From a virus: a stretch of DNA of 64,000 bases. Below the pieces are notes generated by a model. It made no database searches. It was not told the DNA's origin and was given only the letters and a program-made list of their open reading frames with translations. Of this stretch, positions 1 to 64,000 are shown one piece after another. Positions within the stretch are counted from its first letter, which is position 1. Every line of letters begins with the position of its first letter. Position numbers and translations under genes: made by a program. Where the stretch lies: positions 32,001 through 96,000 of the IMG/VR virus record IMGVR_UViG_3300022879_000002, one strand, 5' to 3'.

Positions 1-2
1 TT

Positions 3-89
3 TCTGATGATGAATTAGAAATTGCTAAGAAATATATTGAAGCATTACAAAAACTTAATAAGAAGTCTGAGAATAAATCCAAAGGATGA
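3..89 (+). CDS. 3' end of a gene entering from the left (SDDELEIAKKYIEALQKLNKKSENKSKG*), possibly an XRE regulator C-terminus
   Basis: Open frame from window edge to TGA at 87-89, followed by a terminator. Confidence 0.5.
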   Translation, partial: SDDELEIAKKYIEALQKLNKKSENKSKG

Positions 90-104
90 TCTCATCCTTT
101 TTTT
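81..104. terminator. Intrinsic terminator between convergent genes
   Basis: AAAGGATG-ATCT-CATCCTTT followed by a T run. Confidence 0.75.
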
Positions 105-134
105 ATTTATATAATATAATTCTTTTATCTAATT

Positions 135-761
135 TTAAGAAACAATTTCACCACTTGAATAGTGATATATGTATTCTCGTACATGTTCTCTAAACATTGT
201 GACTGTGTAATGCACTGTCCTTGGACTAACTCCGATTAAAGGAGCTACTTCATTTGTTGTTGTCTCTCTGTACATTAATGGGATCAGAAATGGATGGTAT
301 TTATCGATAACCCATGTTTTTGCGTACTCAATTGCATTATGTAGGTATATATAATCTTTTTTATGTAGAACATCTTTATTTGATACATCCAGAATGTCGA
401 TTAGCTTACTTCCATCATTATCTAACACATTCGAATCTAGATATGAAAACGAATAACCTGAAGTATCTCTTTTCTTCCTTGTTGCTGCGTTTATGCTTTT
501 AATCACTTCGTTTCTCATTATTGAGTAACAGTATGTAGAAAATTTACAATTCTTTGATGTATTAAATGTCTGTGCTGCTCTAGAGAAAGCATAATTACAG
601 TCACTTTCTATATCTTCATTTGTAATTGCTTTTGAGTTCTTAAATAGTTTTTCAACTTCAAATACTAACCCTTTATTTCTTTTGTATAACTCATCAAACG
701 CTAACTCATTATTATCATTTCTATATAACTCTACTAATTCCTCATTTGTTAATTTATCCAT
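135..761 (-). CDS. Phage sigma-70 family RNA polymerase sigma factor
   Basis: Region 2-like segment AFDELYKRNKGLV...AAQTFNTSKNCKFSTYCYSIMRNEV and C-terminal HTH (VAPLIGVSPRTV). Confidence 0.8.
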   Translation of the reverse strand: MDKLTNEELVELYRNDNNELAFDELYKRNKGLVFEVEKLFKNSKAITNEDIESDCNYAFSRAAQTFNTSKNCKFSTYCYSIMRNEVIKSINAATRKKRDTSGYSFSYLDSNVLDNDGSKLIDILDVSNKDVLHKKDYIYLHNAIEYAKTWVIDKYHPFLIPLMYRETTTNEVAPLIGVSPRTVHYTVTMFREHVREYIYHYSSGEIVS

Positions 762-773
762 TCAATTAATCCT

Positions 774-1118
774 CTATGTATAGTATCTCTCTTTATTATT
801 TAGAAGCCTACCCTTGCTTGGTAATCTTACACTCAATATACCATTTATTTTCAACAAATCATCTTTCTCTTTATATGTATCGATAAATAAAACATTAAGT
901 ACTGGTGATATATATGTAATGGAACCTAATTCAGTTAATTTTTCAAGTACTCTATTATCTCTATATGTAACTATAAATTGATGCGTTGATTTTCTATTGT
1001 CATGCACCCCACTACTCCAATCTCTCGCCATCTGATTCACTCCTTTTATATAATGTTTAAACAAGTCTCTCTCGCAAGAGTACCTATTCAATATAAGCAC
1101 TCTTGCTATAAATGACAT
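774..1118 (-). CDS. Hypothetical protein, possibly subtilisin-propeptide/I9-inhibitor-like fold
   Basis: FIVTY...LGSITYISPVLNVLFIDT...GILSVR pattern resembles S8 prodomains; likely start MARDW. Confidence 0.35.
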   Translation of the reverse strand: MSFIARVLILNRYSCERDLFKHYIKGVNQMARDWSSGVHDNRKSTHQFIVTYRDNRVLEKLTELGSITYISPVLNVLFIDTYKEKDDLLKINGILSVRLPSKGRLLNNKERYYT

Positions 1119-1322
1119 TTATTTCTGCTTCCAGATACTCTCATTAATCGATTCAGCTTCATTTTCAATACTGTACCAATCATTAGCTAAGCCAAGATTA
1201 ATTTCTGCCATTTCCTGATACCCTATTTCCATCTGTTTGATCATTGCTTCTCTAAGCTTGTCCTGTATTCTGGAGTCTTCATTTAGCTGCTTTATTTCTT
1301 CAATCATTCCACCCATCTCCAT
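1119..1322 (-). CDS. Orphan MazE/NdoAI C-terminal mimic (YosL-like antitoxin)
   Basis: MEIGYQEMAEINLGLANDWYSIENEAE aligns by eye with B. subtilis NdoAI MRRGYMEMAKINLNISSEAHFAECEAE; no N-terminal RHH domain. Confidence 0.8.
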   Translation of the reverse strand: MEMGGMIEEIKQLNEDSRIQDKLREAMIKQMEIGYQEMAEINLGLANDWYSIENEAESINESIWKQK

Positions 1323-1429
1323 TCATTATTATGTATTTATTACATTAGTCACCGACAATTTGTTACATAACAACTTCACTACTGATCGAGAATGGATTTA
1401 CATTCCTTTATTTCTACTAGAATATGTAT

Positions 1430-1473
1430 ATCTTACTATATTAAGTTCAAATAATCAATAGTTTTATGTATTT
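1430..1473 (-). promoter_or_regulatory. sigmaA-type promoter with upstream AAATACATAA motif
   Basis: Minus strand AAATACATAA-5-TTGATT-17-TAAGAT upstream of the MazE-like gene. Confidence 0.65.
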
Positions 1474-1497
1474 ATTTATATAATATTCCACTATTAT

Positions 1498-1659
1498 TTA
1501 TTCCAAAGACATATAGTCATCTTGGATTTCATTCAGAAAATCATTAATTTTTTCTAATAAATGATTTTTAATACCTGCGTTATTCATCATCGAAAGTACT
1601 TCATCTAACAGCTCTACTGCTATCCCAAGTCGTTCCTCTACTAAATCTATTTCATCCAT
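1498..1659 (-). CDS. Small hypothetical protein (53 aa, not in ORF track)
   Basis: MDEIDLVEERLGIAVELLDEV..., RBS AGGAG upstream; stop abuts the 1480-1497 palindrome. Confidence 0.6.
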   Translation of the reverse strand: MDEIDLVEERLGIAVELLDEVLSMMNNAGIKNHLLEKINDFLNEIQDDYMSLE

Positions 1660-1684
1660 AATTAATTCTCCTATGATTTTATTT

Positions 1685-2113
1685 TCACTTCATCATCCGA
1701 TGCATTTGAAATATATGATTAAATGAACGTGCATCTTTTTCTGTGATTCCCAAACTGTGTTCAACACCATGCACTTTAATTAGTACTGGAATCTCACCTT
1801 TTGCATTTGGATGTAACTCATACATAAAATCATCAATGTGAGTTGAAGTTTCGTAAGTTTCATTTTCATCTTTGTACATTTTTAAGCTCTCTTCTAGCAA
1901 TTTCACTTTATTAGTTAATGGTGTTAAGTTTACTTGTTGAAGATATTTAACTAAGAAATAACCACTAAAACCTTCTAAGAACACAACTTGCGAACCACTC
2001 GAAGAAGTAAACTCATCACCTTTGCAAGTCCAAATTTGACCTTTGTAGTGTTCTGCTTCACCGCAAGTATGCATAACAACTTTATCGTCTTTTTTCAATG
2101 GTTCATTGCTCAC
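1685..2113 (-). CDS. Hypothetical phage protein
   Basis: 142 aa ORF in operon context. Confidence 0.6.
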   Translation of the reverse strand: MSNEPLKKDDKVVMHTCGEAEHYKGQIWTCKGDEFTSSSGSQVVFLEGFSGYFLVKYLQQVNLTPLTNKVKLLEESLKMYKDENETYETSTHIDDFMYELHPNAKGEIPVLIKVHGVEHSLGITEKDARSFNHIFQMHRMMK

Positions 2114-2562
2114 TCTTCATTTCCCCATTTCATGTGAATTTTTGATAATTGAAATCGCCTTGTCTAAAGGTACTTTTAGTAAATAGCATTGATAGCCAAG
2201 TTCTAATGTCCAAATTGTAGCTTCACTTAGTAACTTGTCCTTTTGAATTTCCTCTAACGATTGACCGTTATCTCTGCGATTTATATATTCTTCTATTGTC
2301 ATTATCTATGTCTCCTTAGAATTTTATTTTTCAGTTTCAATTGGTATATATTCGTCAATTTTCATATCCAATGTTTTTTCAGTGGAGATGATATTTCTAT
2401 CACTTACTTTGTTCATTGCATCTTCATAAGAATTAGCTTCCACTACCACCAATACTCTTTTGGTTATTTTTTGTTTAGCGATTATTTTATATAATGTCAT
2501 TAATTATTTCATCATCTCCTTCGCTACATCTTTCTAAATATTTAAATAATAGAGTGGTTTTA

Positions 2563-2826
2563 TTAAATTCCTTTGCGTATATTCCACGCCTGTATAGCTT
2601 CATCCCTACTTTCATAAAGATATACACCCATTGTTGCATCATCTACATCATAAGTGGCAATTGGACATCCTTCATTTTCTTCGTGAGCATGGTGTATTTT
2701 AAATGATAGCCCTGACCACGGATCTTTTTCGTATTCCTCATCACGTAAATTTCCTTCATCATCACTAATAACAAGTTGAACTTGTCCCCCACAAAACGGA
2801 CATGGTTTAAGTTTATGATTACTCAT
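2563..2826 (-). CDS. Lar family restriction alleviation protein
   Basis: N-terminal LKPCPFCGG and C-terminal EAIQAWNIR signatures. Confidence 0.8.
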   Translation of the reverse strand: MSNHKLKPCPFCGGQVQLVISDDEGNLRDEEYEKDPWSGLSFKIHHAHEENEGCPIATYDVDDATMGVYLYESRDEAIQAWNIRKGI

Positions 2827-2865
2827 CTCAATTGCTCCTTCGTTAAAAATTTTTCATTCTAAAAT

Positions 2866-3207
2866 CTAGCCTATATAAACATCTTCAAAAGCTGCTCTTT
2901 CATCAGATAGTTTCATATTAAAATCTTTAATCTTCTTAGTTAATGTATACTTTTTACACTCTCCACACCAAGCATATGGATATGTACTATTAACTTTATT
3001 TCCTAATTTATGTTCTATGTATTTGTTAAACTTATCAATGTCATGTTTTCGCCAAAAGAAAATCTTATTATACTCATATTGCTCTTCAAAACTTTTATCA
3101 TATTTAACTTCCATATCAGTACAAGTATCAACAGATCCTCCGTAAATTTCAAAACTCTCTTGAGGATGCGATTCGCTTATCCAGATATCGCCTAGCTTTA
3201 ATTTCAT
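2866..3207 (-). CDS. Hypothetical phage protein
   Basis: 113 aa ORF with RBS. Confidence 0.6.
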   Translation of the reverse strand: MKLKLGDIWISESHPQESFEIYGGSVDTCTDMEVKYDKSFEEQYEYNKIFFWRKHDIDKFNKYIEHKLGNKVNSTYPYAWCGECKKYTLTKKIKDFNMKLSDERAAFEDVYIG

Positions 3208-4037
3208 ACAAATATCCCCTTCCAGTGTATGTATTGTTAAAATCCTACGTACTTCATTAATATCTGAAATGGACGATAATCATTAGATATGTAGCGCATA
3301 TTACTTCCTACTTGCCATCCATTCTTATTACATTCTACAATGTTTTCATGTAGCTCAATTTCATTACTCGCTTTAAGAATCTTCTTTCCGTTAAATTTAT
3401 TAAACTCCATATATTTGTCCTCTGTTATGTATTATATTTTTGATAATTACGGATTTTATTTGCTTTAAGTATCAAGTATGTATTACTAATTTTAAATAAT
3501 ATCTATATATTATGTATTTATTAATATTTAACTTCCTTCACTACTCCAACACTTACCATGTACTTCGCATAGCAAATTGAATCGCAATATAAATTGGCAT
3601 CATCTATAAAGTATTCATCTTCTCTGGTGAGTTCATTTGAACATTCCTTATTTGCACAACAACCAATTACATTAATATCGTGATATTTATTCAGCTTCTT
3701 CACCCTCTCCAACATTACTGTTTTCTTTTAGTGGATTATACTCTTTTTGTAGTTCGAAATATTTGAATCCTGCTCCTACTTTAAGGTCTACTAATCGTTT
3801 AATTAACCAATCACATTCAGCAGTCCATGTAATCATAGTGTCATCATTATTAAGCATTGATCCTTTATCATACTTGTTGATAATCGTATCAAATGTGTTT
3901 CTTAAATTTGCAATATCCTTATTCATTTTTATCTCACCTTTATGTATATGTATTTATTTAACTTAAACTTTTATTGATGTGATATTGGCTCTTGTACCAT
4001 ACCACATCATTTTCTCACAAAGACAACATAACCAGCT

Positions 4038-4487
4038 TCACCCCTTAATTTTCCTCAGTACTTCATAACTTGGATAGTTCATATTTAAGTATTTTTTCAT
4101 CTCATCTATGTTAGATGCATTACCTGTTTCAATTATAGATAAATCTTCTGCATTATATAAAAAAATATTATTATGCATTAAAATTAAACTATAATCACCT
4201 CTACCATCAATCCTAATCATGTCACTCATATCAAACGAATTATTTTCAGATAAATAGTATTTTACTTCTGGTGTACGTTTTAAAATTTCAACTACCTCAC
4301 CATCTTCAGTTAATTCAGCAATCTCAACAAAATGGAAATCTGAGCATTCTGTTATTAACTTATTACCTCTTACATTAGTTACTTGTAGTCCATTAGTAGG
4401 TATTAACCTATCATATAGTGCTAATAATTCTTCTGGGCTATTATCCTGAATTACTACTTCAGACTGAATCTTTGCTACTATTGTCAT
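4038..4487 (-). CDS. Hypothetical protein, first gene after an SOS-boxed promoter
   Basis: 149 aa ORF, RBS AGGGGAG, promoter at 4556-4584. Confidence 0.6.
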   Translation of the reverse strand: MTIVAKIQSEVVIQDNSPEELLALYDRLIPTNGLQVTNVRGNKLITECSDFHFVEIAELTEDGEVVEILKRTPEVKYYLSENNSFDMSDMIRIDGRGDYSLILMHNNIFLYNAEDLSIIETGNASNIDEMKKYLNMNYPSYEVLRKIKG

Positions 4488-4555
4488 AATTATATACTCC
4501 CCCTTTTTTAATTAATTAGCTTATCTATGGTATAAATAGTTGCTTTATTAATACA

Positions 4556-4620
4556 ATTTTACCAATTGTCTAAAATATTGTCAATCTAAAAATGAAAACA
4601 TTTGTTCGTATTTTTGTTCG
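4556..4620 (-). promoter_or_regulatory. sigmaA promoter with adjacent LexA(DinR)-box-like sites
   Basis: Minus strand TTGACA-17-TAAAAT (4584-4556); CGAAC-AAAT-GTTTT at 4595-4608 and a weaker CGAAC-AAAA-ATACG at 4607-4620. Confidence 0.65.
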
Positions 4621-4763
4621 ATATTTTTTAAGAACATTTAAATTGTACTTTCCAAAGTATAATAATTTATATACTCTTAAAAAATATCAAATTCAATTAA
4701 TATATTTATATATTTATATGTATAAGAGAGCTGAATGATTAATTCATTCAGTCTTTCAGTTCT

Positions 4764-5753
4764 CTATATTTTAACCTCAAAATGACCATATTCATCCTGC
4801 ATAAAATCAAAATCCATTGTTTCTCTGATTCGTTGTAATTGAGGATACTCTTTATTATTAGAGGTTATAGTACTCAAATTATATTTTTTAACTAACTCGT
4901 CTACAATGATCAAATCAAAAACTCTCTCTCCTTTTTGATTCATCCATTCATTTGCATAGTACATCATTCCACTAATTTCAATAGTTGTTGCAGTTACATT
5001 ACTATCTTCAAATGTATCCTTTATTCTCTGCATAATGATTGTACTAATCATAGAAGATGTTATACGAACATCATTGTCTTTACCTAGTCTATTTTTTCTA
5101 AAAATGTATTCACCATCAACTAATCGTGCCATTTTCCCACTAGGACTTTTTATTTCTGAAGTATTATAAGTTTTAATTAATAGATCATGAAGTTCTTTAG
5201 ATATTTCAATTTGTCTACTGTCTAAGTTTATTTCATCTGAAAGTACATTTAAAAAGTATTTATCATCTTTTGTAGTAATGTCATCCATTCTTAAATTTCT
5301 TATTTCAGAAAATGATGATCCAACAATTCCCTCAAACAATAGAAGTACAATAACCTTATCCCTGTTGTTATCCAGTAACTCAATTTTATTAAGAAGTTCT
5401 TCTCTTGTGTAATAATGTTTACCTGCGTTCCATACATAAGTAGAAACATACTCATCATTAATTACATCAACAATTGGATGAGTTGGTGAAGTACTATGCC
5501 CATTGTCTATAGCCCATGTAATATAGTTCTTAATAGTGTTGATAAATATAATTGCAGATCTTTTTGTTTGTCTTTTTGCTTGTCTAAATAACAAATCCAA
5601 CATGGAGTTATCCATATCATATAAATCTGTTTCATGTTTTCTTTCAAATGATTCAGTACGATTGAATATCGAGTAGTAAGTTTTCTTAGATGAATCAGAT
5701 AAATTCAATGTTTCAAGAAATGATTTCTTGTATTCCTCGTTATACATAATCAC
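4764..5753 (-). CDS. YopR/MrpR-like repressor with a catalytically degenerate tyrosine-recombinase fold
   Basis: SAM-like N-terminus, LLFEGIVGSSFSEIRNL lacks the catalytic Arg and no HxxR is present; third gene of a YopP/Q/R-like operon. Confidence 0.75.
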   Translation of the reverse strand: MIMYNEEYKKSFLETLNLSDSSKKTYYSIFNRTESFERKHETDLYDMDNSMLDLLFRQAKRQTKRSAIIFINTIKNYITWAIDNGHSTSPTHPIVDVINDEYVSTYVWNAGKHYYTREELLNKIELLDNNRDKVIVLLLFEGIVGSSFSEIRNLRMDDITTKDDKYFLNVLSDEINLDSRQIEISKELHDLLIKTYNTSEIKSPSGKMARLVDGEYIFRKNRLGKDNDVRITSSMISTIIMQRIKDTFEDSNVTATTIEISGMMYYANEWMNQKGERVFDLIIVDELVKKYNLSTITSNNKEYPQLQRIRETMDFDFMQDEYGHFEVKI

Positions 5754-7090
5754 TTCACGCCTTTCTTATACATATCTGTAAATAACTTAATCAATGCTTT
5801 TCGGTCTTTAGCATTTAATTTCATTTTCCCACTAACTATCTTGCTCAACTTAGATTCAGTATTATGGAATTCGTTTATATCTATAATATCTTCAATTTTC
5901 TCAAACGGTATATTATCTTCATTCATTAACTTGATTAAATATAGATGTCCTTCAAACACATCAGCATCAAAAAGTAGACTGTTATCACTGACATTATAGT
6001 TTTTATAAATTCCGAATAGGTACACTAGATATTCATTTATTGCTTTTGCAAGCTTTCTTGCGTCTAATATACTGTCTAATTTAAATATATTATTTATTTG
6101 CGTATTAATTATTTTATAAGTAGTAAAATCACTACCTTTTATTGATGACTTAGCATCACTAGCTGATGTTATTCTATTCTTTAGTTGTCCTTCTACTTTT
6201 AAAATATTCACAACTTCATTCGAATATGATTTATTATCTAGTTCTTCAACACGACTTCTTGATAACGGAGTATGTTTGTCTAGATCAACTTGATATCTTT
6301 TAACTTCCGCATCTGACTTATTTGAAATTGTTATTGGGAAAGATCCTTTTATATTAGAGTCTTTATTATAAGCACTATAATTACCTAGTAGTCTATGCAT
6401 ACCGTCTACAATATCTAAAACAGTACCTTCATTAATTTTTAGTGTATTGTTTTTATCATCATAAATAAGTTCTACACCTTCTAAAGCAGTCATCTGATGT
6501 GCATTCAAAGTGATAGTAGTTGGTCTTAGTACACCTTTTAAAATTTCATTTCTTATCTGTGTAATTTTACTTTGATAAATAATAGGTTTTTCAATTTCTA
6601 CACCAAAGCGAACAACTTTCTTCATACCTCGTTGCACATTAGCATTGTAATCCAGTTTACCTGATTTATATAATCTAGCTAATTCTTTTCTTGTAAGGGT
6701 TGCATTGTAATAACCGTCACCTAAATCAGTTACATTATGAATTGTCATTGGGAAATCTATAATATCTGTTGATGAAGAACCTACGAATTGGTATCCTCCA
6801 ATTTCTTTCTGTTCACGTTCAGTGAACCACTCATTCATCCATTCACTCTGGTTCATTCCTAATTTAACTACTAATTGCTGCCCAAATAGCGCAATCTCTT
6901 CAAAATCTAATTTACTTACATTATTAACATTATTAAATAAGGAATAAATCTTAGCACTTTCAATACCATGTTTCATTTTTAGGTGTTCAACAATTAAATC
7001 TACTTCATCTTTGTCTACATTAGATGAGAATGCATTAATTAAACTTTTAACTTCAATCTCTAATTGTTCATTATCTTTACCTAATTTCAT
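5750..7090 (-). CDS. YopQ-like DGQHR/DndB-domain protein
   Basis: IVDGMHRL motif, 446 aa, between two integrase-fold genes as in SPbeta. Confidence 0.75.
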   Translation of the reverse strand: MKLGKDNEQLEIEVKSLINAFSSNVDKDEVDLIVEHLKMKHGIESAKIYSLFNNVNNVSKLDFEEIALFGQQLVVKLGMNQSEWMNEWFTEREQKEIGGYQFVGSSSTDIIDFPMTIHNVTDLGDGYYNATLTRKELARLYKSGKLDYNANVQRGMKKVVRFGVEIEKPIIYQSKITQIRNEILKGVLRPTTITLNAHQMTALEGVELIYDDKNNTLKINEGTVLDIVDGMHRLLGNYSAYNKDSNIKGSFPITISNKSDAEVKRYQVDLDKHTPLSRSRVEELDNKSYSNEVVNILKVEGQLKNRITSASDAKSSIKGSDFTTYKIINTQINNIFKLDSILDARKLAKAINEYLVYLFGIYKNYNVSDNSLLFDADVFEGHLYLIKLMNEDNIPFEKIEDIIDINEFHNTESKLSKIVSGKMKLNAKDRKALIKLFTDMYKKGVK

Positions 7091-7153
7091 TAATTTCCCT
7101 CCCTTAATTACAAGAGATATTTTATCATCTAGTAATTAATTTTTCATTAGATA

Positions 7154-8206
7154 TTACATATTTTTTTGCTTATTTTTTATTTTATTATTTAAAAGTAGAA
7201 GCATTTCTGGTCGCATTTCGTTTAAAGCTTCTAAAAGCAACTCATGTGATACTGTTTTATAAGCATCATCTTCTGTATTCATTTTAGCTGAAATTATACC
7301 TGTTACATTTAAGTTAGTTAACCTTAAATATCTCATTGTTGTATTAACATTACTATGTCTAGCCTTTTTCATTGCAGTATCAATACAGTTGTTATTATTC
7401 AAGTAACACATAGTCACAGCTAATTTTTTAAAAGAGTGGAAAGAATATCTTACTCCAGTCTTATTTATAATTTCATTTCCTCTATCCATCATACCAGTTA
7501 ATTGTTTATATGTTAGAGTGAATAATTTTTGATCATTTCCTAAATCTTTTAATTGTAAAAGTTCTTCATACAATTCTTTATTTATTTTATCTATCCACTC
7601 TTTATTACCTTTTCCTTTATTACTACCATGTGATTTCATTATTACTCCATCTTCAACTACAGTAAAGTTACTCCACTTCAGCTCTAACAACTCTGTAGCT
7701 CTTAATGCTGTCTCAATTGCTAATTTGATTATTAATTGTTTTTCTAACCCTTGATCCTCTCCTTTAAAATAAGAAGAATATTCCATCGCTAAATCAAATG
7801 GTATCATTTCAATCTCTTCTCTTGTATCAGGAAAGAATTTAAGTAGTGATAGCTTATTTACATCATAAGAAATTATATCCCATGCAGCTAAAAACTCAAT
7901 GAACTTTTTTATTACCGAGATGTGTTTATTTATTGTTGAATTTTTGTGCTTCGGTTCATCTTCGTTATTTATTTCTTCATGTAATGTATTGAAGTATTCT
8001 TTTAATACATGTACAGTCATACCTTCAATATCAGAAACAGTTATAAATTTAAAGTCACTCTTATTTAATATATCTTTAAATAATTTATTTAAGCTGCTTT
8101 TATAACTCTTATAACTGTGAATTGAATTTGATTTGTATTCATTTAAGAAAGCTTCAATATGATCATAGATATAATTATCCATCTTAATTGTATTCAAAGC
8201 TACCAC
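7154..8206 (-). CDS. YopP-like tyrosine recombinase-family protein
   Basis: ALRATEL (Arg), HSFKK (HxxR with Lys), ARHSNVNTTMRY (His...Tyr). Confidence 0.85.
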   Translation of the reverse strand: MVALNTIKMDNYIYDHIEAFLNEYKSNSIHSYKSYKSSLNKLFKDILNKSDFKFITVSDIEGMTVHVLKEYFNTLHEEINNEDEPKHKNSTINKHISVIKKFIEFLAAWDIISYDVNKLSLLKFFPDTREEIEMIPFDLAMEYSSYFKGEDQGLEKQLIIKLAIETALRATELLELKWSNFTVVEDGVIMKSHGSNKGKGNKEWIDKINKELYEELLQLKDLGNDQKLFTLTYKQLTGMMDRGNEIINKTGVRYSFHSFKKLAVTMCYLNNNNCIDTAMKKARHSNVNTTMRYLRLTNLNVTGIISAKMNTEDDAYKTVSHELLLEALNEMRPEMLLLLNNKIKNKQKNM

Positions 8207-8238
8207 TACGACATCCCCCTTGTACTCTTATTATTACC

Positions 8239-8281
8239 AGTATAAAGGAAAACAAACAACAAGTAAAGTAATTATGTATTT
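8239..8281 (-). promoter_or_regulatory. Promoter of the repressor operon with AAATACATAA motif
   Basis: Minus strand AAATACATAA-4-TTTACT-17-TATACT. Confidence 0.65.
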
Positions 8282-10679
8282 ATTTTATTAATTACTTTTA
8301 TAAAATGTTCCTTTTATCTAACCTTTTAACATTAACTCAATCTCAATCAATTCCAATTGAACCTTTTTATTCTCGAGAAGAATGTATCAAACTTTGTCTC
8401 TAAAGCTTAAGTGTTTTCTTCTCTTCTTTAATAATATTTTGTATTTGTTATATTAAACATAGAATTAACTTTTGTAGTCCAAGAAGTTTAGTAAATCTTG
8501 TTGTGTGCGATTTGTAGGTATAACAACCGATATTGATTCTTTGATCAGGAAATTGATTGCTTCTAATTTTTCCTTATCTATGCCTATTAAGTGTACATTA
8601 CCATCAATCTCGATTAACAAACTCAATTGAGCGTCTTGAATGTCTATTCTCATTATTCCACCTTCTTGTTAATGGTTAATTATTATGTTACTAAAAATGA
8701 ATATTAATAAATCCAATTTTTATCATTCTACATACGTCCATATTTCTATATTTAAACAGCTTATATTTGTCCGATGAGATAAATGCTCCAAAGGTAATCC
8801 TAATTTCTTTATTATTCTTTGTCCATATGCTAATTTGTATGCTATTCATCCCCTCTCTATAATACTTACCTTTTATTTGATATTAGATCTTATTCATTCT
8901 AAACCAGTCGTGTGAATACCATTCTAATTTCCCCAAATCATTCTCTACTAACACTTCTCCGTAAGCTTGTTCTTTGACAATATATTTCTTATTTCGAGTT
9001 AAATTATGATTATTGTCATAACCGAAAACTTCATCTCCTGCTAAAACTTTCATAACATATACTCCATTTTCCTTTTTACATAAACTTGTCATACTACATC
9101 CTCCCAACGAGTTTTCATTATGTATTTAATAATATTTAGTTTTTATTAAACCTTAACATTACCTTTAAACCATTGAGACTCTTTAAATTCAACTTTGATT
9201 TCTTCAATAATTTCACTATGATTACAGGCAACTTCTTTCATTGTTAATCCATCAAAGTATGAAAGAAATTTAACCTTATCTTGATACGCTTTACAATTGT
9301 TTAGATTACCATTACATTTGCATTTGTCTTTATTAATAAAACCTTCTCCTTTTTCTTTCCCATAACAAAATTTTGAATTCACAACAAACTCAGCAAGCTT
9401 TTCAGTAATTCTAGTCATGTCAAATCCACTCCAATATTTATGTATTTGTGCAATAATTTAATGCTTCACTTTCAAACTCAAAATTTTGTTCTTTATCGCA
9501 CTTTGGGCATCTGATTCTATATTTTTTTATAAAATCTATATCTATTCCAGTATAGAATTCCTTATAAAACCTTCCTAAATAAGTCCATTTATGTATGCAT
9601 TCAGCTTGTCTTAATTCCTTTTCACGTTGAATTTCTCTTAATTCTCGTCTGTGTGAAAATTCACTTATCCATTTGAACACCGAACCATCTCCAGTTGTTT
9701 CAATTGATCCTTTAATCCAATATAATCATTTATTGCAAATAGTAAATTATCTAATTCTCTTTTAGAGTGTCGATTTGACAACTTACCATTTAAACGCACA
9801 CTCAGCTCATGCACTACCGTATACCTCTTTTCGTTAATAGATTCCTATTATTTAATCCTTTATACGTCTAATACGCCCCATTACATGTCCTTTGGAGGTC
9901 TTTATATAGCAATTCTCCCAACTATACTTACCTTCTCTATTTTTATATCTAATTGAATCCATCCCATATGACTGAGAAACAAACTCTATATACTTTCTTG
10001 GCTTAACGTCTAACACTAAATCTTTTCTTGAATTTAATTTCAATACTTTATAAATCGAACTGTTCTCAAATTCATCTACAACTTCTACATTGAACAAAGT
10101 AATCTTCCTTTCATTAATATATCTCTTTTATTTAAAAGTTACTTTTTCTCCTCGATTAATCATTTTAGTTAATAATAGTTCATCAATTAGTATCAAAACT
10201 CGTTTTAATTCCTCAGCATTAAACATACGTACATTTATTGATTTAACGGAAACATTTCCATCATAATCTTCCTCTTTCGTCAAAGGATTAAAATACAACA
10301 TTGGATTTGCTATACGCTTATAACCTACTGACCAGAGAGAGTTGTTATGTATCGTAATGCTTAGATCTAAATTTGCTATTTTATTACAGAATTCTAGATA
10401 TGTCATTTATAATTCTCCTTTATAATTTCTCCTCAGTTAAATTTCTAATAACTTCATATGTAATTATTTAATCAATTCAAAGGCATCATACTCTCCAGAA
10501 TAAACTCTATATGGTCGATTTAACTTGTTACTAAACAGTTCAACATATCCGCCCTCTCCATTATCTTCAGAAGAAACTAGATGTACAATTTCTCCATTTT
10601 CAAATGCCTTACCCCCAAAATAAATTTCATTTACATCTACAATTTTTGCTTTAATCATATAAAACTTCTCCCTTCTATC

Positions 10680-11021
10680 TTATAGTTTTTCTTCAGTTAA
10701 ATTGTCAATAACTTCGTATGTATTTTTTAACATACATAGTCTACTCACATAGTACATTCCATTTCGCCAGTCCACATAATACTCTCCATTTGCATACTGG
10801 ATAACCCCTGTACCTAACCTATGTTTGATGATATCGTTTATAAATACTTGCTTTCCATTTTTATCAATTTCACCAATAAAAGATTCAGGTTTTCCAACCA
10901 TGATCACTCCATCACCATCTCCATCGCCTATATACCACCAAATCGAAGAATCTTTTCCATCTTGTATAAATGCTGTTCCATAAATCCAATCTCCACCATC
11001 ATAAGCTCTATGTATTTGCAT
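10680..11021 (-). CDS. YopX family protein
   Basis: HRAYD...WIYG...GEIDKNGKQVFINDII...YEVIDN pattern. Confidence 0.75.
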   Translation of the reverse strand: MQIHRAYDGGDWIYGTAFIQDGKDSSIWWYIGDGDGDGVIMVGKPESFIGEIDKNGKQVFINDIIKHRLGTGVIQYANGEYYVDWRNGMYYVSRLCMLKNTYEVIDNLTEEKL

Positions 11022-12149
11022 TAAATATCCTCCTTATTATTTTCAATTGCCCTTTATACTTTTCTAAAATTATTAATAGAGAAGTAACCTATAAGATTAT
11101 CATTTTCTTTATCCGTGTTTGCATATAACTGAAACTCTCTATTCGTGTTGTCAACATTAAACGCATATCCAACAAACTCACCATCAGAAACAATTTGACC
11201 TTCTTTAATATCATTTTTAAGTCGATAATGGTTAGTTAAAATACTGACAATTACAAGTTCTCTACTTGGAGAATATTGCTTATATATTTGACGCATTTCT
11301 TCAATACCTAAATCTTTATGATGTTTGCTAATTTTATCATTAGAAACTAACCACTCTATAATTGTCGATACGCTGAATTGTTTCTTTCTTAACTCTCTAG
11401 ACCATTCAATAATTTTAACCTGTTCTTCTAACAAAACTGGTAATACATTTAAATCTTCCATCTTTACTTCCTCCTAATTTCTCAATAATACATCTGTTTT
11501 ATGTAATTATTTATTAAAATTTAATACCGTAATCTCCTATTTCTCCTTGCGGAACATTTAATAACGTAGTGACTCTTCTTGTAAAATCTCTATTGAAGTT
11601 ATCGTATTCGTACCACTTTAATTTATTGATAAAAGAAAAAGAAATATTTAAATTAAACTCATTTATCATTTCTTTTAATAATTCGTTATATCCATACGAT
11701 TCTTCCAATACAGCATAAAACGTCCAATATGTTATTTGGTGTTTAGGATTGTACAATGAAATTAACATATTCTGAAATTCTTTGGCGAAAGAGTACTCAA
11801 TGACGCTCACTTCTTTTGTGAAATCCATTACAAATACATCTCCTTTTCTTTTATAATAGACGGCTTTTATATAATTTCTATATCTTATCTAAGTAATACT
11901 GAAACAAGACACTACCATACATACCCATACCAAGCTTTCTACCGTATTCAAATATTTCTTCATCGTTAGGATTATTATATTTAAATTTATATACCTTTTT
12001 ACACTCATCCATATTTGAAAGTAATAATTTATCAAGTCTTTCAAAAAGATCACAAATTAGTTTATATCCTTTATCTGGATGCATTTTGAAAGCGTGTAGA
12101 GTTACACCTACATAATTACTATGCAACATTTCATCTTGTCTCCTATGTA

Positions 12150-12710
12150 TTAAATTTGAATTCCTAAAACATCATTTAATCCATCAAAATTCTTATCATC
12201 TAAATATTTGTTAATTAAATTCTCTTTATTGTAGTTCATCATTTCTGTAATCAATTTATTTGTTTCAGGTTTGAATTTATCTGGAATACCATACTCCCAC
12301 TTTCTTGACTCTTGTGTTTCTAAATCAAACTTCTCTGTATTTACCTCAATAATTATCAGATCTAAATTGTAGCCTTGTCTTTTCATTTCATTATGTATTA
12401 TCGGATTAATAAACTCATATGTATTAGAAATTTCAAAGAACTGTCTCAACGACAATCTTACAAACTTATTACCACTTTGAAAAACAAAAGTATCAGAAGG
12501 ATTTTCTAGTTGCTGCGTGTTGAGATTTATTATTATTTCTTTATCTTCTGTAGGGATGAAATGATAAATTAAACTATCTCTCAAGATTGATAAATATTGA
12601 TGTGCAAATACAATTCTTAATTTATCTCCAGTTACCTTTGTATAAAATGGTTTCATATATTGAACTTGCATAATCTCATCTCCCTTTGTTTTATAAAATG
12701 CGACTATCAT
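12150..12710 (-). CDS. Host-like protein with C-terminal IDEAL-like domain
   Basis: PFYTKVTGDKLRIVFAHQY N-terminus and LINKYLDDKNFDGLNDVL tail. Confidence 0.55.
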   Translation of the reverse strand: MIVAFYKTKGDEIMQVQYMKPFYTKVTGDKLRIVFAHQYLSILRDSLIYHFIPTEDKEIIINLNTQQLENPSDTFVFQSGNKFVRLSLRQFFEISNTYEFINPIIHNEMKRQGYNLDLIIIEVNTEKFDLETQESRKWEYGIPDKFKPETNKLITEMMNYNKENLINKYLDDKNFDGLNDVLGIQI

Positions 12711-13324
12711 TTAATATCTGTAAAACTGTAGTTCTCAGGTAAATGAATTTGAAAATTATATTTACCTTGTTGATAATGAGGTAGATCTTTTGTTAATTCT
12801 TGATATGTAATATAAGGCGTATCACCTTTGACCAAATCAAAGTTTGGAGTTGTTTTTACTGTCTCTGTGATTCCATTACCATTTAATTTATATGATATAG
12901 TCATAGTTGTTAGTAAGTTGCTGTTTATTGATCCTGTACCAAAGATAAAGTTTCCTGATACTTCTGCTTCCGAATCAATCTTAATGTAAAATATTTCAGC
13001 TTTAGTCATTGGTAAAGTACTAATATAAGGATCACCATATTTAGATTTATATTCTGCAATTTCGTTATTGTTCTTTTCACTTGCTATAGAATACTTTGAA
13101 GCTGCATTGATTACTGGTAAAATTATAACCATTATACTAATTAAAAAACCAAGTCCAACTGCACCAAAGGAATCAAGTTTTTCTTCTATCCATAGACAAA
13201 TTATACTCAAAACAATAAACAATCCGATATATAATATATACTGCCACCAAGTAAAACTTGCCCAAAAATGACCTTCATGTAATCCTAAACCATTTCCTAT
13301 CTTAACAATTTCTTCGTAGTTCAT
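12707..13324 (-). CDS. Membrane protein (two N-terminal TM helices)
   Basis: Hydrophobic segments YILYIGLFIVLSIICLWI and GLGFLISIMVIILPVI. Confidence 0.65.
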   Translation of the reverse strand: MNYEEIVKIGNGLGLHEGHFWASFTWWQYILYIGLFIVLSIICLWIEEKLDSFGAVGLGFLISIMVIILPVINAASKYSIASEKNNNEIAEYKSKYGDPYISTLPMTKAEIFYIKIDSEAEVSGNFIFGTGSINSNLLTTMTISYKLNGNGITETVKTTPNFDLVKGDTPYITYQELTKDLPHYQQGKYNFQIHLPENYSFTDIK

Positions 13325-15888
13325 TAAAATCCTCCTTTACATTTTATGTATTTTGTTTCATAAAATGAAATTATTATTTAAATTTCACTAACTCAATAAT
13401 CCTAGCAAACGCTACAGTATACCCATGTTCAAGAATATATTCTTTTCTACGATCGTCATAATAAAATTTCTTCTTAATTAACCAGTCTACTGCATCCTGT
13501 TTGTTGTCAAAAAGATAATGTTTTCTAGAATTGAACAAGTCCCTATCAGACCAGTCTTCTTTCAAGGCAATGTAATACATCGGTGTTCCTCCATAATAGT
13601 AATTTATGATTATATCAGTGTTAAAATCATATCTTTAGCTTTATCATCTAATATAAATTGTAAGTTCAATCCTTCATGTGGACTATGAGTTATTCCATAT
13701 TTACCATTATTCGTTTTATATAAATCAATATCTTGCATTCCAAATGAAAAGTACTCAATATTCGTCTTATCTTCAAATACATTTTTAATTTTTTCTTCAA
13801 ACTTCGAACCACTTATTTCAATTTCATGGTAGTCAGCAAAAATACTATCTTTATTTGGAACTCTCAACTTGATTAAATATTGATCACTAAACTTATTAAT
13901 ACTTTTATAGATATTGTGTATCTCAACATTTTCGTAATTTTTCCATGTACTCATTATTAAATTCCCTCTTTCCTTATTTCATAAAAGCGTTCTTTTATTT
14001 AACAATGATTTCAATATCTTTACCATCTAAAAATTTAATTGTCTTAATTTCAGAAATATCTTCAACTCTATTTTTTAATTCTCCATTCCATCCTTCGTGC
14101 AACATATTGTTACCTCTCCATACAAATACATAATAGTCTTTTTCTATACGTTTTAAAAATGATATTAATCTCATAATCATTCATCATCCTTTAATTCATG
14201 TACTGGAAATCCACGTTTAATAAACTCTTTATTTTCTTCTAATTTACTTGAATAACATAAATCTCGATAAATTTTAAGCATGTCTTTTCGTGTTAAGCTC
14301 GTCTTGAAATACTTATTGAATCGGTCAAGTAACCTATTCGCATGGTTTAACTCTAATCCTTTACCGATTGGTCTACACATCGACATTAAAACTTTAGCTT
14401 TTACATCATCCATGCTTTCACAGTTAATAATGCTTGTATATGTATTTGTTAAATTATCAATAATGATTTCTCCTGCAAAATTTATAAAGTCACATCTGAA
14501 TTCTTGTATAAATTTAAATACTTCATTCATGTTTAAGTTATCTGAGATTTTATATTCTAATCTATGTTCCATGCCTATTTTCTCCTTTAATATCGCTATT
14601 ATTTAACAAATACCATTCCATTCTTCGAATTTCTTTTTGCTGTCAGTATCATTTTTATTTAACATATATGCGTATGACTCTTCATATGCTAAAACAGTAT
14701 TTTTAGAAGCTAATATGTAATCATAGAATTCTGGACTATTAGATTTAAATGTTTTTGAATACAGAGTTATTGTTTTATTTGAGAATAATCTTCTTTCAAC
14801 CTTATAAATATAGACATCTATAATTGAGTAACTATTGTCTATACCATCTATCAATTTCTCTATTTTAACTAAATACTTATTTCCTTTACCGCTAATCACA
14901 GGGAACTTTTTCATACTTTGTCAACCACCTACCCTTCAATCAAATCGTTATATTATATTATTTAATATAATTTTCTCACTAACCTCATGAATTTCATAAA
15001 ATCGGACTCCCCTTGAGAACCCCATTTAAAATCATGTAGTAATTGATTATTAGTTTTGTCTAAATAGTTTTCTAGTTCTAATTTGTCATGAATCTTATTA
15101 TTCTTTTCGATTATTTTGTATTCGTCATCATATAAAACTAACTCTGTTTCTGTCATCAACACATTGTCATCGCAAGCACCCATATCAGACTGACGCATAT
15201 CTACGGTGTGAATATCACCTATTTGCGCTCTGCCTACAACTTCTTTTATGATTTCAATTACATCTCCTGAGTATGCTTTCTCATTCATTTATATGACCTC
15301 CTATTTTGATAAAATCAACTTTTTATTCAATTTCTTTATAATAGAACACCCAATAAGGATATCCATTTGAGACATTACAACCTTCTACAATTGCTGTTAA
15401 TTTGATTTTCATATCCATGTACAACGATAAGAACTTCTCAATATCTTCTGGTTTACGATTATCAAAATATTGACCTTTGTTATTCCAAACTTTCAAACAG
15501 CATTTGTTATACTTTTCACTATCCCATGAATATAGTCGATCAGAATAAACTGTTTCAGATTCTCCTTTTTTATAATCGCCTATCCAAAATACAAATTCAT
15601 CGTAGCTGTATGGGTAATCGAACTTAGAACGATTTACAAGATTACCATTTAAATCTCTAAAGGAATGAAAGTATGTAACCATCTGTTATGCCTCCTTTCA
15701 TAAAATCGAATTATTATTTAAATAACTACTTCTTTAATATGATTTTCGTAAATCTCCTTAAAGTCTTCCTCTGTAGGTAATTGACTTAATGCTTCCATTA
15801 TTTCTTTTTTAAAATCTTCTAAATCAGACTTTTTCAATGCCTCGTCTTTCATACTCCACCATTCCTTTTCAGTAAATACGAATATTAT

Positions 15889-16353
15889 TTAATCTTCTCC
15901 CCATTGAGAAACACCAACTAAAAATGCTCTGGCTCTTAAGATTTCACTATTGTATTTCTCTTCATTAAAGTCTTCATCTGAAAAAACATCAAAAATTATT
16001 TCCTCAGCATCAACTATATAATCAGGAGAAAGGCTATTTAATACCTTATATTGATTTGGTTCTCCTTTTAAATTGTAATCATCCACTTTTAATAAATTTT
16101 TTGGAACATTTAAAGTAAAAATTACACCCTCAGTTTCAATCATAGGAAATTCAATTTCACCCGCATCTAATGATTTTTTCTCTTCATATAGTAATCCACC
16201 TGTCCAAATAAAAGCATATTCTTTTGCCTTTTCATAGTCTGTAGTAACATATACATGTTTTCTATGCCGTTGTGCAACTAACCCTTCTTGCTCAATTTTT
16301 TCCCAATAATGAGAAGATGTACCGTGATATACAGTAATCATTTCCATACACAT
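15889..16353 (-). CDS. ART-fold protein (Tpt1/KptA-like NAD-binding domain)
   Basis: VYHGTS...IEQEGL...HVYVTTDYEKAKEYA motif pattern. Confidence 0.65.
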   Translation of the reverse strand: MCMEMITVYHGTSSHYWEKIEQEGLVAQRHRKHVYVTTDYEKAKEYAFIWTGGLLYEEKKSLDAGEIEFPMIETEGVIFTLNVPKNLLKVDDYNLKGEPNQYKVLNSLSPDYIVDAEEIIFDVFSDEDFNEEKYNSEILRARAFLVGVSQWGED

Positions 16354-16392
16354 ACCCTCCTAGAATTTAGTAATGTTTGATTTCTTATCCTA

Positions 16393-16438
16393 AGTATAAT
16401 TAAATAAATAAATAAAATCAAGTATTAATTATGTATTT
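16393..16438 (-). promoter_or_regulatory. sigmaA promoter with AAATACATAA motif
   Basis: Minus strand AAATACATAA-7-TTGATT-17-TATACT. Confidence 0.7.
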
Positions 16439-16483
16439 ATTTAATTAGTTCACAAAAAAGTGAATGAGATCATTAAACCTCTT

Positions 16484-16873
16484 TCACTTTTCATTTGTGA
16501 TTTCCCATATTCGTCTTAGTTTGTCTAAGTCTCTTTCATTTAAATTTAAAAGTTCATCATACCAAGTTTGTAATTTTTCATTACTAAACTTACGTTTCTT
16601 TATATGTTCTGACTTTATTTCTTCTGTTTCTATATAGCCTGCTTTAACCATGAGTTCTTCATAACCATAATTATAGGCTTCAGCAATCATTTTTAATGTT
16701 TCTGGAGACGGTTTTACGATACTTCCAGAGCGTTTATCAACACCTTTTTCAAGCGTGTCTAAATATGTATGACTAATTCCAATACGCTTACTAGCATCAC
16801 GTAATGATTCTTTACCTCTAAGCTCTTTTAATAAATTGCCTAATGTATTCAAATGAATACCTCCTGTAAACAT
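16484..16873 (-). CDS. XRE family HTH regulator
   Basis: LRGKESLRDASKRIGISHTYLDTLEKG HTH. Confidence 0.9.
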   Translation of the reverse strand: MFTGGIHLNTLGNLLKELRGKESLRDASKRIGISHTYLDTLEKGVDKRSGSIVKPSPETLKMIAEAYNYGYEELMVKAGYIETEEIKSEHIKKRKFSNEKLQTWYDELLNLNERDLDKLRRIWEITNEK

Positions 16874-17019
16874 GTGATTACAAATAGTGTATCAGAGAAT
16901 TTTATAAAAGGGAAATATTATCTAATACTATAATAAACCTCTTCAGGAAAATTTTAATAGATTATTATTTTTTATTTGATATACTTACAATGTAACTATT
17001 TACTAGGAGGATTTAGGTA

Positions 17020-17604
17020 ATGCACAGTAAGTTTTGGACTATATTCTTTTTAATTATCTTCTTTCCAATAGGTTTATTTTTAATGTGGCGTTACGGGCAT
17101 TTTAATAAACAAGTACGAGTATTAATATCAATATTTTTCTTAATCATTTTCTTACTTGCTTCCTGTATTGGTGGATCAAATACGGTAAAGGAAGAGGAGC
17201 TACTTAAGAAAGAGCAACAATTAGAAGAAAAAGAAAACAAATTGATTAAATTAGAAAATGATTTAAAAGTAAGAGAAAAAGGTATTGATCAGAAAATTAA
17301 AGATTATGAGAAGGAAATTGAAGAGCAAAAAAGTTTGGAAGAACAAAAGAAATTAGAAGAACAAGAAAATGAACGTAAAAAGCAAGAAGAAATAAAGCAA
17401 CAAGAAGAGCAAAAAAAGCTTGAAGAAGCACAAAAACAAGAAGCTTCTCAACAGACAACTACAACAACTGCACCTCAGCAAAGCTTAAATTTCAGAAATT
17501 GTAAAGAAGCTAGAGCAGCAGGTTATTCAAACATTAGAAGAGGAGAACCTGGTTACTCATCTAGACTTGATAGAGATGGTGATGGATTAGCTTGCGACAA
17601 ATAA
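17020..17604 (+). CDS. Membrane-anchored coiled-coil protein with C-terminal Excalibur Ca-binding domain
   Basis: Two TM segments, E/Q/K coil, NCKEARAAG...GEPGYSSRLDRDGDGLACD. Confidence 0.88.
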   Translation: MHSKFWTIFFLIIFFPIGLFLMWRYGHFNKQVRVLISIFFLIIFLLASCIGGSNTVKEEELLKKEQQLEEKENKLIKLENDLKVREKGIDQKIKDYEKEIEEQKSLEEQKKLEEQENERKKQEEIKQQEEQKKLEEAQKQEASQQTTTTTAPQQSLNFRNCKEARAAGYSNIRRGEPGYSSRLDRDGDGLACDK

Positions 17605-17610
17605 TAAAAG

Positions 17611-17640
17611 AAAGTCACTATTTTAAATGAGTGACTTTTT
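17611..17640. terminator. Bidirectional terminator
   Basis: AAAGTCACT...AGTGACTTT between convergent genes. Confidence 0.8.
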
Positions 17641-17652
17641 ATATACAGTAGA

Positions 17653-18558
17653 TTATAGAGTACTTTTTTCTGGAACTTTATCAAAATTAAACCCTTTAAA
17701 TGACACAATTCTTAATGATCCAGTATTAGTTTTTTCTAGGTATTGAACTTTACAATGTAAACTTGGTTCTACCCAAACAGTACCGCGTTCTACTTTAGTT
17801 GTTATTTGTTTTGCAATTTCTCTGAATGCTGTTTTTTCTTCAGGTTTAAATCCAAATTCTACACTTGCAACAGGTCTATATTTACCATTGGATGTTTGAG
17901 TACCAACAATCATGGTGAAAGGATTTTCTTTATATCCTAATATAACAACATCTATAAACTTAAAATGTTTGAACTTAAGCCAATCATGTGAACGATGGTT
18001 CGTTCTATATAAGGAGTTTCTTTGTTTGCCTACAATACCTTCCATGCCTTTTTCTTTTATTATCTCGAAGACATTACTCCCATTCCCTACAACTGAAGGT
18101 GTAATTAATAAATTATTTGACGGCTCAACTATCGAATTTAATATGTCTTTACGTTCTATCAATGGTTTATTCATAATATTTTTATCAGTAGCTAAAACAT
18201 CAAAAGCAATGAATGTTGCAGGATGCGTTAAAGTAGCATGATCAATCTTAACTTTATTTGAAAGCCTACCTCTATAATTAAAGTCATCAAATACTGATAC
18301 ACCATTTCTCAAAACAACGCCTTCACAATCAATAATTGCTGTATTTTCCTTAATCGACTGACCAATTGACTGCAGCTCAGGGAATTTAGAAGTAACATTA
18401 TTTCCATGACGTGTATATGCCTCTACTCTATTCCCTTCTTTATGCAAGAGGATGCGCCAACCATCCCATTTTATATCGTAAATCCATTCTGGATCATCTA
18501 TTATTTCATCATTGTTACCCATAGAGAGTAACATAGGTTTTATTGGAGTAAACAACAT
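17653..18558 (-). CDS. ATP-dependent DNA ligase (LigB/LigD ligase-domain type)
   Basis: KWDGWR adenylation motif, FDVL, EGIVGK, WLKFK, OB domain. Confidence 0.92.
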   Translation of the reverse strand: MLFTPIKPMLLSMGNNDEIIDDPEWIYDIKWDGWRILLHKEGNRVEAYTRHGNNVTSKFPELQSIGQSIKENTAIIDCEGVVLRNGVSVFDDFNYRGRLSNKVKIDHATLTHPATFIAFDVLATDKNIMNKPLIERKDILNSIVEPSNNLLITPSVVGNGSNVFEIIKEKGMEGIVGKQRNSLYRTNHRSHDWLKFKHFKFIDVVILGYKENPFTMIVGTQTSNGKYRPVASVEFGFKPEEKTAFREIAKQITTKVERGTVWVEPSLHCKVQYLEKTNTGSLRIVSFKGFNFDKVPEKSTL

Positions 18559-18634
18559 CTGTATCCCTCCCTATAAACCATTATCTCATGGTAAACAAGA
18601 CAAAAATACATGTAAATCAAGGGATTGGTGGTAA

Positions 18635-18988
18635 TTACAATTTCATTTTCTCTTTCATATGATCATTCAGCAGGTTTTCCACTTTTGATTTTAGTGCTTG
18701 ATTAGCATACCTTAACTCTACATCGTTTCCTGCTGTAGCAATCTGCACATCACTAAAGTTTTCATCTATCTTAGTCCATCCAACTATTCGTATTTTTTGC
18801 TGTGCAAGCTGTCGTTTCAGATTAAAACATTCATTGCGTAAATCCTTTAAGAATAAATCCATTAATGGGAGAAATACATTCTTCAACTTAAATTGTTCTG
18901 TCTTTAGATAATCAACTTGCAACGATTTAACAGCTAAGTCTAACAATAAATATTTATGTACAAGCTGTCGTTGCTCTGGATTAATCAT
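18635..18988 (-). CDS. Conserved hypothetical protein of YolD-ligase cassettes
   Basis: Overlaps the yolD-like stop; lies between yolD and ligase. Confidence 0.6.
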   Translation of the reverse strand: MINPEQRQLVHKYLLLDLAVKSLQVDYLKTEQFKLKNVFLPLMDLFLKDLRNECFNLKRQLAQQKIRIVGWTKIDENFSDVQIATAGNDVELRYANQALKSKVENLLNDHMKEKMKL

Positions 18989-19349
18989 CTATATTTACCA
19001 TCGATGCTTTTTGTATCTGATCAAATGTAATACGTTTGATTGAAATATCTATATCCAAGAGTAATTCCTTATGAAAAGCATTAATAGCAGTAATCATTCC
19101 TACAACATCATGTAATTTATTGTCACTCCACAAAGTTATTTTGACTTCTTCATGTAGTTTATAAGCTCTCTGTACTATTTGTTCAATCTCTTCCATTTCC
19201 CATTCAGTCAATTCACGTTTTTTATCATGAAATTGTTCCTGTTTCCATTTTCTAATTTCAACTAAATGCTCAGGTAGCATCATTGCTGTCCATTTCATAC
19301 TTCCACGGTCATTAAACATAATCTCACTCCTTACATAAAATAAGAACAT
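18981..19349 (-). CDS. YolD-like protein
   Basis: DRGSMKWTAMMLPEH signature; likely start MFNDRG. Confidence 0.9.
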   Translation of the reverse strand: MFLFYVRSEIMFNDRGSMKWTAMMLPEHLVEIRKWKQEQFHDKKRELTEWEMEEIEQIVQRAYKLHEEVKITLWSDNKLHDVVGMITAINAFHKELLLDIDISIKRITFDQIQKASMVNIDD

Positions 19350-19379
19350 TCGTTTTATTTATTATAGAACATTAGTTCT
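19343..19379. promoter_or_regulatory. Two LexA/DinR (Cheo) boxes
   Basis: AGAAC-ATTA-GTTCT (19366-19379) and AGAAC-ATTC-GTTTT (19343-19356) upstream of the yolD-like gene. Confidence 0.85.
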
Positions 19380-19430
19380 TATTTATGCAATAAAAAAGAT
19401 CAAATATATTCAATAAAAGATAACTATTAT

Positions 19431-19769
19431 TTAACGCTTCATCGAAATACTTGTACCTGCTTTTACATCTCCATCAATATTTCCGCAGCTAACTGAAGTT
19501 CCTGCTTTAACTGAACCTTTAATATTCTGACATGTGATAGATGTACCACTTTTAACATCACCTAATACATCACCTTTAATTGTAGCTGAAGAGCCTGTTT
19601 CTAATTTATTGATATTTCCATCTACAATAATATGCACATCTCCTGATAATTCACCTGTCTCAATTACATCCCCATCAACATATATTTTATTATTTATTAC
19701 TGAAATATTATTGCCTTTTACATTTACTGTCTTACCGTTAATTGTTACTGAATTAAATGATCTAAACAT
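19431..19769 (-). CDS. Beta-helix/bactofilin-like hypothetical protein
   Basis: Repeating GDVKSGTSITC/GSVKAGTSVSC/GDVKAGTSISM units. Confidence 0.55.
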   Translation of the reverse strand: MFRSFNSVTINGKTVNVKGNNISVINNKIYVDGDVIETGELSGDVHIIVDGNINKLETGSSATIKGDVLGDVKSGTSITCQNIKGSVKAGTSVSCGNIDGDVKAGTSISMKR

Positions 19770-20882
19770 GATTCCATCTCCTTATTATATGTAATTTATT
19801 GATTATGTATTTTTATTAATATTCTCATTTTATATAATTGAGTGACCTAACAGTGTACAACATTCACATGCTTGGGTGTTTCTCGTAATGAGAGCAGGGT
19901 TACTGGTTTGTCACTTCTCCTACTACTAACCCTTTTTGGGATAATCATTCTATGTAATTAAAATCTCTTCGCTACCCATGTTGATACTTTAGAGATAAAA
20001 GGATCATATATGTATTTGTCTAATCCAAACATTATTTCCTCTATGTTATATGCTAGCCACCTTAGAATAAATAAAGGGAATGTAATTGGTAACATAATAA
20101 TTCTCATACTATTATCAACAATACCTTTTACTTTCATTTGCTTTTTCGAACCAATAAAATGATTTATCATCCCTTCAGCTCCTTTCATAATAGGCTCGTT
20201 TTATCAAAATTGATTATCATTTCATCCATTTCGATTTTCATACCTTCCAGATAGATTGTTTTGTTATCTTCATCAATATTAATAAAATCAGAATATCTAG
20301 TAATAGTTTCTCCATCTTCAGTCTTAAATTCAATCTTATACTTTTTCTTTGGTACTTGCTCAATACTGCTAGTTAGAAGTGGCTTTCCCATTAATAACAC
20401 CTCATTTGTTTCACTATCTACTAATAATGCTTCTCCTGTATCTAATCCCACTATGTCAAAACTCCTTTATTTAATTAATTTGTTCCATAATTTATCATAT
20501 AAATAGTCATCATCCACGTATCTCAATATGTATAATATTATCCTTTGTTTCAATCTATCGATGAATGAATATCTTATGTCTGTTGACAATTCTTCATCTT
20601 TTATATTTTTTTCAATTTTATTTATATAAGTCGTGTATAGTTCAAATTCTGTATTTTCTTTACTTCCATACAGCTCTAAAACCTTGTTCTCTATTTTCTC
20701 ACTAATTAATTTTTCTATCCTATTTTTCGCAGCACTTGACGCATCCAACGAAAGTAATTCAATTCTTTTAGAAAGTTCCTCGTTTTTCATTCTTATCTTT
20801 TCTAACCTATTATTCAATTCATCATAATAAGCCATTTTCACACCTTCTAATTTTTTATAATACTTTGTTTTTATTTAATTCT

Positions 20883-21386
20883 TTATGTAATTTCTAATGT
20901 TTTTGGATGAAGCGTTATGATAGGTTTACTTTTACTTTGTGCATATTTTACACAGTTTCCTGTACCACCTTTGGTTCCGTCCCATATGGCTATTATGTAA
21001 TTTGAATTATCTACCATATACTCATTACGCTTCTGCATACACCAACTTGTATAAGGTTCTTTCGATACATATACAACTTCATCTGCTTTCGCAATAATAG
21101 CGTACCATTCATCTATATTCGGTTGAAACCATTTAGAATAATGTTTATCACATGGTACAGCGCAAACCAATTTAATGTTAGGATATTTTTCTTTTAGTTT
21201 GAGTACAATCCTAGCTGACCACATATCAATTCCTAAAGCCATTCCACTAATGAATGTATGTACTTCTTTATTCTCAATATGATCAATAATTACGTCTCTC
21301 AGTTTAAATAGTAATTCAGAATTGTCTTTTGGATTGTAACCATTTAATTTGTTTGGTCTATGTCCAGTGAAGCAAGCTGTTTTCAA
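20883..21386 (-). CDS. YspA/DUF1273 SLOG family protein (YoqJ-like)
   Basis: CFTGHRP, FISGMALGIDMW, RNEYMVDNS...WDG...GGTGNCV. Confidence 0.9.
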   Translation of the reverse strand: MKTACFTGHRPNKLNGYNPKDNSELLFKLRDVIIDHIENKEVHTFISGMALGIDMWSARIVLKLKEKYPNIKLVCAVPCDKHYSKWFQPNIDEWYAIIAKADEVVYVSKEPYTSWCMQKRNEYMVDNSNYIIAIWDGTKGGTGNCVKYAQSKSKPIITLHPKTLEIT

Positions 21387-23908
21387 AATAAATTAACTCC
21401 CTTCTATTATTAAACACTTATCTTATACAAATATTGTTTAGCTATTACATTATTAAGAAAATCCTCAGCACCATCCCACCATGTTTTATAATCATCTACT
21501 AATGACAAATAAAACATCAAAGATTCTTGATCGAATCTTACTACTTTAACCATCCTTCCAGAATCATCGATAATATACTTGTTCCCAACTATACTTTGAT
21601 AGTATTCGTTATTTTGATTAATCATTTCTTTAATTTGTTCAATCCTATTCACAGTGTTAATCCAATTCATATTAAGCCTCCTATTAAGAATATCTCAACT
21701 CCCAATTTATGTAACTTTTAATATATGTTATTTATCATTATTTTTAACATCTTCAATTAATTTTGCTGTGTAAATATAGCCTTTTTTAATTCTTCTTTGT
21801 ACATCTGATACTTTTACAATTTGGTACTTTTCTAAAATAGCTTTAACAATCTCTATTTCTTGATATCTTGATAATTTTTCCATTTTAACATCTCCTTATT
21901 TTTAATAAAAATCCAATATTATTAAAAGAACTCATCAAAACTCACTCTATTTACTTCTTTTATTTCTAAAGTAATTACTTCGCAATCATCAAATCTACCT
22001 TCGTTCCAATTTCTCTTTTCAGATTGTGCAATAGATGATTTCAATGCTCCTAAGTTGTTCCAAGCTTTACCTTTAGATGAGAACTGAGGATACCCTCCAC
22101 TCATACCTTTATAATAATCTCCTTTTGAATTTTTAATTTTATAAACCACTCCAGATTCCATTATCACTCACCCCATTATGTATTTTTAACAATAAATCTA
22201 TTTTATTCTTCAATATAAACGTGTGTATTTGTTTTCTCCATTCTTGTCCATCAATCGGAAATCCTTCTAATTTTTGATCATGATAGCCTCTATTTAGATA
22301 ATTATGAACAATGTCTTTTACTGCTTCTTCAATAATTTCTTCATTGGTGAAGTCTGAATCATATCCCCAATAACCACTTAACTGTTGTAGATTCTCGCTA
22401 TTATATTTACTCATATTTAGTGACACTTTAAATTCCTGTTCCACCATTACTGTAATTTCCTTCTTCAAACTCATTCCTCCTTTCAATAATAACTCTCTTT
22501 TTTTTATTTATATACCAAAAATCTATTCATCTACTCTGAATATCATACTCAACAGTTTTTCTGATTTCTGTTTACTCAATACCTAAACTTGCCTAAATGT
22601 GAATATTCATCTCGATTTTTCTCCATATACCACTTTTTAAATTTTCCTCAACGTCACTTAAATTGTATTCTGAGTATTGTTTATTTATTTTTTCATCAAA
22701 CCAGAATACTTCCACTTTGTTTATTATTGATTTACGTTTTAGCTTTACATAAAAAATTTTATTATGAGGATAATTTGGGAACTCTTTTAAGACAAATGCA
22801 AAAGGTTTAAAATCTTTTGGCGGTGTTTCGAATATCATTTAATCCCTCTTTCTGTAAAAGTTTAGTATTATTTAATTACTTTAAGTATCCAATCTTTTTA
22901 GCATAATTAATTATCTCGTTTTGCACATCCTCTCCATGTCCCCAATCACCACTGTATAATCCTCCATAACCATTTACACCATTAGCGCTCTTGCCTGTTC
23001 TAATGAATATGCTGAAATCACAAACTAAAGCCCAAAGTGTACCGCCATGAGAGAATCCTTCATGAGAAAATCCACTGTATGCATAAACTTCTTTACTTGT
23101 GTAAGCATCTACAAAATATACTCTGTTGTTTTTGCACTTCATGTAAGCCGTTTGTGGTTCTCCAGTTACCCTATTTCTCTCTTTATAGAAAAATCTACGA
23201 CCTCGTTCAGATATGTATTTTATTAAATTGTTAATTGTTTCTAGGCGTTTTTCTTTCTCCTCGCTCATACGACACACCCTTATTATGTATTTTGTTTTAT
23301 AAAAGCATGATATTACTTAAACTGTGATCCAAATATTATGCTTATCACATAAGTCGTAGAATTGAGACAATCTATCATCAACTAATTCGGTAATCCCACT
23401 TAACCAACTCTCACCTTTTACATACTCTACAAGAGCTTCTTCTCCTGCGTGTGTATCAGATTCAATCGTGTAAAGTAAATCTTTAAATTCTTCATGATCA
23501 TAATCGTCTAACTTAAATAAATCTGGTTTATTTGAAATACGTTTAATTGTGCTTTCTAATTCTTGTAGAATTTTGAATGATTCTCCCTCACTAATTAATG
23601 CCCTTAAATGTTTGCCGTTTATTTTAGACTTCCACTCTCTCATCTTTAATCACTCCTCAAAGTTTAATAATATATTGGTTTCATTTAATTACTTCTTTAT
23701 AAGCTTCGGCTAAATGTTGTTCCTGCCCTTCTGAATAAGTAGGATTGAACTCATTTGCAACTTGCTCCAATCTTACTGCAATATCAATTAGAAACTTAAT
23801 ATCGTCATCATTGATATCACGCATTAAATCATTATCAGATAATGCTTTTATGTATTTAATTCTTTCTTGTTCTTTCATTTCGTATCACTCCTTATTTTAT
23901 CTACCTAA

Positions 23909-23953
23909 ATATTACCACAACGACATTATAAATACAACTATAATTATGTATTT
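23909..23953 (-). promoter_or_regulatory. sigmaA promoter with AAATACATAA motif
   Basis: Minus strand AAATACATAA-6-TTGTAT-17-TAATAT. Confidence 0.7.
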
Positions 23954-24008
23954 ATTTAAATAAAAGACGTAAGAGTAAATTCTTACGCCTTAAATAGAAA
24001 TCAAAAAT

Positions 24009-24152
24009 CTAATCTTCATCAGTGTCCCATGAATTATTTTCTGCTTCAATTTGATCATCGTGGCATTCTTCACATTGTATAGCATCGTGCATATCGCTAG
24101 TACTTACGTCTTCTAAACAATCGAAACAATATGAGTCTTTGTCTTTATGCAT
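24009..24152 (-). CDS. 47-aa acidic protein with two CxxC pairs (not in ORF track)
   Basis: MHKDKDSYCFDCLED...CEECHDDQ...DTDED*, RBS GGAGG. Confidence 0.6.
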   Translation of the reverse strand: MHKDKDSYCFDCLEDVSTSDMHDAIQCEECHDDQIEAENNSWDTDED

Positions 24153-24243
24153 ATAAACACCTCCAATAAAATAATATTATCACAAATTCATCAAATTAAA
24201 AATATTTCTCGTTTCTGTTCTTTATTTCCATAAAACGTGACTA

Positions 24244-25257
24244 TTATTGAATCATATTCATGTAACATGACTTAATTAACTCTGCTTTTTCTTCTGTATT
24301 AAATTCTGTAGACCCATCAATCAATTTTACAAAGTCCAAGTCTTTATTTTTACGATTTAATAGATATTCTTTTTGAATCTCTTTATTAAAATTCAATAAA
24401 TACAACTCAGAATATCTATTTTCTGAAATACCTTGCTTTAAACTTTTAGCAATATGCTCTTCCTTGAGGAGTTCAGGATACTTTTTGACAATTGATTTAT
24501 AGTTGATAGATCCATTTTTAGTAGGAGCTAATAGTTTCAATACTTTATTAGTAGAAATATCTTGATACTCAACTATTCTCATAAAATATGAAACATGTGA
24601 TGCTTCCTTATGTAATTTTTCTAATAATAAATTAAATAGTTCATCATCTTCTATCAATAACTTATTTTTAAGAAGCAATTGAAAAGGAATTTGCACATAA
24701 GACTCACTCTTAAATACTTTTTCTAAATCAAACTTATAATTACGATGCCTAGTAAAGTAGAAACCCATATTACCATCATAAATTTGACCGTTACATACGT
24801 ATAATTGTTGTGTGTTTTTTAGACATAATTTTAGTTGTTCTTTATTGTAGTGGCTAGGTAGAACTATGTCTTTTGCCCAAACTGGATAGTCTATATTAAA
24901 AATGTTGAATAGATTTATAATTTCATCTTTATTGTCAAAGTAACAACTGAGAATTTTAAACCACATTGGAATTTGTTCGCTGTCCATATCACTAAATGAA
25001 ATATCTCTAGGCTTATAATTTAAGTTACAAATAACTGCGCTCTCGATTGTGTCAATAGTTATGCTATTTGAGAATGATTTTATTGTTTCTAGTTGCTTCA
25101 AATTAGAAAGTAATTCATTATTTTCAGCTTTTAATTTTATATGATCTTCATTTAAATTTTCATAGTTCTTTTTCAAATTTTCATATTTATTGATATAACT
25201 CTCTATTTGAGCATTTACTTCCATTTGAATTGCATTTGTAATAATATCATTAACCAT
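24244..25257 (-). CDS. Hypothetical protein with N-terminal coiled coil
   Basis: 337 aa, RBS GGAGG, flanked on both sides by palindromic sites (24230, 25293). Confidence 0.7.
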   Translation of the reverse strand: MVNDIITNAIQMEVNAQIESYINKYENLKKNYENLNEDHIKLKAENNELLSNLKQLETIKSFSNSITIDTIESAVICNLNYKPRDISFSDMDSEQIPMWFKILSCYFDNKDEIINLFNIFNIDYPVWAKDIVLPSHYNKEQLKLCLKNTQQLYVCNGQIYDGNMGFYFTRHRNYKFDLEKVFKSESYVQIPFQLLLKNKLLIEDDELFNLLLEKLHKEASHVSYFMRIVEYQDISTNKVLKLLAPTKNGSINYKSIVKKYPELLKEEHIAKSLKQGISENRYSELYLLNFNKEIQKEYLLNRKNKDLDFVKLIDGSTEFNTEEKAELIKSCYMNMIQ

Positions 25258-26052
25258 TATTATTCCTCCGTTTTATGTATTTTCATCTTTTAATAATAGA
25301 ATCATTTTATCTGAAGCTTAAATTGACTGTGGTATATCTGACTGGTGTATTAGGTTGTATTGTTACTTCATTTATGTTGCTCACATAAACAAGTAGCTGT
25401 GTTTTAATATCATCATCATCAATTATATTTCTAATATAGTCTCCTTCTTTTACACAAATGCTATTATTTCTTAAAGTTTCTTCAGAAATCCCAGAAAAAT
25501 ATTTCATTATGTAATTCCTCCTTTTAATAGTTCCATAGTTTATGGTGTCTTTTGTTTAACTCTTCAATTTCACTTGTATCAATTGTCTTTCTGAACTCAT
25601 TTATCAATTCTTTAAGGTTATCTAATGCTTCAACTTCAGTCTTACCTAATCCTACTAGTTCAGGTGATAATCTAAAGTAAGCAATATGACCTCTTGTAGT
25701 TTCTTTAATGATTAATTTAGGTTTATCTGCATCTTCTAGTAACTGTTTAAGCATTTGTTCTGTCATCATTCGAATTTTCCTCCTTTTAATAAAACTCCTC
25801 TATTATTCTAAAATTTAGTCATATTTATTTTTCATTTGGTAATAATTTAAGTAATTTCTCATTTCTACATCATTATGGCTATCTTTGTGTAAGTGAGCAT
25901 TCACCAACCTGAACATAATTAAATCCCTAACTTCTTTCTTTTGTTGGAGTGTAGAAAAAGTAATCATATTAGCTATCTTGGTTGCAAAATCTTCATAATA
26001 ATTAAGATTGTTCATTATTATCTTCTCTCCTTTCATAAAATGAACATATTAA

Positions 26053-26280
26053 TTAATCTTCATTGTGTATAACATATTCTTCTTGGTGAAAGTCATACTC
26101 TTCTTCATCGTCATACTCAACCTCTATATCTTCAATCACTACATTCTGATCATCTACATCCCATTGTTTAACACCTTCAATATTAAATAGTTCATGTTCA
26201 ACAGCATCCAATGCGTTATTGGCGTTAATGTCTTCTTCGTTATAAATAACAGACATTGTAAATGTGATCTTCTTCATCAT
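26053..26280 (-). CDS. Highly acidic small protein
   Basis: 24 D/E and 3 K in 75 aa. Confidence 0.7.
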   Translation of the reverse strand: MMKKITFTMSVIYNEEDINANNALDAVEHELFNIEGVKQWDVDDQNVVIEDIEVEYDDEEEYDFHQEEYVIHNED

Positions 26281-26348
26281 ATGTATAACTTGCCCCTTTT
26301 TTCTTTTTAGTTATATGTATTTTTATAATATTCAGTTTTTATGTAAAT

Positions 26349-26834
26349 CTACTTTACCTCTCTAAACCATTGTGGATTCAACATGATATGTATAGCCTTC
26401 ATTAACATTGGTGTATCAAAATAACCAAAATGACATTGATTCTGTTCGATTCCTAATAAGATGGACATTCTTCGATAAGCCTCGCTACGTCCTAATAATT
26501 TCTTCTTCCACACAATATCAAATAGATCGTGACAAGCAGTTTTTAGTACTTTCATTTCTTTAGTTGCTAATACCCCTAATGGCTTACCATTATCATGACA
26601 GCCTACACTTGCTTGGCAGTTCCTACATAAATAGCATTTACCATTACCATATTCTTTCCCATAAATTTCTTTATTTGAAGTAAATACGACTACTTGATTA
26701 CAGTAAGGACATTGTTTTGGTGCTTCCAATATAATTACTCCTCCCTTTCGATAATATCTATCTTTTATGTAATTTTTAAAATAGATTCCAATTGATTTAA
26801 GTAGCGTTAAACTATTTCCTGACACTTTATACAT
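26349..26834 (-). CDS. DUF3268-type zinc-finger protein
   Basis: CPYC...YLCRNCQASVGCH...PLGVLA...ACHDLFD; likely start near LEAPKQ. Confidence 0.8.
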   Translation of the reverse strand: MYKVSGNSLTLLKSIGIYFKNYIKDRYYRKGGVIILEAPKQCPYCNQVVVFTSNKEIYGKEYGNGKCYLCRNCQASVGCHDNGKPLGVLATKEMKVLKTACHDLFDIVWKKKLLGRSEAYRRMSILLGIEQNQCHFGYFDTPMLMKAIHIMLNPQWFREVK

Positions 26835-26952
26835 CTTAATCTTAAAACGCTCTGTAAATTATTTAATCATTGTTATAAGAAACATCTAACTTTGATGTTT
26901 TGTTTGGTTGAATTGATACCCAAAAAGCCATACTTTTACTTAATCGTAATTC

Positions 26953-27035
26953 ATGCAAGGTTTACGGACAGAAATGCAACCTTTAGAGACTCAAATGCAA
27001 ACTTCAAAGGACAAAAATGCAAGCTAACCTTGCAT
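26953..27035 (+). repeat. Phased iteron-like direct repeats
   Basis: ATGCAA cores at 26953, 26974, 26995, 27017 (spacing 21, 21, 22) plus inverted TTGCAT at 27030. Confidence 0.7.
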
Positions 27036-27164
27036 AAATTACGGTGTATAAAGAACAATATACATAATATACATAAGATACAATAAGAACCAGTATATAC
27101 GATTTCATTTTCTATCGAAAAGTGAGAATCGTAGTCCACCTTTTTCTCTCCCTTTACCCTTAGA

Positions 27165-27791
27165 TTAAATATTAGATAAATTAACTCTATAGTGGTTATT
27201 AAATTTATCGAATTTATTCTCATCAAATGGATTATCAAAATGTACTTGATGTTTAGTTATACTTATTAACTTTTCCTTTTTTAGTTTGTTATTGTATCTG
27301 GTTAACGTTTTATCGCTTATATTTAAATCGTTTATGATCGTTTCATATGCAGGAAAACAGTAATCCTTCATGATATCGTTTCTATTTATATATGACTCAT
27401 AATAAAACACCAGTCTATATCCTAATAAACCAATCGTTTCAATATGAAGGTTTAAATTTAAGGGGATTTGCGTGAACCAATCATCACGATATGGATGTAA
27501 CAATTCTAACTTTAATTTCTTTCTAATAGGAAAATCACTTATTTCGTTTTTAATCATTTTTTGCTCATATAAATTTTTAAAACAATTCTTCAATGTCCTA
27601 TTATCGTTAATGCCCAGTGCATTTTTAATTGAAACATGATCAACTTCCAATACGGTATTATTTTTATCGTGCATTCTGAATTTCTTGTATAGTAAATATA
27701 CGTATACTGCAAAAGACTTCTCATCAATATTGAATCCTATATTTCTTACAATTTCTGTTGGCACTTGTAACCATACCTTAGTTTCTCTCAT
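27165..27791 (-). CDS. Winged-helix (HTH_36/replication-initiator-like) protein
   Basis: Two wHTH-like halves; CFPAYETIINDLNISDKTLTRYNNKLKKEKLI. Confidence 0.6.
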   Translation of the reverse strand: MRETKVWLQVPTEIVRNIGFNIDEKSFAVYVYLLYKKFRMHDKNNTVLEVDHVSIKNALGINDNRTLKNCFKNLYEQKMIKNEISDFPIRKKLKLELLHPYRDDWFTQIPLNLNLHIETIGLLGYRLVFYYESYINRNDIMKDYCFPAYETIINDLNISDKTLTRYNNKLKKEKLISITKHQVHFDNPFDENKFDKFNNHYRVNLSNI

Positions 27792-27880
27792 TATAATTCA
27801 ACCTTTATGTATATTATTAACCAAATCCCTCACTAACAAAATTATTCCCTTTGATATATTTTAATAAAATTAAGAAATAG

Positions 27881-28240
27881 TTACTCCTTTAGATGTTTTA
27901 TGATCTCCCAAATATCTCTTAAACGTTTAACTGACTCTTCATTTGAAACAATCAATTCTTTATAAAATTCTTCTAATTCAGGATTGTTATTAGATACTTG
28001 AAAAGAATTAGCACCTTTTTCTACTTGGGAAAGATGAGTAGGTTCAGTTGTGTTACCAAGTAAATAATCAACTGATACATTGAAAAAACTCGCCATCTCT
28101 TTTAGTAATTTAAAATCAGGTTCTCTTTTTCCTGTTTCATATTTGGATAATGCCGAATAAGTAATGCTCAATGAATTAGCTAAATGCTCTCGACTAATAT
28201 CTTCTTGTTCTCTTAGCTTTTTTAATTGTTTATGAAACAA
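27881..28240 (-). CDS. XRE family HTH regulator
   Basis: LKKLREQEDISREHLANSLSITYSALSKYETGKREP; C-terminus resembles that of 16484..16873. Confidence 0.9.
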   Translation of the reverse strand: MFHKQLKKLREQEDISREHLANSLSITYSALSKYETGKREPDFKLLKEMASFFNVSVDYLLGNTTEPTHLSQVEKGANSFQVSNNNPELEEFYKELIVSNEESVKRLRDIWEIIKHLKE

Positions 28241-28547
28241 ATTAATCCCCTCTTTCGATAATAGATGTGTTTTATGTAGTAACTCATTCTTTATCCATCA
28301 AAATACCATTTACAAAATGCACATCTTCTTTATCATCAATAAGATTATCTAAAGGAACACTACGCATATAATCCATATAATGTTCTATAGCACAATCTTG
28401 ATTACAAAAATATAACCCTAATTCTTGACTGTGCTCAATTTGAGTTTTATCTGTAAGCACCCTATTACATGTACTGGAAGAACATCTAACCTTTCCATCC
28501 ATACTATTCATCCTGATCACCTCTATTTAATAATAGTTCTATTTCAT

Positions 28548-29261
28548 TTAAAGCTTAATTGTATATTCTTTAGGAATACTAAACGATGTGAATTCATGAT
28601 CTAAGTTATAATGATTTATTATTAGATGTAAAATATCGCTAAATGCCTCCAATGATATATAAACAGCTTCAGAATTATCGTATTCCTCATTCTTTCTTAT
28701 GATCTCTGTCATATTAATAAATTTTGATATTAAGTCATTACTATGAACCTCTCCGCTGTATTTCATATAGTAATAACCATATATGTCTTCATTATACTTT
28801 TTAAATAATTTAGATATAGAATTTACTCCATCTACTCCGTACCATTTATATTTATCTTTAGAAGTAAATTTCTTATTCTTGTATTTTAACTTTATTTCTT
28901 TGATTTCATCAGGTGAGTAAATTGGTATGACATCTGGATATAGATTACTTGTCTTTTCATATATGTCTACTTTTAATTTAAAGTTTGACAACATGAAATC
29001 TCTAGCTCTATTTAAAGAATCTTTTTCCAAAATAAACTTTAGATAAATTAATTTTTCTAATATATTTCTGCATAAGCTATCAGTACCATGATATTTCTTA
29101 TTATTAACTAACAGAAACAATGAGTCTAATTCATAAAAAGCATTACTTGACAGAAACACTAAAGATTGGTCTAAGTCTGATAATTTTTTATTTTCTAACG
29201 CAAGCTCATATATTTTATAGTGAACTGCTCTTAAATCTTCTATTATTATTTTGATATCCAC
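28548..29261 (-). CDS. DUF5677-like (HEPN-related) protein
   Basis: LCRNILEKLIYLKFI and Y...YSGEVHS motifs. Confidence 0.6.
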   Translation of the reverse strand: MDIKIIIEDLRAVHYKIYELALENKKLSDLDQSLVFLSSNAFYELDSLFLLVNNKKYHGTDSLCRNILEKLIYLKFILEKDSLNRARDFMLSNFKLKVDIYEKTSNLYPDVIPIYSPDEIKEIKLKYKNKKFTSKDKYKWYGVDGVNSISKLFKKYNEDIYGYYYMKYSGEVHSNDLISKFINMTEIIRKNEEYDNSEAVYISLEAFSDILHLIINHYNLDHEFTSFSIPKEYTIKL

Positions 29262-29669
29262 TAAACTACCATCTTTCTTTTTTTTAATAATAACTTCCTT
29301 TTATATAAAAATTCTATCCTAATTTAGTATTGCTTTATATGCATATAAATTGTATTTTCCACAATCTTGTTGTAATACATCGTCTGATACAGGATGAATC
29401 TGTCTATACTCAATATGTTCAAAAAAGTCATCCTTCTTTAAGTCTAATCTCATAAATATGGATTTTAATGCAAGTTGTCTTGATTGTGTAGAATTAAAAT
29501 AACTGGATGCTTTTATATCCTTTTCAATTTTCCTTAGTAAATTTTTAATATCTTGATGAGTAAACCCTAAGATTTCTGCATTCGGTGCTACTCTTGGATA
29601 ATCATTATATAGTTTGCTCTCTGAATTTTTCATTACATATCCCCTATATCTTAAATTTTTTTATTGAAT

Positions 29670-29933
29670 TTACTTCAACAACTTTTCAATTTTTAAAATA
29701 ATTGAGTCCAATTTTATTTTACTTTCTTTCAAATTATCCTTGATGATTCTTAACTCATCTTTTGAAAATAATTCGATATTAGAAGACCTAATAAAAAAAT
29801 CTACACTGACATTAAGTTTAGTTGATATTAGTAAAAGCATTTCAATTGAAGGAGTACTGTGTCCATTTTCATAATTACTAATAGTTACTTTAGTTGTCAT
29901 TACTAGATCAGCTAATTCTTCTTGTGTATACAT
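29670..29933 (-). CDS. XRE family HTH regulator
   Basis: TQEELADLVMTTKVTISNYENGHSTP; true start probably upstream (MFQKRLK...). Confidence 0.85.
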   Translation of the reverse strand: MYTQEELADLVMTTKVTISNYENGHSTPSIEMLLLISTKLNVSVDFFIRSSNIELFSKDELRIIKDNLKESKIKLDSIILKIEKLLK

Positions 29934-30007
29934 TTTATTCTTACGAGCTGTTTTTAATCTTTTTTTGAAACATGAGTCACCTTTTTATAATTAGTCATCA
30001 GTTTAAT

Positions 30008-30229
30008 TTATTCAAATGAAGGAGTATCGAAGAACTCGCTTAATGTTATTCCACATCCATTACAATAAGCCTTAACTGTACTTACTTTTGGATGCTTAGA
30101 GCGCCCATTCATAACTTCCGAGATAGTAGATTGTTTTATACCTCCTTTCCTCGCAATTTCTGTAACTGTCTTATCACGTTCTTCAGCTAGCTGAATCATA
30201 CGCATAGTTATCGCTTGATGAATATCCAT
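30008..30229 (-). CDS. XRE family HTH regulator
   Basis: TVTEIARKGGIKQSTISEVMNG. Confidence 0.85.
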   Translation of the reverse strand: MDIHQAITMRMIQLAEERDKTVTEIARKGGIKQSTISEVMNGRSKHPKVSTVKAYCNGCGITLSEFFDTPSFE

Positions 30230-30307
30230 ATGTACATTACTCCATTCATTATAATAAAAGACTTCTAATATCTAATTATCATGCAATATGTAGTAACTAA
30301 GCACTAA

Positions 30308-32287
30308 CTAAGATACTAGTTCTGTAAGAAGCTCATCGATGTCATCATGATGGTATGGAGCTACGTCTTTTAGCTTCACTAGGAAATTTTCCATTTTCGA
30401 TGGATCAACACAAGTAAATTCAACTTCTTTTTCTTCTGTAACTACATTTAATTCTACTCTGTTTGGCTTTTGAACTATATCAAACGCGAGTAAAAATTGA
30501 GCTTCATTTAATGTAGTGGAAATCACCTGTAGTGCTTCTTTTATTTGAACATTTGCTTTCATAATTATATTCCTCCTAAGTTTTATAAAATGCTGATATT
30601 ACTTAATGTTCATTTATTCCTCAAAATTATCCCAGTAAACACCATTAATATAAGTTCCAACGTTATAACCAAGGTAATCTTCGACTAGTCTTCCAAAAGA
30701 ATGATTAACATTGAATAAGTCCATTATTGCCTTTTGTTTATCGTTCAGTTTAAGATTTATTGACATGGTGACACCTAGTTCTCCTATCGTTGCATCTTCT
30801 TCTTTCATTTCTGCTAAGACTTCTTCCTCACTTTTAAAATCATCAATGATATAGTAAATATCAATACTGTCAATCTTTAAGAAAGAGTTTTCAACTTCAT
30901 TTCCAATTGTATCACCTACGATTTTCTCTAATAGTTCATATTGTGTTGTATTCTTTATTTGTATTTGTAAATGAGTTAGTAAGTATTTTAAGACGTAATT
31001 CATAATCGAATTGAAATCTTTTTCTACATGTCCTTCTTCTATCATAAATACGATTTCTTGCGTTATATCACTGTGGAATTCATTTAGTATGTATTTGTGC
31101 ATTGGATGTGTAATATCTTCTAATACATTTTCCCAAATAACCATGTTTTCTTCATAAGTTTTCATCATATATTCCTTCTTTCTTTTTATATTCCATAATC
31201 TCCAGATTCTACAATAGTTTGTTCGCCATGCCATTCTTTTAAAAATTCTTGATATGCTATAAAGTTTTTGATATCAAATTCAAAATTTTCAATATCTGGA
31301 TATAACTTTCGTATTTCTATTATTTCATTCCAAATTAAATCAGTTAATTTAGATACTAATCTATGCTTAATCTTAATAGAAAACATATCTTTTAATAATT
31401 TCAAGGATACCCTATCTAGATAAAGAAAAGAATCTAGTGATCGTTCGATATAATATTTGTTAGTTGAAGCTGTCACATCCATCTTAATCACCCTTTATCT
31501 ATTATTTTAATTTTACTTGATGCTCAAATGGTATACAACTTCCAACTACAAATATTAATTTGTACTTATAATTAGTTGCTGCCTCCATTTAATCTTAACC
31601 TGATATTACCATACACTCAAAATTAAAGTCAAACACATTTATGTATTTTTATATTTAATTTTAAAGTAGTTAAAGTAAATCAAAAATTCTATACGATTGA
31701 AATTTCAAAATCATACAATTAATAAATCAAGATTTTGTCTATCTCTATATTCGCATTAAAAATTCTACATATTCTAATTTTCTAAATGTAAAATTCTACG
31801 ATTTTGATTTTTTAATTCTACAGTTTTGATTTTTCAAATACTGCTATCTTGCATGTCTAACTAAGAATTGGTTCACATCGATCAAACAGCTATTGTAATT
31901 TAATAAAGAATATTATTTATATATTTAGTTAGCTAACAACTTCATATATCCCTTTTGCAGCTCTTTCATTTGATCCTTATAGTAATCAACTTCTTCTTTT
32001 GTATAGCTTGGCGTAAATAACGCAGGAACATCAACTTCTATATCTGAGTTATTTACTGAGATTTCATAACGAGCAAAATCATATTTATCCACTAATTCGA
32101 ACCTATATTCATTATTTATATTGTTAATGCATTCTTCTCTAACTTCTTCACTCATTTGTAACAGTGAATTGTACACTTCATATTTATTGTAACTAACTCC
32201 ATTATTACAATCCGCAGCATTATTAACAACTAATTTTAATTGATTCATCATTTTTATATCCCCTTTATTTTTTAAGTATTTATTCAT
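30308..32287 (-). other. Four hypothetical genes heading the leftward arm
   Basis: ORFs 30308..30562, 30614..31234, 31186..31491, 31925..32287. Confidence 0.6.
31603..31648 (-). promoter_or_regulatory. sigmaA promoter with AAATACATAA motif
   Basis: Minus strand AAATACATAA-6-TTGACT-18-TAATAT. Confidence 0.65.
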
Positions 32288-32821
32288 ATAAATTATATCA
32301 CAACAACTTAACTTGTTTCTTTGTAAGATTAGCTCATTTCAATATCAATATTCCAATTTTCAATAAATAATTACATTATTATGTATTTTATATTTTAGTT
32401 AACATAAGAATAATCGAGTTAAAATAGCGTTAACCATACTCTAAGTAGATGATTGGAACTTTGATTAAAATGTATCTTACTTGTAAGCTATAAGTAAATT
32501 ATACATAAGATACTAGTAAGATACAATAGTTTTTTAAATTTATTTTTGTATATTTTGGAAGTATTAATTATTCTTGTCTACTCCCTTCTTATTTATTCAC
32601 ATGTATTTTAAATAGTTCAATTTTACTTTTGATACTTCCCCTCTAAATTAGTTACAAAAGGATTTAGGGTGATCTTGCAATGTGATCTCTTGAGAAGTTT
32701 AAAAAGACCAATCATTTTTAGCAGCTAACTAATTCGAATAAATTGCTTTTAATAGGAAGAAACTAAATTTCATAAGAAAATAATCATTGTGGAATTAGAT
32801 AGCCTTATATTTTATTTATAT

Positions 32822-32866
32822 AAATACATAAATAGTGTTGACTAAGATATTTTTAAGTGATAAGAT
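32822..32866 (+). promoter_or_regulatory. First rightward sigmaA promoter with AAATACATAA motif
   Basis: AAATACATAA-6-TTGACT-17-TAAGAT. Confidence 0.75.
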
Positions 32867-32918
32867 AAACTCAAGTTAAACAAATAAATACATAGACAAA
32901 CTTTAGGAGGAATTAAAA

Positions 32919-33376
32919 ATGAAACTACAAAATAAAATCAGCGCTCTATCTAATATGACAGCTAAGGAGTTACAAGTAGAAACAAACAAAGAAGGTTTAG
33001 CATGGTACAACCGTGAGAAAAACGTAAAATGCGTAAAGGCGAGATTCTTACAATGTTAACTGAGTACTATACAATCTTATTTGGACAGGAACAAAACTTA
33101 GAATTAGAAATCGAAAATTCGACAACTGCTCAATTGGTCAAGTATTTTAAAGAACTAGCTTCCAATGCAGTAACTACAGCTAAAGAAGATTACGATCAAG
33201 CAACGCAACAATTAAGTACTGTTAAAGAACTACTATCACACGCATTTGTAAAGCTGCATGACAAGCTTACTGATAAGAAAAACAAGCTACTAGCTCGAAA
33301 TTGGGCTTTAACAATAAATAACATTAAAGGTATTGTGACTACCGCAGAACGTAAAATTAACGCTGTAACTGCCTAA
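32919..33376 (+). pseudogene. Frameshifted gene with Rho-N-terminal-like domain
   Basis: AGGAGG RBS precedes ATG 32919; frame closes at 33059; adding one A to the A5 at 33018-33022 joins it to 33029..33376 (LSNMTAKEL...KMRKGEILTML). Confidence 0.6.
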
Positions 33377-33448
33377 ATAAAAACAGTATTTTATGAGAAA
33401 ATAATTACTGTACGAAATGTTTTGGATTATAATATTAATAAAATCTAA

Positions 33449-33901
33449 GTGTTGAGAGGAAGTAATGTAATGGAATATCCAGTTTTATTTTCATTTGAGT
33501 TTTTATTAAAAAATAATTTATTTATAAATGTGGAAACACATAGTGAAAGAAAAGTGATGAGCTATAACTACAATAACAATACAATTAAAATAAATTTAGA
33601 AATGCTAGAAGAAATAAAAGATGGTTATTTATACTATTTAAGTGAGGATGAAATAATAACTGTTATGCTATGTCATGAAATTGGACACTATTTAGAATTT
33701 AAGAATAACAAAGAACTACCAAGCCAATTTCAATACTATATGTTTGATAGCACTAGAGAAGAGTATATAGAATTTATTCTCGAGCGTGAGAAAGTTGCTT
33801 GGGAAAATGGAAAGCAGTATGTTCCAAAAGATTTATTAGAAGAGTATGACAGAGTAAATGAACGCAACATTAATGATTATATTTCATATTTCAACAGGTA
33901 A
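33449..33901 (+). CDS. HExxH zinc metallopeptidase (ImmA/IrrE-like)
   Basis: LCHEIGH and downstream EREKVAW. Confidence 0.7.
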   Translation: MLRGSNVMEYPVLFSFEFLLKNNLFINVETHSERKVMSYNYNNNTIKINLEMLEEIKDGYLYYLSEDEIITVMLCHEIGHYLEFKNNKELPSQFQYYMFDSTREEYIEFILEREKVAWENGKQYVPKDLLEEYDRVNERNINDYISYFNR

Positions 33902-34644
33902 CTAATTTAAATAAAAAGTAAATATTATCAAAAGATTGGAGTGCGTATGAAATGCATCATACTGATGACGTGGCAATAGATAGATTTGCGAAAGGTAATT
34001 TATTTGATTTTAATTTGGATGGATTCAACTACTATACAACTAAAACTGGTATACGGAAAAAGAAACACATGAATGAAAAAGCTGTCACTATAACTGAAAA
34101 CGAATATATGTTAGCTTGGGAAAGATATGACTTCATTTTTAATTAATGATTCTGGAAGGACTATAACATGACGTATTCATTTAGAAAAGAATTAGACGAC
34201 CAAGAAATGAGCGATACTATAAATGAATTATCAAATAAATTTGTAGGAATAATTTTTCAGGATGATAAATATCACAAATTCATCATGAACGGTATTTCAA
34301 TAATCACTAAAGGAAAAACTTATTATTGGTCACTTACTTATTCACCAATGAGCGACAATGGATTAGTTCATACTTTAGTAAAATACACTAGGCCAATTGA
34401 CGATTTTATCAATGGCAAATTTAAGTATGAAAAATTATAATAAATAATATAAATAAGTCCCCTACCCTATTCATAAGTGAGGTGAAAAGATCTTGATGCA
34501 TAAATGTATAGCTGCAATTGACAATTATTTCTGGTGTCCAGAAGATGATCCATATGACAAGGTATCCTTTTATAAAGTTACTTTATCTGTCAACGCTATA
34601 TCTATTATAATGCTCCTAACTGTTCTTACGAAAATTAATTAAAT

Positions 34645-34688
34645 AAATACATAAAAACCATTGTATTTTATATGTAGTAGTGTATAAT
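34645..34688 (+). promoter_or_regulatory. sigmaA promoter with AAATACATAA motif
   Basis: AAATACATAA-6-TTGTAT-16-TATAAT with TG extension. Confidence 0.7.
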
Positions 34689-34848
34689 AAGAATTAAGAA
34701 TAGGAATTATTAAAATTTAATCAGAGTAAATAAGTCAGTAACAACTTCATACATTGTTTATTGTGATTAAATTTTAAGTATGGAATTCTTAAATAATATA
34801 TGCTTTTTATCCAAAGATTTAAATTAAATAAATACATAATATTAAAAG

Positions 34849-36342
34849 GTGGTAATTCAAATGAAGCAAGTAAACTTTATAAAAGTAATTAATTCAAATG
34901 TAGATTATGCAATTAAAGCAACTGAAAATAGTTACCGTAATAAGTTTTTCATCGTAGTTAATGGTGATCGAATTGAAAACTTCAGCAAAACAAAACGTGG
35001 AGCAGAAGGTTATATCAAAAAGAATACATTCAGTTACTATGATGATTATTCTCATGAAATGATTAATGCTGGAACAAATCTTGAGATTATTGAATTATCA
35101 TCTTTTGATATTATTGACTATTACAACAACCCTAGTATTTGGTTTGATACAATGTTTTCACGTTGGAAAATTAGACAAAGTAATGACTATATGCTTACAC
35201 TAGCTAACAAGTTAGAATGTAGTGAAAACGTAATTAAAGTTATTGAACCAATTTTAGATAATTCAGATGCTAACTCTTTCCCTTCCCTATCAATGGTTGG
35301 ATTAGATGAAATTGAGGAAAATGAACTAGTTGAAAGTGTTGTAAATGAAAGTGAAACTCCAGAAGTTGCTACACATACTGATACATTTGAAGAAGCAGAT
35401 AATTCTATTACAATGAAGCTAAATGAAGAGAAAAATGGTGTAGAGCTATACTTCGATGAAATACCTAGTGAAGAAATTCGAACGCAATTAAAATCAAATG
35501 GTTTCAAGTGGTCTAGATTTAACAAATGTTGGTATGCTAAACAAAATGAAAACACATTAACTTTAGTTGAAATGCTATCTAGTGGAAATGCTGAAACTTT
35601 AGAAGCTACTGAATCATTAGAAATAGAATTAGTTGAATTCGTGGATATTGCACAATTTAAAATTAATGAAGAAACTGAAAAGCGTTTGATTGATAATTCA
35701 TTAATCAATAATGGAAAAGAAGTAGGAAGAGAAACAAAACAACTACACTCCACCTTATCTAACATACTGGAGAAAACAAAAGAAGTAATTGAAATAGCTG
35801 ATAATAATTATAGTAAGAATACACTTATCAATGGTTTTAATGCCTTTTGTGAACGTTATACTAAGGGTTTAAACAGTTACCTTTATCAACGTTCTGTAAA
35901 TCCCTCATGGGCTGTTACTGGTCGAGGTGGCTTGAACATATCTCGTTACAACAAGAAGCAAGATCAATTGCGTAATAAAATGGTTAAAGTGGTTGAAATG
36001 TTAGAAAAACAAAAATCTGTACTAGATAAATATAAAAGTAAATTTAAGAAAAATGAAGCTTACAAAACTAAACAAGAAATTGAACATACAATTAATAATC
36101 TAGATGATACTTCCCTTTCATTCGCAACTAAACAACGTGAAATGGATTATTTCGGTTATAAATATAATACACGCTCTTATGAATCTCCTAACTACTTCTT
36201 TATGAAGATTGCGGCTTGCTACCGAATATTTGAACGTGCTACAGGTAAAGAAGTTCATAGTATGAAAACAAATGACAAGTTAACTGATACTAAAAATTAT
36301 GTAATGTATTTAGAAAATAAGTGTGTTAAAACCGCTATTTAA
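34849..36342 (+). CDS. Polyvalent-protein-like multidomain early protein (DUF3560-like segments)
   Basis: GVELYFDEIPSEEIRTQLKSNGFKWSRFNKCWY and SWAVTGRGGLN motifs. Confidence 0.5.
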   Translation: MVIQMKQVNFIKVINSNVDYAIKATENSYRNKFFIVVNGDRIENFSKTKRGAEGYIKKNTFSYYDDYSHEMINAGTNLEIIELSSFDIIDYYNNPSIWFDTMFSRWKIRQSNDYMLTLANKLECSENVIKVIEPILDNSDANSFPSLSMVGLDEIEENELVESVVNESETPEVATHTDTFEEADNSITMKLNEEKNGVELYFDEIPSEEIRTQLKSNGFKWSRFNKCWYAKQNENTLTLVEMLSSGNAETLEATESLEIELVEFVDIAQFKINEETEKRLIDNSLINNGKEVGRETKQLHSTLSNILEKTKEVIEIADNNYSKNTLINGFNAFCERYTKGLNSYLYQRSVNPSWAVTGRGGLNISRYNKKQDQLRNKMVKVVEMLEKQKSVLDKYKSKFKKNEAYKTKQEIEHTINNLDDTSLSFATKQREMDYFGYKYNTRSYESPNYFFMKIAACYRIFERATGKEVHSMKTNDKLTDTKNYVMYLENKCVKTAI

Positions 36343-36349
36343 TATAAAT

Positions 36350-36394
36350 AAATACATAAATAGTATTGTGTTTTTGTCTATTATGGTATATACT
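36350..36394 (+). promoter_or_regulatory. sigmaA promoter with AAATACATAA motif
   Basis: AAATACATAA-6-TTGTGT-17-TATACT. Confidence 0.7.
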
Positions 36395-36432
36395 AGTATT
36401 ATATTAAAGGAAAGGAGTTGACACAGTGTAGT

Positions 36433-36591
36433 ATGGATATTGAGCACATTATCATGATAGCAGGCTCAGTCGTAGCAATCTTAAAAGGAATCACCTCTTC
36501 CTTAAAAGACATACACGACATGAGGACAAGCAAAAAACGACCCTCTTCTAAGCCGTCCGCAAAACGCAAGAAGAAAAGTCGTCAAAAGTAA
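36433..36591 (+). CDS. YonT-like type I toxin (52 aa, not in ORF track)
   Basis: MDIEHIIMIAGSVVAILKGITSSLKDIHDMRTSKKRPSSKPSAKRKKKSRQK: hydrophobic N-terminus and polybasic tail; possible in-frame TTG start at 36418. Confidence 0.65.
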   Translation: MDIEHIIMIAGSVVAILKGITSSLKDIHDMRTSKKRPSSKPSAKRKKKSRQK

Positions 36592-36651
36592 GTCGGAGGG
36601 GATTTATTCCCCTTCCCTATTGATAATAATATTACCATACTCACTTAAAAT

Positions 36652-36837
36652 ATGCTAAAGAAAATCGGTTATCTAAATTTATTTTTTATCTTATTCATGC
36701 CGTTCTTGATGTATCAGTGGATTGATTTTGTAAACTTATCTGTATTTGATTGGGTAGTAATTGTATTATACGGGATACTAGTGATTGTTTTTATAGTTAG
36801 AATTGTAATTACGGTGATTGGATCAAAGGGAAATTAA
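36652..36837 (+). CDS. Small two-TM membrane protein downstream of toxin (YoyJ-like position)
   Basis: Two hydrophobic helices; terminator at 36858-36885. Confidence 0.6.
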   Translation: MLKKIGYLNLFFILFMPFLMYQWIDFVNLSVFDWVVIVLYGILVIVFIVRIVITVIGSKGN

Positions 36838-36914
36838 AATGAAAGTTATATTATTTTGAGCAGCTTAAATATAAATTAGCTGCTCTCTCTTTTTACTTTA
36901 AATTTTAAATATAT

Positions 36915-36959
36915 AAATACATAAATGTTATTGCATAAATCAAAAATGCATGATATACT
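36915..36959 (+). promoter_or_regulatory. sigmaA promoter with AAATACATAA motif
   Basis: AAATACATAA-6-TTGCAT-17-TATACT. Confidence 0.75.
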
Positions 36960-37040
36960 ATATTTAAGTTAAAGAATTACATAAATCATTTAGAAGGTTG
37001 TAGATGCAACAAGGCATCAAACCAAAAGGAGCAAATTAAA

Positions 37041-38236
37041 ATGACAACTCAAACAATCGACTTATCTTGGATCGTAGAAGGTAAAATTAAAGAATTAAAA
37101 ACTTTATCTGAAGGTGATAAAATTGAGTTAGTAAATGGTGACATCATGCAATTCGTTCGTTTAAAGCAAAAGAATTTTATTGGATCTATGAACGGCAAGC
37201 AATATAATGTACCAGTTGGAATGTTCTCAAAGTTGCTAGAAAAAGCTACTGAAAAAGTTGAAGAAATTAAAAATGAAGAATGGAAAACTTTAAAAGAAGG
37301 AGAATTTTTCTACATCTTAGAACAACGTAAATCATATGCACTACTATTCAAGTTTAAAGGAATTAGCAGAAATAAAATTGTAGGTATTAACCCTATTAAT
37401 AATACAGAAGTTAAAATTGATCCTGCTTTATTTGTTGGTAAAGTAAATTAGTCTTTGGTAGAATTAAACAATGCAAACTAATTGGAGTGAATAGAAATGA
37501 CAAGTATAAAAGCTATTGTGTTTGAAACAGAAGGAAATGAACAAAACAACAGTTTAACAATGAATCAAGTTTGGGATAAATTAATTGACGGTGGTATGAA
37601 GACGGCAATGACTAACGAAAAGTGTAATTACTTTAATGACATCGTTCCTCATAAATCAGCTACATTTATTTGTGAAAAAGAACAATTGGAAGATGTAAAG
37701 TATTGGATTAGTTATTGTGGCTGTTCTATTAGTAAAAAGTTAGTAATGCCTGATGGGAAAATTGTTTTACGTGCAGATTATCAATGTTGGTAAATAGTTT
37801 AATTTTAAAACCACTTCCATAGTGGTTTCTTTTTGGTTTACTGTCAGTTATGAATTAGTTACATTATAATTAATATATAAAATACATAAGAAAGGAATTA
37901 TGCTTATTTGAAAATGATTAGAGCTGATACATCGTATATGTTTACCGCTTCCCTACTTCACTTTGAAAAGGAAATGATAAGATGAAACTAAAATTAGAAA
38001 ACGTTCTTCACTTATGTAAAAAGCATGGATTTACAGTTGGTAGAAATAATGATTGGTTATGGTTGAATAGTACTGATGGCAGATATAGTGAAGATGAAGA
38101 ATATAAGATATTAAGGGATATTGGATTTAGATATTCACATAATAAAAGTAAATTTTATTGTATATGCGAGAAAACTAATCCATATGAAAGATACAAATCA
38201 ATAACTGACGCTTACTATAGTAAAGATTATAACTAA
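37041..38236 (+). other. Three hypothetical early genes
   Basis: ORFs 37041..37451, 37497..37793, 37982..38236; terminator AAACCACT/AGTGGTTT at 37808-37828. Confidence 0.65.
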
Positions 38237-38248
38237 AATAAAAAAAGG

Positions 38249-39406
38249 ATGATAACTATAAAATTAAACAATATCAAGGTTGGAGATGTATTCAAGAATT
38301 ATAAGGAACTATGTAAGGTGCTTGATGAAAAGGTAAAAGGAGGAGATGGAAAGAAGTATCAGCTTATTGATTGGGAAAGATATTTTACTTATGAAAAACA
38401 AGGATATAAATTTGTAATTAAAGAAATACATAATAATCCTTTAGATAAGAAAGATGGTAGAAAGATTGGCAACAACGTACTTCCCTTTATAGATGAGATG
38501 GAATTACTCTTAATAAACTTACTATTAAATAGCGAAGATAAAGAACTAACTATATCAAATAGTAAGTTGTTGCTTATGCTTAGTATGATTAATCCTAATT
38601 ACCTTACATACGTGAATAATAAAGAACAATTATCAAAGTTAGTTGATGTGAATATTAACTTCATTATAGATTTTTATGATGTAACTAACTCTACATTTAG
38701 ATCAGCAATTAATACTGTTACTAAAAGATTGGAGAATAAAAAGTTAGTCATTCATGAACAAGTCACAATGGTTTGCTTCGTAGATACTCCAGTAAAGAAA
38801 ACAATAACAGGACATAATAAGATAATAGAAATGTATACATATGATAACAATTCAAACTCTTATACTTATAAAAATGTATTACCTAAAGAAATATATCGAG
38901 AGGCTACATCTGATGAAAAAGAATTAATTGTTCGCTTAGAGAAATATATCATGAAGAATAATTATGGATATGATAACATACAAGACTTATTCTTAGCAGG
39001 TAAAGCCACTTCATTCTATGCAGATGTATCAAGGGTACTATTTAAAGAATTAAACATTAAGAAAGCATATAAAGCACACAGATACACTTTTAACATAGAT
39101 AATCTTAATGATGAGATGATTAAGTTATTAGATAAGTATGATATCAATGAGTTGAAGAGACAAATTAATAACAAGGTAATGATTCGACTGGATGAAACAA
39201 GTAACAAAAGGTATATGGATGCATTGAATGAACTGTTTGATACAGAATCTAATAAAGTAAGAGTAAATGTTAGAGCTGATGATAATTATGTAGATAGTAT
39301 TAATCACTTGTCATCTAACCTTATTGATAAAGATAATAAGGACGGTATTAAGAATTCAAATAATGAAATTTTAAATGAAATAGAAATTGATTTGTTACAT
39401 TATTAA
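38249..39406 (+). CDS. Hypothetical protein, candidate replication initiator
   Basis: 385 aa, directly followed by a long repeat-rich non-coding region. Confidence 0.4.
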   Translation: MITIKLNNIKVGDVFKNYKELCKVLDEKVKGGDGKKYQLIDWERYFTYEKQGYKFVIKEIHNNPLDKKDGRKIGNNVLPFIDEMELLLINLLLNSEDKELTISNSKLLLMLSMINPNYLTYVNNKEQLSKLVDVNINFIIDFYDVTNSTFRSAINTVTKRLENKKLVIHEQVTMVCFVDTPVKKTITGHNKIIEMYTYDNNSNSYTYKNVLPKEIYREATSDEKELIVRLEKYIMKNNYGYDNIQDLFLAGKATSFYADVSRVLFKELNIKKAYKAHRYTFNIDNLNDEMIKLLDKYDINELKRQINNKVMIRLDETSNKRYMDALNELFDTESNKVRVNVRADDNYVDSINHLSSNLIDKDNKDGIKNSNNEILNEIEIDLLHY

Positions 39407-40941
39407 AAGTTTGACAGTTTAAAATCCTATTATATATTACATAGCATATTAAACTGTCAACAAATTAAATTAATCCAGTAATGGTTGAATAGTGTATTGT
39501 GAGTAGTAGTGAGTGGAGTATACTTGCTGCTACTTTTTTAGTTTAAGTTAAATAGGTAAATATATAATGTAAATAATTATTAACAGGTTATCAACATATC
39601 CACAAGTAAGATTAATGAATATAAACTCTTCGACCATATGTCACCTGTTATATAGCGAATAGAACAGATAAATAATATATTTATATTTTAGTTATACATT
39701 ATTTATTTTAGAACATTTGTTTGCTTTTATTCATCTTATTTAGTGCTGAATATACTGTAAATAAGTGGGTATTATAGGTAAAATAATATACATTATATCC
39801 TTATCACCATTGAATATAGGGGGTATGTTTACATTTTAAAGTTTACTAGCTGCTCCAATATCACCCCTACCTCTTCCATCCACACAGCATGTATAATTTT
39901 ATTACTTTATACCTAAATACTACCCTACTCATACTCGTTTTCGTAATCGTACTTAACCTTCAATTCCCTTATAAACATTGAATATTCAACTATAGTACTT
40001 TTGTCACTTTTCGTTAATTTCCCCTACTTTTACCTTTCCAGTACACATAAAACACTTATAATCACTGGATATTACGATTAACTTGTAACGACTAATATTA
40101 CATTGATCTTACTCATTCATATAAATCTCCCATTAATATTGAATATTACCCTACTTTTTAATTAAATTAACTGAACACAAAATAACTCGAAAAACAACGA
40201 TAACTCATCTTAAATCCCCTTATAAACACTGCATATTAGCAGCAGGATTTTTGTAGTCAATCGACTACTGATGAATTTCTCTATTATCGTCTTTTCGAGT
40301 TCAAAAACTATCCATTATTCTATTGTTAAGTATTCATACCATATAACTTATGATAATTATTTATCTTTTGAGATATGAATTTGATATAATAAATTAACTT
40401 AAATACTTATCATTCTCTACTATATTAATTGCATACTTTAATACACTCTGTTTTGGAAGATCATCTTTAGCACACATAGCTAACAATCTCAATGATTCTT
40501 CAGGTTGAGTTATAGATAACTTACTAATAATTAATAATAGTGCTGAGTCTACAGAGCCATTTTCATATAATTCAACAGTTTTTATTTCTTTCATTTCTTA
40601 TTACTCCACCCTTCCTTAAATTAAATAGTTGGAAATTATTCAATTAATTACAATAAAAACTACTTCCCTTTCATAAATTATACATTCAATCATTAATCTT
40701 ACAATTTAAATAATACACCATAATACCTAGCAAAGCCATTCAGTTTTTACATAATTCTACATGATTCGACAAAAAATCAATACAAATTTTGCCAACATAT
40801 AGATTTTAACGTTTTTAATGGATTAATACTATACATATAGTGGATATTAAAAAATATTTTTCAGTTTGACTGTCACTTACTCAAGTTTTACATTATAATA
40901 TTAATAAATACATAAAAAATAAAATTAAAAGGAGATTTTAT
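39407..40941. other. Putative replication origin/control region
   Basis: 1.5 kb nearly ORF-free; inverted repeat TTGACAGTTTAA/TTAAACTGTCAA; tandem DnaA-box-like TTATCAACA-TATCCACA at 39588-39604; repeated CAYTGRATAT-like motifs. Confidence 0.5.
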
Positions 40942-41179
40942 ATGACTACAAAATTTAACAAAGAGAATGTTTTATTCTATTTAGAGGAAATGGTACAAAT
41001 GGAGATGGCTAGTTCTATTGAGGAAGATGTCTACTATTCACTTAAACAAGATAAGAAGATCGCAAGAGAACAATTGGGATTGGTACTGAAACGCATGAAG
41101 AAATGGTATAACATAAAATTTTAATTCAATAAATACATATAACAACAATTAAAAAACATTCTAAAAGGGAGTTGATTAT

Positions 41180-43735
41180 TTGGTAAGTGCTTTAGAAAAA
41201 CAGGTTTATATCTATAGTATTGGTACAGAAAGCTTCTATACCAATAGTGAAAATGAAATACATAAAAAATTAGTTAGGTTATACATATTAAGAGGTAAAT
41301 TAGATAAAGCAATCAAGAACAAAAAAGAGATTCGTGTTACTCGAAAAGAACGATTAGTTAAAACAAAAAAGAGTATTAACAAGATTGTACATAATTATAA
41401 AAAAGAACTGACTTCACAACTTAATGAATTTAAGGGAGTTAGAGATTTACGAGTTGATTCTTTAAGTGATAATAAAATCATCGGAATGTTTGATTCAGCA
41501 TTAACTAGGACTGTTGGAATGAAAGTAGATAGTTTATCAACAGATTTATTTATTGTAAGAGCTTTTTACTTTAGTGTGCTAAATAACATTATGAAAGATG
41601 GCTTTACTTACAATGGTGAGAAATATATTTATTTTTCATCTAGTGCAGGTCAAATAAGAACTAAGAAGGTTGTCTTTATTAAAGAATCATTATGGAATAA
41701 ATATGAGGGTTCGTTAACATGTGGTTTGAGTATAGGTGAGATTAATAGTAAAGGTGGCTGCAATGTTAATAAATTATTAGCATATAAAGCTTTAACTGCT
41801 TCTGCAAGCATTAAATGGAATGGTTTTGATATAGATAAAACCATTGTCGTTCCTGATTTAGAAACTAAAGTTAATTCCATCTTTGATTACATTGATCGAG
41901 ATACCTATAAGATTACTTGTAAAGAAATGAATGTGCCAATTGAACACACTGATGGTTGTGGGATGATTCTTCCTAGAAAATCAAAAAAAGCTTTTATGAC
42001 TAGGCTACCATATGTAAAAGGTTTACTAGTCCCCTTTCCATTTGACGAGTTTGCTAAATTACATGGTAATACTAAAGTAAAGGACATATACGGTAAGGAA
42101 TGGGATGTCATTGAAGATAATATTCAAGTTATTTTCACTAAATCTCAATTTAAAATGAAAGCATATTATGATAATTGGAACGATTATAAAAGAAGATTTA
42201 AAGAAAACAACTGTCAAGCTGTTAAGTTGAATGAAGAAGATATTGGTGAGAACGCTACTTTGAATTATCAAATGTTACAGACATTAACTGACATATCCAT
42301 TCAGGAATTAAAAGAGATATCTCAAGCTACTAGTGAAGACATTTTGAAAGTTGGTAATGATAAAGAAACTATGTTGAGAATTTTAGGGGCTACTGATGCA
42401 AATAAAAGGAAAAATCATTTCCAAATAGCACTCACCCTCTATCCAGAATTATTGAATGATGAGCATTCTAAAAAAGTTATAAAAGATAAGAAAAAATCTA
42501 TGGTCAACAATGCAAGAGCAGGTAAATTAAGAATAAATGGACGTTATCTTTATTTAATTCCTGACTTATATGCATTTTGTCAAAGATTGTTCTTAGGAAC
42601 GATCAATCCAACAGGTTTATTATCTAATGGCGATGTGTTTTGCAATGTTTATGACGAAGGCAAGGTAGATATTCTACGAAGCCCACATCTATATAAAGAA
42701 CATTGTGTAAGAAATGTCATTAAAGAAGAGGATTTGAGTAAATGGTTTATTACTAATGGTATTTATACAAGCATTCATGATCCTATTTCGAAAATTCTAC
42801 AATTCGATAACGATGGTGATAAAGCTCTGGTAATTCAAGATGACTTATTTGTAAAAGTTGCAGAAAGAAATATGGAGGACATTTACCCTCTTTATTATGA
42901 AATGGGGTTTGCTGACCCAGAAGTAATAGATAATACAAAAATTTATGACAGTTTATTGTTAGCATTTAAAGCTAATATCGGAGAAGTTAGTAATAACATC
43001 ACTAAAATATTTAATACTGATAAAGAAATTGATTTAGATGTTGTCAAATGGCTTACTGCTGAAAACAATTATATAATCGATTACGCTAAAACATTGTATA
43101 TGCCAAAGCGACCAGAGGATGTAGAAGAGAAAATTAAAGCTAGTATTAAAGGTAAAGTACCCTATTTCTTTATTGAAGCTAAAAATAAAGATAAGGACAA
43201 TGTTTCTGATATTACAAAAAGTACAGTTAACAGACTAAGGAAAATTATTCCTAATAGAAATATCAAGTTTGAGACAATTGCAGGTAATTTCGATTATAGG
43301 ATGTTAATGAGTGAAGACATTATCTATGCGAATCGAAAAATCATTGAAGCATATCGTAAATTAGATCGTTCTAAGAAATTTCTAATTAGGAATTCAAATA
43401 TTAAAGATAGAAATGAGGGCTTATTATATGTAAACAAATACATCATAAATGAACTATCAAAAATAGAATCAAATAAAGAAAAAATTGTCAATGTATTAGT
43501 TAAGGAACTATTCGGTAATTCTAAATCACCTAACAAATCAACATTATGGGATTGTTATGGCGACATCTTGGTTTCAAACCTTCGACAAAATTTAAAAGGT
43601 ACTAAGCAATGTAAATGTTGTGGGGTAAGAATTGAAGCAGTTAATAACAGAGTTAAGTTTTGTGCTGAATGTGCTAAAAATATAAATAGAGAAAAAACAA
43701 AAGAAAGAATGCGAAGTTCTAGGGCGAATGTTTGA
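41180..43735 (+). CDS. yonO: YonO-like single-subunit RNA polymerase
   Basis: LQFDNDGDKALV catalytic DxDGD loop, RSPH motif, C-terminal CxxC-CxxC; 851 aa. Confidence 0.92.
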   Translation: MVSALEKQVYIYSIGTESFYTNSENEIHKKLVRLYILRGKLDKAIKNKKEIRVTRKERLVKTKKSINKIVHNYKKELTSQLNEFKGVRDLRVDSLSDNKIIGMFDSALTRTVGMKVDSLSTDLFIVRAFYFSVLNNIMKDGFTYNGEKYIYFSSSAGQIRTKKVVFIKESLWNKYEGSLTCGLSIGEINSKGGCNVNKLLAYKALTASASIKWNGFDIDKTIVVPDLETKVNSIFDYIDRDTYKITCKEMNVPIEHTDGCGMILPRKSKKAFMTRLPYVKGLLVPFPFDEFAKLHGNTKVKDIYGKEWDVIEDNIQVIFTKSQFKMKAYYDNWNDYKRRFKENNCQAVKLNEEDIGENATLNYQMLQTLTDISIQELKEISQATSEDILKVGNDKETMLRILGATDANKRKNHFQIALTLYPELLNDEHSKKVIKDKKKSMVNNARAGKLRINGRYLYLIPDLYAFCQRLFLGTINPTGLLSNGDVFCNVYDEGKVDILRSPHLYKEHCVRNVIKEEDLSKWFITNGIYTSIHDPISKILQFDNDGDKALVIQDDLFVKVAERNMEDIYPLYYEMGFADPEVIDNTKIYDSLLLAFKANIGEVSNNITKIFNTDKEIDLDVVKWLTAENNYIIDYAKTLYMPKRPEDVEEKIKASIKGKVPYFFIEAKNKDKDNVSDITKSTVNRLRKIIPNRNIKFETIAGNFDYRMLMSEDIIYANRKIIEAYRKLDRSKKFLIRNSNIKDRNEGLLYVNKYIINELSKIESNKEKIVNVLVKELFGNSKSPNKSTLWDCYGDILVSNLRQNLKGTKQCKCCGVRIEAVNNRVKFCAECAKNINREKTKERMRSSRANV

Positions 43736-43952
43736 GATAGAAACTAAGTTAAACATTGAAATAGTAACAAGTTCGTCTAATTTAAAAGTGGGTAATACCT
43801 TTAAAACAGCGACATATCAACGTTTATAGGTACTTTTTAAGAATACTCTCTAAAGGAATAAAAAACTAAAGTACAAAGAAAAATGGTTCACTCCCCCCTT
43901 TTTAACATTAAAAATACATAAAATACAAATAGATAAAAGGAGAAATATTATT

Positions 43953-44252
43953 ATGACTAAATTAAATGTAACAGACTTAGGTAAATTAACAAAGGAAGCT
44001 TTTGAAGCTAAAGGTTTCGAAATGGATTCAAAACAATCTAAGGTTTATGTGGAAACAGTGTTTGAAGTTATTCGTGAACAATTAATTATAGGAAATGATA
44101 TTGATGTCTTTGGCTTCGGAAAATTAGAAAATAAAATACGTAAAGCTCGTAAAGGTCGTAACCCTGCTTCAGGTATTGAAATCGAAATCCCTGAAAAACG
44201 AGCAGTAGGATTTAAACCTGCTAAAAAACTTAAAGATGGATTAAATAATTAA
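43953..44252 (+). CDS. hup: HU family DNA-binding protein (YonN-like)
   Basis: FGFGKL...RKARKGRNP...IEIPEKRAVGFKP. Confidence 0.95.
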   Translation: MTKLNVTDLGKLTKEAFEAKGFEMDSKQSKVYVETVFEVIREQLIIGNDIDVFGFGKLENKIRKARKGRNPASGIEIEIPEKRAVGFKPAKKLKDGLNN

Positions 44253-44286
44253 AAACATAATAAAAAGTGGTTACGAATGAGGGGGT

Positions 44287-45270
44287 GTGCTCCCCTCACC
44301 ACTCCTTAAAGGGGTGTTGATAATATTACTGACAGATAAACTTGAATTAGTAAATCTAAGTTTTGGTTCAAAGAAGTTGATTACCATCAAGTGTGATTAT
44401 TGTGACAATATATTTAATAAAGAATATCGTAGATACTTAGAACATGGTCATTTCAATAAAGATTATTGTAAAAAGTGTATAAAAATCAAAAACGTTGAAG
44501 AATTTTTGATTAAATTAAATTCTAGTCAAACAAATGAAATTACTAAATATATGAATGACATTAATGACACCTCATTAAGTGGAGTTTATTCAGTAGTAAA
44601 TAAAGTTAATAATAAATCATACATAGGTTCATCTAAAAACATAATAAGTAGATGGAAGAACCACATAGAAGAAATTAATAAAGGAACTCATTATTGTAAT
44701 GAATTGAATTACATAGAATTAAATCAATTAGACTTCATTGTATTACACTATCCAGTAGACGTTAAAGATTTGATTGAATTAGAATACAACTATATAAATT
44801 TATTCAATACTAAAAATCCTGAGTTCGGATACAACATAATGAGTAAACGTAAAAAGAGCACTATTAAGACAGGAAGAAGATTTGAGTTAATAGAAAAACT
44901 ACAAAAATCTAAACTCAATTTATCTGAGGTAGAATCTATAAAAAGAGAATTATACAAAGGTACTTCAATGAAGGTATTATCAAAGCAGTATGGTATAAAT
45001 TACTCTACAGTACAGTCAATAAAGCGTTGTTCAATTTGGAAAGAGGTATTGCCCGAATTAAATGATCAATTAAAAAGTCTAGTATATAAAGATAGTTATA
45101 AAGGCGAATCAAATGGTTGTTCAAAATTAACTGAAGTACAAGTAAAAGAAATAAAAAGTTTGTTAAGCATTAAAAACATGACAATGACTGATATTGGTAA
45201 AAAGTACGGTGTCAGTAGGACATTAATAGGACATATAAAGAGTGGTAAGTTGTGGAGTCATGTAGTTTGA
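44287..45270 (+). CDS. Free-standing GIY-YIG homing endonuclease with C-terminal HTH repeats
   Basis: GVYSVVNKVNNKSYIGSS..SRWKNH; GESNGCSKLTEVQV...YGVSRTLI; likely TTG start at 44317. Confidence 0.88.
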   Translation: MLPSPLLKGVLIILLTDKLELVNLSFGSKKLITIKCDYCDNIFNKEYRRYLEHGHFNKDYCKKCIKIKNVEEFLIKLNSSQTNEITKYMNDINDTSLSGVYSVVNKVNNKSYIGSSKNIISRWKNHIEEINKGTHYCNELNYIELNQLDFIVLHYPVDVKDLIELEYNYINLFNTKNPEFGYNIMSKRKKSTIKTGRRFELIEKLQKSKLNLSEVESIKRELYKGTSMKVLSKQYGINYSTVQSIKRCSIWKEVLPELNDQLKSLVYKDSYKGESNGCSKLTEVQVKEIKSLLSIKNMTMTDIGKKYGVSRTLIGHIKSGKLWSHVV

Positions 45271-45427
45271 ATTAAAGAAACAACTTAATCCTTAATTCCA
45301 AATACATAGCAAATTAATACAGACGATTTAACATTCGGATAGAGTTAGAGGTAGGGTTCTCCCCTTCTCTGCTCTATCCTTTTAATTTTAATTAAAAATT
45401 AGATGAGGATATAAGGAGGATATAAAT

Positions 45428-45625
45428 ATGGCTAAGAAGACTAATCAAGTAGGATTCAAGGGTATTTTAGATGTAAATTTTGACGAAGGACTATCAACTA
45501 TTACAGAAGTAACGAAAGAGGCAGAATACGTATATGACTTCTTCAAAGAACTTGCTAATTTTAATGGTAAAAGTGTAACTATTTCAATTAAAGAAGATAA
45601 CGAAATTGCACCAATTGAAGAGTAA
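45428..45625 (+). CDS. yonK: YonK family protein
   Basis: KGILD...ITEVTKEAEYVYDF...FNGKSVTISIKE. Confidence 0.85.
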   Translation: MAKKTNQVGFKGILDVNFDEGLSTITEVTKEAEYVYDFFKELANFNGKSVTISIKEDNEIAPIEE

Positions 45626-45636
45626 GGAGTGATTAA

Positions 45637-46854
45637 ATGAGTTCTTATTCTTTAAAACGTAAAGTTGATGAGTCATTTGAAGATTATCATGTGCGCTTAT
45701 TTGAAGATGTACCAATCCATGAATTAAGTCCAGATGATATAACTGTACTGTTGAATCAGGAATCTGGTTTAAATTTTTCTGAATCTAAATGGCGTAAAGA
45801 TTATGCTCAATATGCAAAATGGAAGCCTTATATCTTATCAAAACAGTCTTCTGGTTCTGAGTTAGATAAGTTAACAATTAAAAAGTTAGAACTGCAAAAA
45901 GAACGCAGTAAGTTGTCTTCAGAAAAGAGTGAGTTGAATAAGTGGATTCGTGAACAAGCCCGTACTGAAAATATTTATGAGAAGATTGAACAAGCTATTA
46001 ATAATCTATCCCCTATTCAAGTACCAAAGTTTGAGATCCAAGAAAGCAACCATAAACGTACAGCTATTATTGACATTGCAGACTCACATTTTGGTAGTGA
46101 AGGTAGAATTTTAGGGTTTAATAATGAAGTATTAGCAGAATACAGCGTGGATATTTTCAAACGTAGAATGTGGGAATTGTTAGAGCATACAATTGCTATC
46201 ATTGAAAAAGAAAAGCTTACACATGTTACAGTACTAAACTTATCGGATTCAATTGATGGGTTAATTCATATGAATCAATTACAGTTTCAACAATTGGGTG
46301 TGGCAGATCAGGTGATGCAATTCGCAGAATTTATGAGTGAATGGTTAAATACTCTATCTGAATATGTGACTATTGATTATCGTTCTGTGTTAGGCAATCA
46401 TAGCGAGAATAGATATTTGAATAGCTCTCGTGGTGAATTTGCTCAAGAAAATATGGAACGCTTAATTGTTTGGTATTTGAAAACACGATTATGTGAAAAC
46501 AAGCGAATACAAGTATATGATGCAAAATCAATCATATATTTCGATGTATTAGGTACTAAAATTTTAGCTACACATGGGCAAGATGAGAAAAATTTAGAAT
46601 CATCTATTAAAGATTACATGATGATTTATGACGTTAATGTACACCTATTTAAGACTGGACACCTACATCATTTAAACAATAAGGTAATTGGAATGAATGG
46701 CTTACAGAATATCGAGTATATGCAATCCCCTTCTATGTGCGGAATCAATGAATATAGTATGAAGCTTAAAAAGACAGCAAATGCAGGTACTCTGATTACA
46801 ATTTTTGAAGAGAATTATGGAAAATATAATACATATGACATTCGATTTAAATAG
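45637..46854 (+). CDS. YonJ-like metallophosphoesterase
   Basis: DSHFG, LSDSIDG, GNH, THG, GHLHH motifs. Confidence 0.85.
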   Translation: MSSYSLKRKVDESFEDYHVRLFEDVPIHELSPDDITVLLNQESGLNFSESKWRKDYAQYAKWKPYILSKQSSGSELDKLTIKKLELQKERSKLSSEKSELNKWIREQARTENIYEKIEQAINNLSPIQVPKFEIQESNHKRTAIIDIADSHFGSEGRILGFNNEVLAEYSVDIFKRRMWELLEHTIAIIEKEKLTHVTVLNLSDSIDGLIHMNQLQFQQLGVADQVMQFAEFMSEWLNTLSEYVTIDYRSVLGNHSENRYLNSSRGEFAQENMERLIVWYLKTRLCENKRIQVYDAKSIIYFDVLGTKILATHGQDEKNLESSIKDYMMIYDVNVHLFKTGHLHHLNNKVIGMNGLQNIEYMQSPSMCGINEYSMKLKKTANAGTLITIFEENYGKYNTYDIRFK

Positions 46855-47003
46855 GTACTACATATGAGAATTCTAATATTCGAAGTTAGAATTAAAGTTT
46901 ATTTTTACATACTTAATTTTAAGAACTACTTAATACGGTTATTTTATTTAAATTAATACATAATAAACATGATATTTATCTAAAGAAATGAGGTGGATGA
47001 TGA

Positions 47004-47822
47004 TTGTCTACTAATAAAATAATATGTAGTGCTTGCGGAAAGCTAAATAAACAGGAGGATTATTATTCTTCGTTATCACATTTCATGAGGTATTTTGGGA
47101 AAGTTCACACTTGCAAAAAGTGTGTTTGGGAATATGTAGAACCCACCGCAAAGAATCAATATGACATGGAAAAAGTAAAAAAAGCTTTACGAATGATAGA
47201 TAAACCTTTTATTAAGGATTTATGGGAAGCATCAATTGAAGAAACAAAGTCAAAAACAAACTCTTGGACATATTTTAAAACATATATGAAGAATATAGCT
47301 CTCCCCCAAAATATTAACTTATCATGGGATGATTCAGAATTCAACTCTACAAATAATAACATAACCCATGATGAAAATTCTAATGATTTTAATGATAAAG
47401 AAAATAAATACTATAATAAAAAGTGGATGGGAGAATACTCTCCTTCTGAAATAGAATACTTAGAAGGTTATATTAACGGATTACATAAAGATTTTAAAAT
47501 TGTCACTGAAAATCATAAAGATTATGCCAAAAAGATAGCTAAAGCTAGTTTGCATATGGATAACTGTTTCAGAGATGTATTAGAAGGTGTTAGTGGTGCA
47601 GATAAACGGTATAAAGATGCCAAAGATGTATTTGATACCCTATCAAAATCAGCGCAATTCTCTGAATCGCAACGTGGACAAAACGAAGTTGGACTTGGAT
47701 GTTTCGGTCGAGTATTTGAATTAGTTGAAAATAAGACTTATATTCCTCAACATACACCGTTAAATAAAGATGATATTGATAAAATTTTAGATGATTTTAG
47801 TCATATTTCTAAGTCTTTGTGA
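47004..47822 (+). CDS. YonG-like protein, probable terminase small subunit
   Basis: N-terminal CxxC...CxxC; immediately upstream of terL. Confidence 0.55.
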   Translation: MSTNKIICSACGKLNKQEDYYSSLSHFMRYFGKVHTCKKCVWEYVEPTAKNQYDMEKVKKALRMIDKPFIKDLWEASIEETKSKTNSWTYFKTYMKNIALPQNINLSWDDSEFNSTNNNITHDENSNDFNDKENKYYNKKWMGEYSPSEIEYLEGYINGLHKDFKIVTENHKDYAKKIAKASLHMDNCFRDVLEGVSGADKRYKDAKDVFDTLSKSAQFSESQRGQNEVGLGCFGRVFELVENKTYIPQHTPLNKDDIDKILDDFSHISKSL

Positions 47823-47835
47823 GGTGTTGTAATAC

Positions 47836-49587
47836 ATGACATCTTACAGCAATTTCAGTCATAAAAGTAGAAAGAATAACGATAATGCCTATAATGACTT
47901 TGATAACTCTAATAGTTATGACCCTGCAAAAATGGAAGAGATAGATGTTGAAGAGTGGGTAAAATTCATATCTTATTATAGATACTATATTGATGAATTC
48001 GCTATCGACATCTTAGGATTGAAATTATATCCATTTCAAAGAGTAATACTTAGAGCAATGGCAAGACATGAGGAATCAATGTTCATTGCTTCTCGTGGAT
48101 TAGGAAAAAGTTATCTTTCCGCAGTATTTTTCATTTGTGTAGCAATTCTGTACCCATCAATTAAACTTGGAATAGCATCAGGTAAAGGTCAACAGAGTCG
48201 TAATGTAATTGTTCAAAAAGTAAAAGGTGAATTATATAAAAACGAAAATGTTAAGCGAGAAATAGAGAATATTAAGACTGGTTCAGATGATTGTTCTGTA
48301 ATTTTTAAAAACGGTGCAGAAATACGTGCTATTGTATTAGGTCATGATGGTGAAAATGCCCGTTCATGGCGTTTCTCACAAATACTAATAGACGAAGCAC
48401 GCTTGGTTTCTGATGACATCATATCTGAAATTTTAGTGCCAATGACTAAGACTAGGAGAAATACAGTTATTAATTTATCTATGATTTATGGAGATAAAAT
48501 GCCTGTAGAAAAAGGAAAAATAATCTATATATCATCTGCATATTTAAAAACTTGTAATTTATATGATAGATTTGTAACTCACTACAAAAGTATGATGGGC
48601 GGAAGTAAAGAATATTTTGTATGTACTTTACCTTATCAAGTGGGAGTAAACGCAGGTATTTACTACGAAGACGATATTCTTAAAGAAAAATCCAAACCAA
48701 GTATGACCTCTGATAAATTTGCTTATGAATATGAGGCAGTATTTGTTGGTAATAGTAATGATAGCTACTACCCTTATGACTTAACAGAAAATGTTAGATC
48801 GTTAGACAAAGTAGAAATAAGACAACCAAAAAAGGCTATTAATTCATATGTTATTTCACATGATGTTGCCATCTCAGATAAAGCAGGTAGTGATAATGCT
48901 TGTACAACTGTTATTAAATTAAAAGAAAAACCTAATGGGTCAATTATTAAAGAATTAGTGTACATAAAAACTCACAATGGATTATCTTTACCTGATCAAG
49001 CTAAATATTTGAGAGAATTACTATTAAAGTTCGATAATACTAAAAAACTGGTAATAGATGTACGAGGAAATGGTGAAGCATTGCCTTCTCTTTTGGCTGA
49101 ATCATGGGAGCATCCAAATGCTAATGGTGAAATGGTTGAATACCCTCCTCTAATTCCCGATGATGGAAATAGTAAGTATTCTAATATCAAGAATGCCAAT
49201 CCTTTAATTAGAGAAATAGCAGCAACCAATCAATTAAATAATACAATGTATACATATATGAAAACATGCTTTGAAGATAAAAGTCTGAGGCTACCAATAA
49301 GCTCTGCTGAAGTTGATGCCGACAATAAACAAGGTAAAATTTCTAATGAGGAGTTCTTGATACATGTTAATTCTGACTTATTAGTGCAAGAACTGAGTAA
49401 TATTAAGCAAGAAATAAGTGGACATGGCAATATTTTATATAATCGAATTGCTAAAGCTACTAAACGAGATCGAGTTACAAGTTTGGGATATGCCTTGTAT
49501 TACATAAAAGAATTGGAGATGGATAATAAGAATAATGTAAATTCCTCTATTGATGACTATTTATTCTTCATGCAATCAGGATTCTAA
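47836..49587 (+). CDS. terL: Terminase large subunit
   Basis: Walker A SRGLGKS, Walker B ILIDEA, nuclease HDVA...D and KRDRVTSL. Confidence 0.95.
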   Translation: MTSYSNFSHKSRKNNDNAYNDFDNSNSYDPAKMEEIDVEEWVKFISYYRYYIDEFAIDILGLKLYPFQRVILRAMARHEESMFIASRGLGKSYLSAVFFICVAILYPSIKLGIASGKGQQSRNVIVQKVKGELYKNENVKREIENIKTGSDDCSVIFKNGAEIRAIVLGHDGENARSWRFSQILIDEARLVSDDIISEILVPMTKTRRNTVINLSMIYGDKMPVEKGKIIYISSAYLKTCNLYDRFVTHYKSMMGGSKEYFVCTLPYQVGVNAGIYYEDDILKEKSKPSMTSDKFAYEYEAVFVGNSNDSYYPYDLTENVRSLDKVEIRQPKKAINSYVISHDVAISDKAGSDNACTTVIKLKEKPNGSIIKELVYIKTHNGLSLPDQAKYLRELLLKFDNTKKLVIDVRGNGEALPSLLAESWEHPNANGEMVEYPPLIPDDGNSKYSNIKNANPLIREIAATNQLNNTMYTYMKTCFEDKSLRLPISSAEVDADNKQGKISNEEFLIHVNSDLLVQELSNIKQEISGHGNILYNRIAKATKRDRVTSLGYALYYIKELEMDNKNNVNSSIDDYLFFMQSGF

Positions 49588-49617
49588 ATTAATAAATACA
49601 TAAAGAAAGGAGGATAA

Positions 49618-51120
49618 TTGAAAATGGTTGAAGATCATGATTACAAAGAATGGATTGAAGTTGCAGGATTAACTGATTATATAACTCAATATGGCTCTGG
49701 TTCATCATTATACGATTTAAAACTGTCAGACCTGTATAAATACTTGCAAAACCCTTATTCCAACATATCACAAATTCAAAAATCCTCTAAGTACCTAACT
49801 AATAAGCATGGAATAATAAAAGAAGTGTTAAGGACATTTAAATCACTTCCCTCTTTAGATTACATTATTTCTTGGTCAGATGTTGATGATGAAAAGAAAA
49901 TTAAAAAGTACGAACGAAGAGTAAATGATTTTCTTAAACAGATTGATATTAGAACTTTTGTAAGAGATGGATTGTTTGAAGTTGGGGAAATGGGAACTGT
50001 AGTATCTTGCTTTAGAAATAAAAAATACATACAATTCTTAGATTTAGATGATTTACGTATTAACAAACAACGCAATGGAAGATGGATTGTTGAATATGAT
50101 TTAAGCTCTATTAATAAACATAAAACAGTGAATGACAAATTAACAGTCATTGAGTCGTTACCTGAAGAAATAACACTTGAAAAATATAATCTTTATAAAA
50201 AGAAAGGTAAAGATTATCAATACATTGAGTTAAAGAATGCTGATGTTATTAACATTGATGCAAATCGAAATGTTCCATTTGGTCTACCTTTAACTTTGGG
50301 AGCATGGTCTTCGTTATTACAGAAAGAGATCATAGATAGAGTAGAACGATCTGTTGCAGATAGATTGTTAAAAACAATTGTTATTCTTTCAGCAGGTCAC
50401 TTAGATAAAAATGGGGAAAAACCAGTTCCAAAGGAAGTTATTACGGCTTATTTTAAAGAAGTAAGTAAATTGTTTCAAAAAAAAAATGGTGGAAGTTTAT
50501 CTAATCAAGATGACACTTCTGGAACAGGAACTATAGCCCTACCCCACTTCTTTAAGCTCGATACATTGAAAGTTGATACTGAACTTTTTAAAAAAGAACT
50601 TTATGAAAAAATTGAAAATGATATTTACGCTAATTTAGGTCTGAGTCCTGCTGTTATTTGGGGCGGAGGATCGAGTGGGAATTATAGTGCAGCAACATTA
50701 AATGGTCAAAAGTTCTACCAATACATATACACTGTTTTAGAGAAATTTGAAATCATTATCAATCGATACATCAATCAAATATTACCTAATAATGTGTCAT
50801 GTCAATTTATTTTCTCAAGAACAACTATTTTTGATAAAGATAAGCATGTTGATAAATATAAGGAATTATATTTGCAAACTGGCATATCTAAATTTTGGTT
50901 AGAGTCACTTACAGGATTGCCATATGAAAATGTCATTGGCCAAGCTGAGTATGAACGTAAGATATTGAAAACTGAACAATTCATGTACCCACCGTCAAAT
51001 GCTTATACGCAAAGTGGAAACGCAAATGGTAGACCTCCAGATGATAATCCAACAAATGAGAGTACTATTAAATCAAAATCTTCAAATGGAAACAGCAATC
51101 CAAGACCTTCCACAACATAA
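49618..51120 (+). CDS. Portal protein (YonE-like)
   Basis: 500 aa after terL; IYANLGLS motif; SPbeta synteny. Confidence 0.8.
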   Translation: MKMVEDHDYKEWIEVAGLTDYITQYGSGSSLYDLKLSDLYKYLQNPYSNISQIQKSSKYLTNKHGIIKEVLRTFKSLPSLDYIISWSDVDDEKKIKKYERRVNDFLKQIDIRTFVRDGLFEVGEMGTVVSCFRNKKYIQFLDLDDLRINKQRNGRWIVEYDLSSINKHKTVNDKLTVIESLPEEITLEKYNLYKKKGKDYQYIELKNADVINIDANRNVPFGLPLTLGAWSSLLQKEIIDRVERSVADRLLKTIVILSAGHLDKNGEKPVPKEVITAYFKEVSKLFQKKNGGSLSNQDDTSGTGTIALPHFFKLDTLKVDTELFKKELYEKIENDIYANLGLSPAVIWGGGSSGNYSAATLNGQKFYQYIYTVLEKFEIIINRYINQILPNNVSCQFIFSRTTIFDKDKHVDKYKELYLQTGISKFWLESLTGLPYENVIGQAEYERKILKTEQFMYPPSNAYTQSGNANGRPPDDNPTNESTIKSKSSNGNSNPRPSTT

Positions 51121-51331
51121 AGGAAGTGATAAAATGAAAGGTTACTCCCCCAATTTAACCAATAAAGAGAAAACTAAAGAAATATCTTCAAAAATTAAAC
51201 AAGAGTTCATTGAATTAGGTACTGTGAATACAACACAAAATGAAGATATTTATCTTGAAAAATATATAAAAATAAAGATAGATAATTAATAATAAATAGT
51301 TCACTCTTTAAAAGGAGGTGAGAATTATTAA

Positions 51332-52831
51332 GTGAAAAATGTACAAGTATTAAGTACAAATATTATCGAAATCTCACAAGCAAAAACTGATACAACTGCA
51401 AAAGAAATTATTATGCTTGTTCATAAAGTCAATAGTGTAAATGAGAACGGTTTAGATTTCCTAAAAGAATATACTGAGACTGCTATGAAATCATTAATCA
51501 ATAAACCTATCGTCTGCAAATATAAAGACAACATTGATGATTTAGGTGGTCACGAGCATGTTGTGGATAATAAAACAGGTAAAATTATTGAATTAAATAC
51601 TATTCCAATAGGAACTATTACTGATGTTTGGATTGAGAAAATTAGTGAAGATGATGACACTGAAGCATTATTTGCGAAAGCTACATTATGGTCATATAAA
51701 TACCCAAAAATATTAGAAGTAATTGAGCGAAATTTCAAAGTTGGTATTTGTACATCTTCTGTTGAAGTTGAGGTACATAAATACAATGACGAAGCTTCTC
51801 AAGAATATAGATATGGGATTGACTTTACTTACTTATCCAATTGTTTACTTGGTCAATCAACATCACCTGCGGATAACGATGCTGGAGTAATGAGTATTTC
51901 TGATAAGGAGATTGCACAAGCCATTAAACATGATTTAGAAATTAATAATGACAAGGAAGGAGGCGTTATTGTGCCTGAAGTTTTTAATAAAGGTATTGAT
52001 ATTAATTATCATGGAATAGAAGTAAGTGCCCTAAAACTATCCAATGTATCAACACAGATATACAACATCTTAAATCCTCTAAATCCACAAAATAATAGTC
52101 GTCAATATAATTACTACATTAGGGATGTTTACGTTGGATATGTAATTTGTGAAAGCGAAAGAGATTATACGGAATTATGGAAAATTCCATATTCAATTAC
52201 GAATGATCAAGTCGTAATTTCATCTCAAGACAAATGGATTAAAGGTTCAATTGGATTTATTCCTGATGGTGTAAGTTTGGATGACCTACAATCCCAAGTA
52301 ATTGAGCTAAATAATGAAATTACAAAATTACAAGAGGAGGTAAAGTCAAATATGAATAACGAAGAGCTACAAGCTGAGTTATCAACTAAAGAAGCTGAGA
52401 TTGCTGAATTCATAATTAAAGTTGATGACTTAGAGAAGAAAGTTAAAGAACTAAGTGAGACAATCGTTTCTCAAGAATCTACAAAAAAAGAATTAGAGGT
52501 AAAAGTTACAGAACTTAATTCATCTATTGACGAATTAAGTAAGTACAAAGAACAAGTAGAAACTGCTGAAAAAGAAGCTAAAGTAAAAGAGATTAACGAA
52601 AAATACTCTAAATTGCTTCCTGATGAAGTTATGAATGCTGAAACTACGCAATCCTTAATTAATGAATTAAATGTTACTGAATTGAATGAATTAGTAGTTA
52701 ATGAAGTAGCAAAACAAAAGAATGAAATTGAAGTAAATCAAAAAGGTGATTCTGATGTTTTAATTTCATCTAAACAACCCGAAAATTTACTTCCAAGCGA
52801 TATCGTATCTAAATACGAATTATCTATTTAA
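51332..52831 (+). CDS. Prohead protease/scaffold (YonD-like)
   Basis: DLGGHE, SSVEVEV, SNCLLG N-terminus and a long C-terminal coiled coil. Confidence 0.75.
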   Translation: MKNVQVLSTNIIEISQAKTDTTAKEIIMLVHKVNSVNENGLDFLKEYTETAMKSLINKPIVCKYKDNIDDLGGHEHVVDNKTGKIIELNTIPIGTITDVWIEKISEDDDTEALFAKATLWSYKYPKILEVIERNFKVGICTSSVEVEVHKYNDEASQEYRYGIDFTYLSNCLLGQSTSPADNDAGVMSISDKEIAQAIKHDLEINNDKEGGVIVPEVFNKGIDINYHGIEVSALKLSNVSTQIYNILNPLNPQNNSRQYNYYIRDVYVGYVICESERDYTELWKIPYSITNDQVVISSQDKWIKGSIGFIPDGVSLDDLQSQVIELNNEITKLQEEVKSNMNNEELQAELSTKEAEIAEFIIKVDDLEKKVKELSETIVSQESTKKELEVKVTELNSSIDELSKYKEQVETAEKEAKVKEINEKYSKLLPDEVMNAETTQSLINELNVTELNELVVNEVAKQKNEIEVNQKGDSDVLISSKQPENLLPSDIVSKYELSI

Positions 52832-52873
52832 TCAATTTTAAATAAGTATATACATATTAGGAGGAAATAATTA

Positions 52874-53362
52874 ATGGCTATCGATAAAACAAAAAAAGTA
52901 CACGCTGTAGGTAACTTAAATTCTTCTCAAGTTCGTACAGTACCCTATGTATTCGCAAGTGAGGATTTAGAAAACTACTCTGCTGTAGAATTATTCTACC
53001 AAGATGGAGTTCGTAAAGCAAAATACGCAACTGCTGATGCTACTGAAATTTATTTAGTACCTGCTGTAGAAGTAACTTATGATGGTGAGGCATTCACACA
53101 GTTCTATATTGGTAAGGACGAAGGAACTCGAATCGTACAATTTGATAAAGGTGTTCGTTTTTCAACATCAAATTTTGTTCAAATTAGTGGAACTGCACCT
53201 AGCAAAGGTCAGTATGCTTCTTGGGATGCTGCTACCAAGAAATATCAACTTTCTGCAACTGTACCTGCTACTCCAGTTGGCAATAAAGTATATGAAGTTG
53301 TAGATATTGTTTCAGGTGCTTATGGTTTCGGACAAAATATGATTCGTTTGGAAACTAAGTAA
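52874..53362 (+). CDS. Capsid decoration/auxiliary protein
   Basis: Between scaffold and major capsid protein. Confidence 0.55.
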   Translation: MAIDKTKKVHAVGNLNSSQVRTVPYVFASEDLENYSAVELFYQDGVRKAKYATADATEIYLVPAVEVTYDGEAFTQFYIGKDEGTRIVQFDKGVRFSTSNFVQISGTAPSKGQYASWDAATKKYQLSATVPATPVGNKVYEVVDIVSGAYGFGQNMIRLETK

Positions 53363-53400
53363 TATTAAATCAAATTACACATAATGGAGGAAATACATAA

Positions 53401-54378
53401 ATGGCTAATAAACAATTAATCGAATTATCATCTAAAATTGCAACAAATAAAGCGAATCGTGAGGAAAAACACGAATTCCTACAAGTAATTGATGCATTAC
53501 GTCAAAAGGGAGCTACCAATCCTGTAGTACTTTGGGAAATTAATGAAATCATTACTCGTACAGCAGATGAAATTTTACGTCCTCGTGTAGATTTCTTAGA
53601 CTACATTGCTGACGTAGAGCGTGTTGAACATGGTCAAAAAATCGAATTTAACGTACCTGTAAAAACTAAGTTCGCTATGAATTGGGCTTCTCGCGGAGCT
53701 ACAGTTGACTATGCTCGTGTAGGAAATAAACCAAAAATCACTGCTGAACCAGAAGTACTTACTGGTGGAGCATATTATGAGATTGACCAATTACTATCAG
53801 GTAATGTAGATGCATTTGTTGGTGTAGTAGACGCATTAGTAACAGAGATGGAAGAAAAGATCACTGGACGTATCATCTCATTACTTGCAAATGTGATGGC
53901 TTCTGCCCCTTCTGCTAATAAATGGTCAGGCGCAGGAATTACTACTAACAATTTCAGTTCAGTAGCAAGTACTGTTCAACGATATGATCGCAATACATCG
54001 GTTATTTGTGATATTGATTTTGCTAAGAAGCTAAATGCATTAGTAGGTGCGGATTTCTTGTCGGATCGTATGAAAGAAGAGTTAAATGCTAATGGTTTAT
54101 TTGGAGTAATTGACGGGTCTAAAATTGTGACATTTACAAATACATTTACTGATGACACTAACACTACTTTAGTAGCCCCTCGTAAATATGGATTTGTTGT
54201 TCCTTCAAGCAATAACGGTAAAATCGTTAAAGTTGGATTTGAAGGTGGACTGGAACAATATACTCACACAGATATTGATTCTGAACGTGTATTCTTAAAA
54301 GTTACGCAAAAAGCATCTACCAACATTGTAAGTCCTATCCATAACATCGGTTTCTTAGAAGATACAACTTTAGCATAA
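53401..54378 (+). CDS. Major capsid protein (YonB-like)
   Basis: 325 aa, strong RBS, follows scaffold, followed by terminator. Confidence 0.8.
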   Translation: MANKQLIELSSKIATNKANREEKHEFLQVIDALRQKGATNPVVLWEINEIITRTADEILRPRVDFLDYIADVERVEHGQKIEFNVPVKTKFAMNWASRGATVDYARVGNKPKITAEPEVLTGGAYYEIDQLLSGNVDAFVGVVDALVTEMEEKITGRIISLLANVMASAPSANKWSGAGITTNNFSSVASTVQRYDRNTSVICDIDFAKKLNALVGADFLSDRMKEELNANGLFGVIDGSKIVTFTNTFTDDTNTTLVAPRKYGFVVPSSNNGKIVKVGFEGGLEQYTHTDIDSERVFLKVTQKASTNIVSPIHNIGFLEDTTLA

Positions 54379-54396
54379 TAATAAAATAGTACATAT

Positions 54397-54422
54397 GAGT
54401 ACGGTGATAAAACATCGTACTC
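54397..54422 (+). terminator. Terminator after capsid gene
   Basis: GAGTACGGTG-ATAAAA-CATCGTACTC then TTT. Confidence 0.75.
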
Positions 54423-54458
54423 TTTCTAATTTCGGAATATAAGGAGGATATATTTAAA

Positions 54459-57400
54459 ATGGCATTAGATAATAAGTCACTAGTCAAAATTGTAAATAAG
54501 CGTAGTACGGGATATACAGTATCACTTCCTTCAGGGGAATACTATGAATGGTTACCTGCTACAAATGACATATATGATGAGCAAGAATTAGAATTTAAAC
54601 AAGTTCAAATATTACATATGCGAAGCTCTACATTTAAAGAAGGTTATTTATTTATTGACAACGAGGAAGCTAGAAAACGCCTAGGTTTAGAAAAAGAAGA
54701 AATTAAAATCTTCACCATGTCTAGAGAAGAAATCGAAAAAATGTTAAAAGGTAATTTAACATCAATTAAAAAACTTGATAACTACAAAGAAAACAAGAGT
54801 TTAATCAGTGAAGTTATTAATGTCGCTAAAGAGTTAGGAATTGATAATCATAACAAACTAAACTATCTATCAGAATTATCTGGAGTTCCAGTTGAAATTA
54901 TCACTCAATCAAACGATAAAGAACAGTAGGTGTATAATATGGCATCTACCTCCTATGATGAAATCTTTGATTTGTTTTTAAATAAAATCAATGACTACTA
55001 TATAAAAAATCAAATCGAGATTAATATCACTTTCGCTAACGAAATTCTATTAGGATACTTGAAATCAGCTATCCCAAAATTCACTTATTCAACAAAAGAA
55101 TTATCCAAAAGAGATGATGTTCTATTTCAGTTTAATATAGAACTAAATGATCTTGAGAAAGAGATTTTATCTATTCTAATGGTTGTAGAGTACCTATCTC
55201 CAAAAATGATTCGTGAAGAATTTGTTCAAAATAGACTTGGCTCAAAGGATTACACTAACTCCTCCCCTACAAATCAACTTAAACAATTACGTGAATTAAA
55301 GAAGGATGTAATAGGCGATGCAAATCTACTGATGATCGAATATTATTACAGACAAGGTGTTTAAGATGGATATTCCTAAAGAGTATATTGAATATTTAAA
55401 GGGTGGATTCTATAAATGTCTATGTCTATTTGAAGAAGCTAATGAGGGATTAACTTCTTATATAAATTCTTTCAGCTATGAACTTTATGGTCTTCAATAT
55501 TTGGTTAATGAAAAGAAAGAAATAGTGATTACTCTATTAAGTGTATTAGAGCATTTCTATGATGACAGTCTTGAACCAAAACCTAATATTAAAGTTATTC
55601 GAAGTGAAGTATTCCGATGTATCAGTTTAATAAATAACTTATCTAAGGTTGGTGATGAGAATTGAATTTCATGGAAAAGTATATAAAACGATTGAATCAG
55701 GAAGGCGTCAATTCGAAAGATGCTTATCTTAATCAATCAAAAATTATAGCTAAACAACAGATTCTAAACTCTCCTAACCTATATAACATTTATTTAAATC
55801 TTGACGAAACTGTATCACATTATTGTATTGCAAGGGATAAAGGTAGTTATGAAAAGCGTAAATTTATATTTTTACCTGATACTAAAGTGAATCTAGGAGA
55901 TTATGTTACACAAGATAATTTGGTTTACTTATTGACAGGAAAGGATACAAATGAAGTTACACCTCAATTTACAGGTGACTTTTGCAGTGCGGAATTTCCT
56001 GTAAAATATGCTGACCAAAAAGTTGAAATCGACAAAGATGACTTAGGAAGACCTGTATATGACACCATTGAAGGTGAAGTAAAAATGTTACCATGTGTTC
56101 CTAAGATGAATGATGCTTCTACTTCTATTGCTGATACAAATAACCCAATTAATCTACTGGACAATCAAGTAATGATTACTATCCCCTACACTGAAGCTCC
56201 ATCGATTAAATACAACGAGAAATTTAAACTGTTCAATGATACATATAGAATTATACGTATTGACCCTTCTAAATCAATTAATAAAGTTGGCGTTCTTAGA
56301 ATTACTGGAGAACGAGTTGAAAGTGTAGGTGATAGTTAATGGATTTAAGAGGAAGTTTAAAAAAATTATTCATCACGTTATCATCTCATGAAAAATTATT
56401 ACGTTTGCTTCATTACATACCTGTAAATGCAAAGGATAATCCGTTAGATACAAAGAAGCCTGATATTAATTCACTACCAAACAAGTATGATATTGTTGAA
56501 AAAGTGTTAATGCCTTCTGATAAAAAATATGATTTAGATTTAAAATCTGAATTATGTAGGATTTGTTTCTATACAGGAACAAGAGAGCTTCAGGATACAT
56601 ATAATATTGCTGCAAGAAGATTACAAGATAATGTATATGTTGCTAATCAAAAATATAATTTTGATGTTTATGTACATGTTGACATTGATATAAAAGATTT
56701 TCGTATGACTTGGATTTGTAATACTTTGAATGAAATTTTAGATAAACAACATATTTCTGATATAGGTAAGTTGAGATTATCTTTTTCCTCCCCTATTAAT
56801 AATACTCCTGATGGATTTATTGGTTATAAAATGGTATATGTCACAAGTTCATCACAGTGAGGCGACAAATAATGAATGATATAAATGATGTTTTTGGAAG
56901 ACCTAGGGAATATAAAGGATTAAATATTTACCCTATTACAATGAAAGACTGTGATAAGTTTTATGATTCTGTCCAATGTTTAATGCTTTCAAAAAACTCA
57001 TTAGAAGATGTTCAGTTTCTTAAAATGTCTTATCTTCGTTTTCTGTTATTGGTGTCAAATTCTGAATTAAAGGGTTTCCAAGATAAATTGGTGACATTAT
57101 TACAATTGATTCTTCAAACTGATAATTTTGAAATAACCTTAACTGATAAAAATCGAATAGAAATTATTGTCGAAGATAAATTTATTATCAGAGAAAGAGA
57201 TTTCGATAAAATAAAGACTTTAATAAGTGAACAAAACTTAGTAGATTTAGATGATGAATTTATAAATCCAGAAGTAAAGGCAAAGATTGACGAAGCAAGA
57301 GCGTTTATTAATAAGAGAGGTAGTAAAGTAGCAGGCTTGGATCAACAGATTATTTCGTATCACTGTATTAGTGGAATTTCTTATAACGAAATTGAAAGAT

Positions 57401-57627
57401 TAACAATTTATCAATTTCAAAAAGGATTGGCTAGATTTGATCATATATTAGGTGCTGAAGCCATTATGAATGCACGTTATTCAGGAATGGTCGAATTTAA
57501 GGATGATTCAAAATTACCTCATTGGTTAGGACATATTGAAGATTCTAAGAAAAATGAAGGATTAATACTGAACGCCGATAAGTTCAAAAATGAAGCTTCA
57601 AACAAATTAGGTATGGTTAACAATTAG
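54459..57627 (+). other. Head completion/neck/tail-completion genes (six ORFs)
   Basis: 54459..54929, 54930..55364 (adaptor-like), 55357..55665, 55662..56339 (closure-like), 56339..56860, 56857..57627; overlapping and syntenic with SPbeta yonA-yomV. Confidence 0.7.
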
Positions 57628-57659
57628 AAAATACATAAACTATCGGAGGAATTAATTTT

Positions 57660-58655
57660 ATGGCAGAAAATAAATTTTTAACATCGGTTGCGGATGTTAA
57701 ATTATACGATGACAAGACTGGTGATTTAATTTTAAATGGTAAAACATTAATTAACTCATCTATGACTCAAGCAATTCAATCTCAAGCTATTTATGCAGGT
57801 AAAGGATCAAAGAAACTTTTTGAATACAACTACCAAAAAGAACTCTCATTCTCGATTGAGGATGCTACCTTCAATACGAGTTATATTTGCTTACAAAATA
57901 ACACAAAGGTCTTAAGAGAGCTTTCTGATTACTACACAAACGAGTATGTGACTCTAGATGGTTCTGGTAAAGGTACCCTCTCTCAAAAGCCAGTAGGAAA
58001 CATCCATATAGAAAATGAAAATGGTACTTTTACTCAAATTATTTCTAATGGTAAAGAATTTACATATCCTACTTTGTCAGGTCAAGAGGTTCAAGTTTCA
58101 TATGCATACAAAGAAATGATGGATAACATTACACTTTCTGCGGATTCATTCCCTAGGGCTGTTCGTATGGTTTTAAATGGCGATATTATGACTAACAATG
58201 GTAAAGAAGAAGAAATGCAAATTGTAGTTCCTAAATTTAAACCAGATGGAGCAATGGAATTATCAATGACTCATGATGGAGTTTCTTCATCTTCTTTAGC
58301 AGGTACATCTTTGGCAGACAATAAAGGTAATTATGCTTACATTTCATTCAAGGCAGTTAATGATGAAGATGTACCTGTAATTAAAATTGCAGCATCCCCT
58401 TCTGAAATCGATTTAGATTCTACGGTAAGTGGAGATACGGAACAGATTACGGTTTATGGTATTCGTGGAGGCACTTATGGAGTAGTTTTGTTAGATAATA
58501 AAACACTTACTTTTACTTCTGATGAACCTACTATTGCTACTGTAGATGCTAGTGGTTTAGTTGCATTGGGAGCTTCTGCTAATGCAGGTGATACTACTGT
58601 TATTCGTATCACCGATGGTAAAGCAAAAGACATTGTAGAAGTTACAATTCTATAA
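57660..58655 (+). CDS. Major tail tube protein with C-terminal Ig-like domain (YomU-like)
   Basis: LTFTSDEPTIATVDASGLV Big2-type motif; 331 aa. Confidence 0.8.
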   Translation: MAENKFLTSVADVKLYDDKTGDLILNGKTLINSSMTQAIQSQAIYAGKGSKKLFEYNYQKELSFSIEDATFNTSYICLQNNTKVLRELSDYYTNEYVTLDGSGKGTLSQKPVGNIHIENENGTFTQIISNGKEFTYPTLSGQEVQVSYAYKEMMDNITLSADSFPRAVRMVLNGDIMTNNGKEEEMQIVVPKFKPDGAMELSMTHDGVSSSSLAGTSLADNKGNYAYISFKAVNDEDVPVIKIAASPSEIDLDSTVSGDTEQITVYGIRGGTYGVVLLDNKTLTFTSDEPTIATVDASGLVALGASANAGDTTVIRITDGKAKDIVEVTIL

Positions 58656-58676
58656 AAACAATAAATATATATATAC

Positions 58677-58705
58677 GAGTAGGGATTATTCCCTACTCCA
58701 TTTTT
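58677..58705 (+). terminator. Terminator
   Basis: GAGTAGGG-ATTATT-CCCTACTC then a T run. Confidence 0.8.
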
Positions 58706-58721
58706 ATATTGGAGAAAAGAT

Positions 58722-59222
58722 ATGGTTCAGTTCAATAATATAGATCAAATACAAAGGTACTTTGAACGCAATTCTCATCTGGTTTTCAAAGATAGAAACA
58801 TTGAAAAAGTGTTAGCTTCCACAATGTCTCAAGCTGTATATGATGTTGTTTATAGAAGATATGTACCTGTTGAATATAAACGTAGACGTAATGATGGTGG
58901 TTTATCTGACGTTCGTAACATGAAGATTACAAAGGTTGAAGTGAAGAATGGAAAAGTTATTGTGTTATTCGAAAACTTAACATTAGGTCAAGGTCACTTC
59001 TCCCCTATTTATGAGCAAAGTCAAGACTCCATGTATGGGCAATTCATCACAGATGTAATTAATGATGGAGAAACTGATGGTAACAGTTGGTATAGGCATG
59101 GTAAGTGGTCAAATGCTAGACCGTTTATACAAGAAACCATAGCTAGAATTGAAGCTAATCCTACATATTTAGTAAATGCAATAAAGAGTGCATATAGAAA
59201 ATTAGGATTTGAAGTGAGATAA
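58722..59222 (+). CDS. Tail-module hypothetical protein (HK97 gp10-like position)
   Basis: C-terminal ARPFIQETIARI motif. Confidence 0.55.
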   Translation: MVQFNNIDQIQRYFERNSHLVFKDRNIEKVLASTMSQAVYDVVYRRYVPVEYKRRRNDGGLSDVRNMKITKVEVKNGKVIVLFENLTLGQGHFSPIYEQSQDSMYGQFITDVINDGETDGNSWYRHGKWSNARPFIQETIARIEANPTYLVNAIKSAYRKLGFEVR

Positions 59223-59263
59223 CTTCAAGTCTTTTTTCATTCTTTTGAAAGGAGAATGATGAA

Positions 59264-60302
59264 TTGATTGAAAAAGAATTAGATATTAATAAACATATGT
59301 TACGTGAAAGAGCAAAGAAACTACCTGATGTAACCGATGAAATGTGGAAAAATGTAAATAAAGAGTATAGGAATTTAATTGACGAGTATATTTCTTCTCA
59401 ATCACACTCCCCTCAAACTAAAAAGCAATACAGATCGATGTTACGTCAATTTGGTTGGTTTATTTATGAGTCGCTTAACAATAAGCCTATCTATAAAATT
59501 AAAAAACGTGACATAATTCGTTATTTATCTTACCTTCGAGATGATAGAAAAATGTCTCCTTCAGCTATTGGAACACGTAAAGCAGTTATTTCAAGTTTGT
59601 GCAATTATATTGAAAATGTTGTAATGGATGATTTTGATGAAGAAGAGTTCAATCCATATAAAAACTTCAGAAACTTTACTCGTGGACTACCTGCTATTCC
59701 TAAAAGCTCTGTTTATGAAAAGGTTAAAGTAACAAAAGACGAGTATCTTGAGATGATGAAAGTATTAGAAGATGATGAGAATTATTTAGGTATGGCATGG
59801 TTAGCTGTTGCATTTAATGTTGGAGCTAGACGTAACGAAATTATCCAGTTTAAATCAGAAATTGTAGATTACAAAATTAATGAAGAAGCTACATACATTA
59901 TGAGTCATAACGTTCGGTTAAAAGGTCGTGGAGAAGATGGTAAAATTGAACCTTACATGATTAATTATGAAGCTTTAAAATACATAAAGTTATGGCTTGA
60001 AAAACGTGGCTATGAGCATGAATACATCTTCACAAAAAAAATATGGTAATGAAATTAAAGTTGTTGAAGAAGGATGGGCTAATTACTTTTGTTCAAGTGT
60101 ACTTTCTCATGTTCTTGAGAGACGCATTAACCCCCACTTATTCAAGGCAAGTGCAGTTACATACTTATTAGAACAAGGTGTACCTTTAGAATTAGTAAGT
60201 AAGTTCGTTGCTCATCATGAGAATGTAGCCACAACAATTGCTCATTATGACCTTAGAGATCATGCTGAAGAAAAGAATAATATCTTCGGTAACATGTCGT
60301 AA
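59264..60302 (+). pseudogene. YomM-like tyrosine recombinase split by a +1 frameshift
   Basis: GARRNE in 59264..60049; PHLFKAS and HHENVATTIAHY in 59997..60302; A8 run at 60034-60041, A7 restores FTKKYGNE. Confidence 0.85.
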
Positions 60303-60377
60303 ATAATTGAAATACTCCCCTACTTTAATTTAGGGGACTACTTGAGTTATTTAATCAAATAAGAATTTTATTTAAAT

Positions 60378-60423
60378 AAATACATAACAAATACTTGAAT
60401 CAGTAGTCTCTTCGTGTTAGTAT
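60378..60423 (+). promoter_or_regulatory. sigmaA promoter with AAATACATAA motif
   Basis: AAATACATAA-7-TTGAAT-17-TAGTAT; second motif copy before the RBS. Confidence 0.65.
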
Positions 60424-60500
60424 TTAGACATAGAGATAAATCAGTTGTGGTTTTATCTTTAAATAAATAAATACATAAAATCACATTAAGGAGAGATTTA

Positions 60501-61538
60501 ATGAACAGCATTGAAAAATTTACAGAAGGTAGCAAAACATTATTTTTATTTCAGCTTGACGGTAAGGTAGCTACAATTGCTCCAGAGTTGATGGCATTTG
60601 AAGGATATGCAAGCCCTAAGAAATCATGGAATGACATTAAAGAACGAGAAGACTTTGAAGAAGGTTATGAATACAAGACCTTACAAGGTAATGATCTAAA
60701 AGTATTCAAAGAAATTTTAAAAGGAAGTGACGACCTGTCCTTAGTCGTAACTGAAATGGTGACGACCTTATATGAACAGTATAAATCAGTTCCACGTCTA
60801 GATATTGTATTTGAAGAAGGTATTTTCGGTACTATGTACTCTTCTAACTCAGGACATGCTAATAAATTTAAAAAGTTTATGCGTAGAGAAGTTAATCCTA
60901 AATTAAATTCTGAAGGTAAGTTTGATCTTGTAGAAAACGAAATATCTAAAATTGAAGATGAAAAAGAAAAGCAGTTACGATTAAGGATCTCAAAATGTCA
61001 AAGTCTTTTTGATTTAGCTCCTGATGACAATTTTACTGTTATTCAGTTGAACAATTTAAAGAATGAGCTACAACAATATCTACACTCTAAACAGATTGAA
61101 GAAGTTCAAAACAAAGTTGACGCTCTAGAATTTAAGGTGAACCGATCAGTGGTTGTTCGAGAAGGAGATAAGACTGCTGAAGCTGTAGCAAGACATTTCA
61201 GTATCTTCTCATCAACCAATAAACCACATGGTAACTTCGCAGAGCATATGGCTAAAAAGTTAGGGTTTTACATTTCTCCAGATGGTAACATTGGTTATCA
61301 AGATGAGTATGTTACAGTAAATATAATACAACGTGGTGGAACTGAAGTTCCTACTATAAAATTCAGTAAGGAAGCTGTAAAACTGATGAATGACTGTATC
61401 GAAAATGAAGGCTTGGAATTTACAGATGTTGATTATGTTAAACGTGGTATGGATAAAGGTAAATTCAAACGAGCTAAGATTGAATTTGATACAGGAAACA
61501 TTTGGGTAAATGAAACAACTTATAATTTGTATAATTAA
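60501..61538 (+). CDS. Bro-N/antirepressor-like protein
   Basis: LDIVFEEGIFGTMYSSNSGHANKFKKFMRREVNPKL resembles the Bro-N C-terminal motif. Confidence 0.65.
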   Translation: MNSIEKFTEGSKTLFLFQLDGKVATIAPELMAFEGYASPKKSWNDIKEREDFEEGYEYKTLQGNDLKVFKEILKGSDDLSLVVTEMVTTLYEQYKSVPRLDIVFEEGIFGTMYSSNSGHANKFKKFMRREVNPKLNSEGKFDLVENEISKIEDEKEKQLRLRISKCQSLFDLAPDDNFTVIQLNNLKNELQQYLHSKQIEEVQNKVDALEFKVNRSVVVREGDKTAEAVARHFSIFSSTNKPHGNFAEHMAKKLGFYISPDGNIGYQDEYVTVNIIQRGGTEVPTIKFSKEAVKLMNDCIENEGLEFTDVDYVKRGMDKGKFKRAKIEFDTGNIWVNETTYNLYN

Positions 61539-61584
61539 ATACATAATAAAAGGTGAGAAAATGCCACTCTCACCTTCCTTATTA

Positions 61585-62031
61585 TTAATAAACATCAATG
61601 ATTTCTACACCTACAATTTCAATAACTGACATGCACGAATCGAATAAATAGCAATCATCCTTGAAGATGAATTTATCAATTATGATATTAGATGGTGTTA
61701 CTAATGAGTCGATATTGCTGATTAGATCATCAGGTACATTTTCAATTAATATACAGAGATCAAATTCTACTTTACCATTAGAGATTACATTGAATTTAAA
61801 GTAGTTGGTGAATTTGTATGTACAATCTGGAAGACTACTCACAGACATGTTGAAGTTTTCTATGCTCCAATCTAACCTGTTTTCTTCAACATAATTGTAC
61901 TCTTGATAAATTGTTTCGAATGATTTTAATTTACCATTTTCGTAAATGGGTTTACCTAGTAATTCAACTTGTGATGGGATGTCCCCTTTTGCAATAAGTT
62001 TGATTGATGTGATTAGTGTATTCATGTTCAT
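61585..62031 (-). CDS. Hypothetical protein
   Basis: 148 aa, RBS AAGGGGAG, convergent terminator at 61550-61575. Confidence 0.6.
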   Translation of the reverse strand: MNMNTLITSIKLIAKGDIPSQVELLGKPIYENGKLKSFETIYQEYNYVEENRLDWSIENFNMSVSSLPDCTYKFTNYFKFNVISNGKVEFDLCILIENVPDDLISNIDSLVTPSNIIIDKFIFKDDCYLFDSCMSVIEIVGVEIIDVY

Positions 62032-62168
62032 TCTCCCCTTCTTTATTTGTAAAAATCTCCATACATAATTACGTTATACGTAACTTACGTTTAGTGTAAA
62101 TTACTTTTAACGTAATTGTCAACATGTTATTTTATTTATAATTTGAAACTTGTATAATAAATAAAGAG

Positions 62169-62390
62169 GTGTATGGGATGAATATTGAAATTAAATTAAA
62201 AGAACTTTTGAAAGAAATAAATATGGAACAAAAAGAACTAGCTGAATTAACAGGCTTATCTTCTAGGACTATATCTGAATTAGTAAATAATAAAACAGAG
62301 AGAATTCCTAAGACTGCTTTAGTAAAAATAGCAATCGCATTAAAAGTGAATGATATTAGAGAGCTTATTGATTTTGTAGAAGACAAATAA
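62169..62390 (+). CDS. Cro/CI (HTH_26) regulator
   Basis: MEQKELAELTGLSSRTISELVNNK. Confidence 0.9.
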   Translation: MYGMNIEIKLKELLKEINMEQKELAELTGLSSRTISELVNNKTERIPKTALVKIAIALKVNDIRELIDFVEDK

Positions 62391-62669
62391 TTTAAAACTA
62401 GTCTTGAATTTCATAATTATTCCCCTAATTTATGTATATTTGTTTTAATCATCATATTGGAATAATTATGAAATTTAGTAAAACAGAACTACTTTTATAA
62501 GGTTAAAATTGAATATAAACACCCTCTTTTTTCATCAAAATAAATAATTTCGCATCAAAAATATAACATAATTACAGAAATACGTAAATATGTAATAAAT
62601 TGAAATCCAATCCTCTTGTGCATATAATGATTTTTAGTAGATTTTTATATACATTAGAGGTGTAGAATA

Positions 62670-62897
62670 TTGATAAAATTGACAATAGATAAAGCAGCTA
62701 GTTCTAAGGGAATTAGTTCTCAAAAAGAGTTGAGGGAATTGATCATAGAGAAAACTGGTGTGGAATTACGAGCAGCTACAATTTCAGATTTATACAGAAA
62801 TAATAAAAATCAAATCAACAGAGAACACCTTTTTGCTGTAATGGAAGCATTAGAAATTACGGATTTTAATGAAGTTCTTACAATAAAGAGGAGATAA
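62670..62897 (+). CDS. Cro/CI (HTH_26) regulator paralog
   Basis: LRAATISDLYRNNKNQINREHL...ALEITDFNEVL. Confidence 0.8.
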   Translation: MIKLTIDKAASSKGISSQKELRELIIEKTGVELRAATISDLYRNNKNQINREHLFAVMEALEITDFNEVLTIKRR

Positions 62898-63034
62898 TTT
62901 CTAAAATCTTTCATTAATTACATAATCATGTTATCCTATAGTAAATATGTATTTGGAGGAATGAACATGAAATCTAAAGTATTTCCAAACATTCTAAACC
63001 ATTTACCTCTTTTAGATGAGGAGGTATTTACTGT

Positions 63035-63724
63035 ATGAGTGATAACAAAACTCTGAACAAAATTGTAGCTTCTGTAGTCCTTATATTAGGCGTACTTCTA
63101 TTAGTGTTTGCATTTTTATTTATTAATAAATCAGTAGAAATTGGAACTACATTAGGGATTATAGGCTTAATAATAGGAGCAGTAGCGATAGGATTATTTT
63201 TGAGATTTAATGAGAATAAACCACTATTAATAAAAAGACTTAAAGATGAAATAAAATTTAAATACCAATTAGACGATCTTTTTGTTTCTAATGATTTGAG
63301 TGGAGTTGTTGGGTTTTCAAAAGAAAGAAATACTCTGTACTTAATGACTAGAGCTGATATTTCAACAGGGATAGAAATTTTAGATAATTATTATTTGATT
63401 GACGCTTTTCCATTAGAAAGTATAAATAATGTAAATATTATTGAAAACGATATTGTCATAGTAAACTCAACTGATAAAAATTCAATAGGTAAATCTGTTA
63501 GTGGTGGATTCGGTAATGAAGGAATCCAAAACAAAAAAGTAATATTTAAAGTTCGAATCCAAGCGATAACAAAAGATGTTGTAAAGCCTTCTTCTGATGT
63601 CTTTTTATATAGCAGTAACATTGGACTTAAACGTAATTCAAGTGAACATTTGGAGTTATATAAAACAATAAATGATTTCTTTGATAAAATGAAATTGGTT
63701 ATAAAGAAACAGATGTCTTATTAG
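63035..63724 (+). CDS. Membrane protein (two TM helices plus soluble domain)
   Basis: Hydrophobic residues about 10-57. Confidence 0.7.
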   Translation: MSDNKTLNKIVASVVLILGVLLLVFAFLFINKSVEIGTTLGIIGLIIGAVAIGLFLRFNENKPLLIKRLKDEIKFKYQLDDLFVSNDLSGVVGFSKERNTLYLMTRADISTGIEILDNYYLIDAFPLESINNVNIIENDIVIVNSTDKNSIGKSVSGGFGNEGIQNKKVIFKVRIQAITKDVVKPSSDVFLYSSNIGLKRNSSEHLELYKTINDFFDKMKLVIKKQMSY

Positions 63725-63809
63725 TCATCTCCCCTACTTACCCACTTCTATGTGGGTTTGTTTTGAACATTAACATAATAAATACATATTTTTTAAAGGA
63801 GAATTATAT

Positions 63810-64000
63810 ATGCCAAATAAAATTAATACAGTTGATGCTTCATTCTTTACTCAACGTGCTGAAAACGTTAATCGAAAAGAGTTTTATCATTTTGACAAAG
63901 AAAAAGGACATAGTATTACTTACTATCCTGCATTCTCTAAGTCGAAGAAAGATGAATTGATTGTAGAGTTAATTAATACAATTCAATATTGTAAGATCAA
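63810..64000 (+). CDS. 5' part of a gene running off the window (possible tail assembly chaperone)
   Basis: RBS AAGGAG, ATG 63810, open to the edge (MPNKINTVDASFFTQRAE...). Confidence 0.6.
   Translation, partial: MPNKINTVDASFFTQRAENVNRKEFYHFDKEKGHSITYYPAFSKSKKDELIVELINTIQYCKI

Follow-up and report, generated by a model that had tools for sequence, protein, structure and literature searches.

The early and accessory genes of an SPbeta-like Lysinibacillus phage are punctuated by many copies of one short inverted repeat, and these raise a question: what do the repeats do at gene junctions? The window analyzed here is a 64,000-nucleotide stretch of this phage's DNA. We scanned both the window and the whole 121,875-bp virus record (121.9 kb) for exact sites, defined as the 18-bp sequence ATAAWA-N6-TWTTAT. 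The window holds 29 of them (28 in 111-33928, plus one at 34793), compared with the 22 counted in the original prediction. Dinucleotide shuffles of the window gave a mean of 0.80 and a maximum of 4, and 0 of 100 shuffles reached 29. The array is therefore real and stronger than had been claimed. Of the 46 exact sites in the whole record, 43 lie at 4.4–66.8 kb and 3 at 109–114 kb; the exact scan of the record found none in the structural module. Intergenic copies with one mismatch number 24, against 5.7 expected from local shuffles, and the total of real sites is about 65 when some 20 one-mismatch copies are added to the exact ones. The placement at gene junctions was also correctly predicted: 43 of the 46 exact sites are intergenic, in a genome that is 87% coding.

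In full, the element forms a dyad of 26 bp, TTAA-ATAAWA-N6-TWTTAT-TTAA, with two 10-bp arms; the extension of the dyad is seen as TT at -3/-2 and AA at +21/+22. Arm spacing is strict, with 46 sites at N6 vs. 0–3 at each other spacing from 0 to 12. Core sites of tyrosine recombinases have this geometry. The 6-bp centre differs from joint to joint, and duplicate or palindromic centres are absent within a genome, an absence that is statistically non-significant. The copies in the window are given below in window coordinates; unless otherwise described, they are junction sites, and none is assigned a strand. The fraction is the number of relatives, out of five (see below), with an identical centre on the collinear chain.

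111..128, exact; centre TAATTC; 2/5
1480..1497, exact; centre TTCCAC; 4/5
2546..2563, exact; centre GAGTGG; 3/5
3496..3513, exact; centre TCTATA; 2/5
4157..4174, exact match, probably chance and not a joint; all 18 bases coding (gene 4038-4487); counterpart in one relative only, within the homologous gene
8300..8317, exact; centre TGTTCC; 5/5
8669..8686, 2 mismatches; centre GTTAAT; 2/5
8859..8876, exact; centre CTTACC; 4/5; both flanks unrelated in G001
9129..9146, exact; centre TTTAGT; 5/5
9834..9851, 1 mismatch; centre GATTCC; 4/5; in G003, left flank joined to next address
10114..10131, 1 mismatch; centre TATCTC; 5/5; arm holds stop of gene 10128-10406
11485..11502, exact; centre CATCTG; 5/5
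11853..11870, exact; centre GACGGC; 4/5
12693..12710, 1 mismatch; centre TGCGAC; 2/5
13360..13377, exact; centre TGAAAT; 4/5; arm holds stop of gene 13374-13580
13593..13610, 1 mismatch; centre GTAATT; 2/5
13981..13998, exact; centre GCGTTC; 4/5; stop codon in arm
14939..14956, 1 mismatch; centre TCGTTA; 2/5
15309..15326, exact; centre TCAACT; 4/5; stop codon in arm
15700..15717, exact; centre TCGAAT; 3/5
15871..15888, 2 mismatches; centre TACGAA; 2/5
16904..16921, exact; centre GGGAAA; 5/5; G001 homology begins exactly here
19413..19430, exact; centre GATAAC; 5/5
19816..19833, 1 mismatch; centre TTCTCA; 5/5; one-sided homology boundary in G001
20187..20204, exact; centre GGCTCG; 5/5; G001 homology stops here
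20857..20874, exact; centre CTTTGT; 3/5
21905..21922, exact; centre ATCCAA; 4/5
22189..22206, 1 mismatch, within an ORF by our gene call; centre AATCTA; 2/5
22486..22503, 1 mismatch; centre ACTCTC; 4/5
22854..22871, 1 mismatch; centre GTTTAG; 3/5
23299..23316, 1 mismatch; centre GCATGA; 5/5
23667..23684, 1 mismatch; centre TATTGG; 4/5; arm holds stop of gene 23681-23878
24230..24247, exact; centre CGTGAC; 5/5; stop codon in arm
25293..25310, exact; centre GAATCA; 5/5; stop codon in arm
25789..25806, exact; centre CTCCTC; 5/5
26035..26052, 1 mismatch; centre TGAACA; 2/5
26325..26342, exact; centre TTCAGT; 5/5
26751..26768, exact; centre TCTATC; 4/5
28258..28275, exact; centre GATGTG; 5/5
28530..28547, 1 mismatch; centre GTTCTA; 5/5
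29287..29304, exact; centre ACTTCC; 5/5
30254..30271, 1 mismatch; centre GACTTC; 5/5
30585..30602, 1 mismatch; centre TGCTGA; 4/5
33377..33394, exact; centre ACAGTA; 2/5; plus-strand gene arm
33911..33928, exact; centre AGTAAA; 3/5
34793..34810, exact; centre TATGCT; 4/5; beyond the originally predicted range
46930..46947, isolated conserved site in the late region, 1 mismatch; centre CGGTTA; 4/5
60354..60371, isolated site, 1 mismatch; centre TAAGAA; 2/5; adjoins the split yomM-like recombinase gene

The sites stand in close relation to the ends of genes. The minus strand is the coding strand in the window's first 32.3 kb, and, read on this strand, the stop codon coincides with arm positions 2–4 in all seven genes for which this had been stated: five at exact sites (ends 13374, 13995, 15323, 24244 and 25307) and two at one-mismatch sites (end 10128 at site 10114, and end 23681 at site 23667). 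The single-gene brackets named at the same time were likewise correct. The distance to the upstream stop is -4 to +14 nt for 36 of the 46 exact sites, and that to the next start codon has a median of about 30 nt. Such spacing, along with a sigma-70 region-2 protein encoded at 135-761, might suggest transcription or RNA signals (terminators, sites of RNA processing, or promoters read by an RNA polymerase or sigma factor of the phage), whose link with mosaic boundaries would come only from their intergenic position. The PeSLs of T4-type phages, in which a promoter and a terminator occur together where genes are swapped (PMC2839356), are a precedent. We nevertheless consider this explanation very improbable. 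The dyad is two-fold symmetric, and its sole asymmetry, at the W positions, is found both ways round with respect to the genes; the RNA hairpin of a site is all A-U, with a fold energy of about -0.5 kcal/mol; and neither sigma-A promoter-like nor terminator-like sequences are in excess at the sites. Moreover, a signal has no need of a distinct, conserved centre at each junction.

The conservation of the centres emerged from a comparison with five relatives, which were found with the 18-mer of site 24230..24247 as a probe and have 31–39 exact sites each. About 60 centres are identical and collinear across these related genomes. Pairs with identical centres fall on the collinear chain in 595 cases; the 16 that are off the chain and the 16 that are inverted are no more than chance expects. 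Indeed, the order and orientation of the addresses were unchanged in 15 of 15 genome comparisons. When the centre plays no part in defining orthologs, however, its conservation exceeds that of the flank only moderately: raw conservation was 83% for the centre vs. 87% for the flank, and the figure for the centre becomes approximately 95% once sites differing by at least three bases, which were taken as another slot, are dropped by hand (our own calculation from the same counts). Nor is the register of the joints absolute. With anchoring by flanks only, 15 of 60 sites adjoining a shared flank bear another centre, and, of the 11 homologous genes for which each genome has a called site at either end, 8 occupy different slots.

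The original prediction had proposed an integron-like system, in which gene-plus-site units would excise as circles, reinsert at other sites and thereby shuffle the array. Several observations are in keeping with it: besides the eight homologous gene pairs in different slots, some units made up of a single gene and a single site are gained or lost between genomes, a flank then being joined to the neighboring address, and the 3' address of a gene is kept more often than the 5' address (42/50 vs. 44/72). IntI4 is also among the weaker profile matches of the YopP-like protein described below. Against this stand the constant order and orientation of the addresses and the fact that variation is mostly in-register replacement between conserved addresses. 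The integron attC, furthermore, is a folded element, whereas the phage sites are 18–26 bp long, with negligible folding energy, and no attI/Pc-type platform was identified. An integron-like array is accordingly hard to credit.

Replacement is extensive. Among 690 orthologous site pairs, both flanks were unrelated (no likeness beyond 30 bp or less) in 531, one flank was shared in 133, and both were shared in 26; 55–60% of the intervals between adjacent orthologous sites had no tblastx match. In pairs with a single shared flank, similarity breaks off between the two arms: variable arm positions beside the shared flank are 91% identical, like those of the both-flanks class (92%), whereas in the far arm the figure is 79%, like that of the no-flank class (81%). 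The contrast between near and far arms has a Fisher p of 2e-4 for all pairs and of 0.03 for G000 pairs only. Exact matches of at least 14 bp that are isolated and collinear were also sought, without bias, outside long alignments; 138 fell at sites and 59 in other places, most of these 59 being low-complexity sequence or a second motif (see below). At 13 of 15 joints listed, contigs from soil metagenomes and metatranscriptomes have nothing but the 20–31 nt islands in common with the phage. Thus, the expectation that breakpoints in relatives would map to the sites was borne out in five genomes, by replacement as well as by gain and loss, with the switch between the arms.

From these data, the best explanation is that the sites are in-register crossover joints, probably used by a YopP-like Xer-type recombinase; we assign it a probability of roughly 0.45. 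The data themselves establish the sites with their enrichment and junctional position, the conserved centres and their order, the breakpoints in the centre, and the conserved catalytic set of YopP; we infer the identity of the binding protein and the site-specific, as opposed to general, nature of the recombination. The sites would be fixed, position-specific joints between small early and accessory genes. The phage's tyrosine recombinase, Xer-like and of the YopP type, would bind their arms, and the centre would be the overlap region, its identity limiting strand exchange to the same joint. Related genomes, the partner being a co-infecting or resident relative, would recombine within the site, joint n with joint n, so that accessory genes reassort at gene boundaries while their order is kept. 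In rarer events, a gene would be gained or removed along with one site.

The genes that bear on this proposal lie next to one another:

4764..5753, minus strand, MrpR/YopR-like protein (Pfam MrpR_N_CB and MrpR_C_cat; PDB YopR/MrpR 8bj6, 8a0a), of the tyrosine-recombinase fold and a repressor family
5750..7090, minus strand, YopQ-like protein (SPbeta YopQ, 29% identity, E=3e-27; weak DndB match)
7154..8206, minus strand, YopP-like Xer-type tyrosine recombinase, the candidate site enzyme (PF00589; SPbeta YopP, E=1e-13)

The profile matches of the YopP-like protein are XerA, XerC-like, IntI4 and XerH. Across homologs down to 22% identity, SPbeta YopP included, R169, K199, H257, H284 and Y293 do not vary, and either K or R stands at position 260; the protein hence keeps the catalytic set R-K-H-(K/R)-H-Y. 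The second catalytic arginine is a lysine in the window phage (K260) and in SPbeta, which counts against the joints as we read them. The genome end holds a fragment of a large serine recombinase, and excision of SPbeta is reported to depend on the serine recombinase SprA (PMC10516654); YopP is therefore left without an assigned job. A YopP homolog is present in each of the five distant phages tested, and the co-occurrence of YopP and sites consequently comes without a negative control. The idea of a cassette system served by a phage tyrosine recombinase thus survives in part: the conserved catalytic set of the 7154-8206 product and the core-site geometry support such an enzyme, and the integron-like shuffling is not supported. 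The second recombinase put forward originally, 59264-60302, proved to be a yomM-like gene that carries a frameshift and belongs to the tail module.

The neighboring MrpR-like product suggests another role for the sites, namely that they are operators of this master repressor, equivalent to the SPBRE of SPbeta and without a part in recombination. The MrpR-family gene is 2.5 kb from the first site cluster, and MrpR, with its tyrosine-recombinase fold, is reported to bind a repeated SPbeta element (PMC10516654). SPbeta also bears the dyad motif, in 14 exact copies (26 if N6 is kept strict and either A or T is allowed at the end of the last arm). However, the SPBRE core, AATATGTATA, is unlike the dyad. 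In SPbeta (SPBc2), SPBRE cores are found at all ten of the published MrpR ChAP-seq peak genes, whereas only 1 of the 14 exact motif copies is within 400 bp of such a gene. There is no coincidence between the sites and sigma-A promoter-like sequences, the conservation of centres whose neighboring genes are unrelated would go unexplained, and a second motif (AAATACATAA), which is gene-oriented, is nearer to the SPBRE core than the dyad is. MrpR operators are therefore improbable, and the dimeric-repressor network originally offered as an alternative is disfavored as far as MrpR is concerned; roadblock-type binding by a protein other than MrpR may occur. That promoter, terminator, hairpin and MrpR-operator roles are all disfavored was counted in favor of crossover joints.

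The main rival, which we regard as possible but doubtful, is that the dyads bind a phage protein whose main job is not recombination, with the mosaic boundaries a by-product. Such a protein could act in replication or in the nucleoid, or it could be a roadblock or silencing factor resembling a stoperator repressor. The dyads would then serve as short homologies for template switching or for general recombination by host or phage (through RecA or an annealase of the Sak4 type), either as conserved islands of 26 bp or through the stalling of replication forks by the bound protein. Stoperators do show many repressor sites at intergenic positions across one phage genome (PMC9283540), and the sites here are restricted to the early and accessory arms, as a silencing network would be. 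In SPbeta, yopP is part of the yopM-yopR operon; in the lysogen it is active in microarray data and not in two RNA-seq sets, while yopQ and yopR are active in all three (bioRxiv 10.1101/2021.11.22.469490). The activity of yopP in one data set makes a regulatory role possible, contrary to the joint proposal. Identical 26-bp islands under general recombination or template switching would, moreover, give the same comparative pattern. The longest contiguous identity between sites out of register is about 10 bases, vs. 26 in register, and so general recombination would keep the register too. Breakpoints are also nearly as common at junctions that lack a site: alignment blocks end at 36 of 59 junctions with a site and at 26 of 57 without one, a result that counts against the sites as crossover joints.

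Other evidence weighs against this rival. Regulation alone leaves a slot-specific centre unexplained when both neighbors have been replaced, unless exchange needs the centre. The strict 10-6-10 geometry and a catalytically conserved recombinase without a role fit an enzyme-driven process, and efficient general recombination has its lower length limit at about 26 bp. The ChAP-seq comparison above also speaks against MrpR as the binding protein.

If the sites are indeed crossover joints, accessory genes would be swapped at fixed, position-matched points while gene order persists. In the literature searched, we found no description of such sites as fixed, position-matched crossover points for accessory genes. 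In engineered heterospecific lox/FRT sites, cassette exchange is likewise restricted by the centre, and the joints of this phage would resemble natural heterospecific lox sites.

The inverted repeat ATAAWA-N6-TWTTAT, hereafter the junction site, is present in 29 exact copies in the window against 0.8 expected from a shuffled background; the original prediction, which had estimated about one chance match over this length, was borne out both in that estimate and in the enrichment. The whole genome holds 46 exact sites. Intergenic copies with a single mismatch are also in excess (24 vs. 5.7 expected), and we place the phage’s total at about 65 sites. Although 87% of the genome is coding, 43 of the 46 exact sites are intergenic, and they are restricted to the early and accessory arms. 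Read along transcription, the site lies -4 to +14 nt from the preceding stop codon in 36 of 46 cases, and the next start codon follows about 30 nt beyond it. The placement at gene junctions had been predicted, as had the coincidence of the upstream stop codon with arm positions 2–4 (found in 11 cases); the predicted 18-bp length proved too short, as the full element is a 26-bp dyad, TTAA-ATAAWA-N6-TWTTAT-TTAA (TT at -3/-2, AA at +21/+22).

The spacing of the arms is rigid: 46 sites have an N6 center, and every other spacing from 0 to 12 yields 0–3. Ten-bp inverted arms around a 6-bp middle constitute the geometry of a tyrosine-recombinase core site, in which recombinase-binding arms of about 10–13 bp enclose an overlap of 6–8 bp. 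The two W positions (5 and 14 of the 18-mer) are coupled, such that 37 of the 46 sites join one ATAAAA arm to one ATAATA arm; both orientations with respect to the genes occur (22 vs. 15). The same bias is evident in all five related genomes described below. Possible sources of this coupling are an arm asymmetry that orders strand exchange and binding by a heterodimer. The W state often differs between orthologous sites, and in SPbeta both arms are ATAAAA. Duplicate or palindromic centers within a genome numbered zero, which does not differ significantly from the approximately 0.4–1 expected.

Could such an element serve a more conventional role? Structured RNA and intrinsic terminators were rejected, as the mean fold energy at the sites is only about -0.5 kcal/mol and terminator-like sites are not in excess (4 vs. 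3.4 expected). Promoters recognized by sigma-A were rejected as well: promoter-like sites numbered 114 vs. 134.6 in shuffled sequences, and the best of them do not fall on junction sites. Other candidates were set aside on argument. A bipartite Type I restriction target with an N6 gap would leave the junction placement and the conserved centers unexplained; cruciforms would have arms of just 6 bp composed entirely of A-T pairs; homing-endonuclease sites were likewise considered and dismissed.

The window spans bases 32001–96000 of an IMG/VR virus record of 121,875 bp, which has terminal repeats and a G+C content of about 30%. The phage is SPbeta-like. Its YopP-like, YopQ-like and MrpR/YopR-like genes form a triad in the same order as in SPbeta, and homologs of the YopP-like recombinase are named in Lysinibacillus genomes. 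Genes run on the minus strand from 1 to 32.3 kb of the window and on the plus strand from about 33 kb into the structural module.

Features of the phage (window coordinates)
4764–5753, minus strand: MrpR/YopR-like protein (Pfam PF22822 and PF22823; PDB 8bj6, 8a0a)
5750–7090, minus strand: YopQ-like protein (likeness to SPbeta)
7154–8206, minus strand: YopP-like protein (PF00589)
135–761, minus strand: protein with sigma-70 region 2 only, accessory arm
17020–17604, plus strand: gene with an Excalibur calcium-binding domain, accessory arm
17653–18558, minus strand: ATP-dependent DNA ligase, accessory arm
28548–29261, minus strand: DUF5677 protein, accessory arm
59264–60049, plus strand: first ORF of a split recombinase, SAM-like N-terminal domains
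59997–60302, plus strand: second ORF of the split recombinase, end of the catalytic domain

Two other recombinase loci were observed. The tail-module tyrosine recombinase gene (59264–60302, plus strand) is split into two overlapping ORFs; its position is comparable to that of yomM in SPbeta, and a one-mismatch junction site follows it at 60354. At the end of the record, outside the window (genome positions 121124–121636), a 170-aa ORF carries a zinc-ribbon domain of the large serine recombinase type; it is probably the SprA-like integrase, truncated where the record ends.

A megablast search of the phage collection with 20 kb of the window found nothing close, and the YopQ-like protein found no relative among contigs of bacterial genomes. 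The MrpR-like protein identified one IMG/VR relative (G001) among viral contigs, and the exact 18-mer of site 24230 retrieved four more (G003–G006), each with 31–39 exact sites. In metagenome contigs, the same 18-mer hit 34 stretches, of which 2–3 belong to true relatives and the others are chance matches in unrelated DNA; among the matches listed for the generic 26-bp dyad pattern in viral contigs, there were single chance matches only.

After the six genomes were oriented, their sites were chained by the 6-bp center. About 60 centers recur collinearly, a figure in which center identity is partly circular because the centers themselves were used for chaining. Over the 15 genome pairs, identical-center pairs fell on the collinear chain in 595 instances, off it in 16 and in inverted orientation in 16, the latter two classes not exceeding chance expectation. 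The order and orientation of the sites are thus constant in all 15 comparisons. Assembly chimeras were rejected as the source of this pattern, as it is also seen (57 collinear sites) between G003 and G005, which we take to be proviruses from isolate genomes. When orthologs were instead anchored on a shared flank alone, a site was at the expected place in 60 of 78 comparisons; its center was identical in 38, differed at one base in 7, and differed at two or more in 15. Overall center identity among these flank-anchored sites is 83% (flank, 87%), and it rises to about 95%, by our own calculation, once sites with at least three differing bases are left out by hand.

What lies between the sites is far less constant. 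Of the 690 site pairs scored as orthologous, 531 are flanked on both sides by sequence without detectable homology beyond at most 30 bp; one flank is shared in 133 and both flanks in 26. At the base level, alignments consist of 22- to 26-bp islands amid unrelated sequence, or of homology that ends at the site. Of the intervals between neighboring orthologous sites, 55–60% are of unequal length and give no match by tblastx, about 30% are partly shared, and 5–15% are homologous throughout. A search that made no use of the motif, for isolated collinear exact matches of at least 14 bp outside long alignments, found 138 matches that coincide with sites and 59 that do not, most of the latter being low-complexity sequence or a second motif treated below. 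The sites therefore mark boundaries of insertion, deletion and replacement between relatives, as the original prediction had anticipated in proposing that breakpoints in related genomes be mapped against them. They are not the only exchange boundaries: alignment blocks tend to end at gene junctions of either kind, with at least one block end at 36 of 59 site-bearing junctions and at 26 of 57 site-free ones. At the level of pattern, we conclude with high confidence (probability about 0.9) that the junction sites are position-matched crossover joints.

The position of the crossover within the site can be narrowed further. In the 128 pairs that share one flank and were profiled, identity remains as high as in homologous sequence as far as arm position 5, and from position 14 onward it sits at the baseline for unrelated flanks. 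Variable arm positions beside the shared flank are 91% identical, close to the 92% of pairs sharing both flanks; in the far arm the value is 79%, close to the 81% of pairs sharing neither. This contrast has a Fisher p of 2e-4 over all pairs, which are non-independent, and of 0.03 for pairs involving the phage under study only. Because the near arm is at the homologous level and the far arm at baseline, each arm appears to move with its flank, and the identity profile puts the switch within the central 8 bp. The breakpoints so located, between arm positions 5 and 14, are compatible with strand exchange at the borders of an overlap region, although they derive from sequence comparison rather than from a cleavage assay.

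Several of the discordant centers reflect a flank joined to the neighboring site, which amounts to the loss or gain of one gene plus one site. Homologous genes kept the same 3' site in 42 of 50 cases, vs. 44 of 72 for the 5' site. Examples of gain or loss are sites 9834/10114 relative to G003 and genome positions 11629/11866 relative to G001. Apart from slot changes, which alter the sites on both sides, no gene pair with a changed 3' site was observed. What is gained or lost looks like a single gene together with its downstream site; such events are scarce, and they are not independent of one another. A small number of homologous genes lie in different slots, within a set of 11 gene pairs that have sites on both sides in both genomes, a set too small to use as a test. 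Given the discordant cases and the slot changes, in-register exchange is the main pattern but not the sole one. The cassette shuffling originally envisaged is echoed in the gene-plus-site gains and losses; shuffling proper does not, as order is fixed and content is replaced in register.

Contigs from soil carry the same signature. Logan contigs from public runs X1–X4 were queried with window positions 8200–28199. The phage is present at 84–99% of sampled words in soil assemblies from several studies, and the metagenome and metatranscriptome contigs that contain it also hold variants that match it over only 20–31 nt at the sites. Of the joints listed, 13 of 15 begin and end at a site. Because contigs of the phage and of these island-sharing variants occur in the same assemblies, several relatives co-occur in those soils. 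Two out-of-register joints (9856 to 26741 and 26774 to 10677) were rejected as cross-matches, as their sides of 28–34 nt lie on sites with similar centers.

Which enzyme might act at these joints? The YopP-like protein is a candidate. Its profile matches XerA (E = 1.5e-8), a XerC-like protein, IntI4 and XerH; the IntI4 match is weaker (E = 1.8e-5) and confined to the C-terminal 74 positions, and the best solved relatives are XerA and the XerC-like protein. In a comparison with homologs down to 22–29% identity, including SPbeta YopP and those from Mammaliicoccus, Geobacillus and Psychrobacillus phages, five residues never vary: R169, K199, H257, H284 and Y293, the nucleophile. The catalytic R-K-H-R-H/W-Y set is thus retained save for the second arginine, position 260, which is lysine in this phage and in SPbeta and arginine in Geobacillus E3 and Perkons. 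All five distant phages tested encode a YopP homolog, so this set supplies no negative for co-occurrence of enzyme and array; a loose 16-bp pattern reaches merely 1.4–4.4 times its control in them. MrpR has reportedly lost its function as a recombinase (PMC10516654).

As the mechanism we favor, at slightly less than even odds, the proposal that the joints arise by site-specific exchange catalyzed by the YopP-type recombinase, the center being the overlap region that limits exchange to the same joint. The center would then be an address, permitting strand exchange solely with the matching junction of a relative that co-infects the cell or already resides in it, and clean swaps of accessory genes at gene borders would leave the genome order intact. 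More broadly, and more tentatively, SPbeta-like phages could carry a built-in means of gene-by-gene reassortment in the form of about 65 heterospecific core sites for their own YopP-type recombinase.

A different account would have the sites be conserved protein-binding islands, primarily regulatory, at which general recombination or template switching occurs. The distribution of about 65 sites, with 43 of the 46 exact ones intergenic and all within the early and accessory arms, accords with it, for it resembles that of the stoperators of Cluster A mycobacteriophages, of which dozens of short copies occupy intergenic positions of a temperate phage genome. Stoperators are oriented with transcription, and we know of no report of a position-specific conserved core in them. 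They are asymmetric sites for a monomeric repressor (PMC9283540), whereas the phage element is a dyad whose W asymmetry occurs in both orientations (22 vs. 15). We regard this account as the main rival, somewhat less probable than exchange by the recombinase.

The original prediction had offered a dimeric-repressor operator network as its alternative. The phage encodes a repressor of the MrpR family, as an MrpR/SPBRE network presupposes. In SPBc2, however, the core of the MrpR operator SPBRE, AATATGTATA, is found at all ten MrpR ChAP-seq peak genes given in PMC10516654. The junction motif occurs in SPBc2 (NC_001884) apart from SPBRE, in 14 exact copies and 31 with one mismatch; the form ATAAAA-N6-TTTTA[T/A] has 26 copies at N6 and 0–2 at any other spacing. 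Only 1 of the 14 exact copies is near an MrpR peak gene. The SPBRE core also differs in sequence. We rejected the junction site as the known MrpR operator, and the operator alternative is improbable for this repressor. Several SPbeta centers are common to SPbetaL1.

A second motif, AAATACATAA, was noted in the course of this work. It is gene-oriented, with 59 intergenic copies genome-wide, including the structural module, and in the form (T)AAATAAATACATAA it is always co-oriented with the genes.

Examples of the second motif (window coordinates)
1465, 8273, 9119, 13345, 25274, 32824, 34832, 36917, 40908 and 64371, gene strand

Frequent positions are 3–21 nt downstream of a junction site, or immediately 5' to a sigma-A-like -35 box or ribosome-binding site. 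The core of this motif is closer than the junction site to the SPBRE core of SPbeta (TATGTAT) and also resembles the dif arm bound by XerD. The motif could be the true operator of MrpR type, or else a promoter element particular to this phage.

Phage genomes are mosaics, and the reason why their exchange boundaries fall so often at gene borders is an old question, tied to the “linker” idea in modular evolution. Here, the borders bear a defined, symmetric, strictly spaced element whose center persists though both neighboring genes are replaced. If the phage recombinase uses these sites, programmed recombination would reassort accessory genes, many of them probably for defense or counter-defense, in register between relatives. 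The conserved gene YopP would gain a function, and the array would offer genome engineering dozens of natural recombination sites that exclude one another. SPbeta, a model phage, has the same motif, so the idea can be tested directly. Should general recombination do the work instead, the sites still delimit exchange units precisely, for comparisons across this large phage group.

How does this arrangement compare with known systems? The Xer/dif systems (XerA, XerH, XerS) share with it inverted arms of about 10–11 bp and a central region of 6 bp. Among solved structures, the YopP-like protein is nearest to XerA, XerC-like and XerH, and recombination between identical sites of two DNA molecules is a further likeness to the exchange proposed for the phage. 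In contrast, dif is a single site per replicon that resolves dimers, whereas the phage has about 65 sites with differing centers at gene junctions and a candidate enzyme with lysine for the second catalytic arginine. The phage arms (TTAAATAAWA) probably differ from Firmicute dif arms. In the pdif modules of Acinetobacter plasmids, as described in PMC6449649, multiple dif-like sites flank accessory modules and are linked to exchange between replicons. The phage is similar in having many sites around the genes of its accessory regions, but pdif depends on host Xer and comprises discrete mobile modules in varying contexts, whereas the phage has its own candidate recombinase, a fixed order and position-specific centers. 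The PeSLs of T4-type phages combine a strong sigma-70 promoter and a terminator stem-loop, recombine as repeats and also yield mini-circles (PMC2839356; PMC4122927). Like the junction sites, they mark where close relatives differ by insertion, deletion or replacement; the dyads are neither promoters nor terminators, have position-specific centers and exchange in register. SPBRE, like the junction site, is repeated within this phage group, and the protein that binds it has a tyrosine-recombinase fold (PMC10516654) and a homolog in this phage. It differs in sequence, has about ten copies at promoters and coexists separately with the junction motif in SPbeta. The closest described systems are thus Xer/dif, pdif (PMC6449649), PeSLs (PMC2839356) and stoperators (PMC9283540), none of which joins a fixed order to position-specific centers.

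The literature searched yielded no description of the element in SPbeta-like phages. Integron cassettes, recombined through attC and attI, place a site directly after the stop codon of a small gene. The phage is alike in this placement, in the apparent gain and loss of a gene with its 3' site, and in having a tyrosine recombinase as candidate. Even so, attC sites are imperfect palindromes of about 57–141 bp that fold single-stranded, and integron arrays vary in order and content; the phage element is 18–26 bp long with a fold of only about -0.5 kcal/mol, its sites stay while genes change, and no attI/Pc platform of the integron type was identified in the phage. The integron-like reading originally proposed is therefore untenable on attC structure, platform and mobility, though the gene-plus-3'-site units echo it. 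Heterospecific lox and FRT sites, used with Cre and FLP, have common arms and different spacers; they recombine solely with a same-spacer partner, and a pair of them lets a segment be swapped without deletion or inversion (recombinase-mediated cassette exchange). To our knowledge, this engineering method has no natural counterpart. The conserved, unique centers of the phage suggest the same logic, with center dependence inferred solely by comparing genomes, and the junction sites would then be a natural counterpart of recombinase-mediated cassette exchange.

Follow-up and report, generated by a model that had tools for sequence, protein, structure and literature searches.

What would a temperate phage that carries no mazF gene do with the MazF-binding end of a MazE antitoxin? 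This question is raised by a short ORF (positions 1119–1322, minus strand) in a 64,000-nt stretch of viral DNA, hereafter called the window, which comprises bases 32001–96000 of the 121,875-bp IMG/VR record IMGVR_UViG_3300022879_000002; the record has direct terminal repeats and is rated complete by CheckV. A preliminary description, made from the letters of the window alone, regarded the product of this ORF as an orphan MazE mimic directed against host MazF. Sequence comparisons support this interpretation, and we consider it likely that the protein acts as a stand-alone MazE-type antitoxin, which would neutralize the MazF of the host and be expressed early, together with a phage sigma factor.

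The gene and the phage that carries it

The longest form of the ORF encodes 67 aa on the minus strand, as had been described, but its start has to be amended. In an alignment of 32 homologues Met6 (ATG at 1307) never varies, and most of these proteins begin with it, the five codons 5' of it being present in only few; moreover, a GGAG ribosome-binding site (1317–1320, minus strand), kept in 6/6 sequences, is located 9 nt 5' of this ATG. Thus, the product is probably a protein of 62 aa, encoded by 1119–1307 (residue numbers used here refer to the 67-aa frame). The 32 aligned homologues are 63–87% identical to the ORF. Pairwise comparisons of the gene with five relatives, with dS up to above 1, gave dN/dS values of 0.07–0.25: this is a real gene under purifying selection.

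The nearest homologues of the protein are encoded in Lysinibacillus genomes, and a syntenic prophage is present in a 4.9-Mb Lysinibacillus chromosome; the assignment of the host is based on these homologues. At 4764–8206 (minus strand) the window encodes a YopP-like integrase, a YopQ-like protein (with a weak match to DndB) and an MrpR/YopR-like repressor (4764–5753, with matches to PF22822 and PF22823), in the order of yopP-Q-R in SPbeta. This module, taken together with the Lysinibacillus homologues, identifies the virus as a temperate SPbeta-like phage of Lysinibacillus. The MazE-like gene (at 33.1 kb of the genome) lies 3.4 kb downstream of the module. In the GenBank phage collection, neither a tblastn search with the protein nor a megablast search with the first 8 kb of the window found anything.

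Two other loci of this genome deserve mention in their own right. An 87-aa protein encoded at 2563–2826 (minus strand) matches Lar (restriction alleviation, PF14354, E-value 1.3e-6) and is kept in the Lysinibacillus prophage. Outside the window (genome 119959–121729, locus L055 9962–11729), a YfkB-like radical-SAM gene adjoins a 201-aa ORF at the right end of the record, whose resemblance to a large serine recombinase is limited to the zinc-ribbon part; this locus may be the remnant of an integration site or a gene split by the ends of the record.

It had been noted that there is no mazF nearby and that no arbitrium genes are visible. The first statement can be extended from the neighbourhood to the whole genome: PF02452 (PemK/MazF) has no match in six-frame translations of the complete 121,875 bp, the predicted fold of the ORF downstream of the MazE-like gene is not that of MazF (see below), and PADLOC returned no match supporting a toxin-antitoxin pair. 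The second statement holds for AimR, as the profile PF22871 has no match in the complete genome, a B. subtilis control genome alone scoring over the family cut-off, and no large ORF of the phage has an AimR-like Pfam match; AimR is also absent from four related viral records, all of which are incomplete (20–88%). For SPbeta YopM (SroA) and YopN (SroB) no sequence match was found in the genome, a weak negative given the small size of these proteins. MazF has been found in about 80% of Bacillota reference species (bioRxiv 10.64898/2026.08.06.743204). The best 120 of our MazF protein search included only clostridial clusters.

Homology to the C-terminal region of MazE

The MazF-binding homology is encoded by 1137–1232 (minus strand), i.e. 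by codons 31–62, where the protein can be aligned with the phi3T protein AimX (8anv_C), with EndoAI (4me7_E) and with staphylococcal MazE (NCBIfam NF041459). The likeness of its motif GYQEMAEINL (residues 34–43 of 67) to GYMEMAKINL, on which the preliminary description had relied, is genuine in the sense that the two strings occupy aligned places in the phage protein and in the EndoAI chain 4me7_E. NF041459 matches residues 31–62 with an E-value of 2.6e-7 and 30.7 bits, far below the equivalog cut-off of 108. Used as a single sequence against the PDB, the protein retrieved AimX (8anv_C) with an E-value of 0.013 and EndoAI (4me7_E) with 0.11; a profile of the 32 homologues, compared with all PDB sequences, improved these values to 2.8e-7 and 6.5e-7, respectively, with no other match below an E-value of 0.5. 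Of the 33 database matches of the protein, which are 65–90% identical, 30 carry a precomputed assignment to Pfam family PF27083 (MazE_antitoxin_C), and one Lysinibacillus homologue bears the NCBI name "antitoxin". Judged by its sequence, the phage protein has the significant match to the MazE C-terminal region by which PF27083 is defined.

A tblastn search against one genome per species yielded 48 loci; each of the three that were examined more closely is the C-terminal end of a ribbon-helix-helix antitoxin encoded in a canonical alr-mazE-mazF locus, and the homology to chromosomal MazE begins at about residue 19 of the phage protein. It is restricted to the C-terminal region of MazE, in agreement with the earlier claim that only the MazF-binding C-terminal part has been kept. 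The similarity to SPbeta YosL (BLASTP E-value 1e-5) likewise covers only residues 71–110 of YosL. With YosL as a query against six-frame translations of the phage genome, the sole match was the ORF discussed here, and the family profile detected no second copy in the genome. M14, Y18, E20 and M21 of AimX represent contacts common to AimX, MazE and YosL (Zamora-Caballero et al., PMC10769878). They align with M31, Y35, E37 and M38 of the phage protein, three of which are invariant among the 32 homologues, while E37 is conserved in at least 90% of them.

In the AlphaFold2 model (pLDDT 91.8) the protein forms one long helix (residues 3–66) with no beta strand, which implies that it contains no ribbon-helix-helix domain. 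A Pfam search of the protein gave no match other than a weak DUF, and a Foldseek search with the model found no match, as expected for one helix. The conserved DNA upstream of the gene is non-coding. The reported lack of a DNA-binding domain is therefore upheld, and, according to the model, the protein does not classify as a canonical type II MazE, which is characterized by an N-terminal domain of the ribbon-helix-helix or AbrB type.

An exhaustive profile search collected 96 cluster representatives at E-values up to 0.001. They comprise four forms: ribbon-helix-helix MazE proteins, YosL-type fusions, other N-terminal fusions and many stand-alone proteins of 41–75 aa. One stand-alone protein (P0053) is encoded upstream of nrdI, i.e. 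in the position of yosL, and one precedes a PemK gene. Proteins sharing the whole 62-aa architecture are narrowly distributed: only two clusters at 50% identity match it over the entire length. In P0033 and P0034, both from short metagenome contigs, an N-terminal part that is AntA-like or unknown is joined to QAMIKQMEIGYQEMAEINLQIAN, after which the sequence ends; these may be fusions or reading frames cut by the ends of the contigs. Provirus G003 possesses a weakly matching PemK-family toxin gene (locus L061, 1468–2005; 110 aa, 31 bits), which is preceded by a gene for 65 aa; located ~80 kb from the MazE_C gene of the same provirus, this is probably a separate toxin-antitoxin pair.

The operon and its upstream region

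In all relatives the MazE-like gene lies behind about 180 nt of non-coding DNA and is the first of several genes, the last of which encodes a sigma-70-family factor of 208 aa (135–761, minus strand; Sigma70_r2, phrog_351), which is 59–84% identical in all of them and is the sole operon partner that all of them keep. In our phage the sigma gene is followed by a terminator-like hairpin (81–100, minus strand), and the second gene of the operon (774–1031, minus strand) encodes an 85-aa protein with a predicted ferredoxin-like fold.

The region 5' of the MazE-like gene, non-coding over 175 nt in our phage, is kept in five relatives (L056–L060), even where the identity of the protein drops to 65%; synteny and the promoter region are kept in a Lysinibacillus chromosome and four viral records. 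All elements of this region are on the minus strand. Box 1 (AAATACATAA, 1464–1473) is placed 5 nt upstream of the −35 hexamer of a promoter-like site, TTGATT-17 nt-TAAGAT (1430–1458; TTGATT at 1458–1453, TAAGAT at 1435–1430), which is kept in L056–L060. It is followed by a leader block of 32 nt (1344–1375), almost unchanged even in relatives with a 65% identical protein, and by box 2, a further copy of AAATACATAA (1329–1338) in the 5' leader, which is just upstream of the ribosome-binding site and contains UACAUA. The promoter-like hexamers agree with the sigma-A consensus in 8/12 positions, below the threshold of the consensus scan, which does not list them; we accept the site because it is kept in five relatives and because the genome contains ten other sites of the same box-promoter layout. 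The motif-linked promoter attributed to this gene can thus be described as a conserved, predicted promoter-like site preceded by the repeated motif.

The 5' part of the leader block can pair with box 2 in a predicted 11-bp stem, of which box 2 is the 3' arm. As all columns of this hairpin are nearly invariant and show no covariation, we do not claim it as a real structure. Rfam has no known RNA in positions 1–9000 of the window.

A repeated box and the MazF hexamer

The genome has ~65 copies of the box AAATACATAA, nearly all of them intergenic, and on both genome arms they point in the direction of transcription; TTTAWWTAAAWAAATACATAA is the extended consensus of these co-oriented sites. Their core, AATACATA, was counted 93 times, mostly between genes, versus about 23 times expected (both strands together). 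Besides the two copies at 1464–1473 and 1329–1338, examples in the window are found at 3947, 8273, 16430, 32823, 34646, 36351 and 60379. A pattern consisting of the box, 5–9 nt, TTGNNN, 16–18 nt and TANNNT has 11 sites in the genome, including that of the MazE-like gene, always co-oriented with the genes, while five control AT-rich octamers of similar abundance form 0–1 such promoter-like sites. The remaining copies are mostly between cistrons, many of them just 5' of a ribosome-binding site.

In SPbeta, the element SPBRE (ACAAATACAAAWAATATGTATA) was recovered near yonT (spbT), yonX, aimR, yopM, yopV, yorE, yorM, yorZ and yosX. MrpR ChAP-seq peaks have been reported for these genes and for yonP (Kohm et al., PMC10516654). 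SPBRE takes the same two positions as the phage box, a few nt 5' of the −35 hexamer or before the ribosome-binding site, and both contain AAATACA, but SPBRE is without the sense-strand UACAUA. The phage box resembles a half-site of SPBRE, the operator of MrpR. From these sequence features two readings are possible: the box could be an SPBRE-like operator for the MrpR-like repressor, or it could act at the RNA level as a MazF site, and the two roles may coexist.

For MazF of B. subtilis, L. monocytogenes and S. aureus, UACAUA has been reported as a strict cleavage site of six bases (bioRxiv 10.64898/2026.08.06.743204). In our phage the sense-strand TACATA exceeds expectation 2–3.5-fold genome-wide and 6-fold in intergenic regions (77 versus 12.0±3.4 expected; 8 on the antisense strand). 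Within ORFs, we counted 117 sense sites versus 65.8±7.1 expected from synonymous-codon shuffles (antisense 66 versus 56.7), and in both sets the antisense strand is at expectation; the depletion of MazF sites in ORFs that would be expected if the phage evaded MazF was looked for and not seen, the sites being enriched instead. Both arms of the genome take part, with 125 sense sites versus 36–45 expected in the early arm and 76 versus 33–36 in the late arm, the antisense strand being at expectation in each. A 4–5-fold sense excess was found in four related loci (L056 and L058–L060), and the early region of SPbeta has 84 sense sites versus 23–27 expected, again with the antisense strand at expectation. 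In SPP1, a lytic B. subtilis phage and our sole control, the sense strand is slightly depleted (5 versus 10–14 expected) and the antisense strand is at expectation.

The sites in SPbeta are mostly inside ORFs, have no flanking consensus and, in the larger of two regions, fall into three frames. A box that is only an operator and contains UACAUA by chance would agree with SPBRE, which takes the same places without this hexamer; against mere chance speaks the enrichment of the hexamer outside the boxes as well, and within SPbeta ORFs in all three frames. Part of the TACATA enrichment may be due to a function of the box at the DNA level. Transcripts of phi3T and SPbeta have been described as rich in UACAU (bioRxiv 10.1101/2023.04.27.537455), and the TACATA statistics sharpen this published observation. 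For a phage of this type, the sense-strand excess would also be a separate reason to need an inhibitor of MazF.

Possible function of the MazE-like protein

According to published work, YosL and AimX are inhibitors of MazF on which the lytic cycle depends (PMC10769878; PMC10516654), so that the background given in the preliminary description on the modulation of host MazF by these proteins was correct. We propose that in the phage protein a short N-terminal helix precedes the part of MazE/EndoAI that binds MazF with its C-terminus, and that the protein would be made from the first gene of an early operon, under a putative sigma-A-type promoter flanked by two boxes. Its helix, with M31, Y35, E37 and M38, would enter the groove in which the host MazF dimer binds RNA, in the manner of MazE, phi3T AimX and YosL and could thereby block cleavage at UACAUA. 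Since the transcripts of the phage are unusually rich in UACAUA, silencing of MazF may be a precondition for its lytic gene expression. We infer the binding to MazF, the timing of expression and the effect on the choice between lysis and lysogeny.

MazF need not be the only or even the main target of a MazE-like helix, as AimX also binds the phage protein phi3T_93 (PMC10769878). Hence the helix might mainly recognize a phage protein, either a groove former of the lysogeny module or the complex of the MrpR-like repressor, and work as an anti-repressor or switch independently of MazF. For such a target speaks that AimX contacts phi3T_93 (SroB) via the same helix (PMC10769878), that AimX proteins are anti-repressors in most other arbitrium systems (bioRxiv 10.1101/2025.11.23.689978), that the gene lies as close as 3.4 kb downstream of the MrpR/YopQ/YopP-like module, and that the box before it resembles a half-site of the SPBRE operator. 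However, no sequence homologue of YopN/phi3T_93 or of YopM was found in the genome, YosL binds MazF but not phi3T_93 despite having the same motif (PMC10769878), and the sense-strand enrichment of MazF sites points to MazF as the relevant host factor. On balance, we regard a phage-encoded main target as unlikely.

Far less probable is that the protein is the antitoxin of a phage toxin-antitoxin pair, serving addiction or abortive infection, with a cryptic toxin encoded next to it. The downstream ORF had looked toxin-like because in its longest form it has 114 aa, a MazF-like length, and its ATG at 1118 abuts the stop codon of the MazE-like gene (1119–1121), in the order antitoxin-then-toxin. 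Yet homologues of this ORF begin at its Met30, which leaves 85 aa, and the modelled protein (beta-alpha-beta-beta-alpha-beta) is nearest to subtilisin (I9) propeptides, with no family match and no MazF, PemK or CcdB among the structure matches listed. Moreover, the neighbour varies: only some of the relatives have the 85-aa gene, and its place next to the MazE-like gene is taken by the sigma gene in L057 and by a YorE-like gene in L056 and L060. We rejected a pair with this particular ORF on account of the variable neighbour and the non-MazF fold; the six-frame search for PemK and PADLOC, neither of which gave a match, also speak against such a pair. Finally, a functionless, decaying fragment of a captured host mazE, as might be suggested by the retention of only part of the cellular gene, is hardly credible in view of the low dN/dS for pairs with dS up to above 1, the constant length and start in 32 homologues, the conserved ribosome-binding site, promoter and leader, and the wide occurrence of stand-alone MazE_C proteins.

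If the protein does neutralize host MazF, a broader and decidedly tentative scheme can be imagined, which we consider possible but doubtful. With UACAUA placed in AAAUACAUAA at ~60 cistron junctions and leaders of the long early and late operons, and enriched in ORFs as well, host MazF could be an RNA-level gate on the lytic programme and the repressor-controlled MazE-like protein its key, together constituting an arbitrium-free sensor for lysis-lysogeny or for host physiology; modulation of MazF might then be the ancestral core of SPbeta-type circuits, to which arbitrium was added later.

The kind of protein described here is already known, AimX and YosL having been characterized, a Pfam family being available and the name "antitoxin" being in use at NCBI. 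What is new is the host genus Lysinibacillus, the genome without arbitrium genes and without a match to sroA or sroB, the operon link to a sigma factor, and the box with the MazF hexamer. Phage mimicry of MazE thereby extends beyond the arbitrium phages of Bacillus, the experimental cases so far being only phi3T and SPbeta. A lineage that has no AimR and keeps the MrpR-type module suggests that control of host MazF belongs to the core needs of this phage group and is not just an adjunct of peptide communication. An excess of the MazF hexamer on the sense strand, as seen in SPbeta and not in SPP1, could flag phages with a MazF-coupled life cycle.

Comparison with known systems

The closest counterpart is AimX of phi3T (8ANV chain C), which is likewise a short stand-alone MazE-like helix (~51 aa) with the same M/Y/E/M contacts, and which binds and inhibits MazF and favours lysis. 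The gene for AimX follows aimR-aimP, and the arbitrium peptide acts as its switch, whereas the genome analysed here has no AimR; compared with AimX, our protein has ~25 extra helical residues at the N-terminus, heads a sigma-factor operon and belongs to a phage of Lysinibacillus. YosL of SPbeta and phi3T is also a phage protein with a C-terminal MazE-like segment; it binds to MazF, its expression has to await derepression, and the induction of SPbeta c2 requires it. However, YosL has 117 aa, with an N-terminal domain of ~70 residues that our protein does not possess, and its gene is directly upstream of nrdI-nrdEF, while nrdE/nrdF of our phage are at 5.0–8.7 kb of the genome, ~24 kb from the MazE-like gene.

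B. subtilis MazE/EndoAI (NdoAI, 4ME7 chain E) and the chromosomal antitoxins of alr-mazE-mazF loci have a homologous C-terminal MazF-binding region, and some clostridial MazE proteins carry the identical string GYQEMAEINL. Cellular MazE has in addition an N-terminal ribbon-helix-helix domain for dimerization and DNA binding and is co-transcribed with mazF; neither feature applies to the phage protein. Staphylococcal MazE (NF041459, 54 positions) and short MazE proteins beside PemK (e.g. P0041) resemble it in length and in being without the canonical ribbon-helix-helix domain, but they are the cognate partners of a toxin, their genes directly preceding mazF. The same logic, an antitoxin-like part without its toxin directed against a toxin of the host, is found in the DarG-like orphan antitoxins of T4-like phages (PMC11825919), although the proteins and toxins involved are unrelated and the inhibition is enzymatic rather than steric.
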